Of a stretch of 64,000 bases of DNA, positions 1 through 64,000 are shown one piece after another. The number at the start of each line of letters is the position of its first letter. Within the stretch, counting starts at the first letter, position 1. The stretch covers positions 21,204,001 through 21,268,000 of the forward strand of contig OX597818.1 in assembly GCA_951406725.2 (NCBI GenBank), read 5' to 3'. This DNA is from Octopus vulgaris (taxonomy: Eukaryota). Under the pieces are notes generated by a model, which was not told the DNA's origin, did not search any database, and saw only the letters and a list, made by a program, of their open reading frames with translations. The translations under genes were made by a program, and so were the position numbers.

Positions 1-2246
1 AGTTAAATGGTTGTTAAACATTTATTATATATAGTTACAATTATTTGCATATTTATTCTTAATATGTCTAGACAGCTTCAAAAGCAAAATATGCTGGTCA
101 CTGTAACATATGTCAAAGGAGTAAAATTTCTCTCTTTCATAATGATAATGTATTCAACACACTTGATTCACTGGCATGCAAGCTTCTGGGACATTGCATG
201 CCAACATGTCTCAGCAGCCAAAAGTTTCCTGGACCTTTGAGTCTTGCCAAAAGAACAGTTTAACTCCAGTCAGAGAACCTAATGTTTTTCTATTTTAAAT
301 TGGTGATGATAATGCCTTATACTATGTGTAAAAAATCTTCGCAGTTAAGTTATGATTTATTCATATATGTAATACATACATATATACATTTATATATATA
401 GTGATAGAAAACAGGGGGTGAAGAAATCCAGGTGAATACCTCAGCACTCCATGTGAAAAAAAGAAAACCTGGCTAACAGAAAGTCAAGTGAGGAATATAG
501 GTTAACAATACCAAGTGTTCCATAGAAACTGTAAACCAAAAGTATTCACCAATTAATTGGTTGGTGCATTAATTGCAGAGTATAATAGCAATCAGGCAAA
601 TGTCTGATTGCTATTACAAACCAGTGTCTGATATTTGTACACATACATACATGTCAATGTGGCTTCCATCGATTGATCAATTGTGTGATGTTCATTGAAT
701 TAAGTGGTTGAGCATCCAATCCAATAGTATCCTTAAGTTGAATTATACATACAATCCATCCAGCAGGCTTTCACACAGCTTCCACCTAATCAAGTTCACA
801 CCCAAGGCATAGGTTGACTCAAGGCAATAGTAAAAGGGTGTTTACCCAAAATATATTGCTGTTGATTCAAATCAAGGATCTAGGGATTGTGAAGCAAACT
901 TCTCAACCACTCAGTCATGCTACAGCCATAATACACACCCACACACACACACGTGTATGTGATCATACTGCATCCAAAATATACATTTTTTTTGTTTTTT
1001 ACTTGTTTCAGTCATTGGACTGTGGCCATGCTAGGGTGGTTTTAGTCAAACCTTAAAGGATTTTAGTCCAATAAATCAACCCCAATACTTTAACAAACTA
1101 TAATACATACATACAAACAACGAGGCTTCCACACAGTTTCTTATTTCTTTATTGCCCACAAGGGGCTAAACATAGAGGGGACAAACAAGGACAGACAAAG
1201 GGATTAAGTCGATTACATTGACCCCAATGTGTTACTGGTACTTAATTTATCAACTTCGAAAGGATGAAAGGCAAAGTCAACCTCAGCAGAATTTGAACTC
1301 AACGTAACAGCAGACGAAATACCGCTAAGCATTTCGGCCGGCGTGCTAACGTTTCTGCCAGCTTGCCACCTTCCACACAGTTTCAGTCTACCAACTTCAC
1401 TCACAAGGCATTAATAGCAGAAAACACTTGTCCAATGTGCCATGTAGTGAGACTGAACCTAAAACCACAGGGCTGCAAAGCAAGCTTCTTAACCATACAG
1501 CCCTGTCTGTACCTAATGTTATATTTATGTATATGTGTGTGTGTGTGTGTCATATGAGAAGCATATATCAAACCGCACATCTCACACTTCTTACATGAGG
1601 GTATATTGAGCATATCTATCTGTTTGTATCACAAAATAAACATGAATTACAAAGATAATGACTAAAGCAATAAAATATCAAATAAACAAAAGATAGAATT
1701 TGGTTGCCCAGTCAGCTAAATATAAACCAGCATCTGTATCACACTCCTGCCAGAAACAGAATGAAAGCCCTAATGACGTGCCAAAAAGAAAAAAAAAGCC
1801 TCTTGTTGCCTCTATTTCTGTGGTTTATTTGAAATGCTGGCTGAAAGTCAACTTAATATGCATTTATATTGTGTGTGCTTTTTGTTGTTTTTGTGTTTTC
1901 AGAGAGAATGGTGAAGACTGGAAAGTTTGGAGGCGGTAGAGACATTTTTTTTTTATAGCTTTCATTAAATTCTTTGTTTAATCATGACATTAATTATGTG
2001 CTAGACTGTCTGCTTCAGTAGGGTTATAGATATATGGTTTTTGATGGAAATATGAAAGCAAATATGCATTCATACGCACACACTCATATGAGCAGATATA
2101 CACATGTATGCTGACATACACAAAGCCACTCAATTAAAAGACTCTAGGCAAGGTTAGATGTCAAGAGCAATAACGTAATGTGCAAGCACAAACAGATATA
2201 AGTTTGTGCATGCTTGTCTATATATGTGTATGTTTATATATATATA

Positions 2247-2452
2247 GGGAGATGTACTCGCATAGCAAGTAATTTGATCTGAGATCGTGTGCTGAAACGA
2301 AGACAATTGCAGCGTGGAAGGTGTTTATAAGCCATTTAAGAAACACACAAAAGCCGTTCGATTCACTTCAACATTTAAGTTTAATTTGTCAAAATATTTT
2401 TGTCGCTAAAATCCGCGACCTGTTCACTGACAAAGGCCGTGCTGCATCTCGT

Positions 2453-2455
<3 letters not shown>
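2247..2455 (-). mobile_element. Short hammerhead-bearing non-coding element in (TA)n
   Basis: Homologous to 2730-2940; TA-flanked; carries G3-C8 hammerhead. Confidence 0.7.
2385..2434 (-). ncRNA. Minimal hammerhead ribozyme, G3-C8 variant (copy 1)
   Basis: Minus: tttgtca-GTGAACA-g-gtcgc(ggatttta)gcgac-AAAA-atat-TT-tgacaaa; G12>A at a CpG. Confidence 0.7.
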
Positions 2456-2496
<41 letters not shown>

Positions 2497-2599
2497 TCAT
2501 ATATAAATATATATCAATATATATGTATATTTATGTATATTTATATATATAAATATAAATAAATATATATATATATATACATAAATATACATATAAATG

Positions 2600-2633
<34 letters not shown>

Positions 2634-2867
2634 TTTTTATATACATATATGATAATGATGACAACAACAATGATGATGATGATATACATATATATATATT
2701 TTTATATATATAAATATATATATATATTATGGAGTTGTACTTGCATAGCAAGTGACCTGATCTGACATCATGTGCTGAACAAAAATAATTGCAGTGTGGA
2801 AGGTATTTATATAAGCCATTTAAAAACACACACAAACCATCAGATTCACTTCAACATTTAAATTTAA

Positions 2868-2918
2868 TTTGTCAAAATATTTTTGTCGCTTTCAGACCGC
2901 AACCTGTTCACTGACAAA
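2868..2918 (-). ncRNA. Minimal hammerhead ribozyme, G3-C8 variant (copy 2)
   Basis: Minus: tttgtca-GTGAACA-g-gttgc(ggtctgaaa)gcgac-AAAA-atat-TT-tgacaaa. Confidence 0.7.
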
Positions 2919-2978
2919 ATTCCATGCTGCATTAGAGAAAATAACTAACTGTCACTTTCTCAGATGCAGCATGGAATT

Positions 2979-3027
2979 TTGTCGGTGAACAGGTCTCGGT
3001 CTCAAAGCAATGAAAATACTTTGACAA
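2979..3027 (+). ncRNA. Minimal hammerhead ribozyme, G3-C8 variant (copy 3, inverted arm)
   Basis: ttgtcg-GTGAACA-g-gtctc(ggtctcaaa)gcaat-GAAA-atac-TT-tgacaa; GAAA intact, stem II decayed. Confidence 0.65.
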
Positions 3028-3544
3028 CTTAAATTTAAACGTTGAAGTGAATCTAACGGTTTTTGTGTGTTTTCAAATGGCTTATAAACACCTTCCATGC
3101 TGCAATTGTGTATATATATATCTTTATATATTCTTTACTTTTATTTGTTTCAGTCATTTGGCTGCAGCCATACTGGAGTACCACCTTCAGTCAAACAAAT
3201 CGACCGTAGGACTTATTTTTTTAAGCCTAGTACTTATTCTATCACTCTCGTTTGCCAAGTTACAGGGACATAAACACACCAACACCAGTTGTCAAGGATG
3301 GTAGGGAGACAAACACATGCATACGCACACACACACATACACATACACACACACACATGCACATATACGACAGGCTTCTTTCAGTTTCTGTTCACCAGAT
3401 CCACTCACAAGGCTTTAGTTGGCCTGAGGTTATATTTTTTCTCCTTTCAGCTCAGACCTGTGGCCATGCTAGGGCACCACCGTTTTGCTACACTCTTATT
3501 ATTCAGAGCCCCCTCTAATATGTGACATTTGCAGCAAGATAGAT

Positions 3545-3995
3545 TCATCCGAGACTCTCAACATTTTGATTTGAAAACATCTACATCTACATTGTATAGG
3601 TCCTTCAGGCTCTTTGAGAGAATATTGAAAAGCTATGGACCCTGAACGCAGGCTGTTGCACTAACTCGTGCTGAAGTGTGATGGCATTGTGCAGTGTCGA
3701 CCCCCTTCTGGCATTGGTGTAGCTTTCCATGCCAAATTTGGCACAATTCCTCTAAGGATATTCCAGATAAATATTACTGCATACTTCTCCCGCATTTACT
3801 CCAGAGAGTAGAGTCTTAGCTGTTTCAGCCTTTTCCAGTAGCTGAACTGTTGCAATAAGACAATCTTTTTTGTGAAGCTTTGCTGGATTGCTTCAAGACC
3901 GCGGTTAATTTTACACTGTTGGGTGAGCATAGCTGGGAGCAGTAATACAGGTGGCTGAGGACAAATGTCCTCCAGAAGACCGTCATGGTTTCCTT
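3545..3995 (-). mobile_element. CR1/L2-like LINE 3' RT fragment
   Basis: FWRTFVLSHLYYCSQLCSP motif. Confidence 0.6.
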
Positions 3996-4558
3996 TTTCT
4001 TACCAACCACATGGTTCCAGGTTCAGTCCCACTGCGTGGCACCTTGGGCAAGTGTCTTCTACTATAGCCTCAGGCCGACCAAAGCCTTGTGTGTGGATTT
4101 GGTAGACAGAAACTGAAAGAAGTCCATCGTATATATGTATATATATATATATGTTTGTGTGTCTGTGTTTGTCCCCTAGCATTGCTTGACAACCGATGCT
4201 GGTGTGTTTATGCCCCCGTTACTTAGCGGTTCAGCAAAAGAGACCGATAGAATAATACTGGGCTTACAAAGAATAAGTCCCGGGGTCGAGTTGCTCGATT
4301 AAAGGTGGTGCTCCAGCATGGCCGCAGTCAAATGACTGAAACAAGTAAAAGAATAAAGAGTATATGTATATATATGTATATACATATGTAATTATATATA
4401 GATATATATGTATATACATATATAATTATATATAGATATCTATATATATGTATATATATATATAATTATATATAGGTATTTATATGTATGTATATATAAA
4501 TATATCCTTAAAATCCTTAAAAATGTTTTAGCCCGAAGGCCGCTCTATATATATATAT

Positions 4559-4908
4559 ATCCGAACGTGGCCGTAGCCAGTACCACATCGACTGGCCTCC
4601 GTGCTGTGGGCACGTAACAAACACCATCCGAGCATGGCCATTCGCCAGCCTCATCTGGCACCTGTGTCGGTGGCACAAAAAAAGCCCCATCCGAGTGTGG
4701 CCGTTCGCCAGCCTCATCTGGCACCTGTGTCGGTGGCACATAAAAAGCATCCACTACACTCACGGAGTGGTTGGCGTTAGGAAGGGCATCCAGCTGTAGA
4801 AACACTGACAGATCTGACTGGCCTGGTGCGGGCTTCCCAGACCCCAGTTGAACCGTCCAACCCATGCTAGCATGGAAAGCGGACGTTAAACGATGATGAT
4901 GATGATGA
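4559..4908 (+). mobile_element. RTE 3'-tail fragment
   Basis: ggcgttaggaagggcatccag...gacgttaaac(gat)n. Confidence 0.85.
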
Positions 4909-4959
4909 TATGTATATAAATATATATAGACAAGGGGAGAAATTAATGTAATCTTAGAA

Positions 4960-6756
4960 GTGAGAAAATCAGTAATACCTTTCGATAATAAACTATGGGT
5001 AAGAAAAGACTCCCCGAATAACTTTGATATCACTATGGAAGCCCCAGATTCAGCACAGGTTACAGACTTAGTAGGTATTTATTTGTTATCATACCTACAG
5101 GAAGAATTCCCAGAAATCAAGGGTAGGCTATATAGGGATGATGCACTATTCATACTAAAAAACGTCTCTAATAGGAAATTAGAACTCATTAAGAAAAAAC
5201 TATATAAATTTTTGAAAGATTCCTCTATTAATTACCTAGATGCCAACTGCAACCTAGCCATGGGACTCCATGAACCCTACGTAAAACTTAATACAAACCT
5301 CAAGTATATAAGCACATCCAGTAACCATCCAAACTTTATTAAAAGAGGGTTAGTATATAGCATTAGCAAAAGAATTTCACACCTTTCCTCTAACCTAGAT
5401 ATCTTCAATAAGTATAAAGATTTCTACAATAGCACATTAGAAAAAGCAGGGTACAAACAAAAAATTAAATACCTAGACTTAGAACACTACACAAATAACT
5501 GGAATAACATAAATGCCCAAGACAATTATCACAACTCTAACCACACTCCAAACGAAACTAATAACCACATTAAAAATATGAACAACATAGATAAGTTTAA
5601 TAACAATAATATCAAAAACAAAAACTGCAGAAATAATGCTAAGATTCATACTAAGATAACAAACAACATTAAAAATGATAATAAAACTAATACCAAAAAT
5701 GTGAAAATTAATAAAATTAAGAATACTAACATGATTAACAATAATAATAATAATAATAATAATATTAATAAGAATAAAACCAATGAAACCCAAAGAACCA
5801 ATATAACCCCAGTGAAGATTGTTAACACCCAGCCATATAACTTAAGAAAACCATACAGAAATAACCCTAATAAAACCCACACTAACAATAACAAAAATAA
5901 AAATAACTATAGAAAGAAATATAATAATCATAACAGCAACTTTACACTCTACACGAAAACTGAGGAGAGCTTCTACATCAAAAATAATAATATTAAATAT
6001 AAACGAAATAGTGATAAGATCTGGTTAATAATCCCCTACGCGATGCAGCTTAAATCTAACATAGTTCACTCCATAATGAGACTTGTAGGTAAGCACTTGA
6101 ACTTGAATAACAAATACTCAGAAATCTTTAAGAATAAAATTAGAGTAGGCCATAGCCTTACTAGTAACGTAGCTACCATCATAGCCTCGATCAACAATAA
6201 TAAGCTAGATGCTTTCTACGAAACTAGGAAAAATACCAGCATAAGACATAACAGCCAACAAGCAAATGGAATTAATCTCGTCCCTGATAGCCCACCCACA
6301 AACAACACAGACCTGATAAATAATTACGCCCCTCAACATAACATAAGCACAGATAAACTGAATAATTTATGTGGCTGCAGAGACAGAAATAAGTGTCAAT
6401 TCTCCAATAGGTGTAAAATAAAAAACGTAATATACCAATGCAACGTACTCACAAATAACCATACAAAATCTTATATAGGAGCCACGAAAAATGAAATGCT
6501 TCTTAGATACAATTCCCACCAATCTACATTTAGAAATAGAAGTAAAGCAAAGTCTACAAAAAAAATCAACTATAGTTTAGAATGGCGTATCCTAGCAAAA
6601 ACTTCGTCTTACACCATTAAAAGTAAGTGCTGTCAGTTATGTGAAACAGAAAAACTACTAATATTAATGGCCAAATCACCATTACTCAATAAGAAATATG
6701 AAAATAATATTTTTTGTCTGCATAAAGGCAGATTTGTATTCTCTAAGTTTCATTAA
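4960..6756 (+). CDS. Penelope-like RT/GIY-YIG polyprotein remnant (N-terminally truncated) with Asn-rich inserts
   Basis: 598-aa open frame with RT YRDD motif and GIY-YIG; short in-frame deletions appear likely after KFLKD and KAKST. Confidence 0.8.
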   Translation: MRKSVIPFDNKLWVRKDSPNNFDITMEAPDSAQVTDLVGIYLLSYLQEEFPEIKGRLYRDDALFILKNVSNRKLELIKKKLYKFLKDSSINYLDANCNLAMGLHEPYVKLNTNLKYISTSSNHPNFIKRGLVYSISKRISHLSSNLDIFNKYKDFYNSTLEKAGYKQKIKYLDLEHYTNNWNNINAQDNYHNSNHTPNETNNHIKNMNNIDKFNNNNIKNKNCRNNAKIHTKITNNIKNDNKTNTKNVKINKIKNTNMINNNNNNNNNINKNKTNETQRTNITPVKIVNTQPYNLRKPYRNNPNKTHTNNNKNKNNYRKKYNNHNSNFTLYTKTEESFYIKNNNIKYKRNSDKIWLIIPYAMQLKSNIVHSIMRLVGKHLNLNNKYSEIFKNKIRVGHSLTSNVATIIASINNNKLDAFYETRKNTSIRHNSQQANGINLVPDSPPTNNTDLINNYAPQHNISTDKLNNLCGCRDRNKCQFSNRCKIKNVIYQCNVLTNNHTKSYIGATKNEMLLRYNSHQSTFRNRSKAKSTKKINYSLEWRILAKTSSYTIKSKCCQLCETEKLLILMAKSPLLNKKYENNIFCLHKGRFVFSKFH

Positions 6757-7686
6757 ACCCACTCATCCCTATAAACACCACTATCTCCTAGCTTAAATGT
6801 TATTAGCAGACCTAATTTTCAGCCTTTTACCTCCCCTTAACCTTCCATAACCTAACTAGCTTACACATATCCAACCCACATAATAAATAAATAAAAATAT
6901 ACATATCTTACGCTAGCCTACCCCAACCCACATTATCAATAAATAATTAATACACATAAACTACTTTCTACGCTAGCCTACCTTCTCCCTATAATTCTTT
7001 CCTGTCAAGAACTACCAACTCTTTTACATGTTAATTTCCTCTTCTATCTCTTTCGTTACCTTTTCATTGTTATTAGCATAAATATTATTCCGATACTTTA
7101 TATTTACACGCTTAATCGCACTCATGCTAGATAAAAATTTTACCCTCATTTTCGGCTTCCTCTGCAAATATATGAACTACCCACAACCTATAAGTTAGTG
7201 ACACTTAACTCCTATTAACCACACCGGATATCCATAATTAGGGATAACTCCCTCAGATTACACCGCCGGTCAACTAGCTAAACAGGCAGACACATGGAAG
7301 TCATGCTAATAACTAACTACGAGACTTCGGATTCAACCATCCTCTATTCTTCAACTACCTCACAATGAACTTAATGAACTTTGAACACAACTAAATATTA
7401 GACTTTCGAATCATTGAACTTTTCCTTTCCGATTTCTCCCTCTATCTTTCGCTCTATTCCCCTCTTTGTCTATCTCTGCTTTCTTTGTTCAAAAACAAAT
7501 TACACAAACGTATATAAACAGAAGATACAAATATTACAGGCATTTCCCCCACACACACACACACTAACTAAACATAGATGCACATAGAGATATACACATG
7601 CACAAATGAAGACACATACAATAGAAATACAAAATGGCTGACGGTTAGTAAGGAGAGACACACAAATAAGAAAGAAGAAAGCAAAG

Positions 7687-7730
7687 GACCACTGATGCGG
7701 TCACAGGAATGTGATGAAAGAACTCTGGTC
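7687..7730 (+). ncRNA. Minimal type-I hammerhead ribozyme in Penelope 3' end
   Basis: gacca-CTGATGC-g-gtcaca(ggaa)tgtgat-GAAA-gaac-TC-tggtc; stem I 5 bp, stem II 6 bp; A9 is C. Confidence 0.75.
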
Positions 7731-7814
7731 GAAATAAGATTAAGATTAATGTAATAAATAAATAACACTGAAGCAAAGTAACACCAAATATATAGTGCGT
7801 GTGTTTTTATTGGC

Positions 7815-9021
7815 TAAACAGGGAGAAAAACTAGAAATAGTTGATAGCTTCCGTTACCTAGGTGACCAAGTCAGCAGCGGGGGCAGGTGTGCTGAAAGTG
7901 TAACTGCTAGAGTAAGAATAGCTTGGGCAAAGTTCAGAGAGCTCTTACCTCTGCTGGTGACAAAAGGCCTCTCGCTCAGAGTAAAAGGCAGACTGTATGA
8001 CGCGTGTGTACGAACAGCCATGCTACATGGCAGTGAAACATGGGCCGTGACTGCTGAGGATATGCGTAAGCTCGCAAGAAATGAAGCCAGTATGCTCCGA
8101 TGGATGTGTAATGTCAGTATTCATACTTGACAGAGTGTAAGTACCTTGAGAGAAAAGCTAGACCTAAGAAGCATCAGATGTGGTGTGCAAGAGAGACGTT
8201 TGCGCTGGTATGGACATGTGGCGAGAATGGATGAAGATAGTTGTGTGAAAAAGTGCCACACCCTAGCGGTTGAGGGAACCTGTTGAAGAGGCAGACCCAG
8301 GAAAACCTAGGACGAGGTGGTGAAGCACGACCTTCGAACTTTAGGTCTCACTGAGGAAATGACAAGAGACCGAGACCTCTGGAAGTATGCTGTGTGTGAG
8401 AAGACCTGGCAGGACAAGTGAGACCATAACCCGTGGCCTTCTACATGGGATGTAGCCAGCCCATTTATGCATACCTTCCCTTCTTGGGACACAAAACTCT
8501 ACTTGTGAAGACCTGTTGAGGCAAGTGAGAATCAGAATCGAAATCGATCAATGGAAATTGCAGCTGAGTTACCAGTGCCGGTGGCACGTAGGAGAACCAT
8601 CCGAATGTGGCCGTTGCCAGCGCCGCCTCGACTGGCCTCGTGCCGGTGGCACGTAAAAAGCACCATCTGTTCGTGGCCGTTGCCAGCCTCGCCTGGCCCC
8701 CGTGCCGGTGGCACGTAAAAAGCACCATCCGTTTGTGGCCGTTGCCAGCCTCGCCTCGCCCCCATGCCAGTGGCACATAAAAAGCATCATCCGATCGTGG
8801 CCGTTTGCCAGACTCATCTGGTACCTGTGCCGGTGGCACGTAAAAAGCACCCACTACACTCATGGAGTGGTTGGCGTTAGGAAGGGCATCCAGCCGTAGA
8901 AACATTGCCAGATCAAACTGGGCCTGGTGCAGCCTTCTGGCTTCCCAGACCCCAGTTGAACCGTCCAACCCATGCTAGCATGGAAAGCGGACGCTAAACG
9001 ATGATGATGATGATGATGATG
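7815..9021 (+). mobile_element. RTE LINE 3' fragment
   Basis: FRYLGD...MLHGSETW, tandem 3' UTR repeats, (GAT)n tail. Confidence 0.9.
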
Positions 9022-10201
9022 AAACTGGCAAAATGACCATTCCAAAATACAACAATATGAATAAATACAGTTCACCAGGTAGAATTTATTCTCATGTTTA
9101 CACCTGGCTGTTATACAAACTCCCCAACCTTTGTTATGTAGCACCACAAATTCATTTAATTTCTCATGTCAGGACATAACATGGTGTCTGAATTCACTGT
9201 GTATGATTAATGCATTTGCATCTTATTTCTGTTTACGAAAACCTGACATACTATAAAAAACCTATTTTTGTTTAAGAAATGGGACTTCTGTCAAGCTAAA
9301 AACATTTTCATCACTCACAGAGGAACACAACCACATTGTGGGTGGTGAGTAATTAACTCAACTCCCATACAAGACTGACTGATGCGTAGTTTATAGAGTC
9401 TCATGGGTGGGTAGGATGAAAGCAAAGTTCAGCTCAACAAGATTTTAAAACTAAAGAATTGTAACTAGAGAGCACAAATCATTCAATCTGGCACTCTACT
9501 AATTCTGTCAAACCAGTGCTATCTTCATAGTAACAATAATACTAATCCTTTATTCTAGGGACACAAGGCTTGAAATTTAGTGAGAGGGGTATAGTTGATT
9601 AAATCAACCCCAGTGTTCAACTGGTCTTTATTTTATCATTCTGGAATGGACAAAAGGCTAGGCCGACCTTGGTAGATTTAGAACTCAGAATGTAAAGGCA
9701 GATAAAATGCTGCTGAGCATTTTATACAACAATTCTGCCCACTTATCACCTTATTATTATAATCCTTTCTACTATAGGTACAAGGCCTGAAATTTGTGGT
9801 GAGTGGGCTAGTCAATTATATCACCCCCAGTGCTCAACTGGTAATTATTTCATTGACCCTGAAGGGATGAAAGGCAAAGTCAACTGCAGCAGAATTGAAA
9901 CTTAAAACAAAATGATGAACAAAATGCTGCTAATAATTCTACAAGCTCACAGCTTTCAAAAGGCTTTGTTTACTATAATAATAATCCTTTCTACTAAAGG
10001 CACAAGGCCTGAAATTTGGTGGGAGGGGTCTGGTCAATTACATCGACCCCAGTGTTTCACTGGTCCTTAATCTATTGACCTCAAAAGGATGAAAGGCAGA
10101 CAACCTCGGCAGAATTTGAACTCTGAATAAGACAACAGCCGAAATACCACTAAGCATTTCATCCAGCATACTAACAATTCTGCCAACTTGCCACCTTAGA
10201 C

Positions 10202-10209
10202 AATAATAA

Positions 10210-10275
<66 letters not shown>
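10202..10275. repeat. (AAT)n microsatellite
   Basis: Direct inspection. Confidence 0.95.
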
Positions 10276-10277
<2 letters not shown>

Positions 10278-10849
10278 GCTTCAAATTTTGGCACAAGGCC
10301 AGCAATTTCGGGAGATGAGGTATATATATATATATATATAATGAGCTTCTTTCAGTTTCCATCTACCAAATCCACTCACCAAGCTTTGGTCAGCCCAAGG
10401 CTATAGTAGAAGACACTTGCCCAAGCTACTTACCACACCTCTGCATACGGCTTGTAAGGCTTTCACAAGTCACTCATCTACTTCTCATACCTTAGTGGCC
10501 ACCAGATCATAAAGCAAGACTCACTGTCAAAGGCTTTCTCCAGATTGATGAATGATAGGTATAAGAGCTTACTTTTAGCTATGTACTTCTCTTATTATTT
10601 CACTAGGAAGATGACATCAGTGGTACCCTTTCCTGGCACAAGTCAGATTGCATTTTGTCTAAAAGATGCATTAATTTTACAGTACTGTTCCTTAGAGTAA
10701 TGATTTTTTTCAGCTGCTACTACTATATACAAGCTTGGTGCAATGGAATCCTTTGTGAATTCAATATAGTAACTATTCACACAAAGTTTTTTTGTTTTTT
10801 TTTGTAATATTTAATGGCTTAATCAGTTGGTGTTATCAGTATGTTTTAT

Positions 10850-12100
10850 CTTCAACTTAAATATATATAAGTCAATGTCTGCAGAAAGGGAATTCTAGAG
10901 GATTGACACTCTGGAGAAAAAGGATTGGAAAATGTGATTCAAGCAAGGCATGAGAGATGATGAAATACAGTTGAGGCAATGAAGGTTAAAGGGACAGTGT
11001 GTTTGATGGACTTGGTTGAAGGTGGTTATGCAACTAGCTAGTTCTGAGAGCAATAGTGGTAGAGAGAGAGAGAAAGCTGCATATCTGAAGGCCAAGGGTT
11101 GTTGTGTGTTGATGAGTGAGTTTTTGACAATCACTTATATAACTTTCCTTTGAATATAATTTAGGATGTCTGGATAATATGAATAGCACCATCACAGATA
11201 TAGGAGCAGTTTCTTACTTTGATGTTTTGTAGAGGATCAGTGACTGATCAAGGTTGAAGTATTTTGTGTTCTTGAAGCAAAATTCTTATTTTTGGAATGC
11301 AGTTTTGAGGGATTGGTAAGATAAATTCTCTGAGAGTTTGAGGTCTAAATATTTGTAGTGACTGAGAATTTTTATTTTGTGTTCTTCATAGCAATGAGGT
11401 TGAGGTGTAAGACTTTTTTTTTTTTGACAAGAGCAGTGATTGTGTCTTTGTGTTGTTGAAAGAATCCAGCTTATCATCTCTTCACTGAAGTATATTTTTG
11501 AAGGATGAATGTCTAAATTGCATGTGGAGGGTGCCTGTATGTAGAAGGTTAGGGAGTGGGGTGAAAAATGGCATCATTTGAAAAGGAATGAGTATTGTTA
11601 GAAGTGGCAGGAAACAAGAAGAATGACTAAGCCTTCTGGCACAATAACTTTTTAGTTCACATTGCAATTTGACAGAAAACTTCCAGTCAAAGAAATAAAA
11701 GATGAATGAAGTCTATAGGCAGGCAATTTAGGTTTTGTAGGCTAGATGTGATCAAAGCTTTGTCTATGTCAAGTGAAATGATAATGCTTTCACCAAACTT
11801 CTCATAGGAAAATGACAAAGAAAAGATCCTCTTTTAGGAATATAGAAATTAGCTAAGATTTGGATAGATTCTTGCAGAAAGAAAATTTAAGACTCTGTGA
11901 AAGATAATGGGTAGCCCTAGAGTGCCAGTTTGGTAGTAATGGAGGGAACATTTGTGAAGATGAGTGACCTTATTGGTTTGAAGCAAGTGTGCTTTCATAC
12001 TTGGCAAATACATTTATAAGCTAGTTATCTTGGTGGGATGGAGAGGGGCACTTTATTGAATATTGTAGCATTGGAAGTAAAGCCAACAGGAAGTCAAGAT
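10850..12100 (-). mobile_element. Very decayed non-LTR RT (CR1/Jockey-group)
   Basis: ISLDIDKA, YKYLD, SFFSRVSI remnants. Confidence 0.5.
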
Positions 12101-12879
12101 GGTTTCTCTGCAGAAGTACTTACCGTTCTGGATATTTACATTCCTCTTTTTCATTAAATTGGAAATGAAAATGACTTCTTTTGTCAGTGCAAAAAAAAAA
12201 AGTTTGTGTGTGTTGGGTTAAGATCCACTAATTTTATCTCTACTTTTCCATAGCTCATTTATTTTCCTTCCGTTTCAATTAAAAAATATATTTATTGTAC
12301 CCTGCTTTATTTTTATCTATATTTTTTACATATTCTTACTTCATAGCTCCTTATTTATCCCACATCTTACAGTTTTGTTTTTTGTTTTTGATTCCCTGCT
12401 AAAAATATTATCTGGAAAATTCTTCTACCACCATCCATCTTGCCCCTACTGGGTTTTTGTTTATCTAATCTTTCCTTTCTCTCTTTCTTCCCCTGGAGGA
12501 TATGAGCGAGTGTGTATGTTCTTAACTCTTTTTTATCTCTAATTTATTTCTTTACCTAGCTGTCTCTTACTCCCTCGTATGTTTCTTCTCAAATTAATTT
12601 TTTTATTCTATTTACATTTCTCTTTCTACTTTCAACTTTCTGTACATATATCTTTGGCTTTTTTTAGAATCATCAAAAGATAGCAAAGAGACCTTTTTTC
12701 TTCCAACACCCTCACTTCCTCCCTCTCAGATATTTTTGTGTCTGCCTTTCTCTAAATCCCATTTATCATCTTACAATACCTCTGTAATATATCTATTATA
12801 TATATAATTGATTTATGTGTTAATTACAGTGGCTTATTTAAAAAGTAACTGCTAGTGGTATATATATATATATATATAT

Positions 12880-13080
12880 CATCATCATCATCATTTAGCG
12901 TCCGCTTTCCATGCTAGCATGGGTTGGACTGTTCAACTGGGGTCTGGGAGGCCAGAAGGCTGCACCAGGCCCAGTCTGATCTGGCAATGTTTCTACGGCT
13001 GGATGCCCTTCCTAACGCCAACCACTCCGTGAGTGTAGTGGGTACTTTTTACATGCCAGACGAGGCTGGCAAACGGCCAT
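12880..13080 (-). mobile_element. RTE 3'-tail fragment
   Basis: (cat)n ttagcgtccgctttccatgctagc. Confidence 0.85.
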
Positions 13081-13839
13081 ACTTTAAACATACATGTATA
13101 CTTGTAACATGTGTACATCCACATGATCGCAAAATCATGGTTTCAATTCATGGACCAGGCAGTGTGTTGTGTTCTTGAGCAAAAGATTTCATCTTGTCCT
13201 ACAATCACTTCGATATCAAATATGTGGCCGCTCATGCATCTGTACAAGCAATGTCAGTTAGGAGAGAGAGAGATAGCTCATGTACTGCACAAACATTTGA
13301 TCGAGGTAAACAAATAATCTGGGCAGATTGTTCAGCAAGAGATTGCAGAACCATCTTTCCCAGACTCAGGAAGCTACTGAGAGCAATATCTTCATGTACA
13401 GACATACTTGCATATCACATACTGACAATGAACTGATGGACTTCTAGATTCCCCATGTCTGAATTCACCCATTATGATCTACTTAAAACAGCAAATTATT
13501 GGCAACACAGAAATGAGAGAAAAAGCACACAAGCTATGACCTTTTTTAAAAATTAATATTTGTTTAAAGTTTATACAGGTTCTCCTTCATTTTATAGACT
13601 TTTCAGTGTTCATTTTTTCTCATTTACAGTATGTAAGTACGTAATAGAAAGCAGAAAAAAATAATAATAATACTTAGAAGTGAAGATCAAAAGCTATTGT
13701 ATGGAAGCAAATATTTGTTAATCATTTAGTTTTATCTCATGTAATGTTGAAATAGCCTTATCTTATCAATACTAAACAATGGCACATTAAAGAAAATTTT
13801 AATAGACTAACTAATATGCTTTACATGCCTATGTCTGTA

Positions 13840-14080
13840 TGCGATATATATACATATATATACATATATATACATATATACATACATTTATACACATACA
13901 TACATATATACATATATATACATATATACATACATATATACATACATATATACATACATATATACATACATATATACATATACATATATATATATATATT
14001 ATATATATATATACATACATATATATATATATATATACATACATATATATACATATATATATATACATATATATACAAAC
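13840..14080. repeat. (TA)/(TACA) compound microsatellite
   Basis: Direct inspection. Confidence 0.95.
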
Positions 14081-14476
14081 ATATAATCATTTCTATAATC
14101 GCAGCTACATTACAAATAAATATGGTGTATACATCTGTGTTGTGTTTATGTATGTATATGCGTGAGCAAACATACTGTACTTTGAGGAAATATATTCAGA
14201 TCTAGACATACAAATCTGTTAATGCTTACAATATATGCATACGCTTCTATATGTGCATACGGAGGGGAGGGCTGTATTGATAATCGCACACATACACATG
14301 TATATTTATATATAAACACATAAACACACATATTCATGAGTCTGTGTGTGTGTGAGTGTATCGCATGTACACAAAGATAGCCTGAGGTAGGTTGTTGCTG
14401 TTAAACGGGATCCAAGTTTATATATATATATAGATGTAGAATCAATAAAGCAAGTACTCCATCTAGTGAGAGATGA

Positions 14477-14650
14477 ATATCAATTAAGTACACAACTGAA
14501 AGAGCTACTAATAGTTTCATGCTTTTATGATACTGGAACCAGCATATAAGAAAGATTGGTTTAAGATACATGGCATGTTTTATAAATATCAGGCATCATA
14601 AAATCATGAAACTATTAGTAGCTCTTTTGGTTGTGTATTTAAATTGATAT
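14477..14650. repeat. Fold-back with half-hammerhead (GAAA-ctat-TA-gtagc) in both arms
   Basis: ~55-bp inverted arms atatcaatt...ttttatgat / atcataaaa...aattgatat; TA-flanked. Confidence 0.65.
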
Positions 14651-14651
14651 A

Positions 14652-14692
<41 letters not shown>

Positions 14693-14828
14693 CTTGCTTA
14701 CCAACCACATGGTTCTGGGTTCAGTCCCACTGCATGGCACCTTGGGCAAGTGTCTTCTTCTATAGCCTTGGGCCGACCAAAGCCTTGTGAGTGGATTTGG
14801 TAGACGGAAACTGAAAGAAGCCCATCGA

Positions 14829-14860
<32 letters not shown>

Positions 14861-15071
14861 GTGTGTTTATGTTTGTGTGTCTGTCTTTGTCCCCTAACAT
14901 CGCTTGACAACTGATGCTGGTGTGTTTACATCCCAGTAACTTAGCGGTTCGGCTAAAGAGACTGATAGAAGAAGTACTAGGCTTCCAAAGAATAAGTCCT
15001 GGGGTCGATTTACTCAACTAAAGGTGGTGCTCCAGCATGGCTGCAGTCAAATGACTGAAACAAGTAAAAGA

Positions 15072-15106
<35 letters not shown>

Positions 15107-15293
15107 AAATGAGAAAATGGAGAAATATATCTAAATTAATCATCAACTATCAGATAATACCGAATCATATACTTTATTAAAACACTACACAATAGCAAAG
15201 AGATTAGACATAGATACAGTACAATAATTACAATCAATATGGTGAGATATAACTAAATAAATATAACAAGATATAAAAATACATTTACATTAT

Positions 15294-15406
15294 AACTGAC
15301 AGCTGTTTCGGCCATGAAGATAGGTATGTCTCATTTAACCTATTAGCCATATAATGCAGGTATAAATGAGACATTAACAAGGATATTATACGGCCTCTTC
15401 GGAGAT
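15294..15406 (-). ncRNA. Hammerhead-like motif with long stem II insert
   Basis: Minus: atct-CCGAAGA-ggccg...tggcc-GAAA-cagctg-TC-agtt; internal 12-bp hairpin; U4>C and weak stem I. Confidence 0.6.
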
Positions 15407-15844
15407 TCTAATGCAAGTATGAGTACAAACCCTAAAATAATTTACATATAAATATAAATGAGTGCATACATACTCATATTCCTACATATATATACAAATA
15501 CACAATAATACAATATAAACAATATAAATCAATATACATCAATAAACACAATAATGTTCCATATTGAATGCCACAGCTCCTCAGCCAACATCAAGAAACC
15601 ACAACAGACACACTCACACTCAATGCAGGCATATATATTAAACAGTTCAATATATTAAAATGTGTCACTTCACAAAAAGCCAATAAAGTTAATACCACCA
15701 CCATAGTACCATCAACCCCTATCTCATTTTATATATATATATATATATATTCTCTGATTCTTCAGATTTTTGTATGCTAGGCTACTGGTTTTAAATTGAT
15801 ATTAATTAAATTAATATTCAATTTATCTCCCTCATTATTTAAAT

Positions 15845-15889
<45 letters not shown>

Positions 15890-16044
15890 TGTTTGCTTTT
15901 ATGTTTAGTTATAATAAAAGTAATTTTACATTAACCTGATGGGTTACTCTATGCTTTTGTAGAGTACAAATTTATTATTCCTTTATAAGAATAGTGTTGA
16001 CAATAACTTTGAAGTTTTGGCTAGCTTCAAAGTCTCTGTCAACA

Positions 16045-16091
16045 ATATGTGTGCATGTGTGTGTGTGTGTGTGTGTCTGTGTGTGTGTGTG

Positions 16092-16157
<66 letters not shown>

Positions 16158-16195
16158 TGAGTGAGTGAGTGAGTGAGTGAGTGTGTGGGGGGGGT
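16045..16195. repeat. (GT)n/(GAGT)n microsatellite
   Basis: Direct inspection. Confidence 0.95.
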
Positions 16196-16701
16196 GCCAG
16201 CAAGGAAAACAGACATAATATGAGATGATATATGCACAATAGGCATCCATACATCCTCCACCTACCAAACTCACTCACAAAGAACTGGTCAGCTTGCAGC
16301 CGTAGTAGAAGAGCACTGCCAAAATAATGGGACCAAATCCAAAACCACATTCTTGCAAAATGAGCCTTTTAACCACAAAGCCGTGCTCTGACAGTAAGGG
16401 TGTGAAGACTCACTAAAGTTTAATATATATGTGTATGTGAGTATGTCTTTCACTCGTGTATCTTAGCAAAAGAAGTGGATGCATGCAAGAAATAAAAACT
16501 GGTATTTCTGAGCAAAAACAACTTTTGCTATTTATTCTGCCCTCATTGTACAGTCACTTCCTTGTCACTCTCACCACTGAAAAAAATTATTTATAACTGG
16601 AGAAGCCAAGTTGTTTTTACTTGTGGCCATTCAACTCTTGAGATTTAGGAGACTTGTCACCATTTTAAGGTTCTGTAGCTAAAATACAGAAACTACCAGA
16701 G

Positions 16702-16835
16702 TATGATGATAATGATGATGATGATGGTGGTGGCGGTGGTGGTGGTGGTGGTGGTGGTGGTGGTGGGTGGTGGTGGTGGTGGTGGTGGTGGTGGTGGTGG
16801 TGGCGGCGGTGGTGGTGGTGATGATGACGATGATG
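16702..16835. repeat. (GGT)n/(GAT)n microsatellite
   Basis: Direct inspection. Confidence 0.95.
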
Positions 16836-17461
16836 TCACAGAATCCATAAGTAAAAGAAAAATGGAGATTAAGAAATAAGCAACGAAAAAATATAAGACT
16901 CATTAATCATTCTTGCATCATCTGTGTAATGAAATTACACAGATGTTTTTGTTTTGAGGAGTTCATCGTGTAATTTAATCCACTGACACAAGGAAAAAGA
17001 ATGACTGAACCAGCAGATAAGCATGATAAGCTCGATAAATCAACACAAATAGATTGTTATCTTCTGTTTTATGTTTTTGTTTTTGTTTTTGTTTTTGTTC
17101 TTCTTATTTCTTTACGTAAAGGACAAACATTTTTAAATATTAGCTGTTTATCTTGTTTGATAGGATGGATATATATGTCTGTAGAGGTTGAGTGAGAGTT
17201 TGTTAATTTTAGGAGGCTTTTTCTTTGTATTACTAATTTGTTTCTTTGTTTTGGGTTGTTTTCTTTTTATAGTTTCAATTATTTTATTTTAATGCAATGA
17301 GTTACTACAATATACATTATCAGATAGAACACAAACAGATATGCATATGTGGGAGGATGAATAGATAGAAACAAACAAACTGCTGGAAAAATACAGTTAC
17401 AGAGATGACTAAGTAGATAGTTAGTAAGATAAAGAGATAAACAGCTGCATGAGAATAGATA

Positions 17462-18737
17462 CAGGGGTTGGACAAAATAATGGAAACACCTAGCATCATA
17501 GTACCATAAATATGAAATATCTATAAAACCATTAAAAGCTTGTTTGGTTTTATGTTTTTTGATTTATTATTAGTCTTGTTTAATATGTTTTGCTAAAATT
17601 GCTGTTTCTTTTCAGATATCATCAGAAAAAGGTAATTAAAATTCATTAAAAATACAGATCTATTGGACTTTGAAAGAGTCGAATTGTTGGTGCTTGAATG
17701 GCAGATGCTAATATAACAAAAGCAGCTGAAATGCTTGGTGTATTAAGAAGTACTGTCTTGAAAGTAATGCCAGCCTTTGAGAAAGGGGGAAAACCTCCTT
17801 GTCAAAACATAACTCCAGAAGAAAACCAAAACTTTCAGATAAGGGACCCTCAGACACTTACATGAATTGTTAGAAAGAATCACAAAAGTACAGTTCCCAA
17901 AATTACTGCAGAGCTTAATGACCACCTCAAGAACCCAGTTTCCACAAAAACTGTTCACCGAGAGCTGCACAAATCTGGATTTCACAGGAGGGCTGCAATC
18001 AGAAAACCACTACTTTCAAAAACAAACATTGCAAAGCATTTAGAGTGGAGTAAAAACCTACAGAATTGGTCCCCAAAGTAGTGGAAGAATGTTATTTTCT
18101 TGGACGAGTCATCCTTTACCTTATTTCCAACTACCAACCAAGTATACGTGTGGAGACAGCCAAAAGAGGCATTTGACTCAGACTGCCTTCTTCCAACTGT
18201 TAAACATGGAGGAGGATCTGTGATAATCTGGTGGGGGGGGGGGGCTATATCTTGGAAATCTGCTGGCCCACTCATATCCCTACAAGGCAGAATAGTCAAG
18301 CCTATTTAAGCATTTTATCTGATCAGATTCATCCTATGGTTGTGGAACTGTTTCCGGAGGGAATCGCAGTCTTTCAGGATGATAATGCAGCAATTCACAC
18401 AGCTAAAGTTGTTACTGAATGGCATGAAGAACATTCTAGTGAAGTTGAACATCTTATCTGGCCACCACAGTCCCCAGATCTCAATATTATTGAACATTTA
18501 TGCTACATTTTAGAAAACAAGTAAGGAGTCGATATCCTCCACCATCATCACTACAAGAACTGGAGACTGTTTTACCTGAAGAATGGACAAAAATTCCTTT
18601 GGAAACAATTCAAACTTTCTACAAGACCATATCTCATAGAATTCAAGCTATTATTACTGCCAAAGGCAGTCCTATCCCATACTAAAATAAATTTGTTTGA
18701 AATTTGAAGGTGTTTCCATTATTTTGTCTAACCCCTG
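17462..18737 (+). mobile_element. Tc1/mariner DNA transposon, decayed transposase
   Basis: TIR caggggttggacaaaataatggaaacacc / ggtgtttccattattttgtctaacccctg, TA TSDs; DES, VKHGGGSV, FQDDNA, WPPQSPDLNIIE; stops and frameshifts. Confidence 0.95.
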
Positions 18738-18959
18738 TAGGGAGAGCTAGATAGAAAGATAACTTGATGTATGAAGATAGACTTAAACAGGCACGTTTTT
18801 TACTTTTCCCCATTGAAAGGGAAGTTTTAAAATGATGGATATAGAATAATAATGAGTCTAATGATTGCACAATATATTTGTATGGTCAATTGAATTGCCC
18901 TCAAAACACAATTAGCACAATACTACAAAGCATTCTATTCTGACTCTTAACCAAAATAT

Positions 18960-19097
18960 TAGGTTGTCCCAAAAGTTTGTAAACACTTGCGAAATTGAAT
19001 TTTTACTCGCCAAGTACTAACAAAAACAACAAAAATTATTCCTCAAAATAAAGACCATTATTTTCCAAGACTTTCTACGAACTTTTGGGACAACCTT
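18960..19097. mobile_element. Short mariner-type MITE
   Basis: TIR aggttgtcccaaaagtt / aacttttgggacaacct. Confidence 0.7.
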
Positions 19098-19329
19098 ATA
19101 ATTACAATTTCTAACATTGTTATATAGCCACATCAACCCCACAAACAAATAAAAAAAGGAAAGATAAAGTTGATTCTGATGGAATTTTAATACATAGCAT
19201 ACAAAGCTTTTAATCTAATATTTTTCTGATTTTCCATATGAATGCAATATAATAATAATAATAACAGCACTGTAACAAATTTTTGTTCTTTTTGTTTTTG
19301 GTCAATGTTATTTCCTTCATTGCTTCTAT

Positions 19330-19662
19330 CTAGAATTCAAAAGGAATGACAGCAATTCCCTTCAAACTTTGCTTTTATCACCTGTTTTCCATTACATTAC
19401 AGACAGATTCAACCCTGAATTGCTGAAGCAGAAATTTCATTATAGCAAATATTCTGCTAACTGCTACAAATTTGCTTGTCAGTTACTTGGCCTTAAACAC
19501 TTGAGCATTTCCCCTAGTGGCTGATAATATGTGCATCTCTGATCATGATCAGGAGTAGTGGGGGAGAATCATACCCATGTGTTGAGAGGGATTCTTTGGG
19601 GTTTGAATAATGTAACAAAGCAAAGTTTGAAGGAAATATTAGCCGTTTTTCATACTTTCTAG
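19330..19662. mobile_element. Degenerate TIR element (MITE)
   Basis: ccttcaaactttgcttt / aaagcaaagtttgaagg inverted termini. Confidence 0.5.
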
Positions 19663-21289
19663 GGGTAAGCAAATAGAAAATAACAGTTGCTACCCAAGGA
19701 CAAAAATCATGTTATACAGTGTAATTGCTTCAAATTTTGTCACAAGGCCAGGATTTTTGAGGGGAGGAGGTTAGTTGACTTCAGTACTTTATTTTATCGA
19801 CCCCCAAATGGATGAAAGCAAAAATTGAACTCAGAACATAAGGAGCTAAAACAAGTACCACAAAGCCTCTTTGCATATACACTAATGACACTAATTATTC
19901 TGCCAGCTTGCCATCACTTTAAATGATACTTGTTTCTAATTTAGACATGAAGCAAGCAATTTTGAGAAGAGGGAATAAGTCGATACCATTGGCCCAGGAA
20001 CTAACTGGTGCTTTATTTTATCAACCACAAAGGGATGAAAAGTAAAATTAACCTTGGCAGGATTTGAATTCAAGATGTGAAAAGCCGGAAGAAATGGCAC
20101 TAAGCATTTTATCCAGCTTTGCTAATGGCTCTGCCAGTTTGCTGCCTTTCAATAATAATTCTTTCAAATTTTGGCACAAGGCTAGCAATTACCGGAGTAG
20201 AGTGTAGTCAATTATATCGATCTCAGTACTTGACTGGTACTTTCTTTTATTGGCCTCAAAAGAATGAAAGGTGATGTAGACCTTGATGGGATTTGAACTC
20301 AGGCCATGAAGAACCGGAAGAAATGCTGCTAAGAATTTTATCCAACTCACTAACAGCTTGCCGCCTTACATTAATAACTTTTAATTATGCTTTATCCTTA
20401 ATAGTAACTATGAGGATCCTAATTTAAAAAATTTTTACACTATGTCCCTACATATCATAAGGGGCATGAAGGACATCCAGTCATAAATCACTTGCCTCAA
20501 AAAATTTCACCCAACCCAATGCTGGCATGAAAAAAAAAACAAAAACAGATGTAAAAACAATGATGAATAATGAATTTTTGCATTAACTGTAACTCAGTCA
20601 TGGGACACGAATCCATGGTAAGTAGAAAGCATTCTACTGCAATCTGTTATTGTTTCTAACAGCTGGTGGAATTGACCGACATAAAAATGGTATGCCCAGA
20701 AAAACAGAGGGGTGAAACACTAGAGCTGAAAAGAAGTGACGCTCACGGGCGAGATTAATTGTAAATGTTATCAAATCTTTTGTGGTGACTTGGAAATATA
20801 AAGGACAAATAACCGTTTGCATCATACATTAATATTGAAAGGCGCAGTTTTTTTAACAACACTGTTGCTTACTATTCAGTCGACTAAGCTACAAACTTCA
20901 TGGGAGGCAACTCTTATATGAGTTACGTCCCTTTAAAATATTTCGTTTTTGGATTTGGTTTGCAAGATTTTTTATATGAGTTCGTGTGTTGAAGCATATT
21001 GTTGTGTCTAGGGAGAGTAATTCTCTTTTAGTGCCTTATTACTTAATACACTCACCGGTAAAATTTCCACTTATTTCTTTAAAATGTTTTGCCGTTAATT
21101 TTGTTTTGTAGACGTTTTAATCTTTCTTGGCCTTCATACATTTCACTGATCATAACGACAGTACTTATTTCTAAGGCCTGGTATATATTTCATCCATTTA
21201 TCTTCGTCAAGCCACTAGAATACAGAATATGATCGTAAACAGTGCAACAGAGACACACATATGCAGCTAGAGGCTTCTTCGAGACAACC

Positions 21290-22790
21290 TGTTGAAGGCT
21301 ACAGGCCAGATCTATGGTGTAAGGTTTCAGCTGAACAGAAGGTGATATGGTGGTAGAATAGTAATGAAGATAGCACTATAGACCTAAAAAGGCAAGTCCT
21401 AGTCATTTGCATAGCTAATCAGGCTACGTAGTACAGAAAGGTGACATACCCAATAACAATGATAGTGTTACTGTCATTGTTCCTAAGTAAAGGAGATGTA
21501 CCAGAAAGAGAAAGGCAATTACAGAGGTATCAAATTATTGGAGCAAGATATTAAAGTTACAGAAAAAGTTGTACTACAATTAATTAGGAACAGAATTAGC
21601 CAAGTTGAAATACAATGTAGATTCATGCCAAGAAGAAGCACCACCAATATTATATCCTTGAGAGACAACTGCAGAAGTTCTTAGCTAGAAATATGCCCCT
21701 ATATCAAACACAAGCAAAACGCCTCCTGTCCAATGGACGGTGCTGAGTTGTCAAACATTTAAACCAAATTTTCTCAAAACAACTTGTCCAACCGTCCCAC
21801 TTTGTGTCATTATTTCAAGCCAGCCGGCTTTTTTTGTGCAAACTGCCTGTGCATTTTTCTCACATACGCATAGTATCAATCGCAACAGCTGATGTACTTG
21901 CGCATACAAATGCTCGTTCCCACGGCTTTATTGATTGCATTCTCACCTGGAATTGATTTTTGTAATTTTTTTCAAGACTTATACACGCCCTGATACCATC
22001 GCTATCTACATAGCAAATTTGAGTGCAATCAGACGGAGGATGCCCGAGATTCTATAAGATACACACACACACACACACACAGACAGAACAGATTTTATAT
22101 AATAGATTTGTCAACCCAGAGAAGGCTTTTGACAAGATTCCATGTTCTTTAATCTGGTTGTTGCTAAAGAAACTAGAGATAAATAAAGCATATGATGGTT
22201 GTACAAACCATGTACAGAAGTACAGTCAGCAAGGTGAGGGTCAGCAATGAGTTTAACAATGAATTTAGCATGCATGCAGGAGTCTATCAAGGCTCAGTCT
22301 TGTTTATTTTAGAGCTCCAAACCATAACAGAGGTATTTAAGATTGACTGTCTAAGGAAATCCCTGTGTGCTGATGAAATAATTCTTATATGAAAATCTAG
22401 ATTTAGAGAAAAAATTTCAAACATGGAAGCAAAACCTGGAATCAAAGGACTTCAAAGAAAACTTATGCATAAAATGTAGGAAAGAATACAAGATCATCTA
22501 CCATCATGGAAATGGCCATGCTTGGTATAAAGATAAAAAAAAAGGAGCAGGTAGAAATTCTATATGGCGTACTTGTATAGATTATGAAAGCACAAGAGTT
22601 GCATTGCGATGATGGGCAGACTAAAAGAAAATGTAGACTTCATATATATACAGTACAGATGCAGCAAGCATAAAGAACAAAAGTGAAACTGATTCTCTCA
22701 AATGCCCAGAAAGCTCTCTGGAGTCTCTTGATAGCTTTTATTACATAGGTGACCTAATTAGAAGTGGAGTTGGATGTTTTGAGCCTCAAC
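21290..22790 (+). mobile_element. Old RTE RT fragment interrupted by a Helitron-like insert
   Basis: NYRGIKLL, EKAFD, GVYQGSVL. Confidence 0.7.
21700..22106 (-). mobile_element. Non-autonomous Helitron/DINE-like insert
   Basis: (CA)n followed by ttttatataataga (= 5' tctattatataaaa), splits the RTE fragment. Confidence 0.5.
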
Positions 22791-23715
22791 AAAATCTACC
22801 TTAGCAAACAATGATGATGATGATCTGTTTATGAAAGGTAGTGCCAATGTTTATGATAGAAGCAGAGTTCATGAAGGACTATATAAATATTTACTTCTTT
22901 ATTGCCCACATTGGGGTGGGGGCTAAACATAGAGGGGGCAAACAAGGACGGGCAAAGGGAGTAAGTCAATTACATCAACTCCAGTGCATAACTGGTTCTT
23001 ATTTAATCAACCCTGAATGGATGAAAGGCAAAGTCGACCTTGGTGGAATTTGAACTCAGAACGTAACAGCAGTTGTGCTAATGATTCTGCCAGCTTACCA
23101 CCTATATGAATATTAATGGGTATCAATCACATGTTCCAATCAGTTAAGGAAGTATACGGCACAGCTCCAGAAAAATATTCGGACAAGCTGGAGCAGCTGT
23201 GGACTCATTGGACAAGGTTGTTTGGCACTGCTGACATCTAAACAGGATAAAGATTCAGGTTTTTAGGTTTCTGGTCACCCCTGTCTTGCTCTATAGTTGT
23301 GAGATTTTGACACTGTCCAGGACCTTTAGGAGCTGCCTGAACTCCTTTAGTACTGATACTCAGAAACTAGGATGCATCCGGTTTCTTGTACAATATGAGA
23401 ATGCCAGCTGAGACAGTCTGGCCATGTTGCTCGATTTTCCAAGCCAGATTTTGTTTACCTAGTTCTCTTCACTGAGGCATCTCATATTGGTCAACAACAT
23501 ATCACATGGTCGCAAAAGATGAGGAGGTATCTCACGGGGATGAGGACTGACTGGGACTCTGCTAAATGGGTCACCTGAAAGTGGTGGATGCAGCAATGTT
23601 CTGCAATGGTACATGCCCCTACACCTGAATCACATGTTAGGGCTAAAATCATCATTTGGATGTTTGAAGAGTAAAGTTTGAATGATGAGCTGAGAATCTG
23701 ATAATCTGTTTCTGA

Positions 23716-23945
23716 CAGACGATGTTATCATGAAAGAGTAAAGGATCCGTGGAATAAGCTGCCGGACGAGATAGTGAAGATGCCAACGACCCTCAGTTCA
23801 AAGTCTCTCTTGACCAGAAATGGCCTGAACTCTTTATATGAACACCCTTCCTGTACATAACTCCATGTCCCCCTACATGGACTTGCTTTTGCTTTTTGAG
23901 CCAAAAAAAAAATTAAATTAAATTAAATTAAATTAAATTTTAAAA
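23716..23945 (+). mobile_element. CR1-like LINE extreme 3' end
   Basis: RVKDPWNKLPDEIV, followed by (ttaaa)n tail. Confidence 0.55.
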
Positions 23946-24895
23946 AATAACGTCTATATGTAAATAAGCATTCAAATATGTAACTGTGTGTGTGTGTACA
24001 GGTACACACATATATTTATGCACCATACAAAGGAACAAACAAATTGAGACTTTGAATTGCATTCTGTTTTGGTAGAATTATTTTATTTTATTAAATACAA
24101 AGAAACAAATCATTTAATTAAATATACAGTAATTGTAAACATTCTAACCACAACTGGTCAGTTTTCTTTTAACATTCATTATGGTAACAAAGACTTCAAT
24201 AGTACTGCAACAGTTCAAGAAAGGAGAAATTCTCTTTGGTTTTTATAATTGACTTGTATGTATGTAATTTCAGTATGTAATTTCAGCCAATAACTCGGGC
24301 TTTTTTTATTGAACTTGGTCATAGTTCATTTATTTTCATTCAGTGTCTGGCGGTCGTATTAGAGATGCCTTGTGTCAAAATCTATTCGTAGCAGCCGTTC
24401 TCTCAACAACGTTCACACGCGCCTGACTCGGGCTCAGAAGTTACAGCCCGGGTTGTTATCTATAATCCTAAAAATTAAAAGTAATTCAAATTCTGTTTTC
24501 TTGAAACAATAAATTTCTATAGAGATTAGGATTTAAATTGTAATCTATGAAAAGTTTCCGTTCTACAATATCCTTAACAGAACAAAAAATTATCCAGCAA
24601 CTCAAGCTGGTACGAATGAGCCTGGTAGGTGTAAAAGACTAACTGGCATCCCTTGTCAAGAGTACAGGTGACAGTCAGATTGCTGATGTTTGTTGTGCAC
24701 TCTGCTGTCGTTATTTGATTGCTGTTATTCTGTGTGTCTGTGTGTAAAGATTAACAGTGTTTTGCAGTGTTGCTTTATATTCTACCCTTAACATAGTGCT
24801 AGATATAAAAAAAATAAGCCATTTGGAGGTAGAAATAGAGCAAAAAAATGTGAAACTCTTTGAGCAGGCATGTGTCTTATGTGAAATCTGTGATG

Positions 24896-24962
24896 AGCCT
24901 GAATGATGCTGATGACCTGCGTCGCCGCCATCAATCGATGTATGGATGTAAAAGTACTAGTT
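24896..24962 (+). ncRNA. Degenerate hammerhead motif, same family as 49444
   Basis: CTGAATGA/CTGATGA...AAAA-gtac-TA-gtt, followed by ~140 bp similar to the reverse complement of 49305-49450. Confidence 0.4.
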
Positions 24963-25167
24963 TTATCACAATAAATATATAATATTCTATTAATATATTA
25001 TTGTAAAATTGTAAAAATTGTAAATAATAAAATATGAAAATCAGATGAGGTTGGAATTTCATTGATTAATATATTCTTCTACACACAATCATACAAACCC
25101 GTGTGTGTGAACATATATGTATATATATATATATATAGAGAGAGGGAGAGAGAGAGAGAGATGTGTG

Positions 25168-25376
25168 TATTTTTCCCTTGTTAACAATTAACACAGAAAA
25201 AATAGATAAATAGTTACCAGGGTAGCAAAAAATTACACAAGTAAAAAGGTTGTAACTCCTTGTTTTTAAAGGTAGAAACTTCGGGTTTATGTGAAATTTT
25301 TTGTATGATATATATATAAATAAATAAATGTGTCAGAAGTAAAAGAATTTGAATAACACCCGTGTTTAACTCCATT
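25168..25376. mobile_element. Partial copy of the 27498-28225 family with a short inverted tail
   Basis: 25168-25320 matches 27498-27645, then inverted aaa-tgtg-tc-agaagtaaaagaatttgaataacacc. Confidence 0.75.
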
Positions 25377-25382
25377 TATTTA

Positions 25383-25428
<46 letters not shown>

Positions 25429-25739
25429 CAGATACACAGAAGTATATTAAAAACTATACCACAAAGGTTCTTAGTCTAGATTTATTAGCATTATCTCCAC
25501 TTGTAGAGGATGTATCATAATTAGCAAAAAGCAATTAAAGCAAGATCAATATGAGAAGCAAACATAGCCACAAGAAACAAGGATTCTCAAAAGTTATCAT
25601 GCTGTTAAGCACAGTATTTTAGACAATAAAGCACAGGTTTATTGTCTAGAAATAAGAAGACAGTCAAGGAATCAGCATGGCAATTGTCCCATCTAACTGC
25701 TGGTAGTCAAGACTTAGACATATACAACATATACAAAAA

Positions 25740-26226
25740 GAGTAAAATACATATATGGCTTAGGTAATTTGCATAATTAAGAGTGACCTGTCGCATGTTT
25801 TTGAACAACATAGACAATTGCAGGTATATTAAATAACACACAACATAAATTCCTGATTCATTAAAATTATCTCTATCCCCTAGGATGGGTCATAATTACT
25901 AAAAAGCAATTAAAATCAGCTTCATATGGTAAGGGGAGATGATCTAAAAAAAAATCAAGAATTCTCCAAATTTGATAGGTCATTAAAGAAAAGGACAGGC
26001 TTATAGGAGATAAGAGAAGAGTCTTAATTGCCATTTGGTAGTCACGACGCATCATCCTGAGGCAGAGATAATAAAATCAAGAATTTATGTTGTGTGGTAT
26101 TTAACAGACCTGTAATTGCCTATGTTTGTTGATCAAATACATTCCAACAAGCACTATGTTATTTCTCTTAGCTCATTTCTGCTTAAATTTTGCAAATTAC
26201 CTAGGCCATAAATGCACTCTACTCCA
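25740..26226. repeat. Old degenerate fold-back, related to the 2247 family
   Basis: atggcttaggtaatttgca...atctct vs agagat...tgcaaattacctaggccat. Confidence 0.6.
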
Positions 26227-26276
26227 TATATATGTGCATGTGTGTGTGTGTGTCTGATGATATATATGTATGTATG

Positions 26277-26570
26277 TGTATGGCTCAGTGGTTAGAGCAT
26301 TGAGCTTATGATCAGGAGGTTGTGAGTTTGAATCCCGGACTGGGCTGCGTGTTGTTCTTGATTAAGACACTTTATTTCACGTTGCTCCAGTTCACTCAGC
26401 TGTAGAAATGAGTTGCGACGTCACAGGTGCCAAGTTGTATCAGCCTTTGCCTTTCCCTTGGATAACCCTGGTGGTGTGGAGAGGGGAAGCTGGTATGCAT
26501 GGGCGACTGCTGGACTTGTGCCTGGGAGGGTAACTTTCTAGGTGCAATCCCATGGTCAGTCATGACCAAA
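26277..26570 (+). mobile_element. tRNA-derived SINE (related copy 63398-63645 +)
   Basis: tggctcagtggttagagc A box, gtttgaatccc B box, tttcacgttgctccagttcactcagctg body. Confidence 0.75.
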
Positions 26571-26664
26571 GATATATATATAGATATCTATATAGGTATA
26601 TATATGAATGTATGATATGTATGTATGTATGCATGCATGCATGTATATGTGTATGTATGTGTGT

Positions 26665-27027
26665 GTAAAAGCACCGTCCGTTCGTGGCCGTTTGCCAGCT
26701 CTGTCTGGCCCCGTGTCGGTGGCACGTAAAAGCACCATCCATTCGTGTCCGTTGCCAGCATCACCTGGCCCCGTGCCGGTGACACGTAAAAGCACCATCC
26801 GTTCGTGGCCGTTGTGCCAGCTCTGTCTGGCACCTGTGCAGGTGGCACGTAAAAAACACCCACTACACTTGCGGAGTGGTTGGCGTTAGGAAGGGCATCC
26901 AGCCGTAGAAACACTGCCAAATCTGACTGGGCCTGATGAAGCCTTCCGGCTTCACAGACCCCAGTTAAACCGTCCAACCCATGCTAGCATGGAAAACGGA
27001 CGCTAAATGATGATGATGATGATGATG

Positions 27028-27028
<1 letters not shown>
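26665..27028 (+). mobile_element. RTE 3'-tail fragment
   Basis: Same tail and tandem units. Confidence 0.85.
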
Positions 27029-27061
<33 letters not shown>

Positions 27062-27119
27062 ATATATGTGTATATATATGTATGTATGTGTGTGTGTGTG
27101 TATGTATATATATATATAT

Positions 27120-27418
27120 GTTGTTGTTTGTTCCTTCTCAAGCCACGCCTGGCTCATAGTGCCGGTTTCTCGGTTTCCTAAGCACATAGGTTCCCCACCT
27201 AGACAGGACGCCGGTCCATCGCAGGTGAGCTGCAAGATGCAGGAGGAAAGAGTGAAAGAAAGTTGTGGCAAAAGAGTCAGCAGTAGTTCGCCATTACCTT
27301 CTGCCGGAGCTGCGTGGAGCTTAGGTGTTTCGCTCATAAACACACACATCGCCCAGTCTGAGATTCGAACCTGTGATCCGAGTCCTCTGCTCTAACCACT
27401 AGGCCATGTACCTCCACT
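27120..27418 (-). mobile_element. tRNA-derived SINE with (ACA)n tail
   Basis: Minus: tggcctagtggttagagc A box, ggttcgaatctc B box. Confidence 0.75.
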
Positions 27419-27443
27419 ATATATATATATATATATATGTATA

Positions 27444-27496
<53 letters not shown>

Positions 27497-27682
27497 ATTT
27501 TTCCCTTATTAACAATTAACATAGAAAAAATAGATAAATAGTTACCAGGGTAGCAAAAAAAATCACACAAGTAAAAAGGGTGCAGCTTCTTGTTTCTAAA
27601 GGTAGAAACTCCAAGTTTACATGAAATATTTTGTATAATATATAAATAGAGTTAAATGCAGGTGTTATTCAAATTCTTTTAA

Positions 27683-27765
27683 TTCCGACACATTTCGAAG
27701 ATATCACTGGTATTATTCCAAAAGAATAAAATGGTGTAAAACAATGTAATCTTCGCTTCAGGGAA
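27683..27765 (-). ncRNA. Hammerhead ribozyme (left arm of fold-back)
   Basis: Minus: ttcc-CTGAAGC-gaagat...atcttc-GAAA-tgtg-TC-ggaa. Confidence 0.75.
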
Positions 27766-28104
27766 ATGAAGAAATGAAACTCGTCAATAAGACATTTTAA
27801 CAGAATATGATGGATATGTATAGTGATTAACTGAACGATATTAAGTTTATTTAAAAAAAAACGTTAGAAAATATAACGTCAAAGGTAGGCTATAGAAAGT
27901 GGAGGGGTAAAGGAAGCATGCTTCTTAACCACACAGCCATGCAGTCAAACAGACTTTCCTTTACCCCTCCTCTTTCTATAGGCTATCTTTGACGTTATAT
28001 CCTCTAACGATATTTTAAAACAAACTTAATAGCGTTCAGTTAATCACTATACATATCCATCATATTTGGTTGAAATGTCTTATTGACAAGTTTCATTTCT
28101 TCAT

Positions 28105-28186
28105 TTCCTTGAAGAGAAGATTACATTGTTTTACACCATTTAATCCTTTGGAATAATACCAGTGATATCTTCAAAACGAGTCGGAA
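28105..28186 (+). ncRNA. Hammerhead ribozyme (right arm of fold-back)
   Basis: ttcc-TTGAAGA-gaagat...atcttc-AAAA-cgag-TC-ggaa; consensus with the left arm is CTGAAGA...GAAA-cgNg-TC. Confidence 0.7.
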
Positions 28187-28223
28187 GTAAAAGAATTTGA
28201 ATAACACCTGCGTTTAACTCCAT

Positions 28224-28255
<32 letters not shown>

Positions 28256-29211
28256 GTGTGTGTGTGTGTGTATATATGTATGTATGTGTGTATGTACTTA
28301 TCTATGTGTATATATGTGTGTGTATATATGTATATAAATATATATATATGCATGTAGAGTATGTATGTGTGTGTGTGTGTAACCTATTGTTCATTTAATG
28401 TTCTCTTATTCGTGATTGAATGGTAGAGCAGATGAAATTTATTGAAGCAAATTTTCAATGTGACAAATATCCTTCCTATTGCCAACCCTCACCTACTTCC
28501 AAGCAAAGTAATATTTCATGAGAGAGAACAGAAAAATGAACAGCATCAATTGTATGACAGTGATGCTTATTTACCATTATCACATGATGTAAAAACAAGG
28601 GGTACATATATAAATATATATAAACATATACAACACACTTCTTTCAGTTTCCGTCTACCAAATCCACTCACAAGGCTTTGGTCAGCCCAAGCTATAGAAG
28701 ACACCCATCCAAGGCGTCATGCAGAGGGGACCACATGGTTGGAAGCAAGCTTCTTAACCACACAGCCATGCAGTCAAACAGACACATTATGGTTAAAGAA
28801 AAGAAAGTTTCCTTTCAAACCATGTAGTTTTGGGTTCAATCCTACTGTACAGCACCTTGAGTGCATGACTTCTATAACCCTGGGCCAATCAAAGCCTTGT
28901 GAGTGAATGGAACCTTGGTATATGGAAGCTGAAAAAGACTTCTCATATGTATACCTCTGTGTGTGCGTGCACGCGTGCGTGTGTATTCATGTTTGTGTGT
29001 GTGTGTGTGTGTGCATGTGTGTATCATTACTTCCATACTATGGTTTCATGCTAAAATCCAGGAATTTGGATTTTGTCATCTTCAGTCAGCTTTGGTAAAA
29101 ATGTTTGCATCAAAAGTCAATATAGAATGATGCTATGGTGAGAGCATATTGTGGACTTTGATGTGTTACACAGAAAAAAGCAATGTCTAACCACACTATT
29201 TATACATACAC

Positions 29212-29415
29212 TCATTTGTTTAAATGATATCTCTTCTGATGTTCTTTCAAATCTGCCTCGTTGTTGAAGGTTTGCTGACAAACTAAACATTCATAGTTTC
29301 TAACAGTGCTCGTCGGTGCACAATCGACTCGCAGCTCAGAAGGTTGACGGCATGGCTTAGAATGCAGTTGACTTGCAGTAGAACAGCTTCTGCTGGGGGA
29401 TGCCATCATAGTATT
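29212..29415 (-). CDS. Terminal coding exon 5 with C2H2 finger (YECLVCQQTFNNEADLKEHQKRYH) and TGA stop
   Basis: tttacag acceptor; in frame with exon 4; C-x2-C-x12-H-x4-H with conserved F and L. Confidence 0.85.
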   Translation of the reverse strand, partial: NTMMASPSRSCSTASQLHSKPCRQPSELRVDCAPTSTVRNYECLVCQQTFNNEADLKEHQKRYHLNK

Positions 29416-29889
29416 CTGTAAATGTAAAAAAAAAAATTTTTTTTAAATTAACAAAGGAAATAAGTCCCCAGTATTGACACCTTAGAATTTAAACTGGCCA
29501 TATCCAACCCAAATACTCTACCCATTTTCTGTTCAAACCAGCTAGAATCTGGTCCCTCACACCTACCCTACAATCATTCTAAAAATAAACAATCACACCA
29601 TTGAAATCTCAATGCTATGAGATAATGCATGATTAATTAAAAACAATGTAAACAAATAAGCATTACATTTGAAAGGGTAATATGAATGCTAAAGGTTCTA
29701 TCTAAATGTAAAGACTGAAGTGTTTGCTTAGAAATAGAAAGAGATAACAGAAGTGTATCATTAGGTTGGGCTGGTTGTCTGCCATAGTAAGGTTGTGGAA
29801 AGACAAGGTGTAGTAATTTTGATGACATAGTTTATAGAGTAGAATAATTGGAGGTAGTATCAACAGAATATAATGATATATAATGATCT

Positions 29890-30770
29890 TATTGTATACA
29901 GTGTTCAGGTGCACTACAACTCATCAGGAAAAGTAACCAAAACTGCATGAACAGTACATAGAGTATGCACAGGAAATGAACAGTGAAAAAGTCTTTAAAA
30001 AAATGGAAGAAGAAACAAGGGTGGGGGCATCGGGTGTACTGTTGGAGAATTTCAGATCAGACTGGGCCTGGTGCAGCCATCTGGCTTCCCAGACCCCAGT
30101 TGAACCGTCCAACCCATGCTAGCATGGAAAGCAGACATTAAACGATGATGATGATGATGATGGAAGTTTTGAAGGATGTAGTATCTCAACTACTAACAAC
30201 TGATGTAGGTATTTTATTCTATGGTTCAGCAATCCTGAGCATGAAAAAATGTTTCCAAAAGCCATGGGTGCTGTGTTGTTTTTTGATTTTGTAAGCATGT
30301 CCATGAGTGTTAGATGTATGGAATTCAAAAAGATACCCAAGGTTGTTGTTGGAAAGATGATTGATAATCTTGTGGGTATCTACCAAGTCAGTTGCCAGAT
30401 GTCAACGTTAATGTGTCCATGCCCAGGGAAGCAAGATGTTCAGAGTATGGTAGATGCCTGATGGCTGGTATTCCTTTGGTTGCATGTTTCTGAACAGTTT
30501 TCAGGAGATTGATATGCTGAGCAAGATAGGGGTTCCAGACTGGTGATACAAACTCTAAGTATGGACATACCATAGTCATGTACAACTTTAAACAGATAGC
30601 TGGAGAGCAGCTGACAAAGGTCTTACTGAGTAATGCTAAGACACCTTAAGCCTTCTTGACAATCTTAGAGATGTGGTTTATCCAATGCAGATTACTGTTG
30701 TCAATAATATCCAGATCACATTTACTGATATACTTGTTAAGATTGGTGTTGTTGGGGGAGTATGTAAAAG
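29890..30770 (-). mobile_element. CR1-like LINE 3' fragment
   Basis: PYLEFVSPVWNPY..INLLKTVQKHATK..LPYSEHL. Confidence 0.75.
30052..30162 (+). mobile_element. RTE 3'-tail fragment nested in CR1-like relic
   Basis: Same tail. Confidence 0.8.
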
Positions 30771-30979
30771 GTGGTGGAGGTGATTTGAAAGCAATACTCC
30801 ATGTGAGTCTCACCTACCAGTAGTAGTTGCCAAGTTCTTCAAATAATCACCAACAGTTTTAAAAATAGAAACACATATTCAGAACCAGCTTGGAGCTAAA
30901 CAACAAGAATAACAACAAAATGACACAGCCTAGTGGAGTTTGGGCCAACATATGAGTATGGAGATATGAGTATGGAGAT

Positions 30980-31218
30980 ATGCCGATGGCACGTAAAAAG
31001 CACCAATCCGATTGTGGCCATTGCCAGCCTCGCCTGGCACATAAAAAGCACCCACTACACTCACAGAGTGGTTGGCGTTAGGAAGGGCATCCAGCTGTAG
31101 AAGCACTGCCAGATCAGACTGGAGCCTGGAGCAGCCTTCTGGCTTCCCAGATCTCCGGTCGAACCATCCAACCCATGCTAGCATGGAGAACGGACGTTAA
31201 ACGATGATGATGATGATG
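30980..31218 (+). mobile_element. RTE 3'-tail fragment
   Basis: Same tail. Confidence 0.85.
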
Positions 31219-31270
31219 AGTGACCAAGAAGGATGCAGTAGAGCAGGATAAAAAATTACTGTTCACTTAC

Positions 31271-31354
31271 AAGTGTTCCAGTCACCATGTTTAATTGTTT
31301 CAAATGATTACATTCTTCTTTCTCAGACTTCAAGTCTTGCATTACTTTATCCAG
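31271..31354 (-). CDS. Coding exon 4 (LDKVMQDLKSEKEECNHLKQLNMVTGTL)
   Basis: tgcag acceptor, 84 nt, CTT|gtaagt donor; phase 0/0. Confidence 0.85.
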
Positions 31355-31761
31355 CTGCATGATGGGAAGAAAAACAAAAGAAGGGTTAAGATTTCAGAAA
31401 ACTATAATAATAATAATAATAATAATGCACACATATAGAAAGTCAAAAACAAACTATGTGTGTGTGTGTTTGTATCATCATTGTTTTTAATGTTCACTTT
31501 TCCATGCTGGTATGAGTTGGATTGAATTTGTTGAGGTGTACTTGTAATGATCGTTGCTGGATATGGGTTTGGAGATGTAAAATAATGAATAGTGGGTGAC
31601 AAGAGACAAAAGGTTGAGAAATACTTGGCTAAACAATAACACCATATTCATAATATTCTTTAAATGACCCTCCCTCCCACGCACACACTGCTTCAAAGAT
31701 AATCAACTCCTCAGACACAGGGAAGGAAAATCTCCAAATAAGAAACAATATATTTATTTAC

Positions 31762-31818
31762 CTTCTCATAGAGTTCTTTGATTATTTCTTCAGAATCTTT
31801 CAGTTTCATTTCTAGTTT
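31762..31818 (-). CDS. Coding exon 3 (KLEMKLKDSEEIIKELYEK)
   Basis: Pyrimidine tract + tttcaag acceptor, 57 nt, AAG|gtaaat donor; coiled-coil composition. Confidence 0.8.
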
Positions 31819-32166
31819 CTTGAAAGAAAAAAATAACAAAACATAATCAATATTTTCCATAAACAAGTGATAAGCTGTTATTGTAGTTTAGCTGCAGCTC
31901 AGGTCTGATTAAGCATACCTAAGACTTAAGGCTTTCCAGTCATGACAATCAGGTCTTATTGTTCACCTATGACTACACAATACCAACACTTCTTTTTTAA
32001 GACAGGTTGAGTGACCACATAGAGGCTGCTTCATTGGCTTGAGGACAATAAGTTAGCAAAAATGGTAAACACCGAACTAAAATACTTTTTTTAACTATCA
32101 TTGAGGCAACTGGACTAAGAACTGACCCTAGATTAGGATGGAAAGTGATGAATTTTAATGAATTAC

Positions 32167-32262
32167 CTTGCAGTCTTCTTGTTTTGCATCATAAGCAGAA
32201 GCCAAACAACGTAGCATATCTTCATATTCTAATGCTTCTGTTGTCTGCACACAAGCATCAAA
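32167..32262 (-). CDS. Coding exon 2 (FDACVQTTEALEYEDMLRCLASAYDAKQEDCK)
   Basis: ttttcag acceptor, 96 nt open, AAG|gtaatt donor; phase 0/0. Confidence 0.85.
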
Positions 32263-33694
32263 CTGAAAAATAAATGATTTTTTTTTAATTAAGCAAAATA
32301 ATACAATAACAATGTTTTCCCCTATAAATTATTGATGTTGAAAGTGATAAGTTACATATGGCATAAAGCCCCTAAACTCTTAAGCATCACCAGTTCAAAT
32401 ATTCCTATGGTATTCCCTGCGTGTGGCATTTACTCTAATATCTCATTTCAGGATTGAAAGATTTCATAATGCTACAGAAATCCATTTGTTTTCACCAGGG
32501 GTAGAGAAACCCCCAACCACAGACACAATTGCGCCTGTGAACCCATTTTATTGTGCCCACAGGCTGATATACTCATATGTACAAAATATAGTAAATTTTT
32601 CAATCAAAATTTATACAATATTCGTACACCTATTTGCAACATAGGTCACATTTCCACTACGACTTAAAATGGTCAGAAATCATCTAGTAATTGCCATTTG
32701 AATGGAAATTTCGTTTTCACTATAAAACACATATTGCTAGGTTTATACCACCCCTTTCAGACCCAACTACACTTTAGCTGAAAGAAATAGAATACTTTAT
32801 AAGTAATATAAACGTCCTAAATTCAGTGGCAGCATTAATGAAGATGTAACGCATTAATTTAATGTGTTAAACTTATCTTTCTTAATGAATATCAAATTAT
32901 ACATAGATATATACAAGATTTACACAGATATAAGAGTTAGAACCTGTGATCCACCTGCAGACCTTTTTCTTAGAAAATTTTTGCCCACCACACTAAAGTT
33001 TCCCCACCCCTGGTTTAGACAAATAAAGTGAGAAAAAGAGAGAAAAATTGAAGATGATGATGAAAGGTAAAAGGGAGAAAGAAAAGGAAGTATGACAGTA
33101 AGGTGGGGATGAACAATGACTAGGATGATAGAGTGGGAAGAAGAGAGAGATAGAAAGAAACAGTGTGTTAGAAGAATAATGGGGAAGAGGTAGTAAAGGC
33201 AAGGGTATCTATAAAAACAGCCAAACATTAATAGAAGAATCACTCAATACATTTAAATAGAGTACTATGTTTATTTTCATCAGATGGTGAAGCCAATAAC
33301 CAGTAAAACTAAGTCATTGTCAACATTTTCCTTGTGAAGATATATCACCATTATTATTTTAATGGCCACTTTTCCATGCTTGCATGGGTCAGATGGAGCT
33401 TATTGAGGCAGATTTTCTATGACCTTCCTGTTGCTAAACCTTACCCATTTCCAAGCAAGGTAATATTTTCTCATAGCCAGACATGTGTTCACAGAATACT
33501 GGAAATGAATGACATTTATTTACAACAATCATGTGATGTCAAGACAAGGAATCACAAACACACACTTGCGCACATATACACATATAAACAACAGGCTTAT
33601 TTCAGTTTCCATCTACCATATCCACTCACAAGACTTTGGTCAGCCCAGGGCTATAGTAGGAGACACTTGCCAATGTTGAACTGAGCCTGAAACC

Positions 33695-36013
33695 ATCATC
33701 ATCCTCCTCATCATCCTCATTTAACGTCCGCTTTCCATGCTAGCATGGGTTGGACGGTTCAACTGGAGTCTGGGGAGCCCGAAGGCTGCACCAGGCCAGT
33801 CAGATCTGGCAGTGTTTCTACAGCTGGATGCCCTTCCTAACGCCAACCACTCCAAGAGTGTAGTGGGTGATTTTATGTGCCACCGACACAGGTGCCAGAC
33901 GAGGCTGGCAGACGGCCACGCTCGGATGGTGTTTTTATGTGCCACCGACACAAGTGCCAGATGAGGCTGGCGAACGGCCACGATTGGATGGTGTTTGTTA
34001 CGTGCCCACAGCACGGAGGCCAGTCGATGCGGTACTGGCTACGGCCACGTTCGGATTGTTTTGTTTTCTTGTGTGCCACCAGCACTGGTACCACAAAGAT
34101 ACAAATTCCATTGATGTTCATCTATTTTGATTTGGTTTGATTTTCACTTGCCTCAACAGGTTTTCACAACTGTCACACACTTGCCTCAACAGGTCTTCAC
34201 AAGTGTCACATACTTGCCTCAACAGGTCTTCACAAGTGTCATAAGAAGGAAGGTATGCACAGGTAGACTGACTACGTCCCAGGTAGGGGCCACGGGTTAT
34301 GGCCTGACTAGTCTTGCCGGGTCTTTGGATGGTGTTTTTATGTGCCACCAACACAGGTGCCAGATGAGGCTGGCGAACGGCCACGATCGGATGGTGTTTG
34401 TTACGTGCCCACAGCACGGAGGCCAGTCGATATGGTACTGGCTACCGCCATGTTCGGATGGTTTTCTTGTGTGCCACCGGCATTGGTACCACAAAGATAC
34501 AAATTCCATTGATGTTCATCTATTTTGATTTATTATGATTATGATTATGATTATGATTATTATTATTATCACTTGCCTCAACAGGTCTTCACAAGTGTCA
34601 TTTGATTTGATTAGCACTTGCCTCAACAGGTCTTCACAAGTGTCATAAGAAGGAAGGTATGCACAGGTGGACTGACTACGTCCCAGGAAGGGGCCACGGG
34701 CTATGGCCTGACTAGTCTTGCCGGGTCTTCGGACAGGTGCCAGATGAGGCTGGCGAACGGCCACGATCGGATGGCGTTTGTTATGTGCCCACAGCACGGA
34801 GGCCAGTCGATGCGGTACTGGCTACAGCCACGTTCGGATGGTTCTCTTGTGTGCCACCGGCACTGGTACCACAGAGATACAGATTCCATTGATGTTCATC
34901 TATTTTGATTTGTTTTGATTTTTTGATTTGTTGATTTGTTGATTTTCACTTGCCTCAACAGGTCTTCACAAGTGTCACAAGAAGGAAGGTATGCACAGGT
35001 GGACTGACTATGTCCCAGGTAGGGGCCACCACGATCGGATGGTGTTTGTTATGTGCCCACATCACAGAGGCCAGTCGATGCGGTACTGGCTACAGCCACG
35101 TTCGGATGGTTTTCTTGTGTGCCACTGGTACTGGTACCACAAAGATACAAATTCCATCTATTTTGTTCATCTATTTTGATTTGGTTTGATTTGATTTTCA
35201 CTTGCCTCAACAGGTCTTCACAAGTGTCACACACTTGCCTCTGCCTCAACAGGTCTTCACAAAGTGTCACACACTTGCCTCTGCCTCAACAGGTCTTCAC
35301 AAGTGTCACACACTTGCCTCAACAAGTGTCACACACTTGCCTCAACAATTGTCACACACTTGCCTCAACAGGTCTTCACAAGTGTCATAAGAAGGAAGGT
35401 ATGCACAGGTGGACTGACTACGTCGCCGGGTCTTCGGATGGTGTTTTTATGTGCCACCGACACAGGTGCCAGATGAGGCTGGCGAACGGCCACGATCGGA
35501 TGGTGTTTGTTGTGCCCACAGCACGGAGGCCAGTCGATGCGGTACTGGCTACGGCCACGTTCGGATGGTCTTCTTGTGTGCCACCGGTACTGGTACCACA
35601 AAGATACAAATTCCATTGATGTTCATCTATTTTGATTTGGTTTGATTTTCACTTGCCTCAACAGGTCTTCACAAGTGTCACACACTTGCCTCAACAGGTC
35701 TCCACAAGTGTCACACACTTGCCTCTGCCTCAACAGGTCTTCACAAGTGTCACACACTTGCCTCAACAGGTCTTCACAAGTGTCATAAGAGGGAAGGTAT
35801 GCACAGGTGGACTGACTACGTCGCCGGGTCTTCGGATGGTGTTTTTATGTGCCACCGACACAGGTGCCAGATGAGGCTGGCGAACGGCCACGATCGGATG
35901 GTGTTTGTTGTGCCCACAGCACGGAGGCCAGTCGATGCGGTACTGGCTACGGCCACGTTCGGTTGGTATTCTTGTGTGCCACCGGCACTGGTACCACAAA
36001 GATACAATTCCAT
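33695..36013 (-). repeat. Higher-order tandem array of the RTE 3' UTR (six ~270-460 bp units) in the host intron
   Basis: Marker gataca near 34098, 34497, 34877, 35143, 35603, 36001; internal ~31-bp sub-repeat cacacttgcctcaacaggtcttcacaagtgt. Confidence 0.9.
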
Positions 36014-36437
36014 GTTTGGAAACAAACTTCTTAAACACACAGCCATATAGCACTCTGATCATTTTTATATCTGCTTTCCAGACTGGCATGAGTTGGCTGT
36101 GTAATCACAATCCAAGTTCTTTCTTATTGGGAGCAACTACCCTCAAACACTGGGGTTTGTGTGACTTTGGTTTAGCTTCCAAAGCTAGATACCCTTTCTA
36201 GATACCTTTCTATTGTCAAACACTTTACAGAGTGTACCAGTTGTTTTTTCTCGTGACACCAACACAAGGGAGATTGTGAAGCCCTCAATGACAGAGGAGT
36301 AAGGAACCTCTCAATCTTACTTTTCTTCTAGTCACCAATCACTCTAGATTGTGTGTAGGGTGCCAAGCATAAAAGATAGGATGCCTTGTACATTGTATGT
36401 GTAGGGAATACTCAGTAACCTCTGACATATGTATTTA

Positions 36438-37410
36438 CTAGCTGACATACCTGGTAATTCCTGGAAAAGTGGGGCTTATCCCTTGGTTCTGTTCTCATAA
36501 TTGTTTCACTAATCCAATAACAATACAAAGTATGTAGCCCTAAAAACGGTTTTTGTGCATTTACAGAGAATACTGAACTGTCTTAGGAATTCCCAAATTG
36601 TGAAGTCAGTTATGTAATAACCAAATGTGGAATTGCCTTGACCTCCCATAGCTTGATCTTGTGTGTCCAGGTCAAGTAATGCCTCATTGTAAGTGGCATT
36701 ATTGTACATGGCAATTTCCGCTGAGGTTTGCCTTTGAATCCTTTCTAGATGTCCTCTGCTATGCTGGTTTTGTGGACTGCCCAAGCTTGTGAGGTTCATG
36801 CAAGCCACATGTCATCAATATGATAGAAAATAGCTGGTGCAGTTGACTTAGTGCTGCGCTGACTCCTCCAGTGTCTGGTCCCAGTGAGCATTGTCCTCCG
36901 GTAGTCCATGTTTGGCGTAGGCTTCTCTATAGGTCATGCAGACTTCCCATTGTGTCTGATAGGGTGTAGCAGTAGATGCAGAAAGAAGCACTCCTGCCAA
37001 TTAGGGTGCACAATATACACCCGCCCAATGGACCCACTTCTGAAGACAGCATCTTCTTCCCAGCCCTCAAGGTGTGTTCCTTGCTTGTGTCTCTTCCATC
37101 TATTCTGTGCCCAGGTAGAGTACACGGGGACCTCTACATACAACAGTGTTCAGGCAAACAGATCACATTGACATAATTTGAAGAGAGCTGTCAAAGTGGT
37201 TTCTGGTGGATTCAGAACTACGTTTCGAGCATTGTCTTCTGTGAAATATACATGCTGGCCGTTTTCAAGATAAACAGATAAATTTTAAGGTGTTCCTACA
37301 TGTAAACAGGGTGTGACTTTTGTGCTGACAGTGCATTTGTCTAAAAGCAGAACAGTTCTTCATGCAGCGCTTGTCAATTGACTGAAGTGACATGAAAGGC
37401 ATAGTCATTC
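36438..37410 (-). mobile_element. Helitron Rep/Hel fragment with 3' end
   Basis: TTLTALF..LLYVEVP..W..WKR.KQG..GRVYIVHP..E.FFL.LLL; 3' CTAG at 36438-36441 on the same strand. Confidence 0.8.
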
Positions 37411-37724
37411 ATAGTATATTCATGAATAAGTCACTAACCGAAATAAGTGGATCTATTGTTTAGAAAAATACTATTTATTTGTTTAAGGGTTATACAGGAT
37501 AAATTGCGAAAATAACTAACAGTTCAAATACTAAGAAATAAGCATACTCAATTTAATTTATATGAAATCATGTTAGCTAACAACTCCACAAACAAACACA
37601 CCCAAATACAGAATTTTCCACATATGTAAATGTGCATACACACACGCACACACATACACACACACACAGAAGTAGGTAAAGATAGAAAGGAAAAAGAAAA
37701 TTAAAAATTTAAACTGTAACCTAC

Positions 37725-37898
37725 CTTAACAGGTTTTTCAGAAAAATTCTTACAGGAGTCTATTATTTTCCTCAGATTTGTCATTTCATCTAAAAGAGCA
37801 ATATATGACTGATAACTGACACTAGTTTTTTCACTCAAGGAATCTTCACAAGTTGGATAATGAATATCTTCCAAAGTTTCGGGAGTCTTGCAGGCCAT
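37725..37898 (-). CDS. Coding exon 1 of a 204-aa coiled-coil/C-terminal C2H2 zinc-finger protein (MACKTPETLE...SEKPVK)
   Basis: Acceptor ttcag ends at 37906, 7 nt of UTR, ATG at 37898; 58 codons; donor AAG|gtaggt at 37724; phase 0. Confidence 0.8.
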
Positions 37899-38989
37899 TG
37901 TAGTACTGAAGTTAAAAGAATAAGTCATATAAAACAATGTGTGTGCATGTGTGTGTGCGTGCATGTGTGTATGTGTGTGTGTGTGTGCATGTGTATAAAA
38001 GGTGAAGAATAGGGCTTTTGGTATTACATTTATTCCATGGATTACAATTGTTCCAATAACATAAGAGTGACAAACAATATAATATGCATGAAAACATGAA
38101 AGAGAGAAATGATACTATCATATCAATTATATAATATTGGTTTCAAATTCTGGAACAAGGCCAGCAATTTCTGAGGAGGGGGTAAGTTAATTACATTGAC
38201 TCTAGTACTCAACTGGTACTTATTTTATCCTCCCCAAACAGATGAAGGGCAAAGTTGACCTCAGCAGAATTTGAACTCAGAGCATGAAGATGGACAAAAT
38301 GCCACTAAGCATTTCACCCAGATTGCTAATGGTTCTGCACACTTGCTGTCTTATCAATTATATAATATTGATTATGTAATGAGATATCCATATTCATCTC
38401 ATAATAATCCTTGTGAACAAATAGATTAGCTATATAATGGGTGAGTTCAGTTATATAAATGACCTGGTGGTAGATGTCTAAATAATTCAGGAAGGAGGAC
38501 TTGCTGTTAGAAATACAAAAGAAGTGAGAGAATGACAGTTTAATTATATTTTCACAAGATCATTTTTACATGTCTCATTCATTAATCAATCTATAAATTC
38601 AGACATTTGTCTGGTTGAAAATGGCAAAACATCATTAAGTTTGTTAACAATGGTACAGGCAATAATAAATTAAGTAGGAAGTACTTATGTTAGGTCCCTT
38701 GCAACATGATTCTGATTAGTATTTTAGGGTAAGGTTAAGTTTTAGAGTTTAAGGTTTAGCATTTAGTATTATGTTTAGGATTAAAAGAAATGAGATTCAA
38801 AACATTCCGTTTTTTCCCCAGAATATAATCTGCTGCTAAAATCAGAAATTCAAATAAAGTTTGTAGAAAAACAGGTTATATGGGTTTAGTCAGATATTCT
38901 GCCTATTGTTTGTTCAGAAACATTAACACCAATTCCCTGTCTATGATGGGTATTTTGTTTAGTTTCCTATATCTATTTAAAAATTTTCG

Positions 38990-39194
38990 CTCTGTCTGGC
39001 ACCTGTGCGGGTGGCACGTAAAAAGCACCCACTACACTCACGGAGTGGTTGGCGTTAGGAAGGGCATCCAGCCGTAGAAACACTGCCAGATTTTGACTGG
39101 GCCTGATGAAGCCTTCTGGCTTCACAGACCCCAGTAGAACCGTCCAACCCATGCTAGCATGGAAAACGGACGCTAAACGATGATGATGATGATG
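38990..39194 (+). mobile_element. RTE 3'-tail fragment
   Basis: Same tail. Confidence 0.85.
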
Positions 39195-39499
39195 AACATA
39201 AACACGTACATCTTTTAGAACATTGTCATTTTCTAAGATTTTGCTGGCAAATTTTTAAATTAACAGAAACATTTATTTACATGAAAGAAAATTACCAGGG
39301 AACTTTCATCGAATTCTTCCAAATCTTTCTGTTAAAACTGTATTGAAGCCATGTGTGAGAATTTTTGTTATCATGGTAATTGGTCGCACACCACAAGGTT
39401 TAACGGAACTTACTGAAGCAAGCCAGCATGCTAGCAGCATTACCACAGGCGATGGCAAGGCTAAGGCATTGGGAAAGTCAAGCACCTTCATGGGCATCA

Positions 39500-41290
39500 C
39501 CTGACGCCTCAGTGAGGTGAGCTGTCAACATGACAAGAATTTTGCGGTTAGTGGCCCAGTCCCTCCAAACGTCTCAAATACCACAGGCTGAAAGTCAGGT
39601 CCATTAGTGCAGGGTTTTCTTCCATTCAGCTACGGAAGCTGTGACCCTCTCATTAACAGCAGCATTCAGGATGTGGGAGGGAGCAAAGGAGTCACAGACT
39701 GTGGCGTCCCAATGAGGTACCTACCACTAACCCAAAGACAGAGGGTAAGACCATTACTCTTTCCATCACTTCTGGATAGCCCCCCCAATGGCTCCAGAAC
39801 TGAGGGGATATTAATCTGAGCAAGGGCCCACTTAATGATTAGGTTTAGCTTGGTATGACAAGCAAAGTGACCAGCATTTAGATGGCAAGACAGACCATGA
39901 AGACCTGTATGGTCGTGGAGCCTACCACAGCGACATCTCAGTCCCCTACAGATGTCAGCTCCCACTCTGAGTGCAATGGAGATGCAGAGCTCATCTAGAC
40001 TAAGTAGACTTCTAATGCTGGCCACAGGCAAGGCATCAATCCAGTCACCCAAGAATTTTGCACTAGCTGACAGTAGGTGACACTATGGAAATTGATCAGA
40101 TTGATCAAGGAGAGAGTTGAAAGTTGCGCCTGAACACAGATTGTCCCCTACTCTCTTTTCCATCTATCCTCCACTGTAACCAGAACTGACAAAACCAGCT
40201 CTCTCCACTGTGATATAGCTTCATCCATCTCTGTGTTGGAATTAGTCCATGTTGGAGAGGAGAGGATGTTGCCTACCAAAAAGGAGCAAGCATGAATGGA
40301 AGAAAGAGATAAAGTCGAGCACTTGTGCAGACCTAGACCCCCAAACCATTTGAGCAAAGCAGCTTTGCCATGGGAGTTTGGGGAGGGCTTGACATTGACC
40401 AAGCATTCAAGTTTTCTGAAGACTAGGTCATCAAAGTATTGGAGGGACGACAGGAATCTGTAAGTGGGACTAACTCCCAGAAAATACAATAGCTTAGGAA
40501 TTGACAAGTAATTCCTAAGTATAAAAAAAAAAAACCTTGGTGGGGTTCAATTACTTCAAGGCTTTTTAAAAGTTGTTCAAGTTTAGCCATTTTAGATCTA
40601 AAGATAGACTCGAAAGCTAGGTCAGTAATTGGGGCTCCAGGGAGCACCACACTGACGAAGGAGTGAGGAAAGGAAGTTAACAAATAGTTTAGTAGTCTGC
40701 TCATGTAAAACTGGGTAATTGAGGAGCCAGAGCTCACATTTGGAACTGTTAACACTAAGACCTCCACAACCAAGCTCCTCGATCATCCTCGCTGTTGCAA
40801 GCCCCTTGTCAGGAGGGCCTCCCAAACAAGCACCATTGATGTACCAGACATTTAGGTCTAGGTCGGTTCCCAAATTCTTAACATCATCAATACCCAATAT
40901 GAATATGAAAGAACTGAGTGCATAACCCTGTTGGACTCCAGAGACAGATGGGATGAGGTGGTCACCAAAGCTCTCAATAAACTTGCCAAGCAAAGTGATA
41001 AAGTGGTGGGGAATTTTCCCTTACTGTGCAGAGGATCATGTCTCAACCGATGGAGTTAAAACCATTCTTAAGGTCTAGTTTGAGGATGACCTTTGAGAAC
41101 TGAAAGGGCAAGTTGGTGAAAGCCGTGGTGGCATGAGCAGCAGCCTCACAACCTAGCTTAGTACCCACTCCTAGCTGAACAGGAGAAAATTTCTCGGACA
41201 GGTAGTTAGAAACTGAGGACAGGCACACTTTTGTTGTGAGCCATCGCAAAGTATAACCAACTGCTATGGGGTGGAGGTAGTACCTGTTAT
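39500..41290 (-). mobile_element. Decayed CRE-clade non-LTR retrotransposon (RT + CCHC + restriction-like endonuclease)
   Basis: PIAVG, QLGVG..GCEA, KLDLKNGFNSI, GVQQG, GGLGL, CRCG..HGLSC..H, LEP, FETFG across frameshifted frames. Confidence 0.85.
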
Positions 41291-41299
41291 ATCGACCTC

Positions 41300-41999
41300 T
41301 GATCTTTTCTTTTTGAACGGCAGCTTTCAACACAATTTCTAGTTAACTAAACACTTTTAAACTTCGTATACTGGTAGAATGTGTCAAAATAAAACATTTT
41401 TTTCTCTTGGCTTTCTTGAGAAAATTGTAATTTGTAAGTTTAACGTAGTTTAATTTTTCGAATTTTAACCAATTCTATGGCCTCTATTGAGCTGAAATCA
41501 TTTGCTGCGTCTAAAACAGACAACATCCTGTCACTAACCCAAACCCTAAATTTTAGCCTTTCGTTTTTTTTTTTCTTAATTGTTAAATTAATTTAAGGAT
41601 AACAATTAAGAAAAAAAAAACGAAAGGCTAAAACGAAAACAAAAACTCAAAACAAAAACAAAACGAATAATTTTAGACACACGCGTAACAATTAAATTGA
41701 TTTAACAATTAAGAAAAAAAAAACGAAAGGCTAAAATTTAGGGTTAGGGTGAGGGTTAGAGTTAGTGACAGGATGTTGTCTGTTTTAGACGCAGCAAATG
41801 ATTTCAGCTCAATAGAGGCCATAGAATTGGTTAAAATTCGAAAAATTAAACTACGTTAAACTTACAAATTACAATTTTCTCAAGAAAGCCAAGAGAAAAA
41901 AATGTTTTATTTTGACACATTCTACCAGTATACGAAGTTTAAAAGTGTTTAGTTAACTAGAAATTGTGTTGAAAACTGCCGTTCAAAAGGAAAAGATCC
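41300..41999. mobile_element. Palindromic (two left halves) derivative of a Merlin-like MITE
   Basis: ~295-bp near-perfect arms; termini gatcttttc../..gaaaagatcc; 8-bp TSD tcgacctc/tcgaactc. Confidence 0.85.
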
Positions 42000-43612
42000 T
42001 CGAACTCTCTCTCTCTTTCTCTTCACACACACTAACAAAACAACTTCACATACACACCACACTTTGTCTTGCCCACACCATCAAACACACACACATCAAT
42101 TCTTCCGTCACACCAACTTCAAAAAATAACTTCTCTGATCCAATCGTTTTGTCTCTTTTGCTTTTACGCCGGCTTCAAAAGATTTACCCCCACCCCCACA
42201 CACAAATTAGTAAATAAATGAATTTTTTTTACGGAAAGCGACGATCTTGTTCAGGAATATAAACAAATAGCACGTGGTCTACATTTGACCTTTATGAAAA
42301 TTCACAAAAATCTCGAGTTTTTCCCTCATAACTGTATATATATATGTGTGTCTATATATGTATGTATGTATATATATACAGATAGATAGAGATAGAGAGA
42401 GAAAGTAATAACAAGTGAATGAGAATAACGACGAAGGGTTAAAAAAGCATAAAAATGATTGAAAATGAAATAAAATTGAAGCCAAAACATTAAAAATTAT
42501 TGAAAGTGGGTAGAAATAAGCACTACGTAGTGTAGTTGTACTACACTAAGGTATCTGTAGAAAGTTGAATGTGATTTCGGAATATAATGAGGAAAAATTC
42601 GGATCTTGGGAATTTTCCGAAGTCCTCTCTCCACCTCAAGATTTTCCCCACAACTTACTTTATAGTTATAATGTATGCCATTTCAAAGTATTTATATAAA
42701 GAAAAAATCCCATTTTCCTAAAAGTTATGAGGGTAAAACTAGGATTTTGTGAATTTTCCGAAGTCCTCTCCTCACCCCCTTGGAAAAGATTTTCCCCACA
42801 AATTTCTTTAATCGTAATATATGTCGTTTGAATGGTATTTCTATAAAATTTCAATGAAAAAGCCTCATTTTCCTAAAAGTTATGAGGGAAAAAGCTCGGA
42901 TCTTGTGAATTTTCCGAAGTCCTCTCCCCTCCCTCCCGTTGCTTTACGCGCATTTTTTTAATATTTGTTTCCTACATATTGTTTACACCCATTCCAATAC
43001 TTTCGTTCTTTTGTTTTTTGTTATTTTCATTTCCGGGTCAAAACATCAATTGATGTTTTGTTTCGTTTGTTTTTCTTTCCCTTTACTGCATTATAGATCC
43101 AAATATTCTTTCGCATCCTCTATTTGACAAATGGAACATTTATAAAAAAAAAAGTTGGTAAAGTTGTCAAATATATACATAAACAACGACCTCCAGGTCA
43201 AGACAGTAGGGATCACACAGAAACATGTTGGATTCCCCCAAATGTCTACAAAAATTCCAAGCTTATAAAATACACGCATACCTCAATTTACGTAATTTCG
43301 AGTTACATCTTTTTCGACATCATTTTTTAAAGAAGTCAACGGAAAAATTACACTTCAACTTCAGTCGATTTATTTGACTTTACGTCGGTCTCAGCAAACA
43401 TATTTAAAAGCATAAAAATAAAAATAGAAATACCTAAAACTCATACTGAAGCGGAAAGGTAAATACAAGATGTGTGAACATATGAAAAACTAAGTGAATA
43501 TAATTTTTTAAATGTTTTTTCAAGTTACATTTTTTTCTTTTTGGTTAAGTCGCTTGTCTTTCAGAAATATGTTGAGGTACGCCTGTATACTATAAAATGG
43601 TAATTGACTCAC

Positions 43613-43750
43613 TTTAACTTTTCTCGGCAGGCAGCTGTGTAAAATGATTCAATTGCAAATTGGGCGTATGTAGTATATCGTTTTTCTGTGGTCCTTTCCG
43701 TGTTGTACCGGAGGTGGACTTAACCAATGAGCGCAATTGACAAACTGAAA
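43613..43750 (-). promoter_or_regulatory. Candidate promoter / non-coding first exon of the zinc-finger gene
   Basis: Donor AAA|gtgagt at 43612-43607, unique CpG-retaining sequence, CCAAT near 43724; coding exon 1 has an acceptor upstream of its ATG, so a UTR exon is required. Confidence 0.4.
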
Positions 43751-43943
43751 ACAATACTGAAAGCATTTTATAATTTACGTATTTCGTATGGATGGGAGGT
43801 GTCTGAGCTACATTATTAAAATTAGATCTAAATCAGGAACTTGGGGTTTACATTATAAAAGAGCTAGAGCGAAATATATACGCATAAAAGCTTAATTTTG
43901 TAACACTACGAAAACCACTGCTTAGTCTCGATTTTTATAGATT

Positions 43944-44163
43944 TGAGCTGGCAGAACCGTTAGCCCGCCGGGCGAAATGCGTAGCTGTATTTCGTCTGCC
44001 GTTACATTCTGAGTTCAAATTCCGCCGAGGTCGACTTTGCCTTTCATCCTTTCGGGGTCGATAAATTAAGCACCAGTTACGCACTGGGATCGACTTAATC
44101 CGTTTGTCTGTCCTTGTTTGTCCCCTCTGTGTTTAACCCCTTGTGGGTAGTAAAGAAATAGAT
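43944..44163 (+). mobile_element. tRNA-derived Nin/Deu-domain-like SINE (other copies ~1141-1370 -, 9545-10200 - x3, 19730-20350 - x3, 22890-23100 -, 38140-38350 -, 44750-44922 -, 49892-50105 +, 54672-54965 -)
   Basis: gagttcaaattcc B box; ggtcgactttgcctttcatcctttcggggtcgataaa domain. Confidence 0.8.
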
Positions 44164-47100
44164 TTATAGGTAGTTTCTAAGTTTTGTTTATATAAACAAA
44201 CGAAAGATAGCCAACTTGTAGAAAACATGAATCTTTTTATATTAATATATTGTATATTATCTCGTAACAGAATAAAGTTTATACTTTTTTTAAATACGAT
44301 TGGCGGTTTATGTAGTCAATAATTGAAAGAGAATAATTGTATTTTTGTAAAATAAATCTGAAATATATAAGATTTCCTCTTTAACAAACTGTATCTTAAG
44401 AGCAGACTGGCTATCTTTACGTGTTTGTCATGTGATCACTAAACCACTACTTGGACGTTGGTCGATGCTTAATAAAGTTCCATTTATCGTTCAGCATGTT
44501 TAACTATCAAATAAAAAAATATATAAATAATAATAAATAGTGTCTAAATGGGTGCAGTTATATATATTAAACATTTATTAAGCAGCAATTAATCATTTGA
44601 TAAGTAACGAAAAGTCAGGAAAATGCTCAAGAAACAAAAACTTCTGTAACTTCACATACAAGTGATTAAATCATGTAAGTTGTGTAATCATCAGACATGC
44701 CATATATTGGTTTCAATTTTTGGCAGAAGGCCAGCAATTTAAGTGGAGGGGCTAAGTTGATTACATTGACTTCAGTGTTCAACAGATACTTGTTTTATCG
44801 ACCCCAAAAGGATGAAAAGCGACGTTGACCTCGGCGGAATTTGAATTCAGAACGTAAAGACGGATGAAATGCCACTAAACATTTTGCCGAGCGTGCTGAC
44901 AATTCTGCCAGCTCGCCACCTTAGACATGTCATATACTGTTAGTTAATTAGCAACTGTATTTTAAACAATGGTATATAAAGAGACGATGGCACTTAGGAA
45001 GCTAGACAAACATTCATAGGAGGAATATTGTATGGGGGTAGTAGCTACTCTTTAGGATCAAGGATGGCTCCAATTAAGGGCTATGATTAGGGAAGCTATG
45101 CGCATCTCCTTTGCCTTTGTGATAATGTCACTATGCCAGTCATTGGGTATGACACATTCCTGCATAACTTGATTGATTATCCAGGTGATAATATTTTCAA
45201 CTCACCACATATTTTGAACACTTCTGCAACTGTCTCTTTTGTTGTCTTTCACTTTATCTACCTTGCTGCTTTCAACTTGAATTGCCAGTCCCTCTGTGGC
45301 GTCAGCATAATGTATACCCTCTTTATCACTTCCATGCTAGTTTTTCGTTCTACATATTGTTGGCATTCCAGATACGTTTCTTATCAATGACGTCCCTGTT
45401 CCTTTTCACCCACTACCTCGCAGTTCTGAGCATTTCGTGCTTCTGATTTTTATGTTGCATGACATGCACAAATCTTTTCCTTTCTATCTCACCCTTAGCC
45501 TAGGATATCAGTTGCCTAGCTGCTTAGCCATTTGATAATGGTCCCCACCATCTTTCTTACCTTCCAGTTTTTTCAAATTTGTCTTTAGCCTTTATTGCCC
45601 TATCAACTGTATCATTTCATCAACACATTACCTCAAGCAAGTTATTGCATTGAAATTCCCAGTTGTCATCTATGCTACAGATGTCTACATCTTTCTCCTA
45701 ACAGTCATCAAATGTGTCAAAATTTCTCTAAACCAATTCCCAACTGCAGGATCTTTTAGTTCATCATTCAATCTCACCGTGTAATACCTCAAATAATATC
45801 TTCTGTTACTTTCACTTAACTAATGCATTAGGAGTAGAATATGATACGTAGAAACTGTGAACTATACACACATATATCTGAGAGTGTATTTATCGTGGTG
45901 TATCCGAAAATTGCAGATCAATGGACAAAGATTGATAGAATGCATACTAGGATCAATATAAGCAAAAGAAAAAAACCCTCTTGGACACTACCCTAGCATG
46001 ACTGCAATACAAGGAATGGAATCAGTAAAATAAAATCGTTTGGTGGATATCAGAAATCCATTTATAAGTAAATATTAAAACTATCGTTAATTTTTGTAGG
46101 TGGTGGGGTGGGAGAACTTTTTATTCAGAAACTTACGATGCATAAAACCAATGAAACCACAGCTTTGTATGCACTAGATAATTTCCGACACTATTTTATA
46201 GGAACACTTACATATATTAACACACACACAAACGTCTGTCTGCGCACGAGAAGAAATAAATATTTTTCATTTTAGACAGTCAAACCGAAAGAATGCCTAC
46301 ATCACGTAGAACTGAACAGAAATAACGCGGCGCTTTTACTTTACCCAGCAGCTTTTTGTTTTGCAAAAACTTTTAAGCAGTATGTTTCAATTTCCAACCA
46401 TTACCTTTTTTATCAATCCCAAAGAAATGAAAAGCATAGTCGAATTCGAGATGACACTGCATAGCATTTGCCCACCATCCTAAGGATTCTACCTATCCAC
46501 CACTGTCAATATCGAGCAGACAACTATTTTAAAGACGAGCGGTTAGCTAATTCTTGGAGATAATATCGTACAGTGTAGAGTTAATAAGTCAATCATTTGT
46601 TATTTGGTAACTAACCGCATCAGTCACGTGATATGTTTTTCGAATTCCATAGACTTTAAGTTGTAATTTTCGAATTTTTGGTAGAAATCTAAGCAAAGTA
46701 TTGCAGCTCCTTCATCCTGTGATAAAATAGATGATCTTGAATTTCTCGGAGAATTAATAACGTTAATAATAAAAGGTATTTATATAAATTTTCTTAATCA
46801 TATTAATTATGTATAACAAAATTTCCGGTAAAATTCAAATATGATATTGGGATTTCTGTTCAGGTTTCCCGATGAAATTTCTAGGCGTAACATCACACCA
46901 AAAAACTTCATTGTCTTGAAAATAACCTTAGTAAATTCCGTTTCGTTTGAGAAACTGAATTTATCGCTTTCATTGATCATCTTTTTCTTGGAAATGCATT
47001 CAATATCGGAACTCTATTTCATTTTTTCCATAATGTTAATCACATCTGAATTTTAATGGCTTTATTTTCCTCGAATAAGTGTTAATTCCAAAAGTGAGAG

Positions 47101-47344
47101 TAATGTGTCACCTCTTAGTATATTTATTTCTATTACTCTCCCCCACTTGTTTTAACGAACGAAAACTTTCGCTACGAAACTAGGGCTGTGAAAATAGAAC
47201 GTTTATTTCATTTAATATACTTCGCTAAGAAAGTCATCGATCTGACTAGAGATGTAGCTAACTAACCCCCCATTTATCTAATACTGTCAACCTATTGTAG
47301 AATACTCTAGCAAATTAATGAAAATAAATGCCAAACACACACAC

Positions 47345-47375
<31 letters not shown>

Positions 47376-47376
<1 letters not shown>

Positions 47377-47789
47377 GATCTTTTCGGTTTGAACGGCAGT
47401 TTTTAACATAATTTCTAGGTAACTAAAATATTTTAAACTTCGTATACTGATAGAATGTGTTTATAAAACATCTTTTTCTCTTGGCTTTATTGAGAAAATT
47501 CTATAGTTTGTAAAATATTTGTTGTTTTTTTTCAATTTCTGCAATTTCAACCAATCACTGACGTCTATTGAGGTAAAAAAAAACATTCTGTGCTGTATGA
47601 ATATGTCCCTCGTTTAAGAAACAGATTGGGTTTATTTACATTTGTGAAGAAAAAAAAGATACCCTTCCCCCCACCCTTAACCCTAAAACAGATTGAAATG
47701 CAATAGATCGATACTAGGGTCATAATTATGGGTGACAATTTCATATATGACACCGCTAGAAAAAACTGCCGTTCAAACCGAAAAGATCC
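47376..47789 (+). mobile_element. MITE with GG...CC 28-bp TIRs (Merlin-like)
   Basis: ggatcttttcggtttgaacggcagtttt ... aaaactgccgttcaaaccgaaaagatcc, inserted in (GA)n. Confidence 0.9.
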
Positions 47790-48999
47790 GAGAGAGAGAA
47801 AGTGGTGGGGAATGAGTAATTTCTGATTTTTCATCACTTTCTACAAGCTCGAAATCATTATATTGCATCATCATTGGGGTTTTAAAGTCAGCCAGCATAG
47901 TTAGAGTTGAGAGTTTGAAACATAGTCAAATGGCAGGTACTTTTTCAAGAAATTTTTTCCTCGACTTTGAACCGATTGCAATTGAAGTTGCTAATAAAAT
48001 ATCTGGATAAGTTTTGATGCTTAACAATCAATATCCTTTTCTTTTTTTTTTGGATTCCAAGTCAATCTTTTCCCACTGCAATGTTTTATTTACTAATTTT
48101 CAAAAAATGTTGTCTAAATTGGGGCAGAATGAGTAATGACTAATGTTAATAATTTCTTCCCTTTGAATGCATGGTGCGTAAAATATATCAAGAAAAGAGT
48201 CCATTCCGGTAGATCGCGAAGAAGCTAGAGAATATTTTAAGCTGAGTTCTTAGATTTCGTGGAATTTCGTTAATTTCATCTCTTTCATTTGACATAGATA
48301 TTTAAAATTTTTGTTGCATTTCTGATCTTAACGATGCTTACAGATGGATATTGATGTGTATGAGTCTTTTTTTCAAATGTAATTCTGAAGAATTGAAGAG
48401 GCAGATTTACCTTATCATGCCTTACTCATTTTGCCCCAGCTAAACTTGTCTTTTATATGCTCAAAGAGAACGGGGGTATTTAATTTTATGAAATAGTGTT
48501 ATGAATATGTTATAGTGTTTTCACGCATTTAATGGTCATTTGCTTAGAGTTTTTGTAAGGTAGGAAACATTTGGAGAAAAATTTTTTCTCTCAAAGTCAG
48601 TAAATCTTATTCATTCTAGCCCACCCCCTTTATATTCTTTTACTTACGTCAGTCATTAGACTGCGGCCATGATGGGGTATCGCCTTGAAGAATTTTGGTC
48701 GAACTTATTGACCCTAATAATTTTTTTTTTTAAAGCCTGGTACTTATCGGTCTCTTGTCGAACCGTTAAGTTACAAGGACATAAGTACACCAACACCAGT
48801 TGTCAAGCGGTGGTGGATCCACACATAAATATGCGCAGAGCTTCTTTCACTCACAAGGCTTTGCCTATAGTAAAAGACGCTTGTCCAATGTATCACATGC
48901 AGTGGGACTGAACCCAAAACCATGTTGTGAGGCAAGCATCTTACCACACAGCCACTACATACATACATATATATATATATACATATATCTATATATATA

Positions 49000-49170
49000 T
49001 CACCATCATCATCGTTTAACGTCCGCTTTCCATGCTAGTATGGGTTGAACGATTTGACTGACGTCTGGCAAACCAGATGGCTGCACCAGATTTCAATCTG
49101 ATCTGGCAGTTTCTACAGCTGGATGCCCTTCCTAATGCCAACCACTCTGAGAGTGTAGTGGGTGCTTTTG
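49000..49170 (-). mobile_element. RTE 3'-tail fragment
   Basis: Same tail. Confidence 0.8.
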
Positions 49171-49237
49171 GAGGTGATGTATAGATATTATATATTAGAA
49201 AAAATAAGGTCTCTGAATACCTTATTTTTTCATATAA

Positions 49238-49290
<53 letters not shown>

Positions 49291-49304
49291 CAAACATAAA
49301 CATA

Positions 49305-49614
49305 CATGGGTGTGTATGATTGTATATAGAAGAATATATTACTCAAAGAAATTGCAGCTTTGTCTGATTTTCACGTTTTATTTACAATCTTATAATAATA
49401 TAATATAATGAAATGATAGAATATTAAATGTCCATTCTGATTAAACTAGTACATTCATGCATTAAACTATACAATCTTCAGGTTCATGAAAGTACTAGTT
49501 TAATCAGAATGGACATTTAATATTCTATCATTTCATTATATTATATTATATTATTATAAGATTGTAAATAAAACGTGAAAATCAGACAAAGTTGGAATTT
49601 CTTTGAGTAATATA
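49305..49614. mobile_element. Near-perfect fold-back with central hammerhead
   Basis: Arms 49335-49459 and 49485-49614; TA/CA-flanked. Confidence 0.85.
49444..49484 (-). ncRNA. Minimal hammerhead ribozyme at centre of fold-back
   Basis: Minus: aac-CTGAAGA-ttgtat(agttta)atgcat-GAAT-gtac-TA-gtt; the inverted arm keeps GAAA-gtac-TA-gtt. Confidence 0.7.
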
Positions 49615-50234
49615 CATATATATATATATACACACACACACACATACATATATATTTACATTATATATACACAGATAAAGGTATGGAGTGCTCACCATCA
49701 CCAGTCTGATAATAGCAAGCAAGCTGAAATTTCAAAGTCACTGTCAACCTTTTACTTGAAACTATCAATAAATATGTACTCTCTGACAAAGTATTGAGTA
49801 ATCCTTCAGTTTAATGTTAAATTCTTTTTATATTGACATAAAAACAAACACACACACACATAAATGAGACTGATAGAATAAGTACTAGGCTTAAGGTGGC
49901 GAGCTGGCAGAAACGTTAGCACGCCGGGCGAATGCTTAGTGTTATTTCGTCTGTCTTTACGTTCTGAGTTCAAATTCCGCTGAGATCGACTTTGCTTTTC
50001 ATCCTTTCGGGGTTGATAAATTAAGTACCAGTTGCATACTGGGGTCAATCTAATCGACTGGCCCCCTCCCCCAAAAATTTCAGGCCTTGTGCCTAGAGTA
50101 GAATAGAATAAGTACTAGGCTTTAAAAAATAAGCCCTGGGGTTGATTTGTTCATCTAAAACTTTCAAGGCGGTACCACAGACTGGCCACAGTCATAATGG
50201 CTGAAACAAGTAAAAGATAGAAGATATATATATA

Positions 50235-51200
50235 GAGAGATTGTGATTGTTACCTGCGTCACCTTACTGGCACTGGTGGCACGTGAAAAAACATTCAAGC
50301 GAGGTCGTTGCCATAAAAAACACCATTTGATCGTGGTCATTGCTTGTACCACCTGACTGGCCCTCTGTGCCAGTGGTACGTAATAGCACCCACTACACTC
50401 TTGGTGAGGTTGGCATTAGGAAGGGCATCCAGCTGTAGAAACCCTGCCAGATCAGATTGGAGTCTGGTGCAGCCATCTGGTTTGCCAGACCTCAGTCAAA
50501 TCGTCCAACCCATGCTAGCATGGAAAGCGGACGTTAAACGATGATGATGAGAGAGAGACAGATAGATAGGTAGATAGATAAAACATCATTGTCATTGAAT
50601 GTCTATGTTCTATACTTGCTTCAATTAGATGGTTTCACAGAATCCAAGATGGTCCAATGATTGCATCATACTCCAGTATTTGCATGGTTTCTGCAACTCA
50701 ATGCCCTTCCTAATGCCAATGACTTTGCAGTGCATACAGGGTGCTTTGTTCATGCAGCCAACACTATTGAAGTTGCTGTGTAGCTTGCAAGACTAAGAGG
50801 GGCAGCAAATAAATATATATATATATGAGGTGGTGGAGCACAACCATCAAACATTGAGACCTTTGGAGATATGCCATACTTGTGAAGACCTGTTAAACCG
50901 AGTGAAATTGTAGTCGTGGCTGATGCCAGTGCTACCTGACTGGCATCCATGCTGGTGACACGTAAAAAGCACCATTCAAATGTGGCCGATTGCCAGTGCC
51001 ACTTGACTGGCTCCTGTGCCGGTGGCACATAAAAAGCACCCTCTACACTCTGAGTGGCTGGTGTTAGGAAGGGCATCCAACTGTAGAAACCTTGCCAAGT
51101 CAGATTGGAGCCTAGTGCAGCCTCCCAGCTTGCCAGTTCTCAGTCAACCCATCCAACCCATGCTAGCATGGAAAGCAGACGTTAAACAACAGTGGTGATG
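50235..51200 (+). mobile_element. Two RTE 3'-tail fragments (about 50235-50550 and 50850-51200)
   Basis: Same tail twice. Confidence 0.8.
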
Positions 51201-51242
51201 ATTTTATATATATATATATATATATGTATTATGTATATGTAT

Positions 51243-51408
51243 AGGTGCAGGAGTGGCTGTGTGGTAAGTAGCTTGCTTACCAACCACATGGTTCTGGGTT
51301 CGTTCCCACTGCATGGCACTTTGGGCAAGTGTCTTCTACTATAGCCTTGGGCCGACCAAAGCCTTGTGAGTGGATTTGGTAAACGGAAACTGAAAGAAGC
51401 CCATTGTC

Positions 51409-51473
<65 letters not shown>

Positions 51474-51650
51474 ATAAGTTTGTGTGTCTGTGTTTGTCCC
51501 CCCAAAATCAGTTGACAACCAATGGTGGTGTGTTTACGTCCCCCGTAACTTAGCAGTTCAGCAAAAGAGACTGATAGAATAAGTACTAGGCTTCCAAAGA
51601 TTAAGTCCAGCATGGCCGCAATCAAATGACTGAAACAAGTAAAAGAGTAA
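51243..51650 (+). mobile_element. tRNA-derived CORE-like SINE with internal microsatellite (other copies ~4000-4360 +, 14692-15073 +, 3135-3430 -, 48635-48957 -, 62350-62690 +, 1000-1510 -)
   Basis: A box tggctgtgtggt, B box ggttcgttccc, ttgggcaagtgtctt core, tail gactgaaacaagtaaaag. Confidence 0.85.
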
Positions 51651-51926
51651 AGAATATATATATATAAATTTTCAGGATCCAATAGAATCAAAGTATTTAA
51701 ATAACAAAAGTAGTGTCAGGGATAGCACACCTATGCATTAACAATGTGTACAGATACACACGTGCTTACTAAAGTTAATATGAATTTGTCCCTCCATTCA
51801 CAAATACACAAAGTCACACAAGAGTACACTCCAGCACATATTCCACAGTCAACTATAGACTCATGATCTATCCAAGGAAGGTTCTGAGTGTGGTGAAGTA
51901 TAAACAATAACACAAATGGGTTGAGG

Positions 51927-52009
51927 TTCACTACAGCTATTTCAGACGTGCTTTTTACTAATGAACAAAAAAATTATATAGTGTAAAAACATTGTTTTCT
52001 TCAGGTGAA
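51927..52009 (-). ncRNA. Hammerhead ribozyme with canonical core and extended stem II
   Basis: Minus: ttcac-CTGAAGA-aaac...gtct-GAAA-tagctg-TA-gtgaa; perfect 5-bp stem I. Confidence 0.8.
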
Positions 52010-52329
52010 TTAAGAGTAAAATTTAACATTTAGGATTTTTCACATAAATACATAATGCATATTGACCCTCCCATTTTGGTATCAGCTGAGAGAGTGAATA
52101 GAGAATGCTATTTCAGGGTAAACATACATGGTAATAATAAACTAATGGACTTGTTTAAGGGATTGAAATAGAGGAAGGACAGGAAGAGAAATACAAAGGG
52201 AGAAAAAAAAAAGGGAAAGGGAAAAGGGAAAAAGAGACAGAATCTCTTATCAACTTAAAGGATTTTAAAGGTCCAACAAAGGGACAAGATGGTCGACTGT
52301 CATAAACAAGTGAATGAAGGATTGTAAAT

Positions 52330-53620
52330 AAAAGATAAGGTACAATAAAGATGATATGAAACTCCATAAGATGTACCCAGTGTAAGCTATGGACACATAA
52401 GAAATGCAGCAATATCAAAGGAAGGTTAACAGGGAAAATAATTTTTGTGTGTGGAAGGTGCACAGGTACAATTAACACTAAAAATGTACAGAAAATAGAC
52501 TCCATCAAATGCCAAGGGGAAAAACTAGAAGTAGTTGAGAGCTTCCATTATGTAGGTGACCAAGTCAGTAGCTGGGATGAATGTTCTGAGAGCATAGCTG
52601 CTAGAATAAGAATAGGCTGGGTAAAGTTCAGAGAGCTCCTACCTCTGTTGGTAACAAAAGGCTTCTCTCTCAGAGTGAAAGGCAGATTGTATAATGCCTG
52701 TGTACGAACAGCCATGCTACATGGCAGTGAAACATGGGCTGTGACCAACAAGAGCATGTGTAGGCTTGAAAGAAATGAAGCTAGTCTGCTTCACTGGATG
52801 TGTAATGTCAGTGTGCATACATACAGAGTGTAAGCGTCTTGAGAAAAAAGTTGGACATAAGAGGCATCAGATGTGATGTGCAAGAGAGACAACTACACTG
52901 GTATGGTAATGTGTTGTATATGGATGAGGACAGCTGTGTGAAGAAGCATCATACTCTAGCAGTAGAGGGAACCTGTGAAAGAGGTAAACCTAGAAAGACA
53001 TGGGATGAGGTGGTGAAGCATGACTGTCGAACGTTGGGCCTCACAGAGGCAATGACAAGTGATGGAAATCTTTGGTGATATGCCATGCTTGAGAAGAATC
53101 GTCAAGCCAAGTGAAATCATAGTCATGGCTGATGCCAGCGTTGCATCTATCCGTTCAGTCAAAGTCGACTCTCGGTTACTCGATGGATCAGTGTTCTCCA
53201 GCCAGTTTTATCCTGGGTCACTTCTTTCAGATTGGCTATGGCCATTCCTGTGTCACTCTTGATGGTGTCAAGCCAGTGGGTTCTTGGTCAGCCTCCCCTT
53301 GCCACTGACCATTCCGAGCATGATGTCCTTCTCCAGGGATTTTCTCCACATAACTGGTACATAAAAAGCACCATTCAAATGTGCTTGAGAAGACTTGTCA
53401 AGACAAGTGAGATTGTAGTCATGGCCAATACTAGTGTTATATAACTGGCACATAAAAAGCACTTACTACATTCTTGGAGTGGTTGACATTAGGAAGGGCA
53501 TCCAGCTGTTAAAACCATGCCTAATCAAACTGGAACCTGGTGCAGCTTACCAGTTTTCAGTCAAACTGTCCAACCCATGCCAGCATGGAAAACAGATGCT
53601 AAATGATAATGATGATAACA
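52330..53620 (+). mobile_element. RTE LINE 3' fragment
   Basis: CTQC..HKKC..CGRC, FHYVGD, MLHGSETW, RTE tail. Confidence 0.85.
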
Positions 53621-55363
53621 GCAAATGGGTCACCAAGAATAGGCTGTAAGTAGAAAGCATTTATGCAAATACTTTTGTTTTTGAGTCAGTTTATGAGCGA
53701 TTTTTGTTGACTAGTCGGTAATTAGGGAATTCAGTCTTCAACATTAATTTTCTCTGAGGGCACCACCTAAACACTTCATATGTCTTATATAATGGTAATC
53801 TACATTATCTGATAGGTATTTGTAGAAAATTTCATTAAAAGATCTTCATTTTTCTGTATGTTATGAGGAAACAAAGCTGACTTGTGTGAATTTACCTAAA
53901 TTCCTCTCCCCACCCATGGAAAAATGTTTTTCAAAAATTCACAAATGTAATCGGAATCTATATCATCTGAAACGCATTTATAGAAACTTTCATTAAAAAA
54001 ATATCCATTTTTCTGGAAGTTATGAGAAACACAGTCACAGGGGCCACACTTGTGTAGGTATACCTTGCAAATTTTGGAGAATATAAGGGCTAACTCTTGG
54101 ATGCAATGCTTGAAGGCATTTGAAAGACACTTTCATGACTGGTGGCTTTGTTGGTTTGAAGCCAGTGAAGGTACTCTTGCACTTAGCTATGATTGTATGC
54201 AAGGTTGTATACCTGGAAGGGTGCAGGGATAAAACTGTAAGAGATTTGCCTAAAACAAAATGTGTGCAGTGTGGAGTTGGCTGCGAAGTAAATGAAGGTG
54301 AAAGCTTTCTCTTGAAGACTAAAGAAAAAGCCGGTGGAAATGGAAGTTTTACAATTACTAATAAGTAAACATATTCTTATTCAATACTCTAGTTCTTTAA
54401 CCCTTAAGAACATCTTTTTATACATGTTATCTCCCACTTATTTAGTTTAGATAAACACATAAGTTCTGTACCAATGTAGATGTTAAATCAAATCAATTCC
54501 TGTAAAGGCATCCGAGATCTCTTCATTTTATCCTTCAGATTTTTAAAGTCCACCCTCTAATTTTACAACTAAGTGTATACAGGAGTCTCTTGAGTCATTT
54601 GTTTTCATTGGTTGAGAATTCCAACTTCCAAGCAAAAAGTGAAAGCTCTTTTCTTTTCTTACTTTGAAAATATTCTTTTCTACTCTAGGCACATGGCCCG
54701 AAATTTTTTAGGAGGGGGCCAATCGATTAGATCGACCTCGGTACGTAACTGGTACTTAATTTATCGATCCCAAAAGTTTGAAAGGCAAAGTCGACCTCGG
54801 CGGAATTTGAACTCAGAATGTAAAGACAAACGAAATACTTATTTCTTTACTGCCCTCAAGGGGCTACACACAGGGGGGACAAACAAGGACAGACAAACGG
54901 ATTAAGTCGACTATATCGACCTCAGTGCGTAACTGGTACTTATTTAATCGACCCCGAAAGGATGTGGTGTTATTTTCTAAATAAAAAAAAAAAAGAAATC
55001 TAAAACTCCTCAAAACAGTGAATCATTACGAGGATGATGGCGTAGTCGAAGCTCTAGAATAACTAGGCACCCTCCTAAGCATCATCGGATACTTCAGTGA
55101 AGCCTCATAGTCAGCAGTTCAATTCCCCCATAACGTCTCTATAGCCACATGTTAAAAACCGTAATTTATCGACAGATTACGGTAATTCGCTCCGAATTTT
55201 CGTGTTCATTTTTCTAGAAATTACTGAAAAAAAGAAATTACAAGCATTTAAAGTTATGTAACTTGAACCAATCGAGTTATTCGCTTTAGCTACACTGTGG
55301 ATGAGAATTTGAGTTGGTTGAAAGTTAACAAGATCCCATTTAAGTTTGTTATACGTAACTTAC

Positions 55364-55800
55364 TTTTCAGCAGCTCGCAAGAAAAAGTACTTTAGCACAG
55401 CTTCTGAACAACACAGATCACACTAACTTTCGTTAATCAATGCTTTGTTTGTTTAGTTATTACAACACGGACGATCAGTTGGAAATTCCCACAACTCGCA
55501 CACAGGAAAAAAAGACTTTTCCAAAACTGAAAGCATTGTGTTATTTTTGTCGATTATACGTCACACTGGGGGGACTTTGAAATACACACACATACAAACA
55601 TACGTTATTAACGAGACTTAAACAACCTTCCTTTAAAAAATTATTCCAACTAAAAACTAGATATCATCCTCGCTCACTCTGCCAGAAATAGCAGTAAATT
55701 TCCCTTCACACACTACCATCTCAAGAAAAGGAAGAATACACACACAAAGACAGCTGAGTATCCTGTCATTGCCGAGTAATATCCTGTAGCCAACTTTCAG
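55364..55800 (-). promoter_or_regulatory. Second candidate promoter / first exon
   Basis: Donor AAA|gtaagt at 55363-55358 in unique, CpG-retaining sequence. Confidence 0.25.
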
Positions 55801-55945
55801 AATAGCACGCCCACACAAGTTAGATTATCTCCTTTTTGGCGGGGATTTTCCAATTTTTTCCCCTGCACTCTTGCAAATGGTTGGGGTAGGGGGAACTTTT
55901 TTATGAATCCTCCACTTCCTGACCGATTTTGTCCCTTTTTTTTTT

Positions 55946-56355
55946 GGATCTTTTCGGTTTGAACGGCAGTTTTTTCTAGCGGTGTCATATGAAATTGTCA
56001 CCCATAATTATGACCCTAGTATCAATCTATTGCATTTCAATCTGTTTTAGGGTTAGGGTAGTTAGGGGTGGGGGAAGGGTATCTTTTTTTCTTCACAAAT
56101 GTAAATAAACCCAATCTGTTTCTTAAACGAGGGACATATTCATACGGCACAGAATGTTTTTTTTTACCTCAATAGACGTCAGTGATTGGTTGAAATTGAA
56201 GAAAAAAAACAAATATCTTACAAACTATAGAATTTTCTCAATAAAGCCAAGAGAAAAAGATGTTTTATAAACACATTCTACCAGTATACGAAGTTTAAAA
56301 GTGTTTAGTTACGTGGAAATTATTTTAAAAAACTGCCGTTCAAACTGAAAACATC
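55946..56355 (-). mobile_element. Second copy of the same MITE, opposite orientation
   Basis: Reverse-complement match to 47376-47789. Confidence 0.9.
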
Positions 56356-56986
56356 ATAAAAGGATAACGTGATAAAAAAAAATAAATAAATCCTAAAATT
56401 TCAGCTTCTTATTGAAAATTTTTTTAAATTATAGTTTTAAAATATGCGTGTGTGTGTGCATATAAAGGAAAGTCATATTTACTGACAGAAAAGAAAAGAA
56501 TCGATTTATCAACCTAATGAAATTTATTTCATACATCCATACACACTCACTGACAAACACACACACAGACTCAGCATGAGCGATATGCTTTTTTTATATA
56601 TAATATTCTTTTTTAACCTCCAAGGCTTCTCCTGAGGTTTTTAAGGGCATAGTGCAAAAAAAAAAAAACATTAGCCAAAATCAGTACTGAATGGACAGGG
56701 TTCCAAAATATTTATACATTTTCAAAATTGTTTTCTTGGACAAAATCAGTCTGGAACTGGGGATTCATAAATTTGCAAGGATTTTTTTCATGAAAACCTT
56801 CCCTCCATCATTTGCAAAGGTATGAGTAAGAGGGAATGTAAAAAATTCACCAGCAAAATAGAAAATCCAACTTATATGATTGTGCAATTCAGAAAGCCCA
56901 CCAAGGCATTCTGTTGTGAAAATTTCCTGGCAATGACAGGATACTCAGTGATGGTGTTTGAATATATATATGTGTGTGTGTGTGTC

Positions 56987-59900
56987 ATTATCATCATCAT
57001 TGTTTAACATCCCTTTTCCATACTGGCATGGATTGGACAGTTTGACTGGGAACTGGCAAGCCAGGAGGCTACACCAGGTTCCAATCTGGTCTGGGAAGGT
57101 TTCTACAGCTGGGTGCTTTTTACATGCTACTGGCACAGGAGCCAGTCAGAGCGAGGGACAGGCTGGCATCAACCACATTTGGATGGTGCTTTTTTACGTG
57201 CCACCAGCACAGGGAGCTGGTCAGGTAGCACTAGCAATGACCCATGCATGAATGGTGCTTATTGCATGTCACCAGCATGGGAGCCAGTCAGGTGGCACTG
57301 GCATCGGCCACAACTACAATTTCCATTTTGATTTTTGATTTTACTTACTCAATAGGTCTCCTCAAGCATGACATGTCACCTGACAATTCAATGGTATTTT
57401 TTAAATAGGCTGGTTATGCGACACTGGTATAGGCTTATGTCTGTAATCTCACTTTACTTGCCAGGTCTTTTCAATCACAGCGTGTCTCCAGAGGTCTCAG
57501 TCTCTTGACATTGCCTCTATGAGACCTAACGTTTGAAGGCTGTGCTTCACCACCTCATCCCATATCTTCCACTGTTAGGGAGTGACACTTCTTCACACAG
57601 CTCTCCTCATCCAGATGCAGCACATGACCATACCAACACAGTCGTCTCTCTTGCCCACCACATTTGATGCTTCTTATGTCCAACATACTAGCTTCATTTC
57701 TTTCAAGCCTATGTCCTCAACAGTCACAGCCCATATTTCACTGCAATGTAGCATGGCAGTATGCACACATGCATTGTACAATCTACCCTTCACTCTGAGC
57801 GAGAGGCCTTTTGTCACCGTTAGACGTAGGAGCTTTCTGAACTTTGCCCAGACTATTCTTATTCTCTCAGAGTACCCACCTCCACCACAGACTTCGTCAC
57901 CTAGGTAGCAGAAGCTATCAACTACTTCTAGTTTCTCTCCCTGGCATGTGATGGAATCTGTTTTCTGAGCATCTTCAATGTTTATTGCCCCTGTGCATCT
58001 GCCGCACACAAAAGCTATCATCCTAGTTAACCTTCCTTTGATGTTGCTGCACCTCTTATGATTCCATAGCTTACACTGGGTACATCTTATGGAGTCTCTA
58101 CCTACACCTTTTCTACAGATCGAGCAGGGCTATCTACCTGAAGGGATTTGTGGTTTGTTCGCCTTCCTACTTACTTGGACTTTGGTTTTTGCAACATTAA
58201 CTCTAAGGCCTTTCAATTCTTAACTTTGCTTCCGCACCTGAAATTTCTTCTCTAGTTCTGGTAGTGATTCAGCTATGAGAACAAGGTCATCAGCATAGAG
58301 GAGCTCCCAGGGGCAGTCTGTTTTGAATTCCTCTGTTATTGCCTGGAGGACTATGATGAATAAGAGGGGACTGATCTTTGGTGAACCCCTATTTCTACCC
58401 AGAATTCTTCGCTATACTTGTTGCCAACCTTACCTTACTGACAGCATCTCTGTATGGCTCTTATTAACCACTCATCTATCCCTAGTTTCCACACCACCCA
58501 CAAGATAAGGGATTAGGAGACCCTGTCGAAGGCTTTCTCCAAGTCAACAAAAGCCAAGTATATGGGTTTATCTTTGGCTAGGTATTTCTCCTGCAGTTGC
58601 CTTACCAGAAATATAGTATCAGTGGTGCTTCTGCCTGGCACAAAACTGAACTGCATCTCATTTAAGCAGAGTCACTCAATAATTAGTTGGGCTATAACCC
58701 TCTCCGGGACCTTCATCACCTGATCCATCAGTTTGATAGCCCTGTAGCTATTTCTATCTAAAACATCACCTTTACTTTTGTAGCAGTTGACTATGGTGCT
58801 GCTATGCCAGTCATTGGGTATGGCTCCTTCGTGAACTACTTGATTTACAATACGGATGACTAGACTATAACCCACACCACCAGATATTTTAAGCATCTCA
58901 GCAGTGATTCCTGATAGGCTGGGAGCTTTTCTGACTTTTTATCCTTAATTGCTTTATCTGCCAGGGTGCTGTTGATTCAGGTAGCTGGTCCCTCGATTGG
59001 GTCAACATCTAGCAGGATTTTTTTCTCCCATTCATTCTCCACATTCAGCAGCCTTTCATAATGGCATCTCCAAGCCTATTTCTTTGAAGAATGATTAAAA
59101 GTAAGTGCACCATCATCTATGCAAACACATTTCTCTCCTCTAACATCACAGTTTTCTCTAATACACTGTCTTGCAATCCGAAATACTTTAGTTGTTTGGT
59201 CCTCACTTCACTGAACATTCACAGACTTCTTTTCTGCTTCTCCCTTGGCTATATATACCTGTCTCCCAGCCTCCCTACTGACTATCTGGTACAGTTCCTG
59301 CTGCTCCCACTCTTCCAGGTTTTCCAGGTCTGTTTCTTTGCTCTAATGGCCTTGTCTACCATATAATTCCACCACCACGTTACCATAGGTCTGAAAGGGA
59401 CTTTGCACTAGCCACAGATTTGGTATGTGGTGCTCAGTAAGCTGTCACATAGGAATTTCCACTTACCCTCTATGTCACAAGTCTGTGGCTCCTCCTCTCT
59501 CTCATTAAGTGAAGATGTCCCTAAATCTCCTTCTTCTCTGGATTAGTCTGCTTCTTGGCATCCTTCTGGCCTCGATTCTAAAGTCACTAATGACTAGCCT
59601 ATGCTGAGGTACATTCTTCGCCAGGGAGGGTCTTTGCATTTAAGAGCAAACATGCATCCTGCTGTCTGGTGAGGATGAAATCAATCAGGCTGGCAGAGTC
59701 GCCTGATTGATAGGTTATCAGGTGGCTGTCTGGCTTCCTGAAATTGGTGTTGCAAATTAATAGGTTGCTTGAATCAAAGAACTCCTGTAGCCTAGTTCCC
59801 TCTTCGTTTCAGGAACCAATTCCATGGTCCCCATGAACACCATGGAAGATAACAGATTGCCATCTAACATGCCCATTAAAATCTCCAGCCACAAAGATGA

Positions 59901-60330
59901 GGTCATTGCCATTCGTCTTTAAGGTAGCCTGATGAAGGATAGCATAAAAGTGGTCCTTCTGATCATTTGGTAGGCCCACATGTGGGGTGTAGGCAGAGAT
60001 AATTGTAGCTATACTATTCTGCATGACTAACCTGAGTTTAAGCACTCTATCGCATACCCTGACTACCTTTATGACCTTATCTACCCATTTCTCTGCAAGG
60101 AGTTTGCCTACACCCCCTACTCTATCACTGTTACCTTCCCAGAAGATTTTATACCTATGTGCCTTGCCTGTGAAGCTCCTCCAGCAAACAGCAACATATC
60201 TCCATTCAAGCATCTATACAATCTCATTAGACCTTCATTTCAATGTGCGTACATTAACAGTGCCAACTCTAAAAACTGAGAAATGAATGTGGGATGAGGT
60301 ATGGGAAGGGGAGATGTTATTCAGCACCTG
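56987..60330 (-). mobile_element. Near-full-length decayed RTE LINE (APE + RT)
   Basis: TLNV, GVG, SAY.P, GDFNGHV, VDLEKAFD, LLYADDL, FCYLGD, RVKGRLY; (GAT)n 3' tail. Confidence 0.9.
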
Positions 60331-60364
60331 AAAAGAAGGTTTCCGTGTTTTATATATATATATA

Positions 60365-61064
60365 TATTAATAATAATAAAAGGGTAAAATTAATTTATAA
60401 TTTTACCAAGTAGATCGGTATGTTAAAATAACCTTTTTTCAGGTGAAATTACATAAATATTCTATAATTATAAACATAATTATAATTAGGGTTCAGCTAA
60501 TTGCTTCACCACATATCGAATTTAGAAATAGGAGTTAAAAATTCCTACCGTAAGAATCTCCCAGACAGTAACACATTTTTTATGTAGGCAAAAAGAAAAA
60601 TAATGAATCCACACAACTCCAATTAGCCATATAGGCATTTCGAGATTAAAGTATATTTACTTACTTATTTCTCATTATCAGTGTAGCATTTCAAATATAA
60701 AATTTGAAAGTGCTTGGGTTAAATACACGCACAATCAAGCATCATCACACAAAGGATATCCAACCAACACTTTCAAAATATACACAGCCGAATGTGAATA
60801 CATATTTGTCCCTTGTACTCACATGTATGTTACAAGTGATCCCACAGAAACTGCAGTTTTCAATCAGGGAGTAAATCATAATTTCAATATTAATAATAAA
60901 AGGGTAAAATTAATTAATAATTTTACCAAGTAGATCGGTACATTAAAATAACCTCTTTAGGTAAAATTACACAAATATTCTATAATTATAAACATAATTA
61001 CAATTAGGGGTCAGCTAATTGCTTCACCACATACCGAATTTAGAAATAGGAGTTAAAAATTCCT
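60365..61064 (-). mobile_element. ~520-nt-period element with ~180-bp direct repeats (pLTR-like) and internal hammerhead
   Basis: 60365-60546 matches 60887-61064; TA-flanked. Confidence 0.8.
60626..60687 (-). ncRNA. Degenerate hammerhead ribozyme between direct repeats
   Basis: Minus: gctaca-CTGATAA-t-gaga...tctc-GAAA-tgcc-TA-tatggc; G8>A. Confidence 0.6.
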
Positions 61065-61608
61065 TTTCTACTATATATGAGTGAGTGTATATACATATAC
61101 ATACATATATAATGTGAATACATATATATAGGTGGATGGGTTATTTCCCTTGGAAGCTTGAATGATTTAGGAGAGCTGAACCTTGGTGGACCCCTACTTC
61201 TACCCGGAATTCTTCACTATATTCATTGCCATGGTTTCTATGGCTCAATGTCTTTCCTAATGCCAACAACTTTATAGAATATACTGGGTGCTTTTTTTGT
61301 CATTATTGCTATTCTGCTGCTCTTCACCCCTTTCTGTACTGTCAGTCACCACCTACTCTTCCCTACCACCTCTTCACCCTTGTCCACACATACACACTGC
61401 AGATCTGTACTCTAGGATTAACAGCCACAAATTGACATGGCTTACTGGTGTGAAAATATTCATGCATGTGCAGGAATGGTAGCATCCACTGCTCACAAAA
61501 AAGGATTTTGCTCGCATGCCATTTGTTTTGGCAGGAAAAATAAAGTTGGATACTTTTTGAATGCATTTCATGTATGCATGTATATATAAATAAATAAATA
61601 TATATATA

Positions 61609-61832
61609 TCTTACTTATTAAAAATGAAAATGTGTGTGTGTGTATCGGTATGTCCTCATTTTGCACCAAAATGGCTTGACCGATTTTTCTTAAAGTTCAC
61701 ACGCACATTGCTTATATGTCTGGGGAGGTTTCAAAAAAATATTCGAGTAAACGGCGGGAAGAATAACATTTGGGTGCAGTTGAACAGTGGGCGTAATTAT
61801 TTTAAGCTTCCAAGGGAAATAACCCATCCACC

Positions 61833-61863
<31 letters not shown>

Positions 61864-62294
61864 ATATATATATATTTATATGCTTTCAGTGCAAATGGTT
61901 TTGTTATACAACACCGTATTTTACAATCCTGTAAATAATAATAATGGTATTTTTATATAAGCTTAAAGTTTATGGCATTCACCGTGCAATAACTAAGGAA
62001 AATAGTCTAATAAAGGGGCATATAAGACTTCGACAGAAAAAAGAAGGCTTTCCCATCCATGTGTAAAGGTAACACACTTAGTCATGTTAACAAAAGGATG
62101 TAGGTTCACGTCCCACACGGATGGGAAAGCCTTCTTTTTTTCTGTCGAGGGCTTATATGCCTTGTTATTAGACTATTTTCCTTAGTCATTGCACTGTGAA
62201 CGGCATAAGCTTTAAGCTTATATAAAAATACCATTATTATTATTTACAGGATTGTAAAATATGGCACCATATAATAAAACCATTCACACCGAAA

Positions 62295-62349
<55 letters not shown>

Positions 62350-62418
62350 CTTATTGTAGCCTCAGGCCGACCAAAACCTTATGAGTGGATTTCGTACTCG
62401 GAAACTGAAAGAAGACTG

Positions 62419-62472
<54 letters not shown>

Positions 62473-62741
62473 ATATTTGTGTATGTGTGTACCTGTCTTG
62501 TGTTTGTACACCCACCATTGCTTGACAACTGATGTTGCTGTGTTTACATTCCTGTAACTTAGCGGTTTGGTAAAAGACACTAACAGAATGAGTACTAGGC
62601 TTACAAGGAATAAATCCTGTGGTTGATTTCTTTAACCAACAGCGGTGCTCCAGCATTGCCGCAGTCGCATGACTGAAACAAGTAAAGCAATAAAAATCTA
62701 TTCTATTTTAATTCCGAGCAAGGCCTAGGTATCACTGCTAG
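61609..62741 (+). mobile_element. Non-autonomous Helitron with nested fold-back and SINE
   Basis: 5' TC-ttacttattaaaaatg; 3' ccgagcaaggcctagg..ctgCTAG; inserted between A and T. Confidence 0.6.
61881..62297. repeat. Fold-back element in (TA)n
   Basis: Arms 61881-62063 and 62114-62297, ~50-nt loop. Confidence 0.85.
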
Positions 62742-62773
<32 letters not shown>

Positions 62774-62789
62774 CATAATAACTGCTGAA

Positions 62790-63050
62790 TTTCATCAAAC
62801 AGGTCTTTTCAAGCATCGCATATTGTTGGTCACCCAACTCTTTTATCATCAGCTACATAAATTCAACCTTCACTTCAACCAATGTTTTCTTGGATCTCCC
62901 TCTTCCACAAGCTCTATCCACATTATGTGATTGACACGTCTTTATAAAGTCAATACCTATACACATCACTTGTCTATACCAGCACAGTTTTCCTTCTTGT
63001 ATATAACATGTGATTCCAGTTTTTCTACCAACACATTTGTACTTTGTCAG
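62790..63050 (-). mobile_element. Old RTE 3' fragment
   Basis: LCWYRQV...GRGRSKKT. Confidence 0.55.
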
Positions 63051-63651
63051 TGCTATGCCAATATTATTCAAGTTGCAGTTGAAAAATTGTAAATACTTTG
63101 CATGAAACCATTGGTACTGCATTAACACTACCGATTCTATTAAAATAAATGATCCATTCATCAATGTGGTATTGTTTCATGTTGCTCTGCGATCATTTCA
63201 ATATATGACATGCAGCACCCAGTTGTACCTGTACAGGTAATGGCAATATGACGGAGAGAGTGAGATTATGTCTACACAAACATTTGATCACTATAAACAA
63301 ATCATCTGTGTGGTTGTTTTGTAAGAAATTGTTGAACCCTCATACATTATCTAACAATGGGAGAGTCCATTTTATATATATATATGTGTGTGTGTGTAGG
63401 CGCGTGGCTTAGTGGTTAGGGTGTCAGTATCATGAACGTAAGATTGTGGTTTTGATTCCTGGACCAAGCAACATGTTGTGTTCTTGAGCAAAACACTACA
63501 TTTCACATTGCTCCAGTCCACTCAGCTGGCAAAAATGAGTAATGCTGTGATGGACTGGCGTCCCGTCCAGCTGGGGAACACATACACCATTGAAACCAGG
63601 AAACTGGGCCCTTGAGCCTAGCTAGGCTTTAAAAGGGCGCATTTATTTTAT

Positions 63652-64000
63652 ATCATTATCATCATCATCATCGTTTAGCGTCCGCTTTCCATGCTAGCAT
63701 GGGTTGGACGGGTCAACTGGGGTCTGTGAAGCTGGAAGGCTCCGTCAGGCCCAGTCAGATCTGGCAGTGTTTCTACAGCTGGATGCCCTTCCTAACGCCA
63801 ACCACTCCGCGAGTGTAGTGGGTGTTTTTTACGTGCCACCTGCACAGGTGCCAGACAGAGCTGGCGAACGGCCACGAACGGATGGTGCTTTTACGTGTCA
63901 CCGGCACGGGGCCAGGCGATGCTGGCAACGGACACAAATGGATGGTGCTTTTACGTGCCACCGACACGGGGCCAGACAGAGCTGGCAACCGGCCACGAGC
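63652..64000 (-). mobile_element. RTE 3'-tail fragment, runs off window
   Basis: Close match to reverse complement of 26665-27028. Confidence 0.85.

What the first reader, a model, noticed from the sequence alone, without database searches (positions are those of the whole stretch)
2385..60687. About ten minimal hammerhead ribozymes from ~7 families in 64 kb: a hidden population of non-coding, (TA)n-associated Penelope/retrozyme-like elements
Seen: motifs with the layout stemI-(C/G)TGAN(G/C)A-stemII-GAAA-4 or 6 nt (near-)palindrome-TH-stemI at 2385-, 2868-, 2979+, 7687+, 15294-, 24896+, 27683-, 28105+, 49444-, 51927- and 60626-. Stem III spacers are ATAT, GTAC, CAGCTG/TAGCTG and probable decayed CGCG. 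Apart from the one at the end of the Penelope element, they lie in 200-700 bp ORF-less segments in or next to TA-rich microsatellites. Established: minimal type-I hammerheads with a palindromic stem III are the hallmark of Penelope-like element pLTRs and are thought to cleave as dimers; metazoan retrozymes produce circular RNAs. Inference: this genome hosts many distinct non-autonomous or heavily truncated ribozyme-bearing elements, mobilised by Penelope/Naiad RT-GIY-YIG, which routine annotation would dismiss as low complexity.
Basis: partly seen in the sequence, partly recalled or inferred. Interest (0 to 1): 0.9.

Follow-up and report, generated by a model that had tools for sequence, protein, structure and literature searches.

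The report
Hammerheads on truncated octopus Penelope elements
Ten of the eleven motifs are real but decayed hammerhead-ribozyme sequences, mostly on the broken-off tail ends of protein-coding Penelope-type jumping genes (a known arrangement), while one belongs to a gene-less repeat of about 530 bases that likely borrows those genes' enzymes and may form RNA circles.

Summary
Ten of 11 motifs are homologues of real minimal type-I hammerheads in seven multicopy families. 24896 is only half a motif. No window copy passes a strict descriptor (0 of 11), but intact siblings exist in every family. An unbiased 720-kb sample gave 12 intact motifs against 0.23 in shuffles, about 47,000 genome-wide.

Five of seven families (A-E) are 3' ends of 5'-truncated autonomous Penelope-like elements. 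C and E are Hydra-clade-like; A, B and D are Neptune-type by linker motif. None is a Naiad. The 7687 motif does not belong to the neighbouring ORF. F is unresolved. Only G is ORF-less: a 520-540-nt head-to-tail unit with natural two-hammerhead dimers, related to two more such units found elsewhere in the genome.

The phenomenon was described in 2014, and this scan met it in other genomes. Not found in the papers searched: the octopus census, 50-86-nt covarying stem II extensions outside the published descriptor, and the ~535-nt retrozyme-like group. Cleavage and circles are untested. Interest 0.38.

The parts
2303..2449 (-). Family A 3'-end fragment; hammerhead 2385-2434 with G3-C8 covariant core, extra base after A9, ATAT spacer, U17; this copy G12A
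   Evidence: parent Neptune-type ORF ends about 1 kb upstream in L232, L233, L289
2679..2945 (-). Family A copy, inverted partner of the next part; hammerhead 2868-2918, G12A
2943..3131 (+). Family A copy; hammerhead 2979-3027, core bases intact, stem II broken
4930..6756 (+). 5'-truncated Hydra-clade-like PLE reading frame (family H): RT end, CxCX5C linker, C-terminal GIY-YIG with CxxC and CxH
   Evidence: motif definitions in PMC8557442; no Pfam match at E<=0.1
6757..7489 (+). 3' UTR of family H, cut where its own long-stem-II hammerhead begins in sibling copies
7490..7822 (+). Family B 3'-end fragment; hammerhead 7687-7730, A9C; unrelated to the ORF upstream of it
   Evidence: Neptune-type parent ORF in L234, L236, L238
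15073..15713 (-). Family C 3'-end fragment; hammerhead 15296-15404 with 86-nt stem II domain, CAGCTG spacer, U4C
   Evidence: Hydra-type ORF ends about 2.3-2.4 kb upstream in 7 of 8 long loci
24951..25136 (+). Family D fragment truncated inside the hammerhead; only the 3' half of the motif is present
27631..27915 (-). Family E copy (inverted partner); hammerhead 27683-27765, 58-nt stem II domain, A9C
27954..28230 (+). Family E copy; hammerhead 28105-28186, C3U and G12A
   Evidence: Hydra-type endonuclease ends about 300 nt upstream in 9 of 29 loci
49278..49671 (-). Family D copy (49278-49488) with an inverted 5' piece (49485-49671, +); hammerhead 49442-49486, GTAC spacer, U-U at the base of stem II, A15.1U
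   Evidence: endonuclease-coding sequence continuous upstream in L115, L123, L125
51654..52361 (-). Family F fragment; hammerhead 51927-52009, 54-nt stem II domain, core intact, stem II weak; parent ORF not established
60368..61073 (-). Family G: ORF-less more-than-unit insertion with 518-nt period (about 60888-61064 repeats 60368-60546); hammerhead 60626-60687, G8A in this copy

Best explanation
These motifs are decayed minimal type-I hammerhead sequences on the 3' ends of Penelope-like retroelements: five of seven families are 5'-truncated copies of protein-coding elements, one (G) is a gene-less ~530-nt tandem unit likely mobilised by such an element, and one (F) is likely a further truncated coding element. 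Shown: fixed 3' ends downstream of the hammerhead, variable 5' truncation, inverted 5' pieces, (TA)n at the 3' junction, upstream RT/GIY-YIG ORFs for A-E, and head-to-tail continuity without an ORF for G. Inferred from published PLE biochemistry: the element's protein nicks AT-rich DNA and starts reverse transcription at one of two internal sites downstream of the hammerhead, on an RNA not cut there. It usually falls off after 100-1000 nt, so most insertions are just the hammerhead-bearing tail. Inferred: intact source hammerheads cleave only as dimers through the self-complementary stem III or with protein help, and the solitary mutated window copies are inert.
For: ORFs collinear upstream of the hammerhead: A (L232, L233, L289), B (L234, L236, L238), C (7 of 8 long loci), D (L115, L123, L125), E (9 of 29 loci). 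Two alternative 3' ends in A, C and G match the two RT start sites ('tail') of PMC11167929. Inverted upstream copies in 9/30, 3/24, 11/24, 7/23, 5/29, 7/24 and 7/24 loci for A-G. (TA)5+ near the 3' end in 11/30, 16/24, 24/24, 19/23, 14/29, 8/24 and 15/24, against background 0.10-0.26. Intact cores in 16/30, 4/24, 3/24, 16/23, 18/29, 11/24 and 19/24. With no palindrome constraint, 10 of 10 six-base spacers in the sample are self-complementary against 0 of 7 in 10 shuffles. Stems covary across related families: 9 of 24 pairs change on both sides, 89.7% of cells paired. G: of 24 hammerhead-centred loci, 9 reach about 210 nt upstream and 7 of these run on into the element's own downstream sequence; L355 has two intact hammerheads 538 nt apart; longest ATG ORF 58 aa.
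Against: No cleavage, expression or circle data. F has no proven ORF (one locus, L382, has a Hydra-type endonuclease end about 1 kb upstream, with DNA homology traced only to about -700), and its (TA)n association (8/24 against 0.26) is not above background. Clade names rest on motifs compared by eye with PMC8557442, not on a tree. Pfam matches are below cut-off for A and B and absent for the Hydra-type ORFs. 27 of 30 A copies stop within a few bases of one 5' position, which random truncation does not explain. 3 of 7 window copies tested do not fold into the full hammerhead shape by energy (D, F; G lacks stem I), nor do intact copies L355 and L239. The count of pairs with double changes alone is not above its shuffle (55 of 500), and the rows are related. 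All loci were the best matches to the window copy, so the fractions are not genome-wide.
Confidence: 0.88

Rival explanations
1. All seven families are non-autonomous retrozymes or SINE-like ribozyme elements that spread through short circular RNAs.
For: Window copies are 150-700 bp and ORF-less. G, and J and K elsewhere, are ORF-less tandem units. A has a sharp 5' boundary in 27 of 30 copies, so a short A subfamily is possible.
Against: Five families continue into PLE ORFs. 446 exact matches carry A's upstream extension. A same-strand scan of 399 loci found only 4 close hammerhead pairs, two of them fragmented A insertions.
Confidence: 0.05
2. Family G is only a gutted PLE or a satellite-like by-product copied from uncut read-through RNA. 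Its hammerhead is a passenger and no circles are made.
For: Hammerhead mutants do not affect insertion in vitro and unprocessed RNA is the main substrate (PMC11167929). G 5' ends scatter and some run through the upstream hammerhead, with no pile-up at the cleavage site. Core-mutant subfamilies have amplified: C at position 9 in 19 of 24 B copies, U4C in 21 of 24 C copies. 8 of 9 tested Xenopus dimers did not cleave.
Against: G keeps an intact core in 19 of 24 copies although they are only 83-91% identical to the window copy. Three related ~535-nt units (G, J, K) keep the core while their stems differ. This rival differs from the best explanation only on G's RNA intermediate.
Confidence: 0.5
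3. The motifs are chance matches in AT-rich, repeat-rich DNA.
For: 0 strict matches in the window; loose descriptors hit shuffled DNA often (24.5 per window); one of the 11 sites is half chance; Rfam finds no hammerhead.
Against: 12 against 0.23 strict hits in 720 kb; intact cores in BLAST-defined siblings; palindromic spacers without being asked for; compensatory changes; consistent position downstream of PLE ORFs.
Confidence: 0.01
4. The elements derive from or are mobilised by Naiads.
For: Naiads prefer (TA)n and occur in octopus; some have half-core motifs.
Against: Naiads lack canonical hammerheads, have an N-terminal endonuclease and are remnants in cephalopods. All five parents found have the endonuclease at the C-terminus, just before the 3' UTR.
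Confidence: 0.03

Closest known systems
Minimal hammerheads (min-HHR) in pLTRs of metazoan PLEs (Cervera and de la Pena 2014, PMC4209133)
   Same: Type-I topology, short helix I, unpaired base between 9 and 10.1 (A, B, G), palindromic stem III, 3-8 covariation, thousands of single dispersed copies, opposite-strand pairs 100-700 bp apart, many unrelated families per genome; molluscs already included.
   Different: The published descriptor allows loop 2 of 3-10 nt and a 2-base spacer. Here 14 of 28 clusters have 51-86-nt stem II domains, all with 6-base spacers. Family A uses G3-C8 with U17. The estimated 47,000 intact motifs exceed the 2,000-9,000 reported there, with different descriptors.
Hydra-clade PLEs, including Hydra-1_Obim (Craig et al. 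2021, PMC8557442)
   Same: C-terminal GIY-YIG, CxCX5C linker (H, C), CxxC and CxH motifs, DKT in the related L278 element, (TA)n insertion, hammerhead near the 3' end.
   Different: The Hydra-clade rows of supplementary file S2 all have loop 2 of 10 nt or less and mostly 7-8-base spacers. Family C has a 2.3-kb 3' UTR and exceeds the usual <3 kb. E and L278 lack the CxCX5C linker.
Neptune-type PLEs
   Same: CX2-5CxxC linker before a C-terminal GIY-YIG in A, B and D; weak RVT_1 and GIY-YIG Pfam matches for B, GIY-YIG only for A.
   Different: Not placed on a tree, so Neptune and Nematis are not separated; 3' UTRs of 0.55-1 kb contain microsatellite tracts.
Non-LTR retrozymes (Cervera and de la Pena 2020, PMC7229834; Li et al. 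2026, bioRxiv 10.64898/2026.07.22.740005)
   Same: G, J and K are ORF-less head-to-tail units with a type-I hammerhead, 31-33% GC (G, J), with two consecutive intact hammerheads; size within the 51-972-bp range of Li et al.
   Different: Units of 530-540 nt rather than about 300; minimal rather than canonical hammerhead; at most about 1.5 units seen rather than arrays; PLE-type tails and inverted 5' pieces; circles not shown.
PAc Poseidon element of Anolis (Frangieh et al. 2024, PMC11167929)
   Same: Two alternative 3' ends downstream of the hammerhead, AT-rich targets, insertions that span the uncut hammerhead.
   Different: A different clade; there the ORF starts within the hammerhead; nothing was assayed here.

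Membership tests
PLE minimal type-I hammerhead | Conserved core (3-8 pair, UGA, A9, GAAA, U16.1, H17) | tested here: met
   Intact in 87 of 178 aligned family copies, in all 7 families; 2 of 10 window copies
PLE minimal type-I hammerhead | Paired helix I and helix II with covariation | tested here: met
   (7 related rows; 9 of 24 pairs change on both sides; slid controls 32-54% paired against 90%)
PLE minimal type-I hammerhead | Short self-complementary stem III | tested here: met
   10 of 10 six-base spacers against 0 of 7 in shuffles; B's GAAC spacer has one mismatch
PLE minimal type-I hammerhead | Loop 2 of 3-10 nt (published descriptor) | tested here: not met
   Met by A, B, D; not by C (86-nt domain), E (58), F (54), G (33)
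PLE minimal type-I hammerhead | Lies in the terminal repeat or 3' UTR of an RT/GIY-YIG element | tested here: met
   A-E and H; inconclusive for F; no ORF for G
PLE minimal type-I hammerhead | Self-cleavage as dimer or with protein | not testable with these tools
   Only predicted self-duplex energies of -0.2 to -11.1 kcal/mol
Hydra-clade PLE (C, E, H) | C-terminal GIY-YIG with CxxC before E and CxH | tested here: met
Hydra-clade PLE (C, E, H) | CxCX5C linker | tested here: inconclusive
   Present in H and C, absent in E and L278
Hydra-clade PLE (C, E, H) | Insertion into (TA)n | tested here: met
   C 24 of 24, E 14 of 29 against 0.24 and 0.10; H not counted
Hydra-clade PLE (C, E, H) | Phylogenetic placement with reference Hydra RTs | not tested
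   Only compared by eye with printed Hydra-1_Obim motifs
Neptune-clade PLE (A, B, D) | CX2-5CxxC linker and C-terminal GIY-YIG | tested here: met
Neptune-clade PLE (A, B, D) | Phylogenetic placement (Neptune versus Nematis) | not tested
   No reference set was at hand
Naiad PLE | N-terminal endonuclease and no canonical hammerhead | tested here: not met
Non-LTR retrozyme (G) | ORF-less head-to-tail unit with type-I hammerhead | tested here: met
Non-LTR retrozyme (G) | [quoted passage not shown] | tested here: met
   L355, 538 nt apart; 1 clear case among 54 loci (some duplicated between two searches)
Non-LTR retrozyme (G) | Canonical helix sizes and loop 1 - loop 2 tertiary contact | tested here: inconclusive
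   Layout is of the minimal type with an extended stem II; tertiary contacts were not modelled
Non-LTR retrozyme (G) | Expressed as linear and circular monomer RNA | not testable with these tools
   Only assembled contigs were available
Non-LTR retrozyme (A-E) | No protein-coding parent sequence in the unit | tested here: not met

The most novel reading that the evidence does not exclude
Octopus carries a superfamily of ~535-nt gene-less retrozymes (G, J, K) that are still transcribed, cleave as dimers and circulate as RNA circles. The 50-86-nt covarying stem II extension of its Hydra-type hammerheads is a functional module, for example a docking site that makes cleavage depend on the element's own protein. 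This would define a hammerhead variant invisible to current descriptors and give natural dimers for testing what PLE hammerheads do.
Probability: 0.3. Interest if true: 0.65.

Novelty: new variant of a known kind. Interest (0 to 1): 0.38.

Why it matters
The class is known, so the headline claim of a hidden new population does not stand. Three smaller points add value. (1) A census: about one intact hammerhead per 60 kb (about 47,000; 95% range 24,000-82,000) in an octopus genome, missed by Rfam and not mentioned in the octopus repeat paper read. (2) Half of the hammerhead clusters have long paired stem II extensions that the published descriptor cannot find, so counts in other animals may be too low. 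(3) Natural ORF-less dimers with two intact hammerheads, one 99.7% identical between units, plus amplified core-mutant subfamilies, give ready material for the open question of whether PLE hammerheads are needed, parasitic or protein-switched.

Tried and rejected
Rfam: no hammerhead family among 81 matches in the window (E<=5) or 78 matches in 10 loci holding intact copies (E<=0.05).

Pfam and PDB gave nothing useful for the window ORF.

The first descriptor omitted the extra base after A9 and recovered only 2 listed sites; it was replaced.

RNA: no listed holder is on record as RNA. Contigs of three guessed-RNA runs and one unlabelled run covered parts of G but cannot show ends, strand or circles. 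This is no evidence either way.

A genome-wide gapped pattern for G dimers did not run, so the number of dimers in the genome is unknown.

F parent: two searches did not link it securely to an ORF; endonuclease remnants near F in L136 and L156 are not continuous with it.

I considered family A as a DNA-transposon MITE because some copies end in short inverted termini, and rejected it since long copies run into a PLE ORF. I rejected the 7687 motif as the pLTR of the window ORF. A pseudoknot between loop II and flanks was looked for by eye only and not seen consistently. Depth peaks were not interpreted.

Lunse et al. 2017 on short-stem-III hammerheads could not be read. It, file 1 of the Cervera 2014 supplement and the closed bioRxiv supplements may already show long stem II variants.

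Full report
Setting. The window lies in G000, a 2.8-Gb genome. The nearest named relative of a family B protein is labelled Octopus vulgaris at 88% identity, so this is an octopus genome. The window holds LINE fragments, microsatellites and one truncated Penelope-like reading frame at 4930-6756.

Observation. Ten of the eleven sites have the stated layout at the stated places. The eleventh (24896) matches family D only from 24951, which is the 3' half of the motif. Eight of the ten have a core substitution and the other two have a broken stem II. My descriptor allowed 3-8 covariation, one extra base after A9, stem II domains up to 95 nt and 4- or 6-base spacers. In the window it gives 0 strict hits; 6 relaxed hits against 1.1 +/- 1.1 in 100 block-wise dinucleotide shuffles; 11 against 4.4 at the loose tier (1 of 100 as high); and 36 against 24.5 at the loosest (5 of 100). 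The window alone is therefore modest evidence. Rfam reports no hammerhead in the window or in ten loci with intact copies.

Families. Genome searches with each motif gave 2495 (A), 1259 (B), 1332 (C), 1252 (D), 3225 (E), 668 (F) and 564 (G) first-look candidates, of which 40 each were scored and 24-30 fetched. Intact cores occur in 16/30, 4/24, 3/24, 16/23, 18/29, 11/24 and 19/24 aligned copies (one duplicate locus each was dropped from D and E; the window's own copy is included in each). These loci are the best matches to the window copy, so they share its variants. Even so, C at position 9 in 19 of 24 B copies and U4C in 21 of 24 C copies show that core-mutant source elements have amplified.

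Chance control. In 72 evenly spaced 10-kb stretches (720 kb) the strict descriptor found 12 motifs against 0.23 in 30 shuffles. That scales to about 47,000 (95% Poisson range 24,000-82,000). Counting decayed homologues of the clusters known to me gives 23 in 720 kb (about 89,000) against 0 in a shuffle, and 10 in the 64-kb window. The window is thus several times denser than average, partly because the probes came from it. With no palindrome rule, 10 of 10 six-base spacers were self-complementary against 0 of 7 in ten shuffles; four-base spacers gave 3 of 3 against 3 of 6. In 350 loci, 156 strict motifs fell into 28 clusters; 14 of the 28 have 51-86-nt stem II domains, all with six-base spacers. 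In seven alignable relatives of E, 89.7% of cells pair, 9 of 24 pairs change on both sides, and 7 of the 12 pairs of the extended stem II do. Slid controls pair 32-54%. The number of pairs with double changes alone is not above its shuffle (55 of 500), and the rows are related.

What the elements are. Copies share fixed 3' ends and differ in 5' extent (output partly cut). Inverted upstream pieces occur in 49 of 178 loci, and (TA)5+ follows the 3' end above background in all families except F. Long copies lead into ORFs. A: RT end and GIY-YIG, ending about 1 kb upstream across a microsatellite (L232, L233, L289). B: likewise, about 0.45-0.6 kb upstream (L234, L236, L238). C: about 2.3 kb upstream in 7 of 8 long loci. 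D: about 0.55 kb upstream in L115, L123 and L125. E: about 0.3 kb upstream in 9 of 29 loci. C, E and the window ORF (H) carry the endonuclease motifs that define the Hydra clade; H and C also have the CxCX5C linker. A, B and D have a CX2-5CxxC linker, as in Neptune. No tree was built. The window ORF's siblings have their own long-stem-II hammerhead, which is missing here: H homology stops at 7486 and B begins at 7490. F spans at least 1.1 kb without an ORF; one locus has a Hydra-type endonuclease end about 1 kb upstream.

Family G. The window copy repeats 178 bases at a period of 518. Among 24 hammerhead-centred loci, 9 reach about 210 nt upstream. Seven of them continue into the element's own downstream sequence and two stop; none continues into an ORF. 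A second search selected for this junction gave L355 with two intact hammerheads 538 nt apart and L352 with a damaged upstream one. 5' ends scatter and do not pile up at the predicted cleavage site. Two further ORF-less tandems turned up in flanks: J (L272, 535 nt, units 99.7% identical, both hammerheads intact) and K (L200, 530 nt, 96%). J and K are clearly homologous (z about 12), G and K probably (z about 5), G and J weakly (z 2-3). The J unit folds as a circle about 8 s.d. below shuffles; G about 2 s.d..

Mechanism. Shown here: anatomy and family structure. From the literature: a purified PLE protein nicks AT-rich DNA, starts reverse transcription at two internal sites downstream of the hammerhead, does not need hammerhead cleavage for insertion, and assists cleavage (PMC11167929, parts 1-2 of 4 read). 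Min-HHRs cleave weakly and only as dimers (PMC4209133, parts 1-2 of 4). Inference: most insertions are early-terminated cDNAs that begin just downstream of an uncut hammerhead, which is why short hammerhead-bearing tails dominate and decay. For G, copies longer than one unit need a tandem or circular template; the data cannot tell which.

Comparison. Cervera and de la Pena 2014 described massive dispersed min-HHRs, opposite-strand pairs, the 9a base and 3-8 covariation, and linked them to truncated PLEs. Their supplement passages show mollusc examples and a descriptor with loop 2 of 3-10 nt (file 1 not searched). Craig et al. 2021 (passages, one section part and supplement parts) defined Hydra, curated an octopus member, listed only short loops for Hydra hammerheads, and reported that Naiads lack canonical hammerheads. 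Li et al. 2026 (parts 1-3 of 5; supplements closed) argue that animal retrozymes are non-autonomous PLE derivatives and found cleavage in 1 of 9 dimers. Cervera and de la Pena 2020, the 2019 review PMC6765202, PMC3088659 and the octopus repeat annotation PMC13282606 were read as passages; the last has no occurrence of 'ribozyme' in its main text. Searches for octopus with hammerhead or retrozyme, and for long stem II with Penelope-like, showed no octopus census and no long-stem-II PLE variant; the library lacks most subscription papers. Earlier notes of this scan reached the same truncated-PLE reading in other genomes; none exist for this genome or for G.

Verdict. Real motifs of a known kind, mostly inert tails of coding PLEs. 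The long stem II variant and the ~535-nt retrozyme-like units are the parts worth following up. Novelty: new variant of a known kind. Interest 0.38.

Noticed in passing
L272:1243-2175: ORF-less tandem (family J), 535-nt period, units 99.7% identical, two intact hammerheads with 51-nt stem II, between (TA)n tracts; a permuted copy is in L080. Best candidate for a young retrozyme.
   Followed up: partly
L200:1650-2750: ORF-less tandem (family K), 530-nt period, two hammerheads with a U-U first pair and an inverted 5' piece; homologous to J.
   Followed up: partly
window 60660-60670; L272, L200: G, J and K share the word GTAAGTAAA inside stem II, which is both a hairpin part and a splice-donor-like sequence; role unknown.
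   Followed up: no
window 2930-2965 and L001-L030: 27 of 30 family A copies stop about 20 nt upstream of the core, at a site that looks like a splice acceptor and shares five bases with the element's inverted 3' end; 446 exact matches extend beyond it. Unexplained truncation hot spot or a short subfamily.
   Followed up: partly
window 7486-7490: The H-to-B junction falls at the first base of H's own hammerhead core; not seen in the other 23 B loci or 19 H loci, so probably a one-off template switch or nested insertion.
   Followed up: partly
L039, L097, L114, L168, L298: Hammerhead clusters with U3-A8 covariant cores.
   Followed up: no
L294, L306, L324, L240: A short-stem hammerhead family absent from the window was the commonest in the unbiased sample (5 of 23 homologues) and includes U4C copies.
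   Followed up: no
L278:1-4250: Young Hydra-type element with long open frames (574 and 633 aa) and a 99.7%-identical inverted 5' copy, nested next to a family C copy.
   Followed up: partly
window 18204-18524: DDE_3 (Tc1/mariner-type) transposase fragment, Pfam E 2e-9.
   Followed up: no
window 41504-41795: Long inverted repeat that looks like a MITE (seen through a spurious Rfam microRNA match).
   Followed up: no
window 4427-4474, 9022-9066, 25328-25390: Very short 3'-terminal scraps matching families C, B and E without the hammerhead.
   Followed up: no
window 4624-4748, 8575-8851, 26665-26854, 33866-34006, 63827-63998: Recurrent SINE-like repeat with internal 60-63-bp tandem units; LINE fragments at about 7820-8200, 52360-52830 and 57670-60210.
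   Followed up: no

Follow-up and report, generated by a model that had tools for sequence, protein, structure and literature searches.

How do Penelope-like elements come by their inverted ends? The step is stated as unresolved in PMC8557442 and PMC11167929 (here and below, statements on published work refer to the accessible parts of each source), and one locus in octopus DNA raises the question in a concrete form. At this locus, a fold-back with a ribozyme motif in each arm encloses a loop that matches neighbouring DNA. An earlier note, written from the sequence, proposed that during insertion the polymerase had jumped by microhomology onto this nearby target and had then switched back to make the inverted arm, the loop being a footprint of how inverted Penelope-type ends form. 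We analysed the fold-back, its loop and the putative source of the loop within a 64-kb window, the whole stretch of DNA under study (64,000 nt). The question is whether the loop records the making of the inverted pair or its interruption.

The fold-back and its assignment

The fold-back consists of two 276-bp arms placed head to head. The left arm (27638..27915, ribozyme sense on the minus strand) points outwards; the right arm (27956..28231, plus strand) enters the right microsatellite. The two differ at 24 of 276 columns (8.7%), and five of these 24 differences lie in CpG context. A one-sided 3' extension of ~148 nt continues the left arm (27490..27637, minus strand), ends in the left microsatellite and is absent from the right arm. 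This tail recurs in a second copy of the family (25162..25405), which comprises the tail itself (25162-25318, 15 mismatches in 140 columns) and the outer 58-80 nt of the right arm, the centre being missing. Both ends of both copies enter TA/TG repeats; a target-site duplication was looked for, and the ends of the fold-back are buried in the microsatellites. The short arm ends at the same position in the two copies (27490-28231 and 25162-25405), which suggests that second priming takes place at a fixed site or that a switch recurs at a TA-rich motif.

Motif scans identified a decayed minimal type I hammerhead motif in each arm; both motifs have a long loop, and helix II spans 6 bp and helix I 4 bp. 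The left-arm motif (27683..27765, minus strand, fold z -1.69) is changed at core position 9 and the right-arm motif (28105..28186, plus strand, fold z -1.34) at core positions 3 and 12. Because both carry core changes, neither copy would be expected to cleave. The motifs lie on opposite strands ~340 nt apart, each pointing outwards. Rfam gave no match in the whole window at the gathering threshold; at E up to 10, its 39 matches within 27400-29000 included no hammerhead family and were mostly microsatellite hairpins. Folding of the two ribozyme regions was likewise not significant (17/200 and 9/200 shuffles were as good).

Penelope-like elements are described as targeting microsatellites and as forming inverted truncated pairs that have a tail on one side and two minimal hammerheads on opposite strands (PMC8557442; PMC4209133; PMC11167929). 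The present locus shows a minimal type I hammerhead motif in its terminal repeat, though with decayed cores, a head-to-head inverted 5'-truncated copy with a tail on one side only, longer than described, and an insertion in AT-rich or microsatellite DNA. The fold-back is thus probably a remnant of a Penelope-like element, and the hammerhead motif in each arm, the inverted truncated pair and the one-sided tail agree with the Penelope-type identity that had been proposed. Translation of the arms gave no clear coding remnant. A non-LTR retrozyme, described as a head-to-tail tandem array whose units all carry an intact type I hammerhead (bioRxiv 2026.07.22.740005), was rejected, the fold-back being inverted and its hammerhead cores decayed. 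Active Penelope-like families are present in an octopus repeat annotation, the accessible part of which mentions neither palindromes nor hammerheads (PMC13282606).

Elsewhere in the window, an open frame of 608 codons (4930-6756, plus strand) has a long Asn-rich stretch and a Cys cluster, together with motifs that we take to be an RT-like YRDD and a GIY-YIG-like C-terminus. It showed no DNA match to the fold-back element, no Pfam family and no significant solved relative, and the one homolog among 8000 candidates scored is from Octopus bimaculoides (45% identity). A weak hammerhead-like motif lies near 7692. The frame resembles the Asn-rich inserts reported for rotifer Penelope ORFs (PMC3846280). 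Two further observations concern other sequences: a GC-rich repeat with ~60-nt internal tandem units recurs in the window (26665-27025, 34100-36050 and others), with 93-95% identity between some copies, and an open frame at 37701-38114 (minus strand) has a second half resembling a host coding exon.

Origin of the loop sequence

The loop at 27912-27954 and the sequence at 28741-28783 are identical at 42 of 43 positions, in direct orientation and 829 nt apart from start to start. This match, reported before, was reproduced (blastn against the window, E ~1e-16), and the leading GGAA (27912-27915) is indeed common to the loop start and the end of the left arm. The donor (28741..28783, plus strand) comprises the head of a SINE-like repeat on the minus strand (28620..28770), which has many paralogues in the window, and ~12 nt of its upstream flank. 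We take this repeat to be a tRNA-derived octopus SINE. A second SINE-like copy in opposite orientation is found at ~28788-28953; the donor sits between these two head-to-head copies, which are ~17 nt apart (28620-28953) and form an old imperfect inverted repeat with a 74% inverted match over 80 nt.

The two parts of the loop were compared with the donor and with the three next-best ungapped SINE heads of the window, two further heads that required a gap being aligned separately. In the SINE-like first 31 nt, the loop differs from the donor at one position and from the three heads at six; in the last 12 nt, it does not differ from the donor at all, compared with 9-11 differences from the same heads. 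The 12-nt flank has exact matches at two places only in the 64 kb, the loop and the donor, and was not found at the five other SINE heads compared in the window. The match does, therefore, reach past the SINE into flank that is specific to loop and donor within the window, as had been claimed, although only ~12 nt and not 14 lie clearly outside the SINE head. As far as the 64-kb window can show, these comparisons support the loop as a templated copy of the nearby 28741-28783 locus.

Copying ran from the donor to the loop, because the donor runs on into the whole SINE while the loop holds only the head and its upstream flank, and because at the mismatch the donor has the A of the five other heads compared and the T occurs in the loop alone. 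The reverse direction was rejected on the same grounds. We also rejected a SINE insertion that produced a 3-nt target duplication, since the loop piece contains head and upstream flank only.

Anatomy of the centre

A perfect 12-nt palindrome (27913..27924, centre 27918/27919) lies on the axis of the arms and may represent both the original head-to-head junction and the priming homology. It is the only perfect palindrome of at least 8 nt at the fold-back centre, there is none at the donor, and the arm ends form its three outermost base pairs. The donor instead has a hairpin with a 2-nt loop, which the single mismatch turns into the perfect palindrome at 27913-27924. Among 129 single-base changes of the donor 43-mer, two, including the observed one, give a palindrome of at least 12 nt in this context.

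Deleting 34 nt (27922-27955) leaves a perfect 18+18 palindrome that is continuous with the arms. This symmetry is partly trivial, the arms themselves being symmetric, and the new information lies in the six central bases. The insertion so defined (27922..27955, plus strand) consists of 33 nt identical to 28751-28783 and one T; its register may slide to 27925-27958, with TTC repeated on both sides, and the insert matches retained nearby DNA exactly over 33-35 nt, including donor-specific flank. At the left junction, at least 4 nt are common to arm and donor, or 9/10 or 12/13 if the palindrome is native. Homology at the right junction (27955/27956) is 1 nt at most, and the one T there is not in the donor.

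The window provides base rates for these features. Of the 479 other occurrences of the arm-end 4-mer, 5 are followed by a hairpin nested on it. The donor contains the first such plus-strand 4-mer beyond the element, 510 nt past its end and 829 nt from the centre, and a gap at least this long is found at 65 of 479 sites (14%). With at most one mismatch, the 13-mer has one site in the 64 kb outside the centre, which is the donor; the 10-mer has three. Known Penelope inverted junctions include a 15-bp overlap and palindromes of 18 and 38 bp (PMC3846280).

Explanations for the loop

On balance, the evidence tips towards a 33-nt templated patch, with one T, that was inserted where the arms join through the element's own palindrome, near-homology of 10-13 nt having primed it. 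We prefer this reading because of the mismatch and because removal of the 34 nt restores the 18+18 palindrome without loss. A Penelope-like element would have inserted into a TA/TG microsatellite as an inverted pair, head to head, with a short palindrome as the junction; both the anatomy and comparable junctions in the literature suggest this. At the palindrome axis or slightly beyond it, a free 3' end that matched the SINE head 829 nt downstream over ~10-13 nt but for one base would then have annealed to the donor on a resected single-stranded flank and been extended by 30-33 nt. Once released, it would have been rejoined to the opposite arm, with a single T added and nothing lost. The event may belong to the closing of the insertion, when cDNA ends were joined, or to a later break at the palindrome centre, and the candidate enzymes are a host end-joining or break-repair polymerase and the RT of the element. 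Under either timing, the patch interrupts the inverted structure rather than making it.

The mechanism put forward in the earlier note, in which the cDNA end jumped during insertion by 4-nt homology to target DNA ~510 nt beyond the insertion point and copied 39 nt, appears to us unlikely, though a serious competitor. The return would be a switch back or a joining to a second cDNA that stopped at the same 5' end of the RNA, either giving the inverted arm, and the A-to-T difference would be a later mutation. Its strand geometry fits, with the left-arm cDNA being the plus strand and the loop being reached last; the donor does hold the first matching 4-mer beyond the element, as such a jump would like and as counts against the patch; one mismatch in 43 is compatible with the age of the arms (P 0.10-0.17 for at most one difference if patch and arms are equally old); and templated insertions are known for L1, with 22 cases (bioRxiv 2024.08.27.596794). 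However, two coincidences are required, the nested hairpin at the donor (5/479) and its perfecting mutation (2/129), no homology guides the exact return to the fold-back at 27955/27956, L1 templates usually lie at most 15 bp from the site (same source), and none of the six other fold-backs of the window has such a loop, though none is of the same family or carries a ribozyme motif. The patch reading has difficulties of its own. Its return junction offers no more than 1 nt of homology and has a T without explanation, no other copy of the family in the window extends to the centre to attest a native palindrome, and the argument was made after the fact and rests on one base. Its distant template is also unusual: ~85% of polymerase-theta insertion templates lie within 10 bp (PMC5068794), with a peak within 20 bp (PMC11541566), and a template 500-800 nt away far exceeds this range and counts against it. 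Perfect palindromes are broken at the centre in mouse cells and stabilised by spacers of ~35-52 bp, but 93% of 118 rearrangements there were deletions and not insertions (review PMC8701086), which again counts against a patch.

Hand arithmetic, done after the fact, gives the following odds. For a jump by 4 nt, the chance hairpin (~1%) and the perfecting change (~1.6%) multiply to ~2 in 10,000. For a native palindrome, a near-match within ~1 kb is expected at ~0.2% (12/13, even base use) or ~6% (9/10, two other sites in 64 kb), which, multiplied by the chance of the donor being the first 4-mer (65/479), becomes ~3 in 10,000 to 1 in 100. The ratio favours the native palindrome by ~2 to 50 and leaves aside that a distant template is better explained by long homology than by 4 nt. 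We nevertheless weigh the two readings cautiously because the pattern was recognised post hoc and depends on a single base. Of the original proposal, the templated copy of a nearby locus stands, while a 4-nt jump that yields the inverted arm is disfavoured by the 18+18 palindrome and the mismatch.

The template may have been RNA, the patch being reverse-transcribed from a local read-through transcript or pre-mRNA over the donor through template switching by the element's RT. One report for L1 has a neighbouring precursor transcript co-inserted (PMC10191854), and Penelope elements have captured host sequence between repeats (PMC3846280); nevertheless, the piece crosses the SINE 5' boundary and lacks the 3' end, as an ordinary SINE insertion would not, and RNA and DNA templates are indistinguishable from sequence alone. 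We regard this origin as very improbable. We give equally little credence to a 43-mer that came from elsewhere, as a SINE subfamily or paired-SINE unit with the same flank, or that is an assembly error at a palindrome. The flank search covers 64 kb, the head-to-head SINE pair at the donor might be a repeated unit, and complex inverted Penelope insertions trouble assemblies (PMC8557442). Against this, the flank is absent from the five other heads compared, a nearest perfect match at 829 nt would be a coincidence, and the 8.7% divergence of the arms and the loop-donor mismatch fit neither a read chimera, for which 24 differences in 276 columns are too many, nor a collapsed copy.

The age of the patch bears on its timing. 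It shows no difference in 33 nt while the arms differ by 7.4-8.7% (P 0.05-0.08 if equally old), a weak hint that the patch may be younger than the arms; this hint falls short of significance and is biased by the way in which the finding came to notice. In a perfect palindrome of ~560 bp, the centre would be expected to break early, when such a break is indistinguishable from the insertion itself. A more speculative reading, which we consider rather improbable, makes the patch the fossil of a Penelope insertion intermediate, in which a self-complementary cDNA end first invaded single-stranded target flank (at least 500 nt). As part of the same joint reading, such an end would normally pair with itself or with a second cDNA and thereby make the head-to-head junction.

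Other fold-backs in the window

Six other fold-backs occur in the window, with spacers of 15-110 nt; one further blast hit is a microsatellite and was dropped from the set. Each spacer was compared with the whole window, and exact matches of at least 10 nt were sought within 3 kb. A convincing outside donor was found for none of the six (the best hits are of 10-17 nt and mostly A-rich), and none of these fold-backs has a nested edge palindrome or a ribozyme motif. Belonging to other families, they are weak controls that neither support nor strongly refute a jump by 4 nt. The notion of a footprint of inverted-end formation is not borne out: none of the six other centres could be traced to outside DNA, and nothing ties the event to the moment of insertion.

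The fold-back at 41301-41998 (arms 98.6% alike, no ribozyme motif) contains an exact 34-nt copy of its own arm, 41600-41633 being identical to 41703-41736, a further templated piece at a fold-back centre that speaks for the patch reading. This centre measures 95 nt, and the arms derive from half of a repeat that is present elsewhere (47376-47789, 55946-56356) and has 29-nt terminal inverted repeats. Four fold-backs (2787-3107, 14477-14650, 49271-49677 and 61833-62345) are mostly bounded by TA microsatellites and have arms 87-93% alike and spacers of 15-63 nt; single-arm paralogues lie at 2219-2449 and 24951-25137. In the fold-back at 25795-26142, an older tandem copy just upstream (25479-25595, 70% alike) repeats the left arm and some of the 110-nt spacer, an arrangement that resembles partial tandem plus inverted. 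This spacer is probably element sequence, partly repeated in the older tandem copy.

Comparison with known systems

One old junction cannot settle how inverted Penelope ends are formed, and the claim has no second case. The patch nevertheless supplies a pattern for a genome-wide test: whether palindromes are native, where spacers originate, on which side and at what distance donors lie, and how the ages of patch and arms compare. If such patches are later repair, they represent ordinary palindrome stabilisation with an unusually distant template; if they are fossils of an intermediate, the fold-back centres of the genome form a natural library for reading the inverted-end step.

Compared with head-to-head inverted pLTR Penelope remnants (PMC3846280; PMC8557442; PMC4209133), the fold-back is likewise an inverted truncated pair in an AT-rich microsatellite, with a tail on one side and a short palindrome at the junction, and its hammerhead spacing of ~340 nt falls within their 100-700 bp (PMC4209133). 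In contrast to these remnants, its tail is ~148 nt instead of the 30-40 nt described, no ORF was found that links it to a named clade, and its junction is interrupted by a copy of local flank, a feature that the accessible parts of these sources do not describe. No published local copy at a Penelope inverted junction was found in the titles, abstract openings and passages of the open-access literature searched; local-DNA copies have been proposed at human fold-back junctions (PMC3907307).

Among templated insertions, polymerase-theta end joining and synthesis-dependent MMEJ (PMC5068794; PMC11541566) likewise leave short direct-orientation copies of nearby DNA with homology mainly on one side. 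As in such events, the insert is identical to nearby retained DNA and at least 4 nt of microhomology could prime it. Here, however, the template lies 500-800 nt away (510 nt if counted from the element end, 829 nt if from the centre) and not within ~20 bp of the break, the 33-nt patch is longer, the priming homology is longer and mismatched, and the resolving microhomology is at most 1 nt plus an untemplated T instead of 2-3 nt. We therefore liken the patch to TMEJ or SD-MMEJ-type insertions in the way it may work, without filing it as made by polymerase theta. L1 templated insertions and fold-back junctions (bioRxiv 2024.08.27.596794; PMC11702581; PMC10191854) also duplicate neighbouring DNA at a retrotransposon junction, whereas here the element is of another class, the copy lies between two inverted arms and the template is much farther away. 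The centre-break stabilisation of perfect palindromes (review PMC8701086) shares with the patch the symmetry broken at the axis and a spacer in the stabilising size range; published events are mostly deletions, while the present one is an insertion without loss. The patch looks like a known class of repair scar; what differs is its distance from the template and its setting in the junction of a probable Penelope-like fold-back, for which the literature searched gave no published case.
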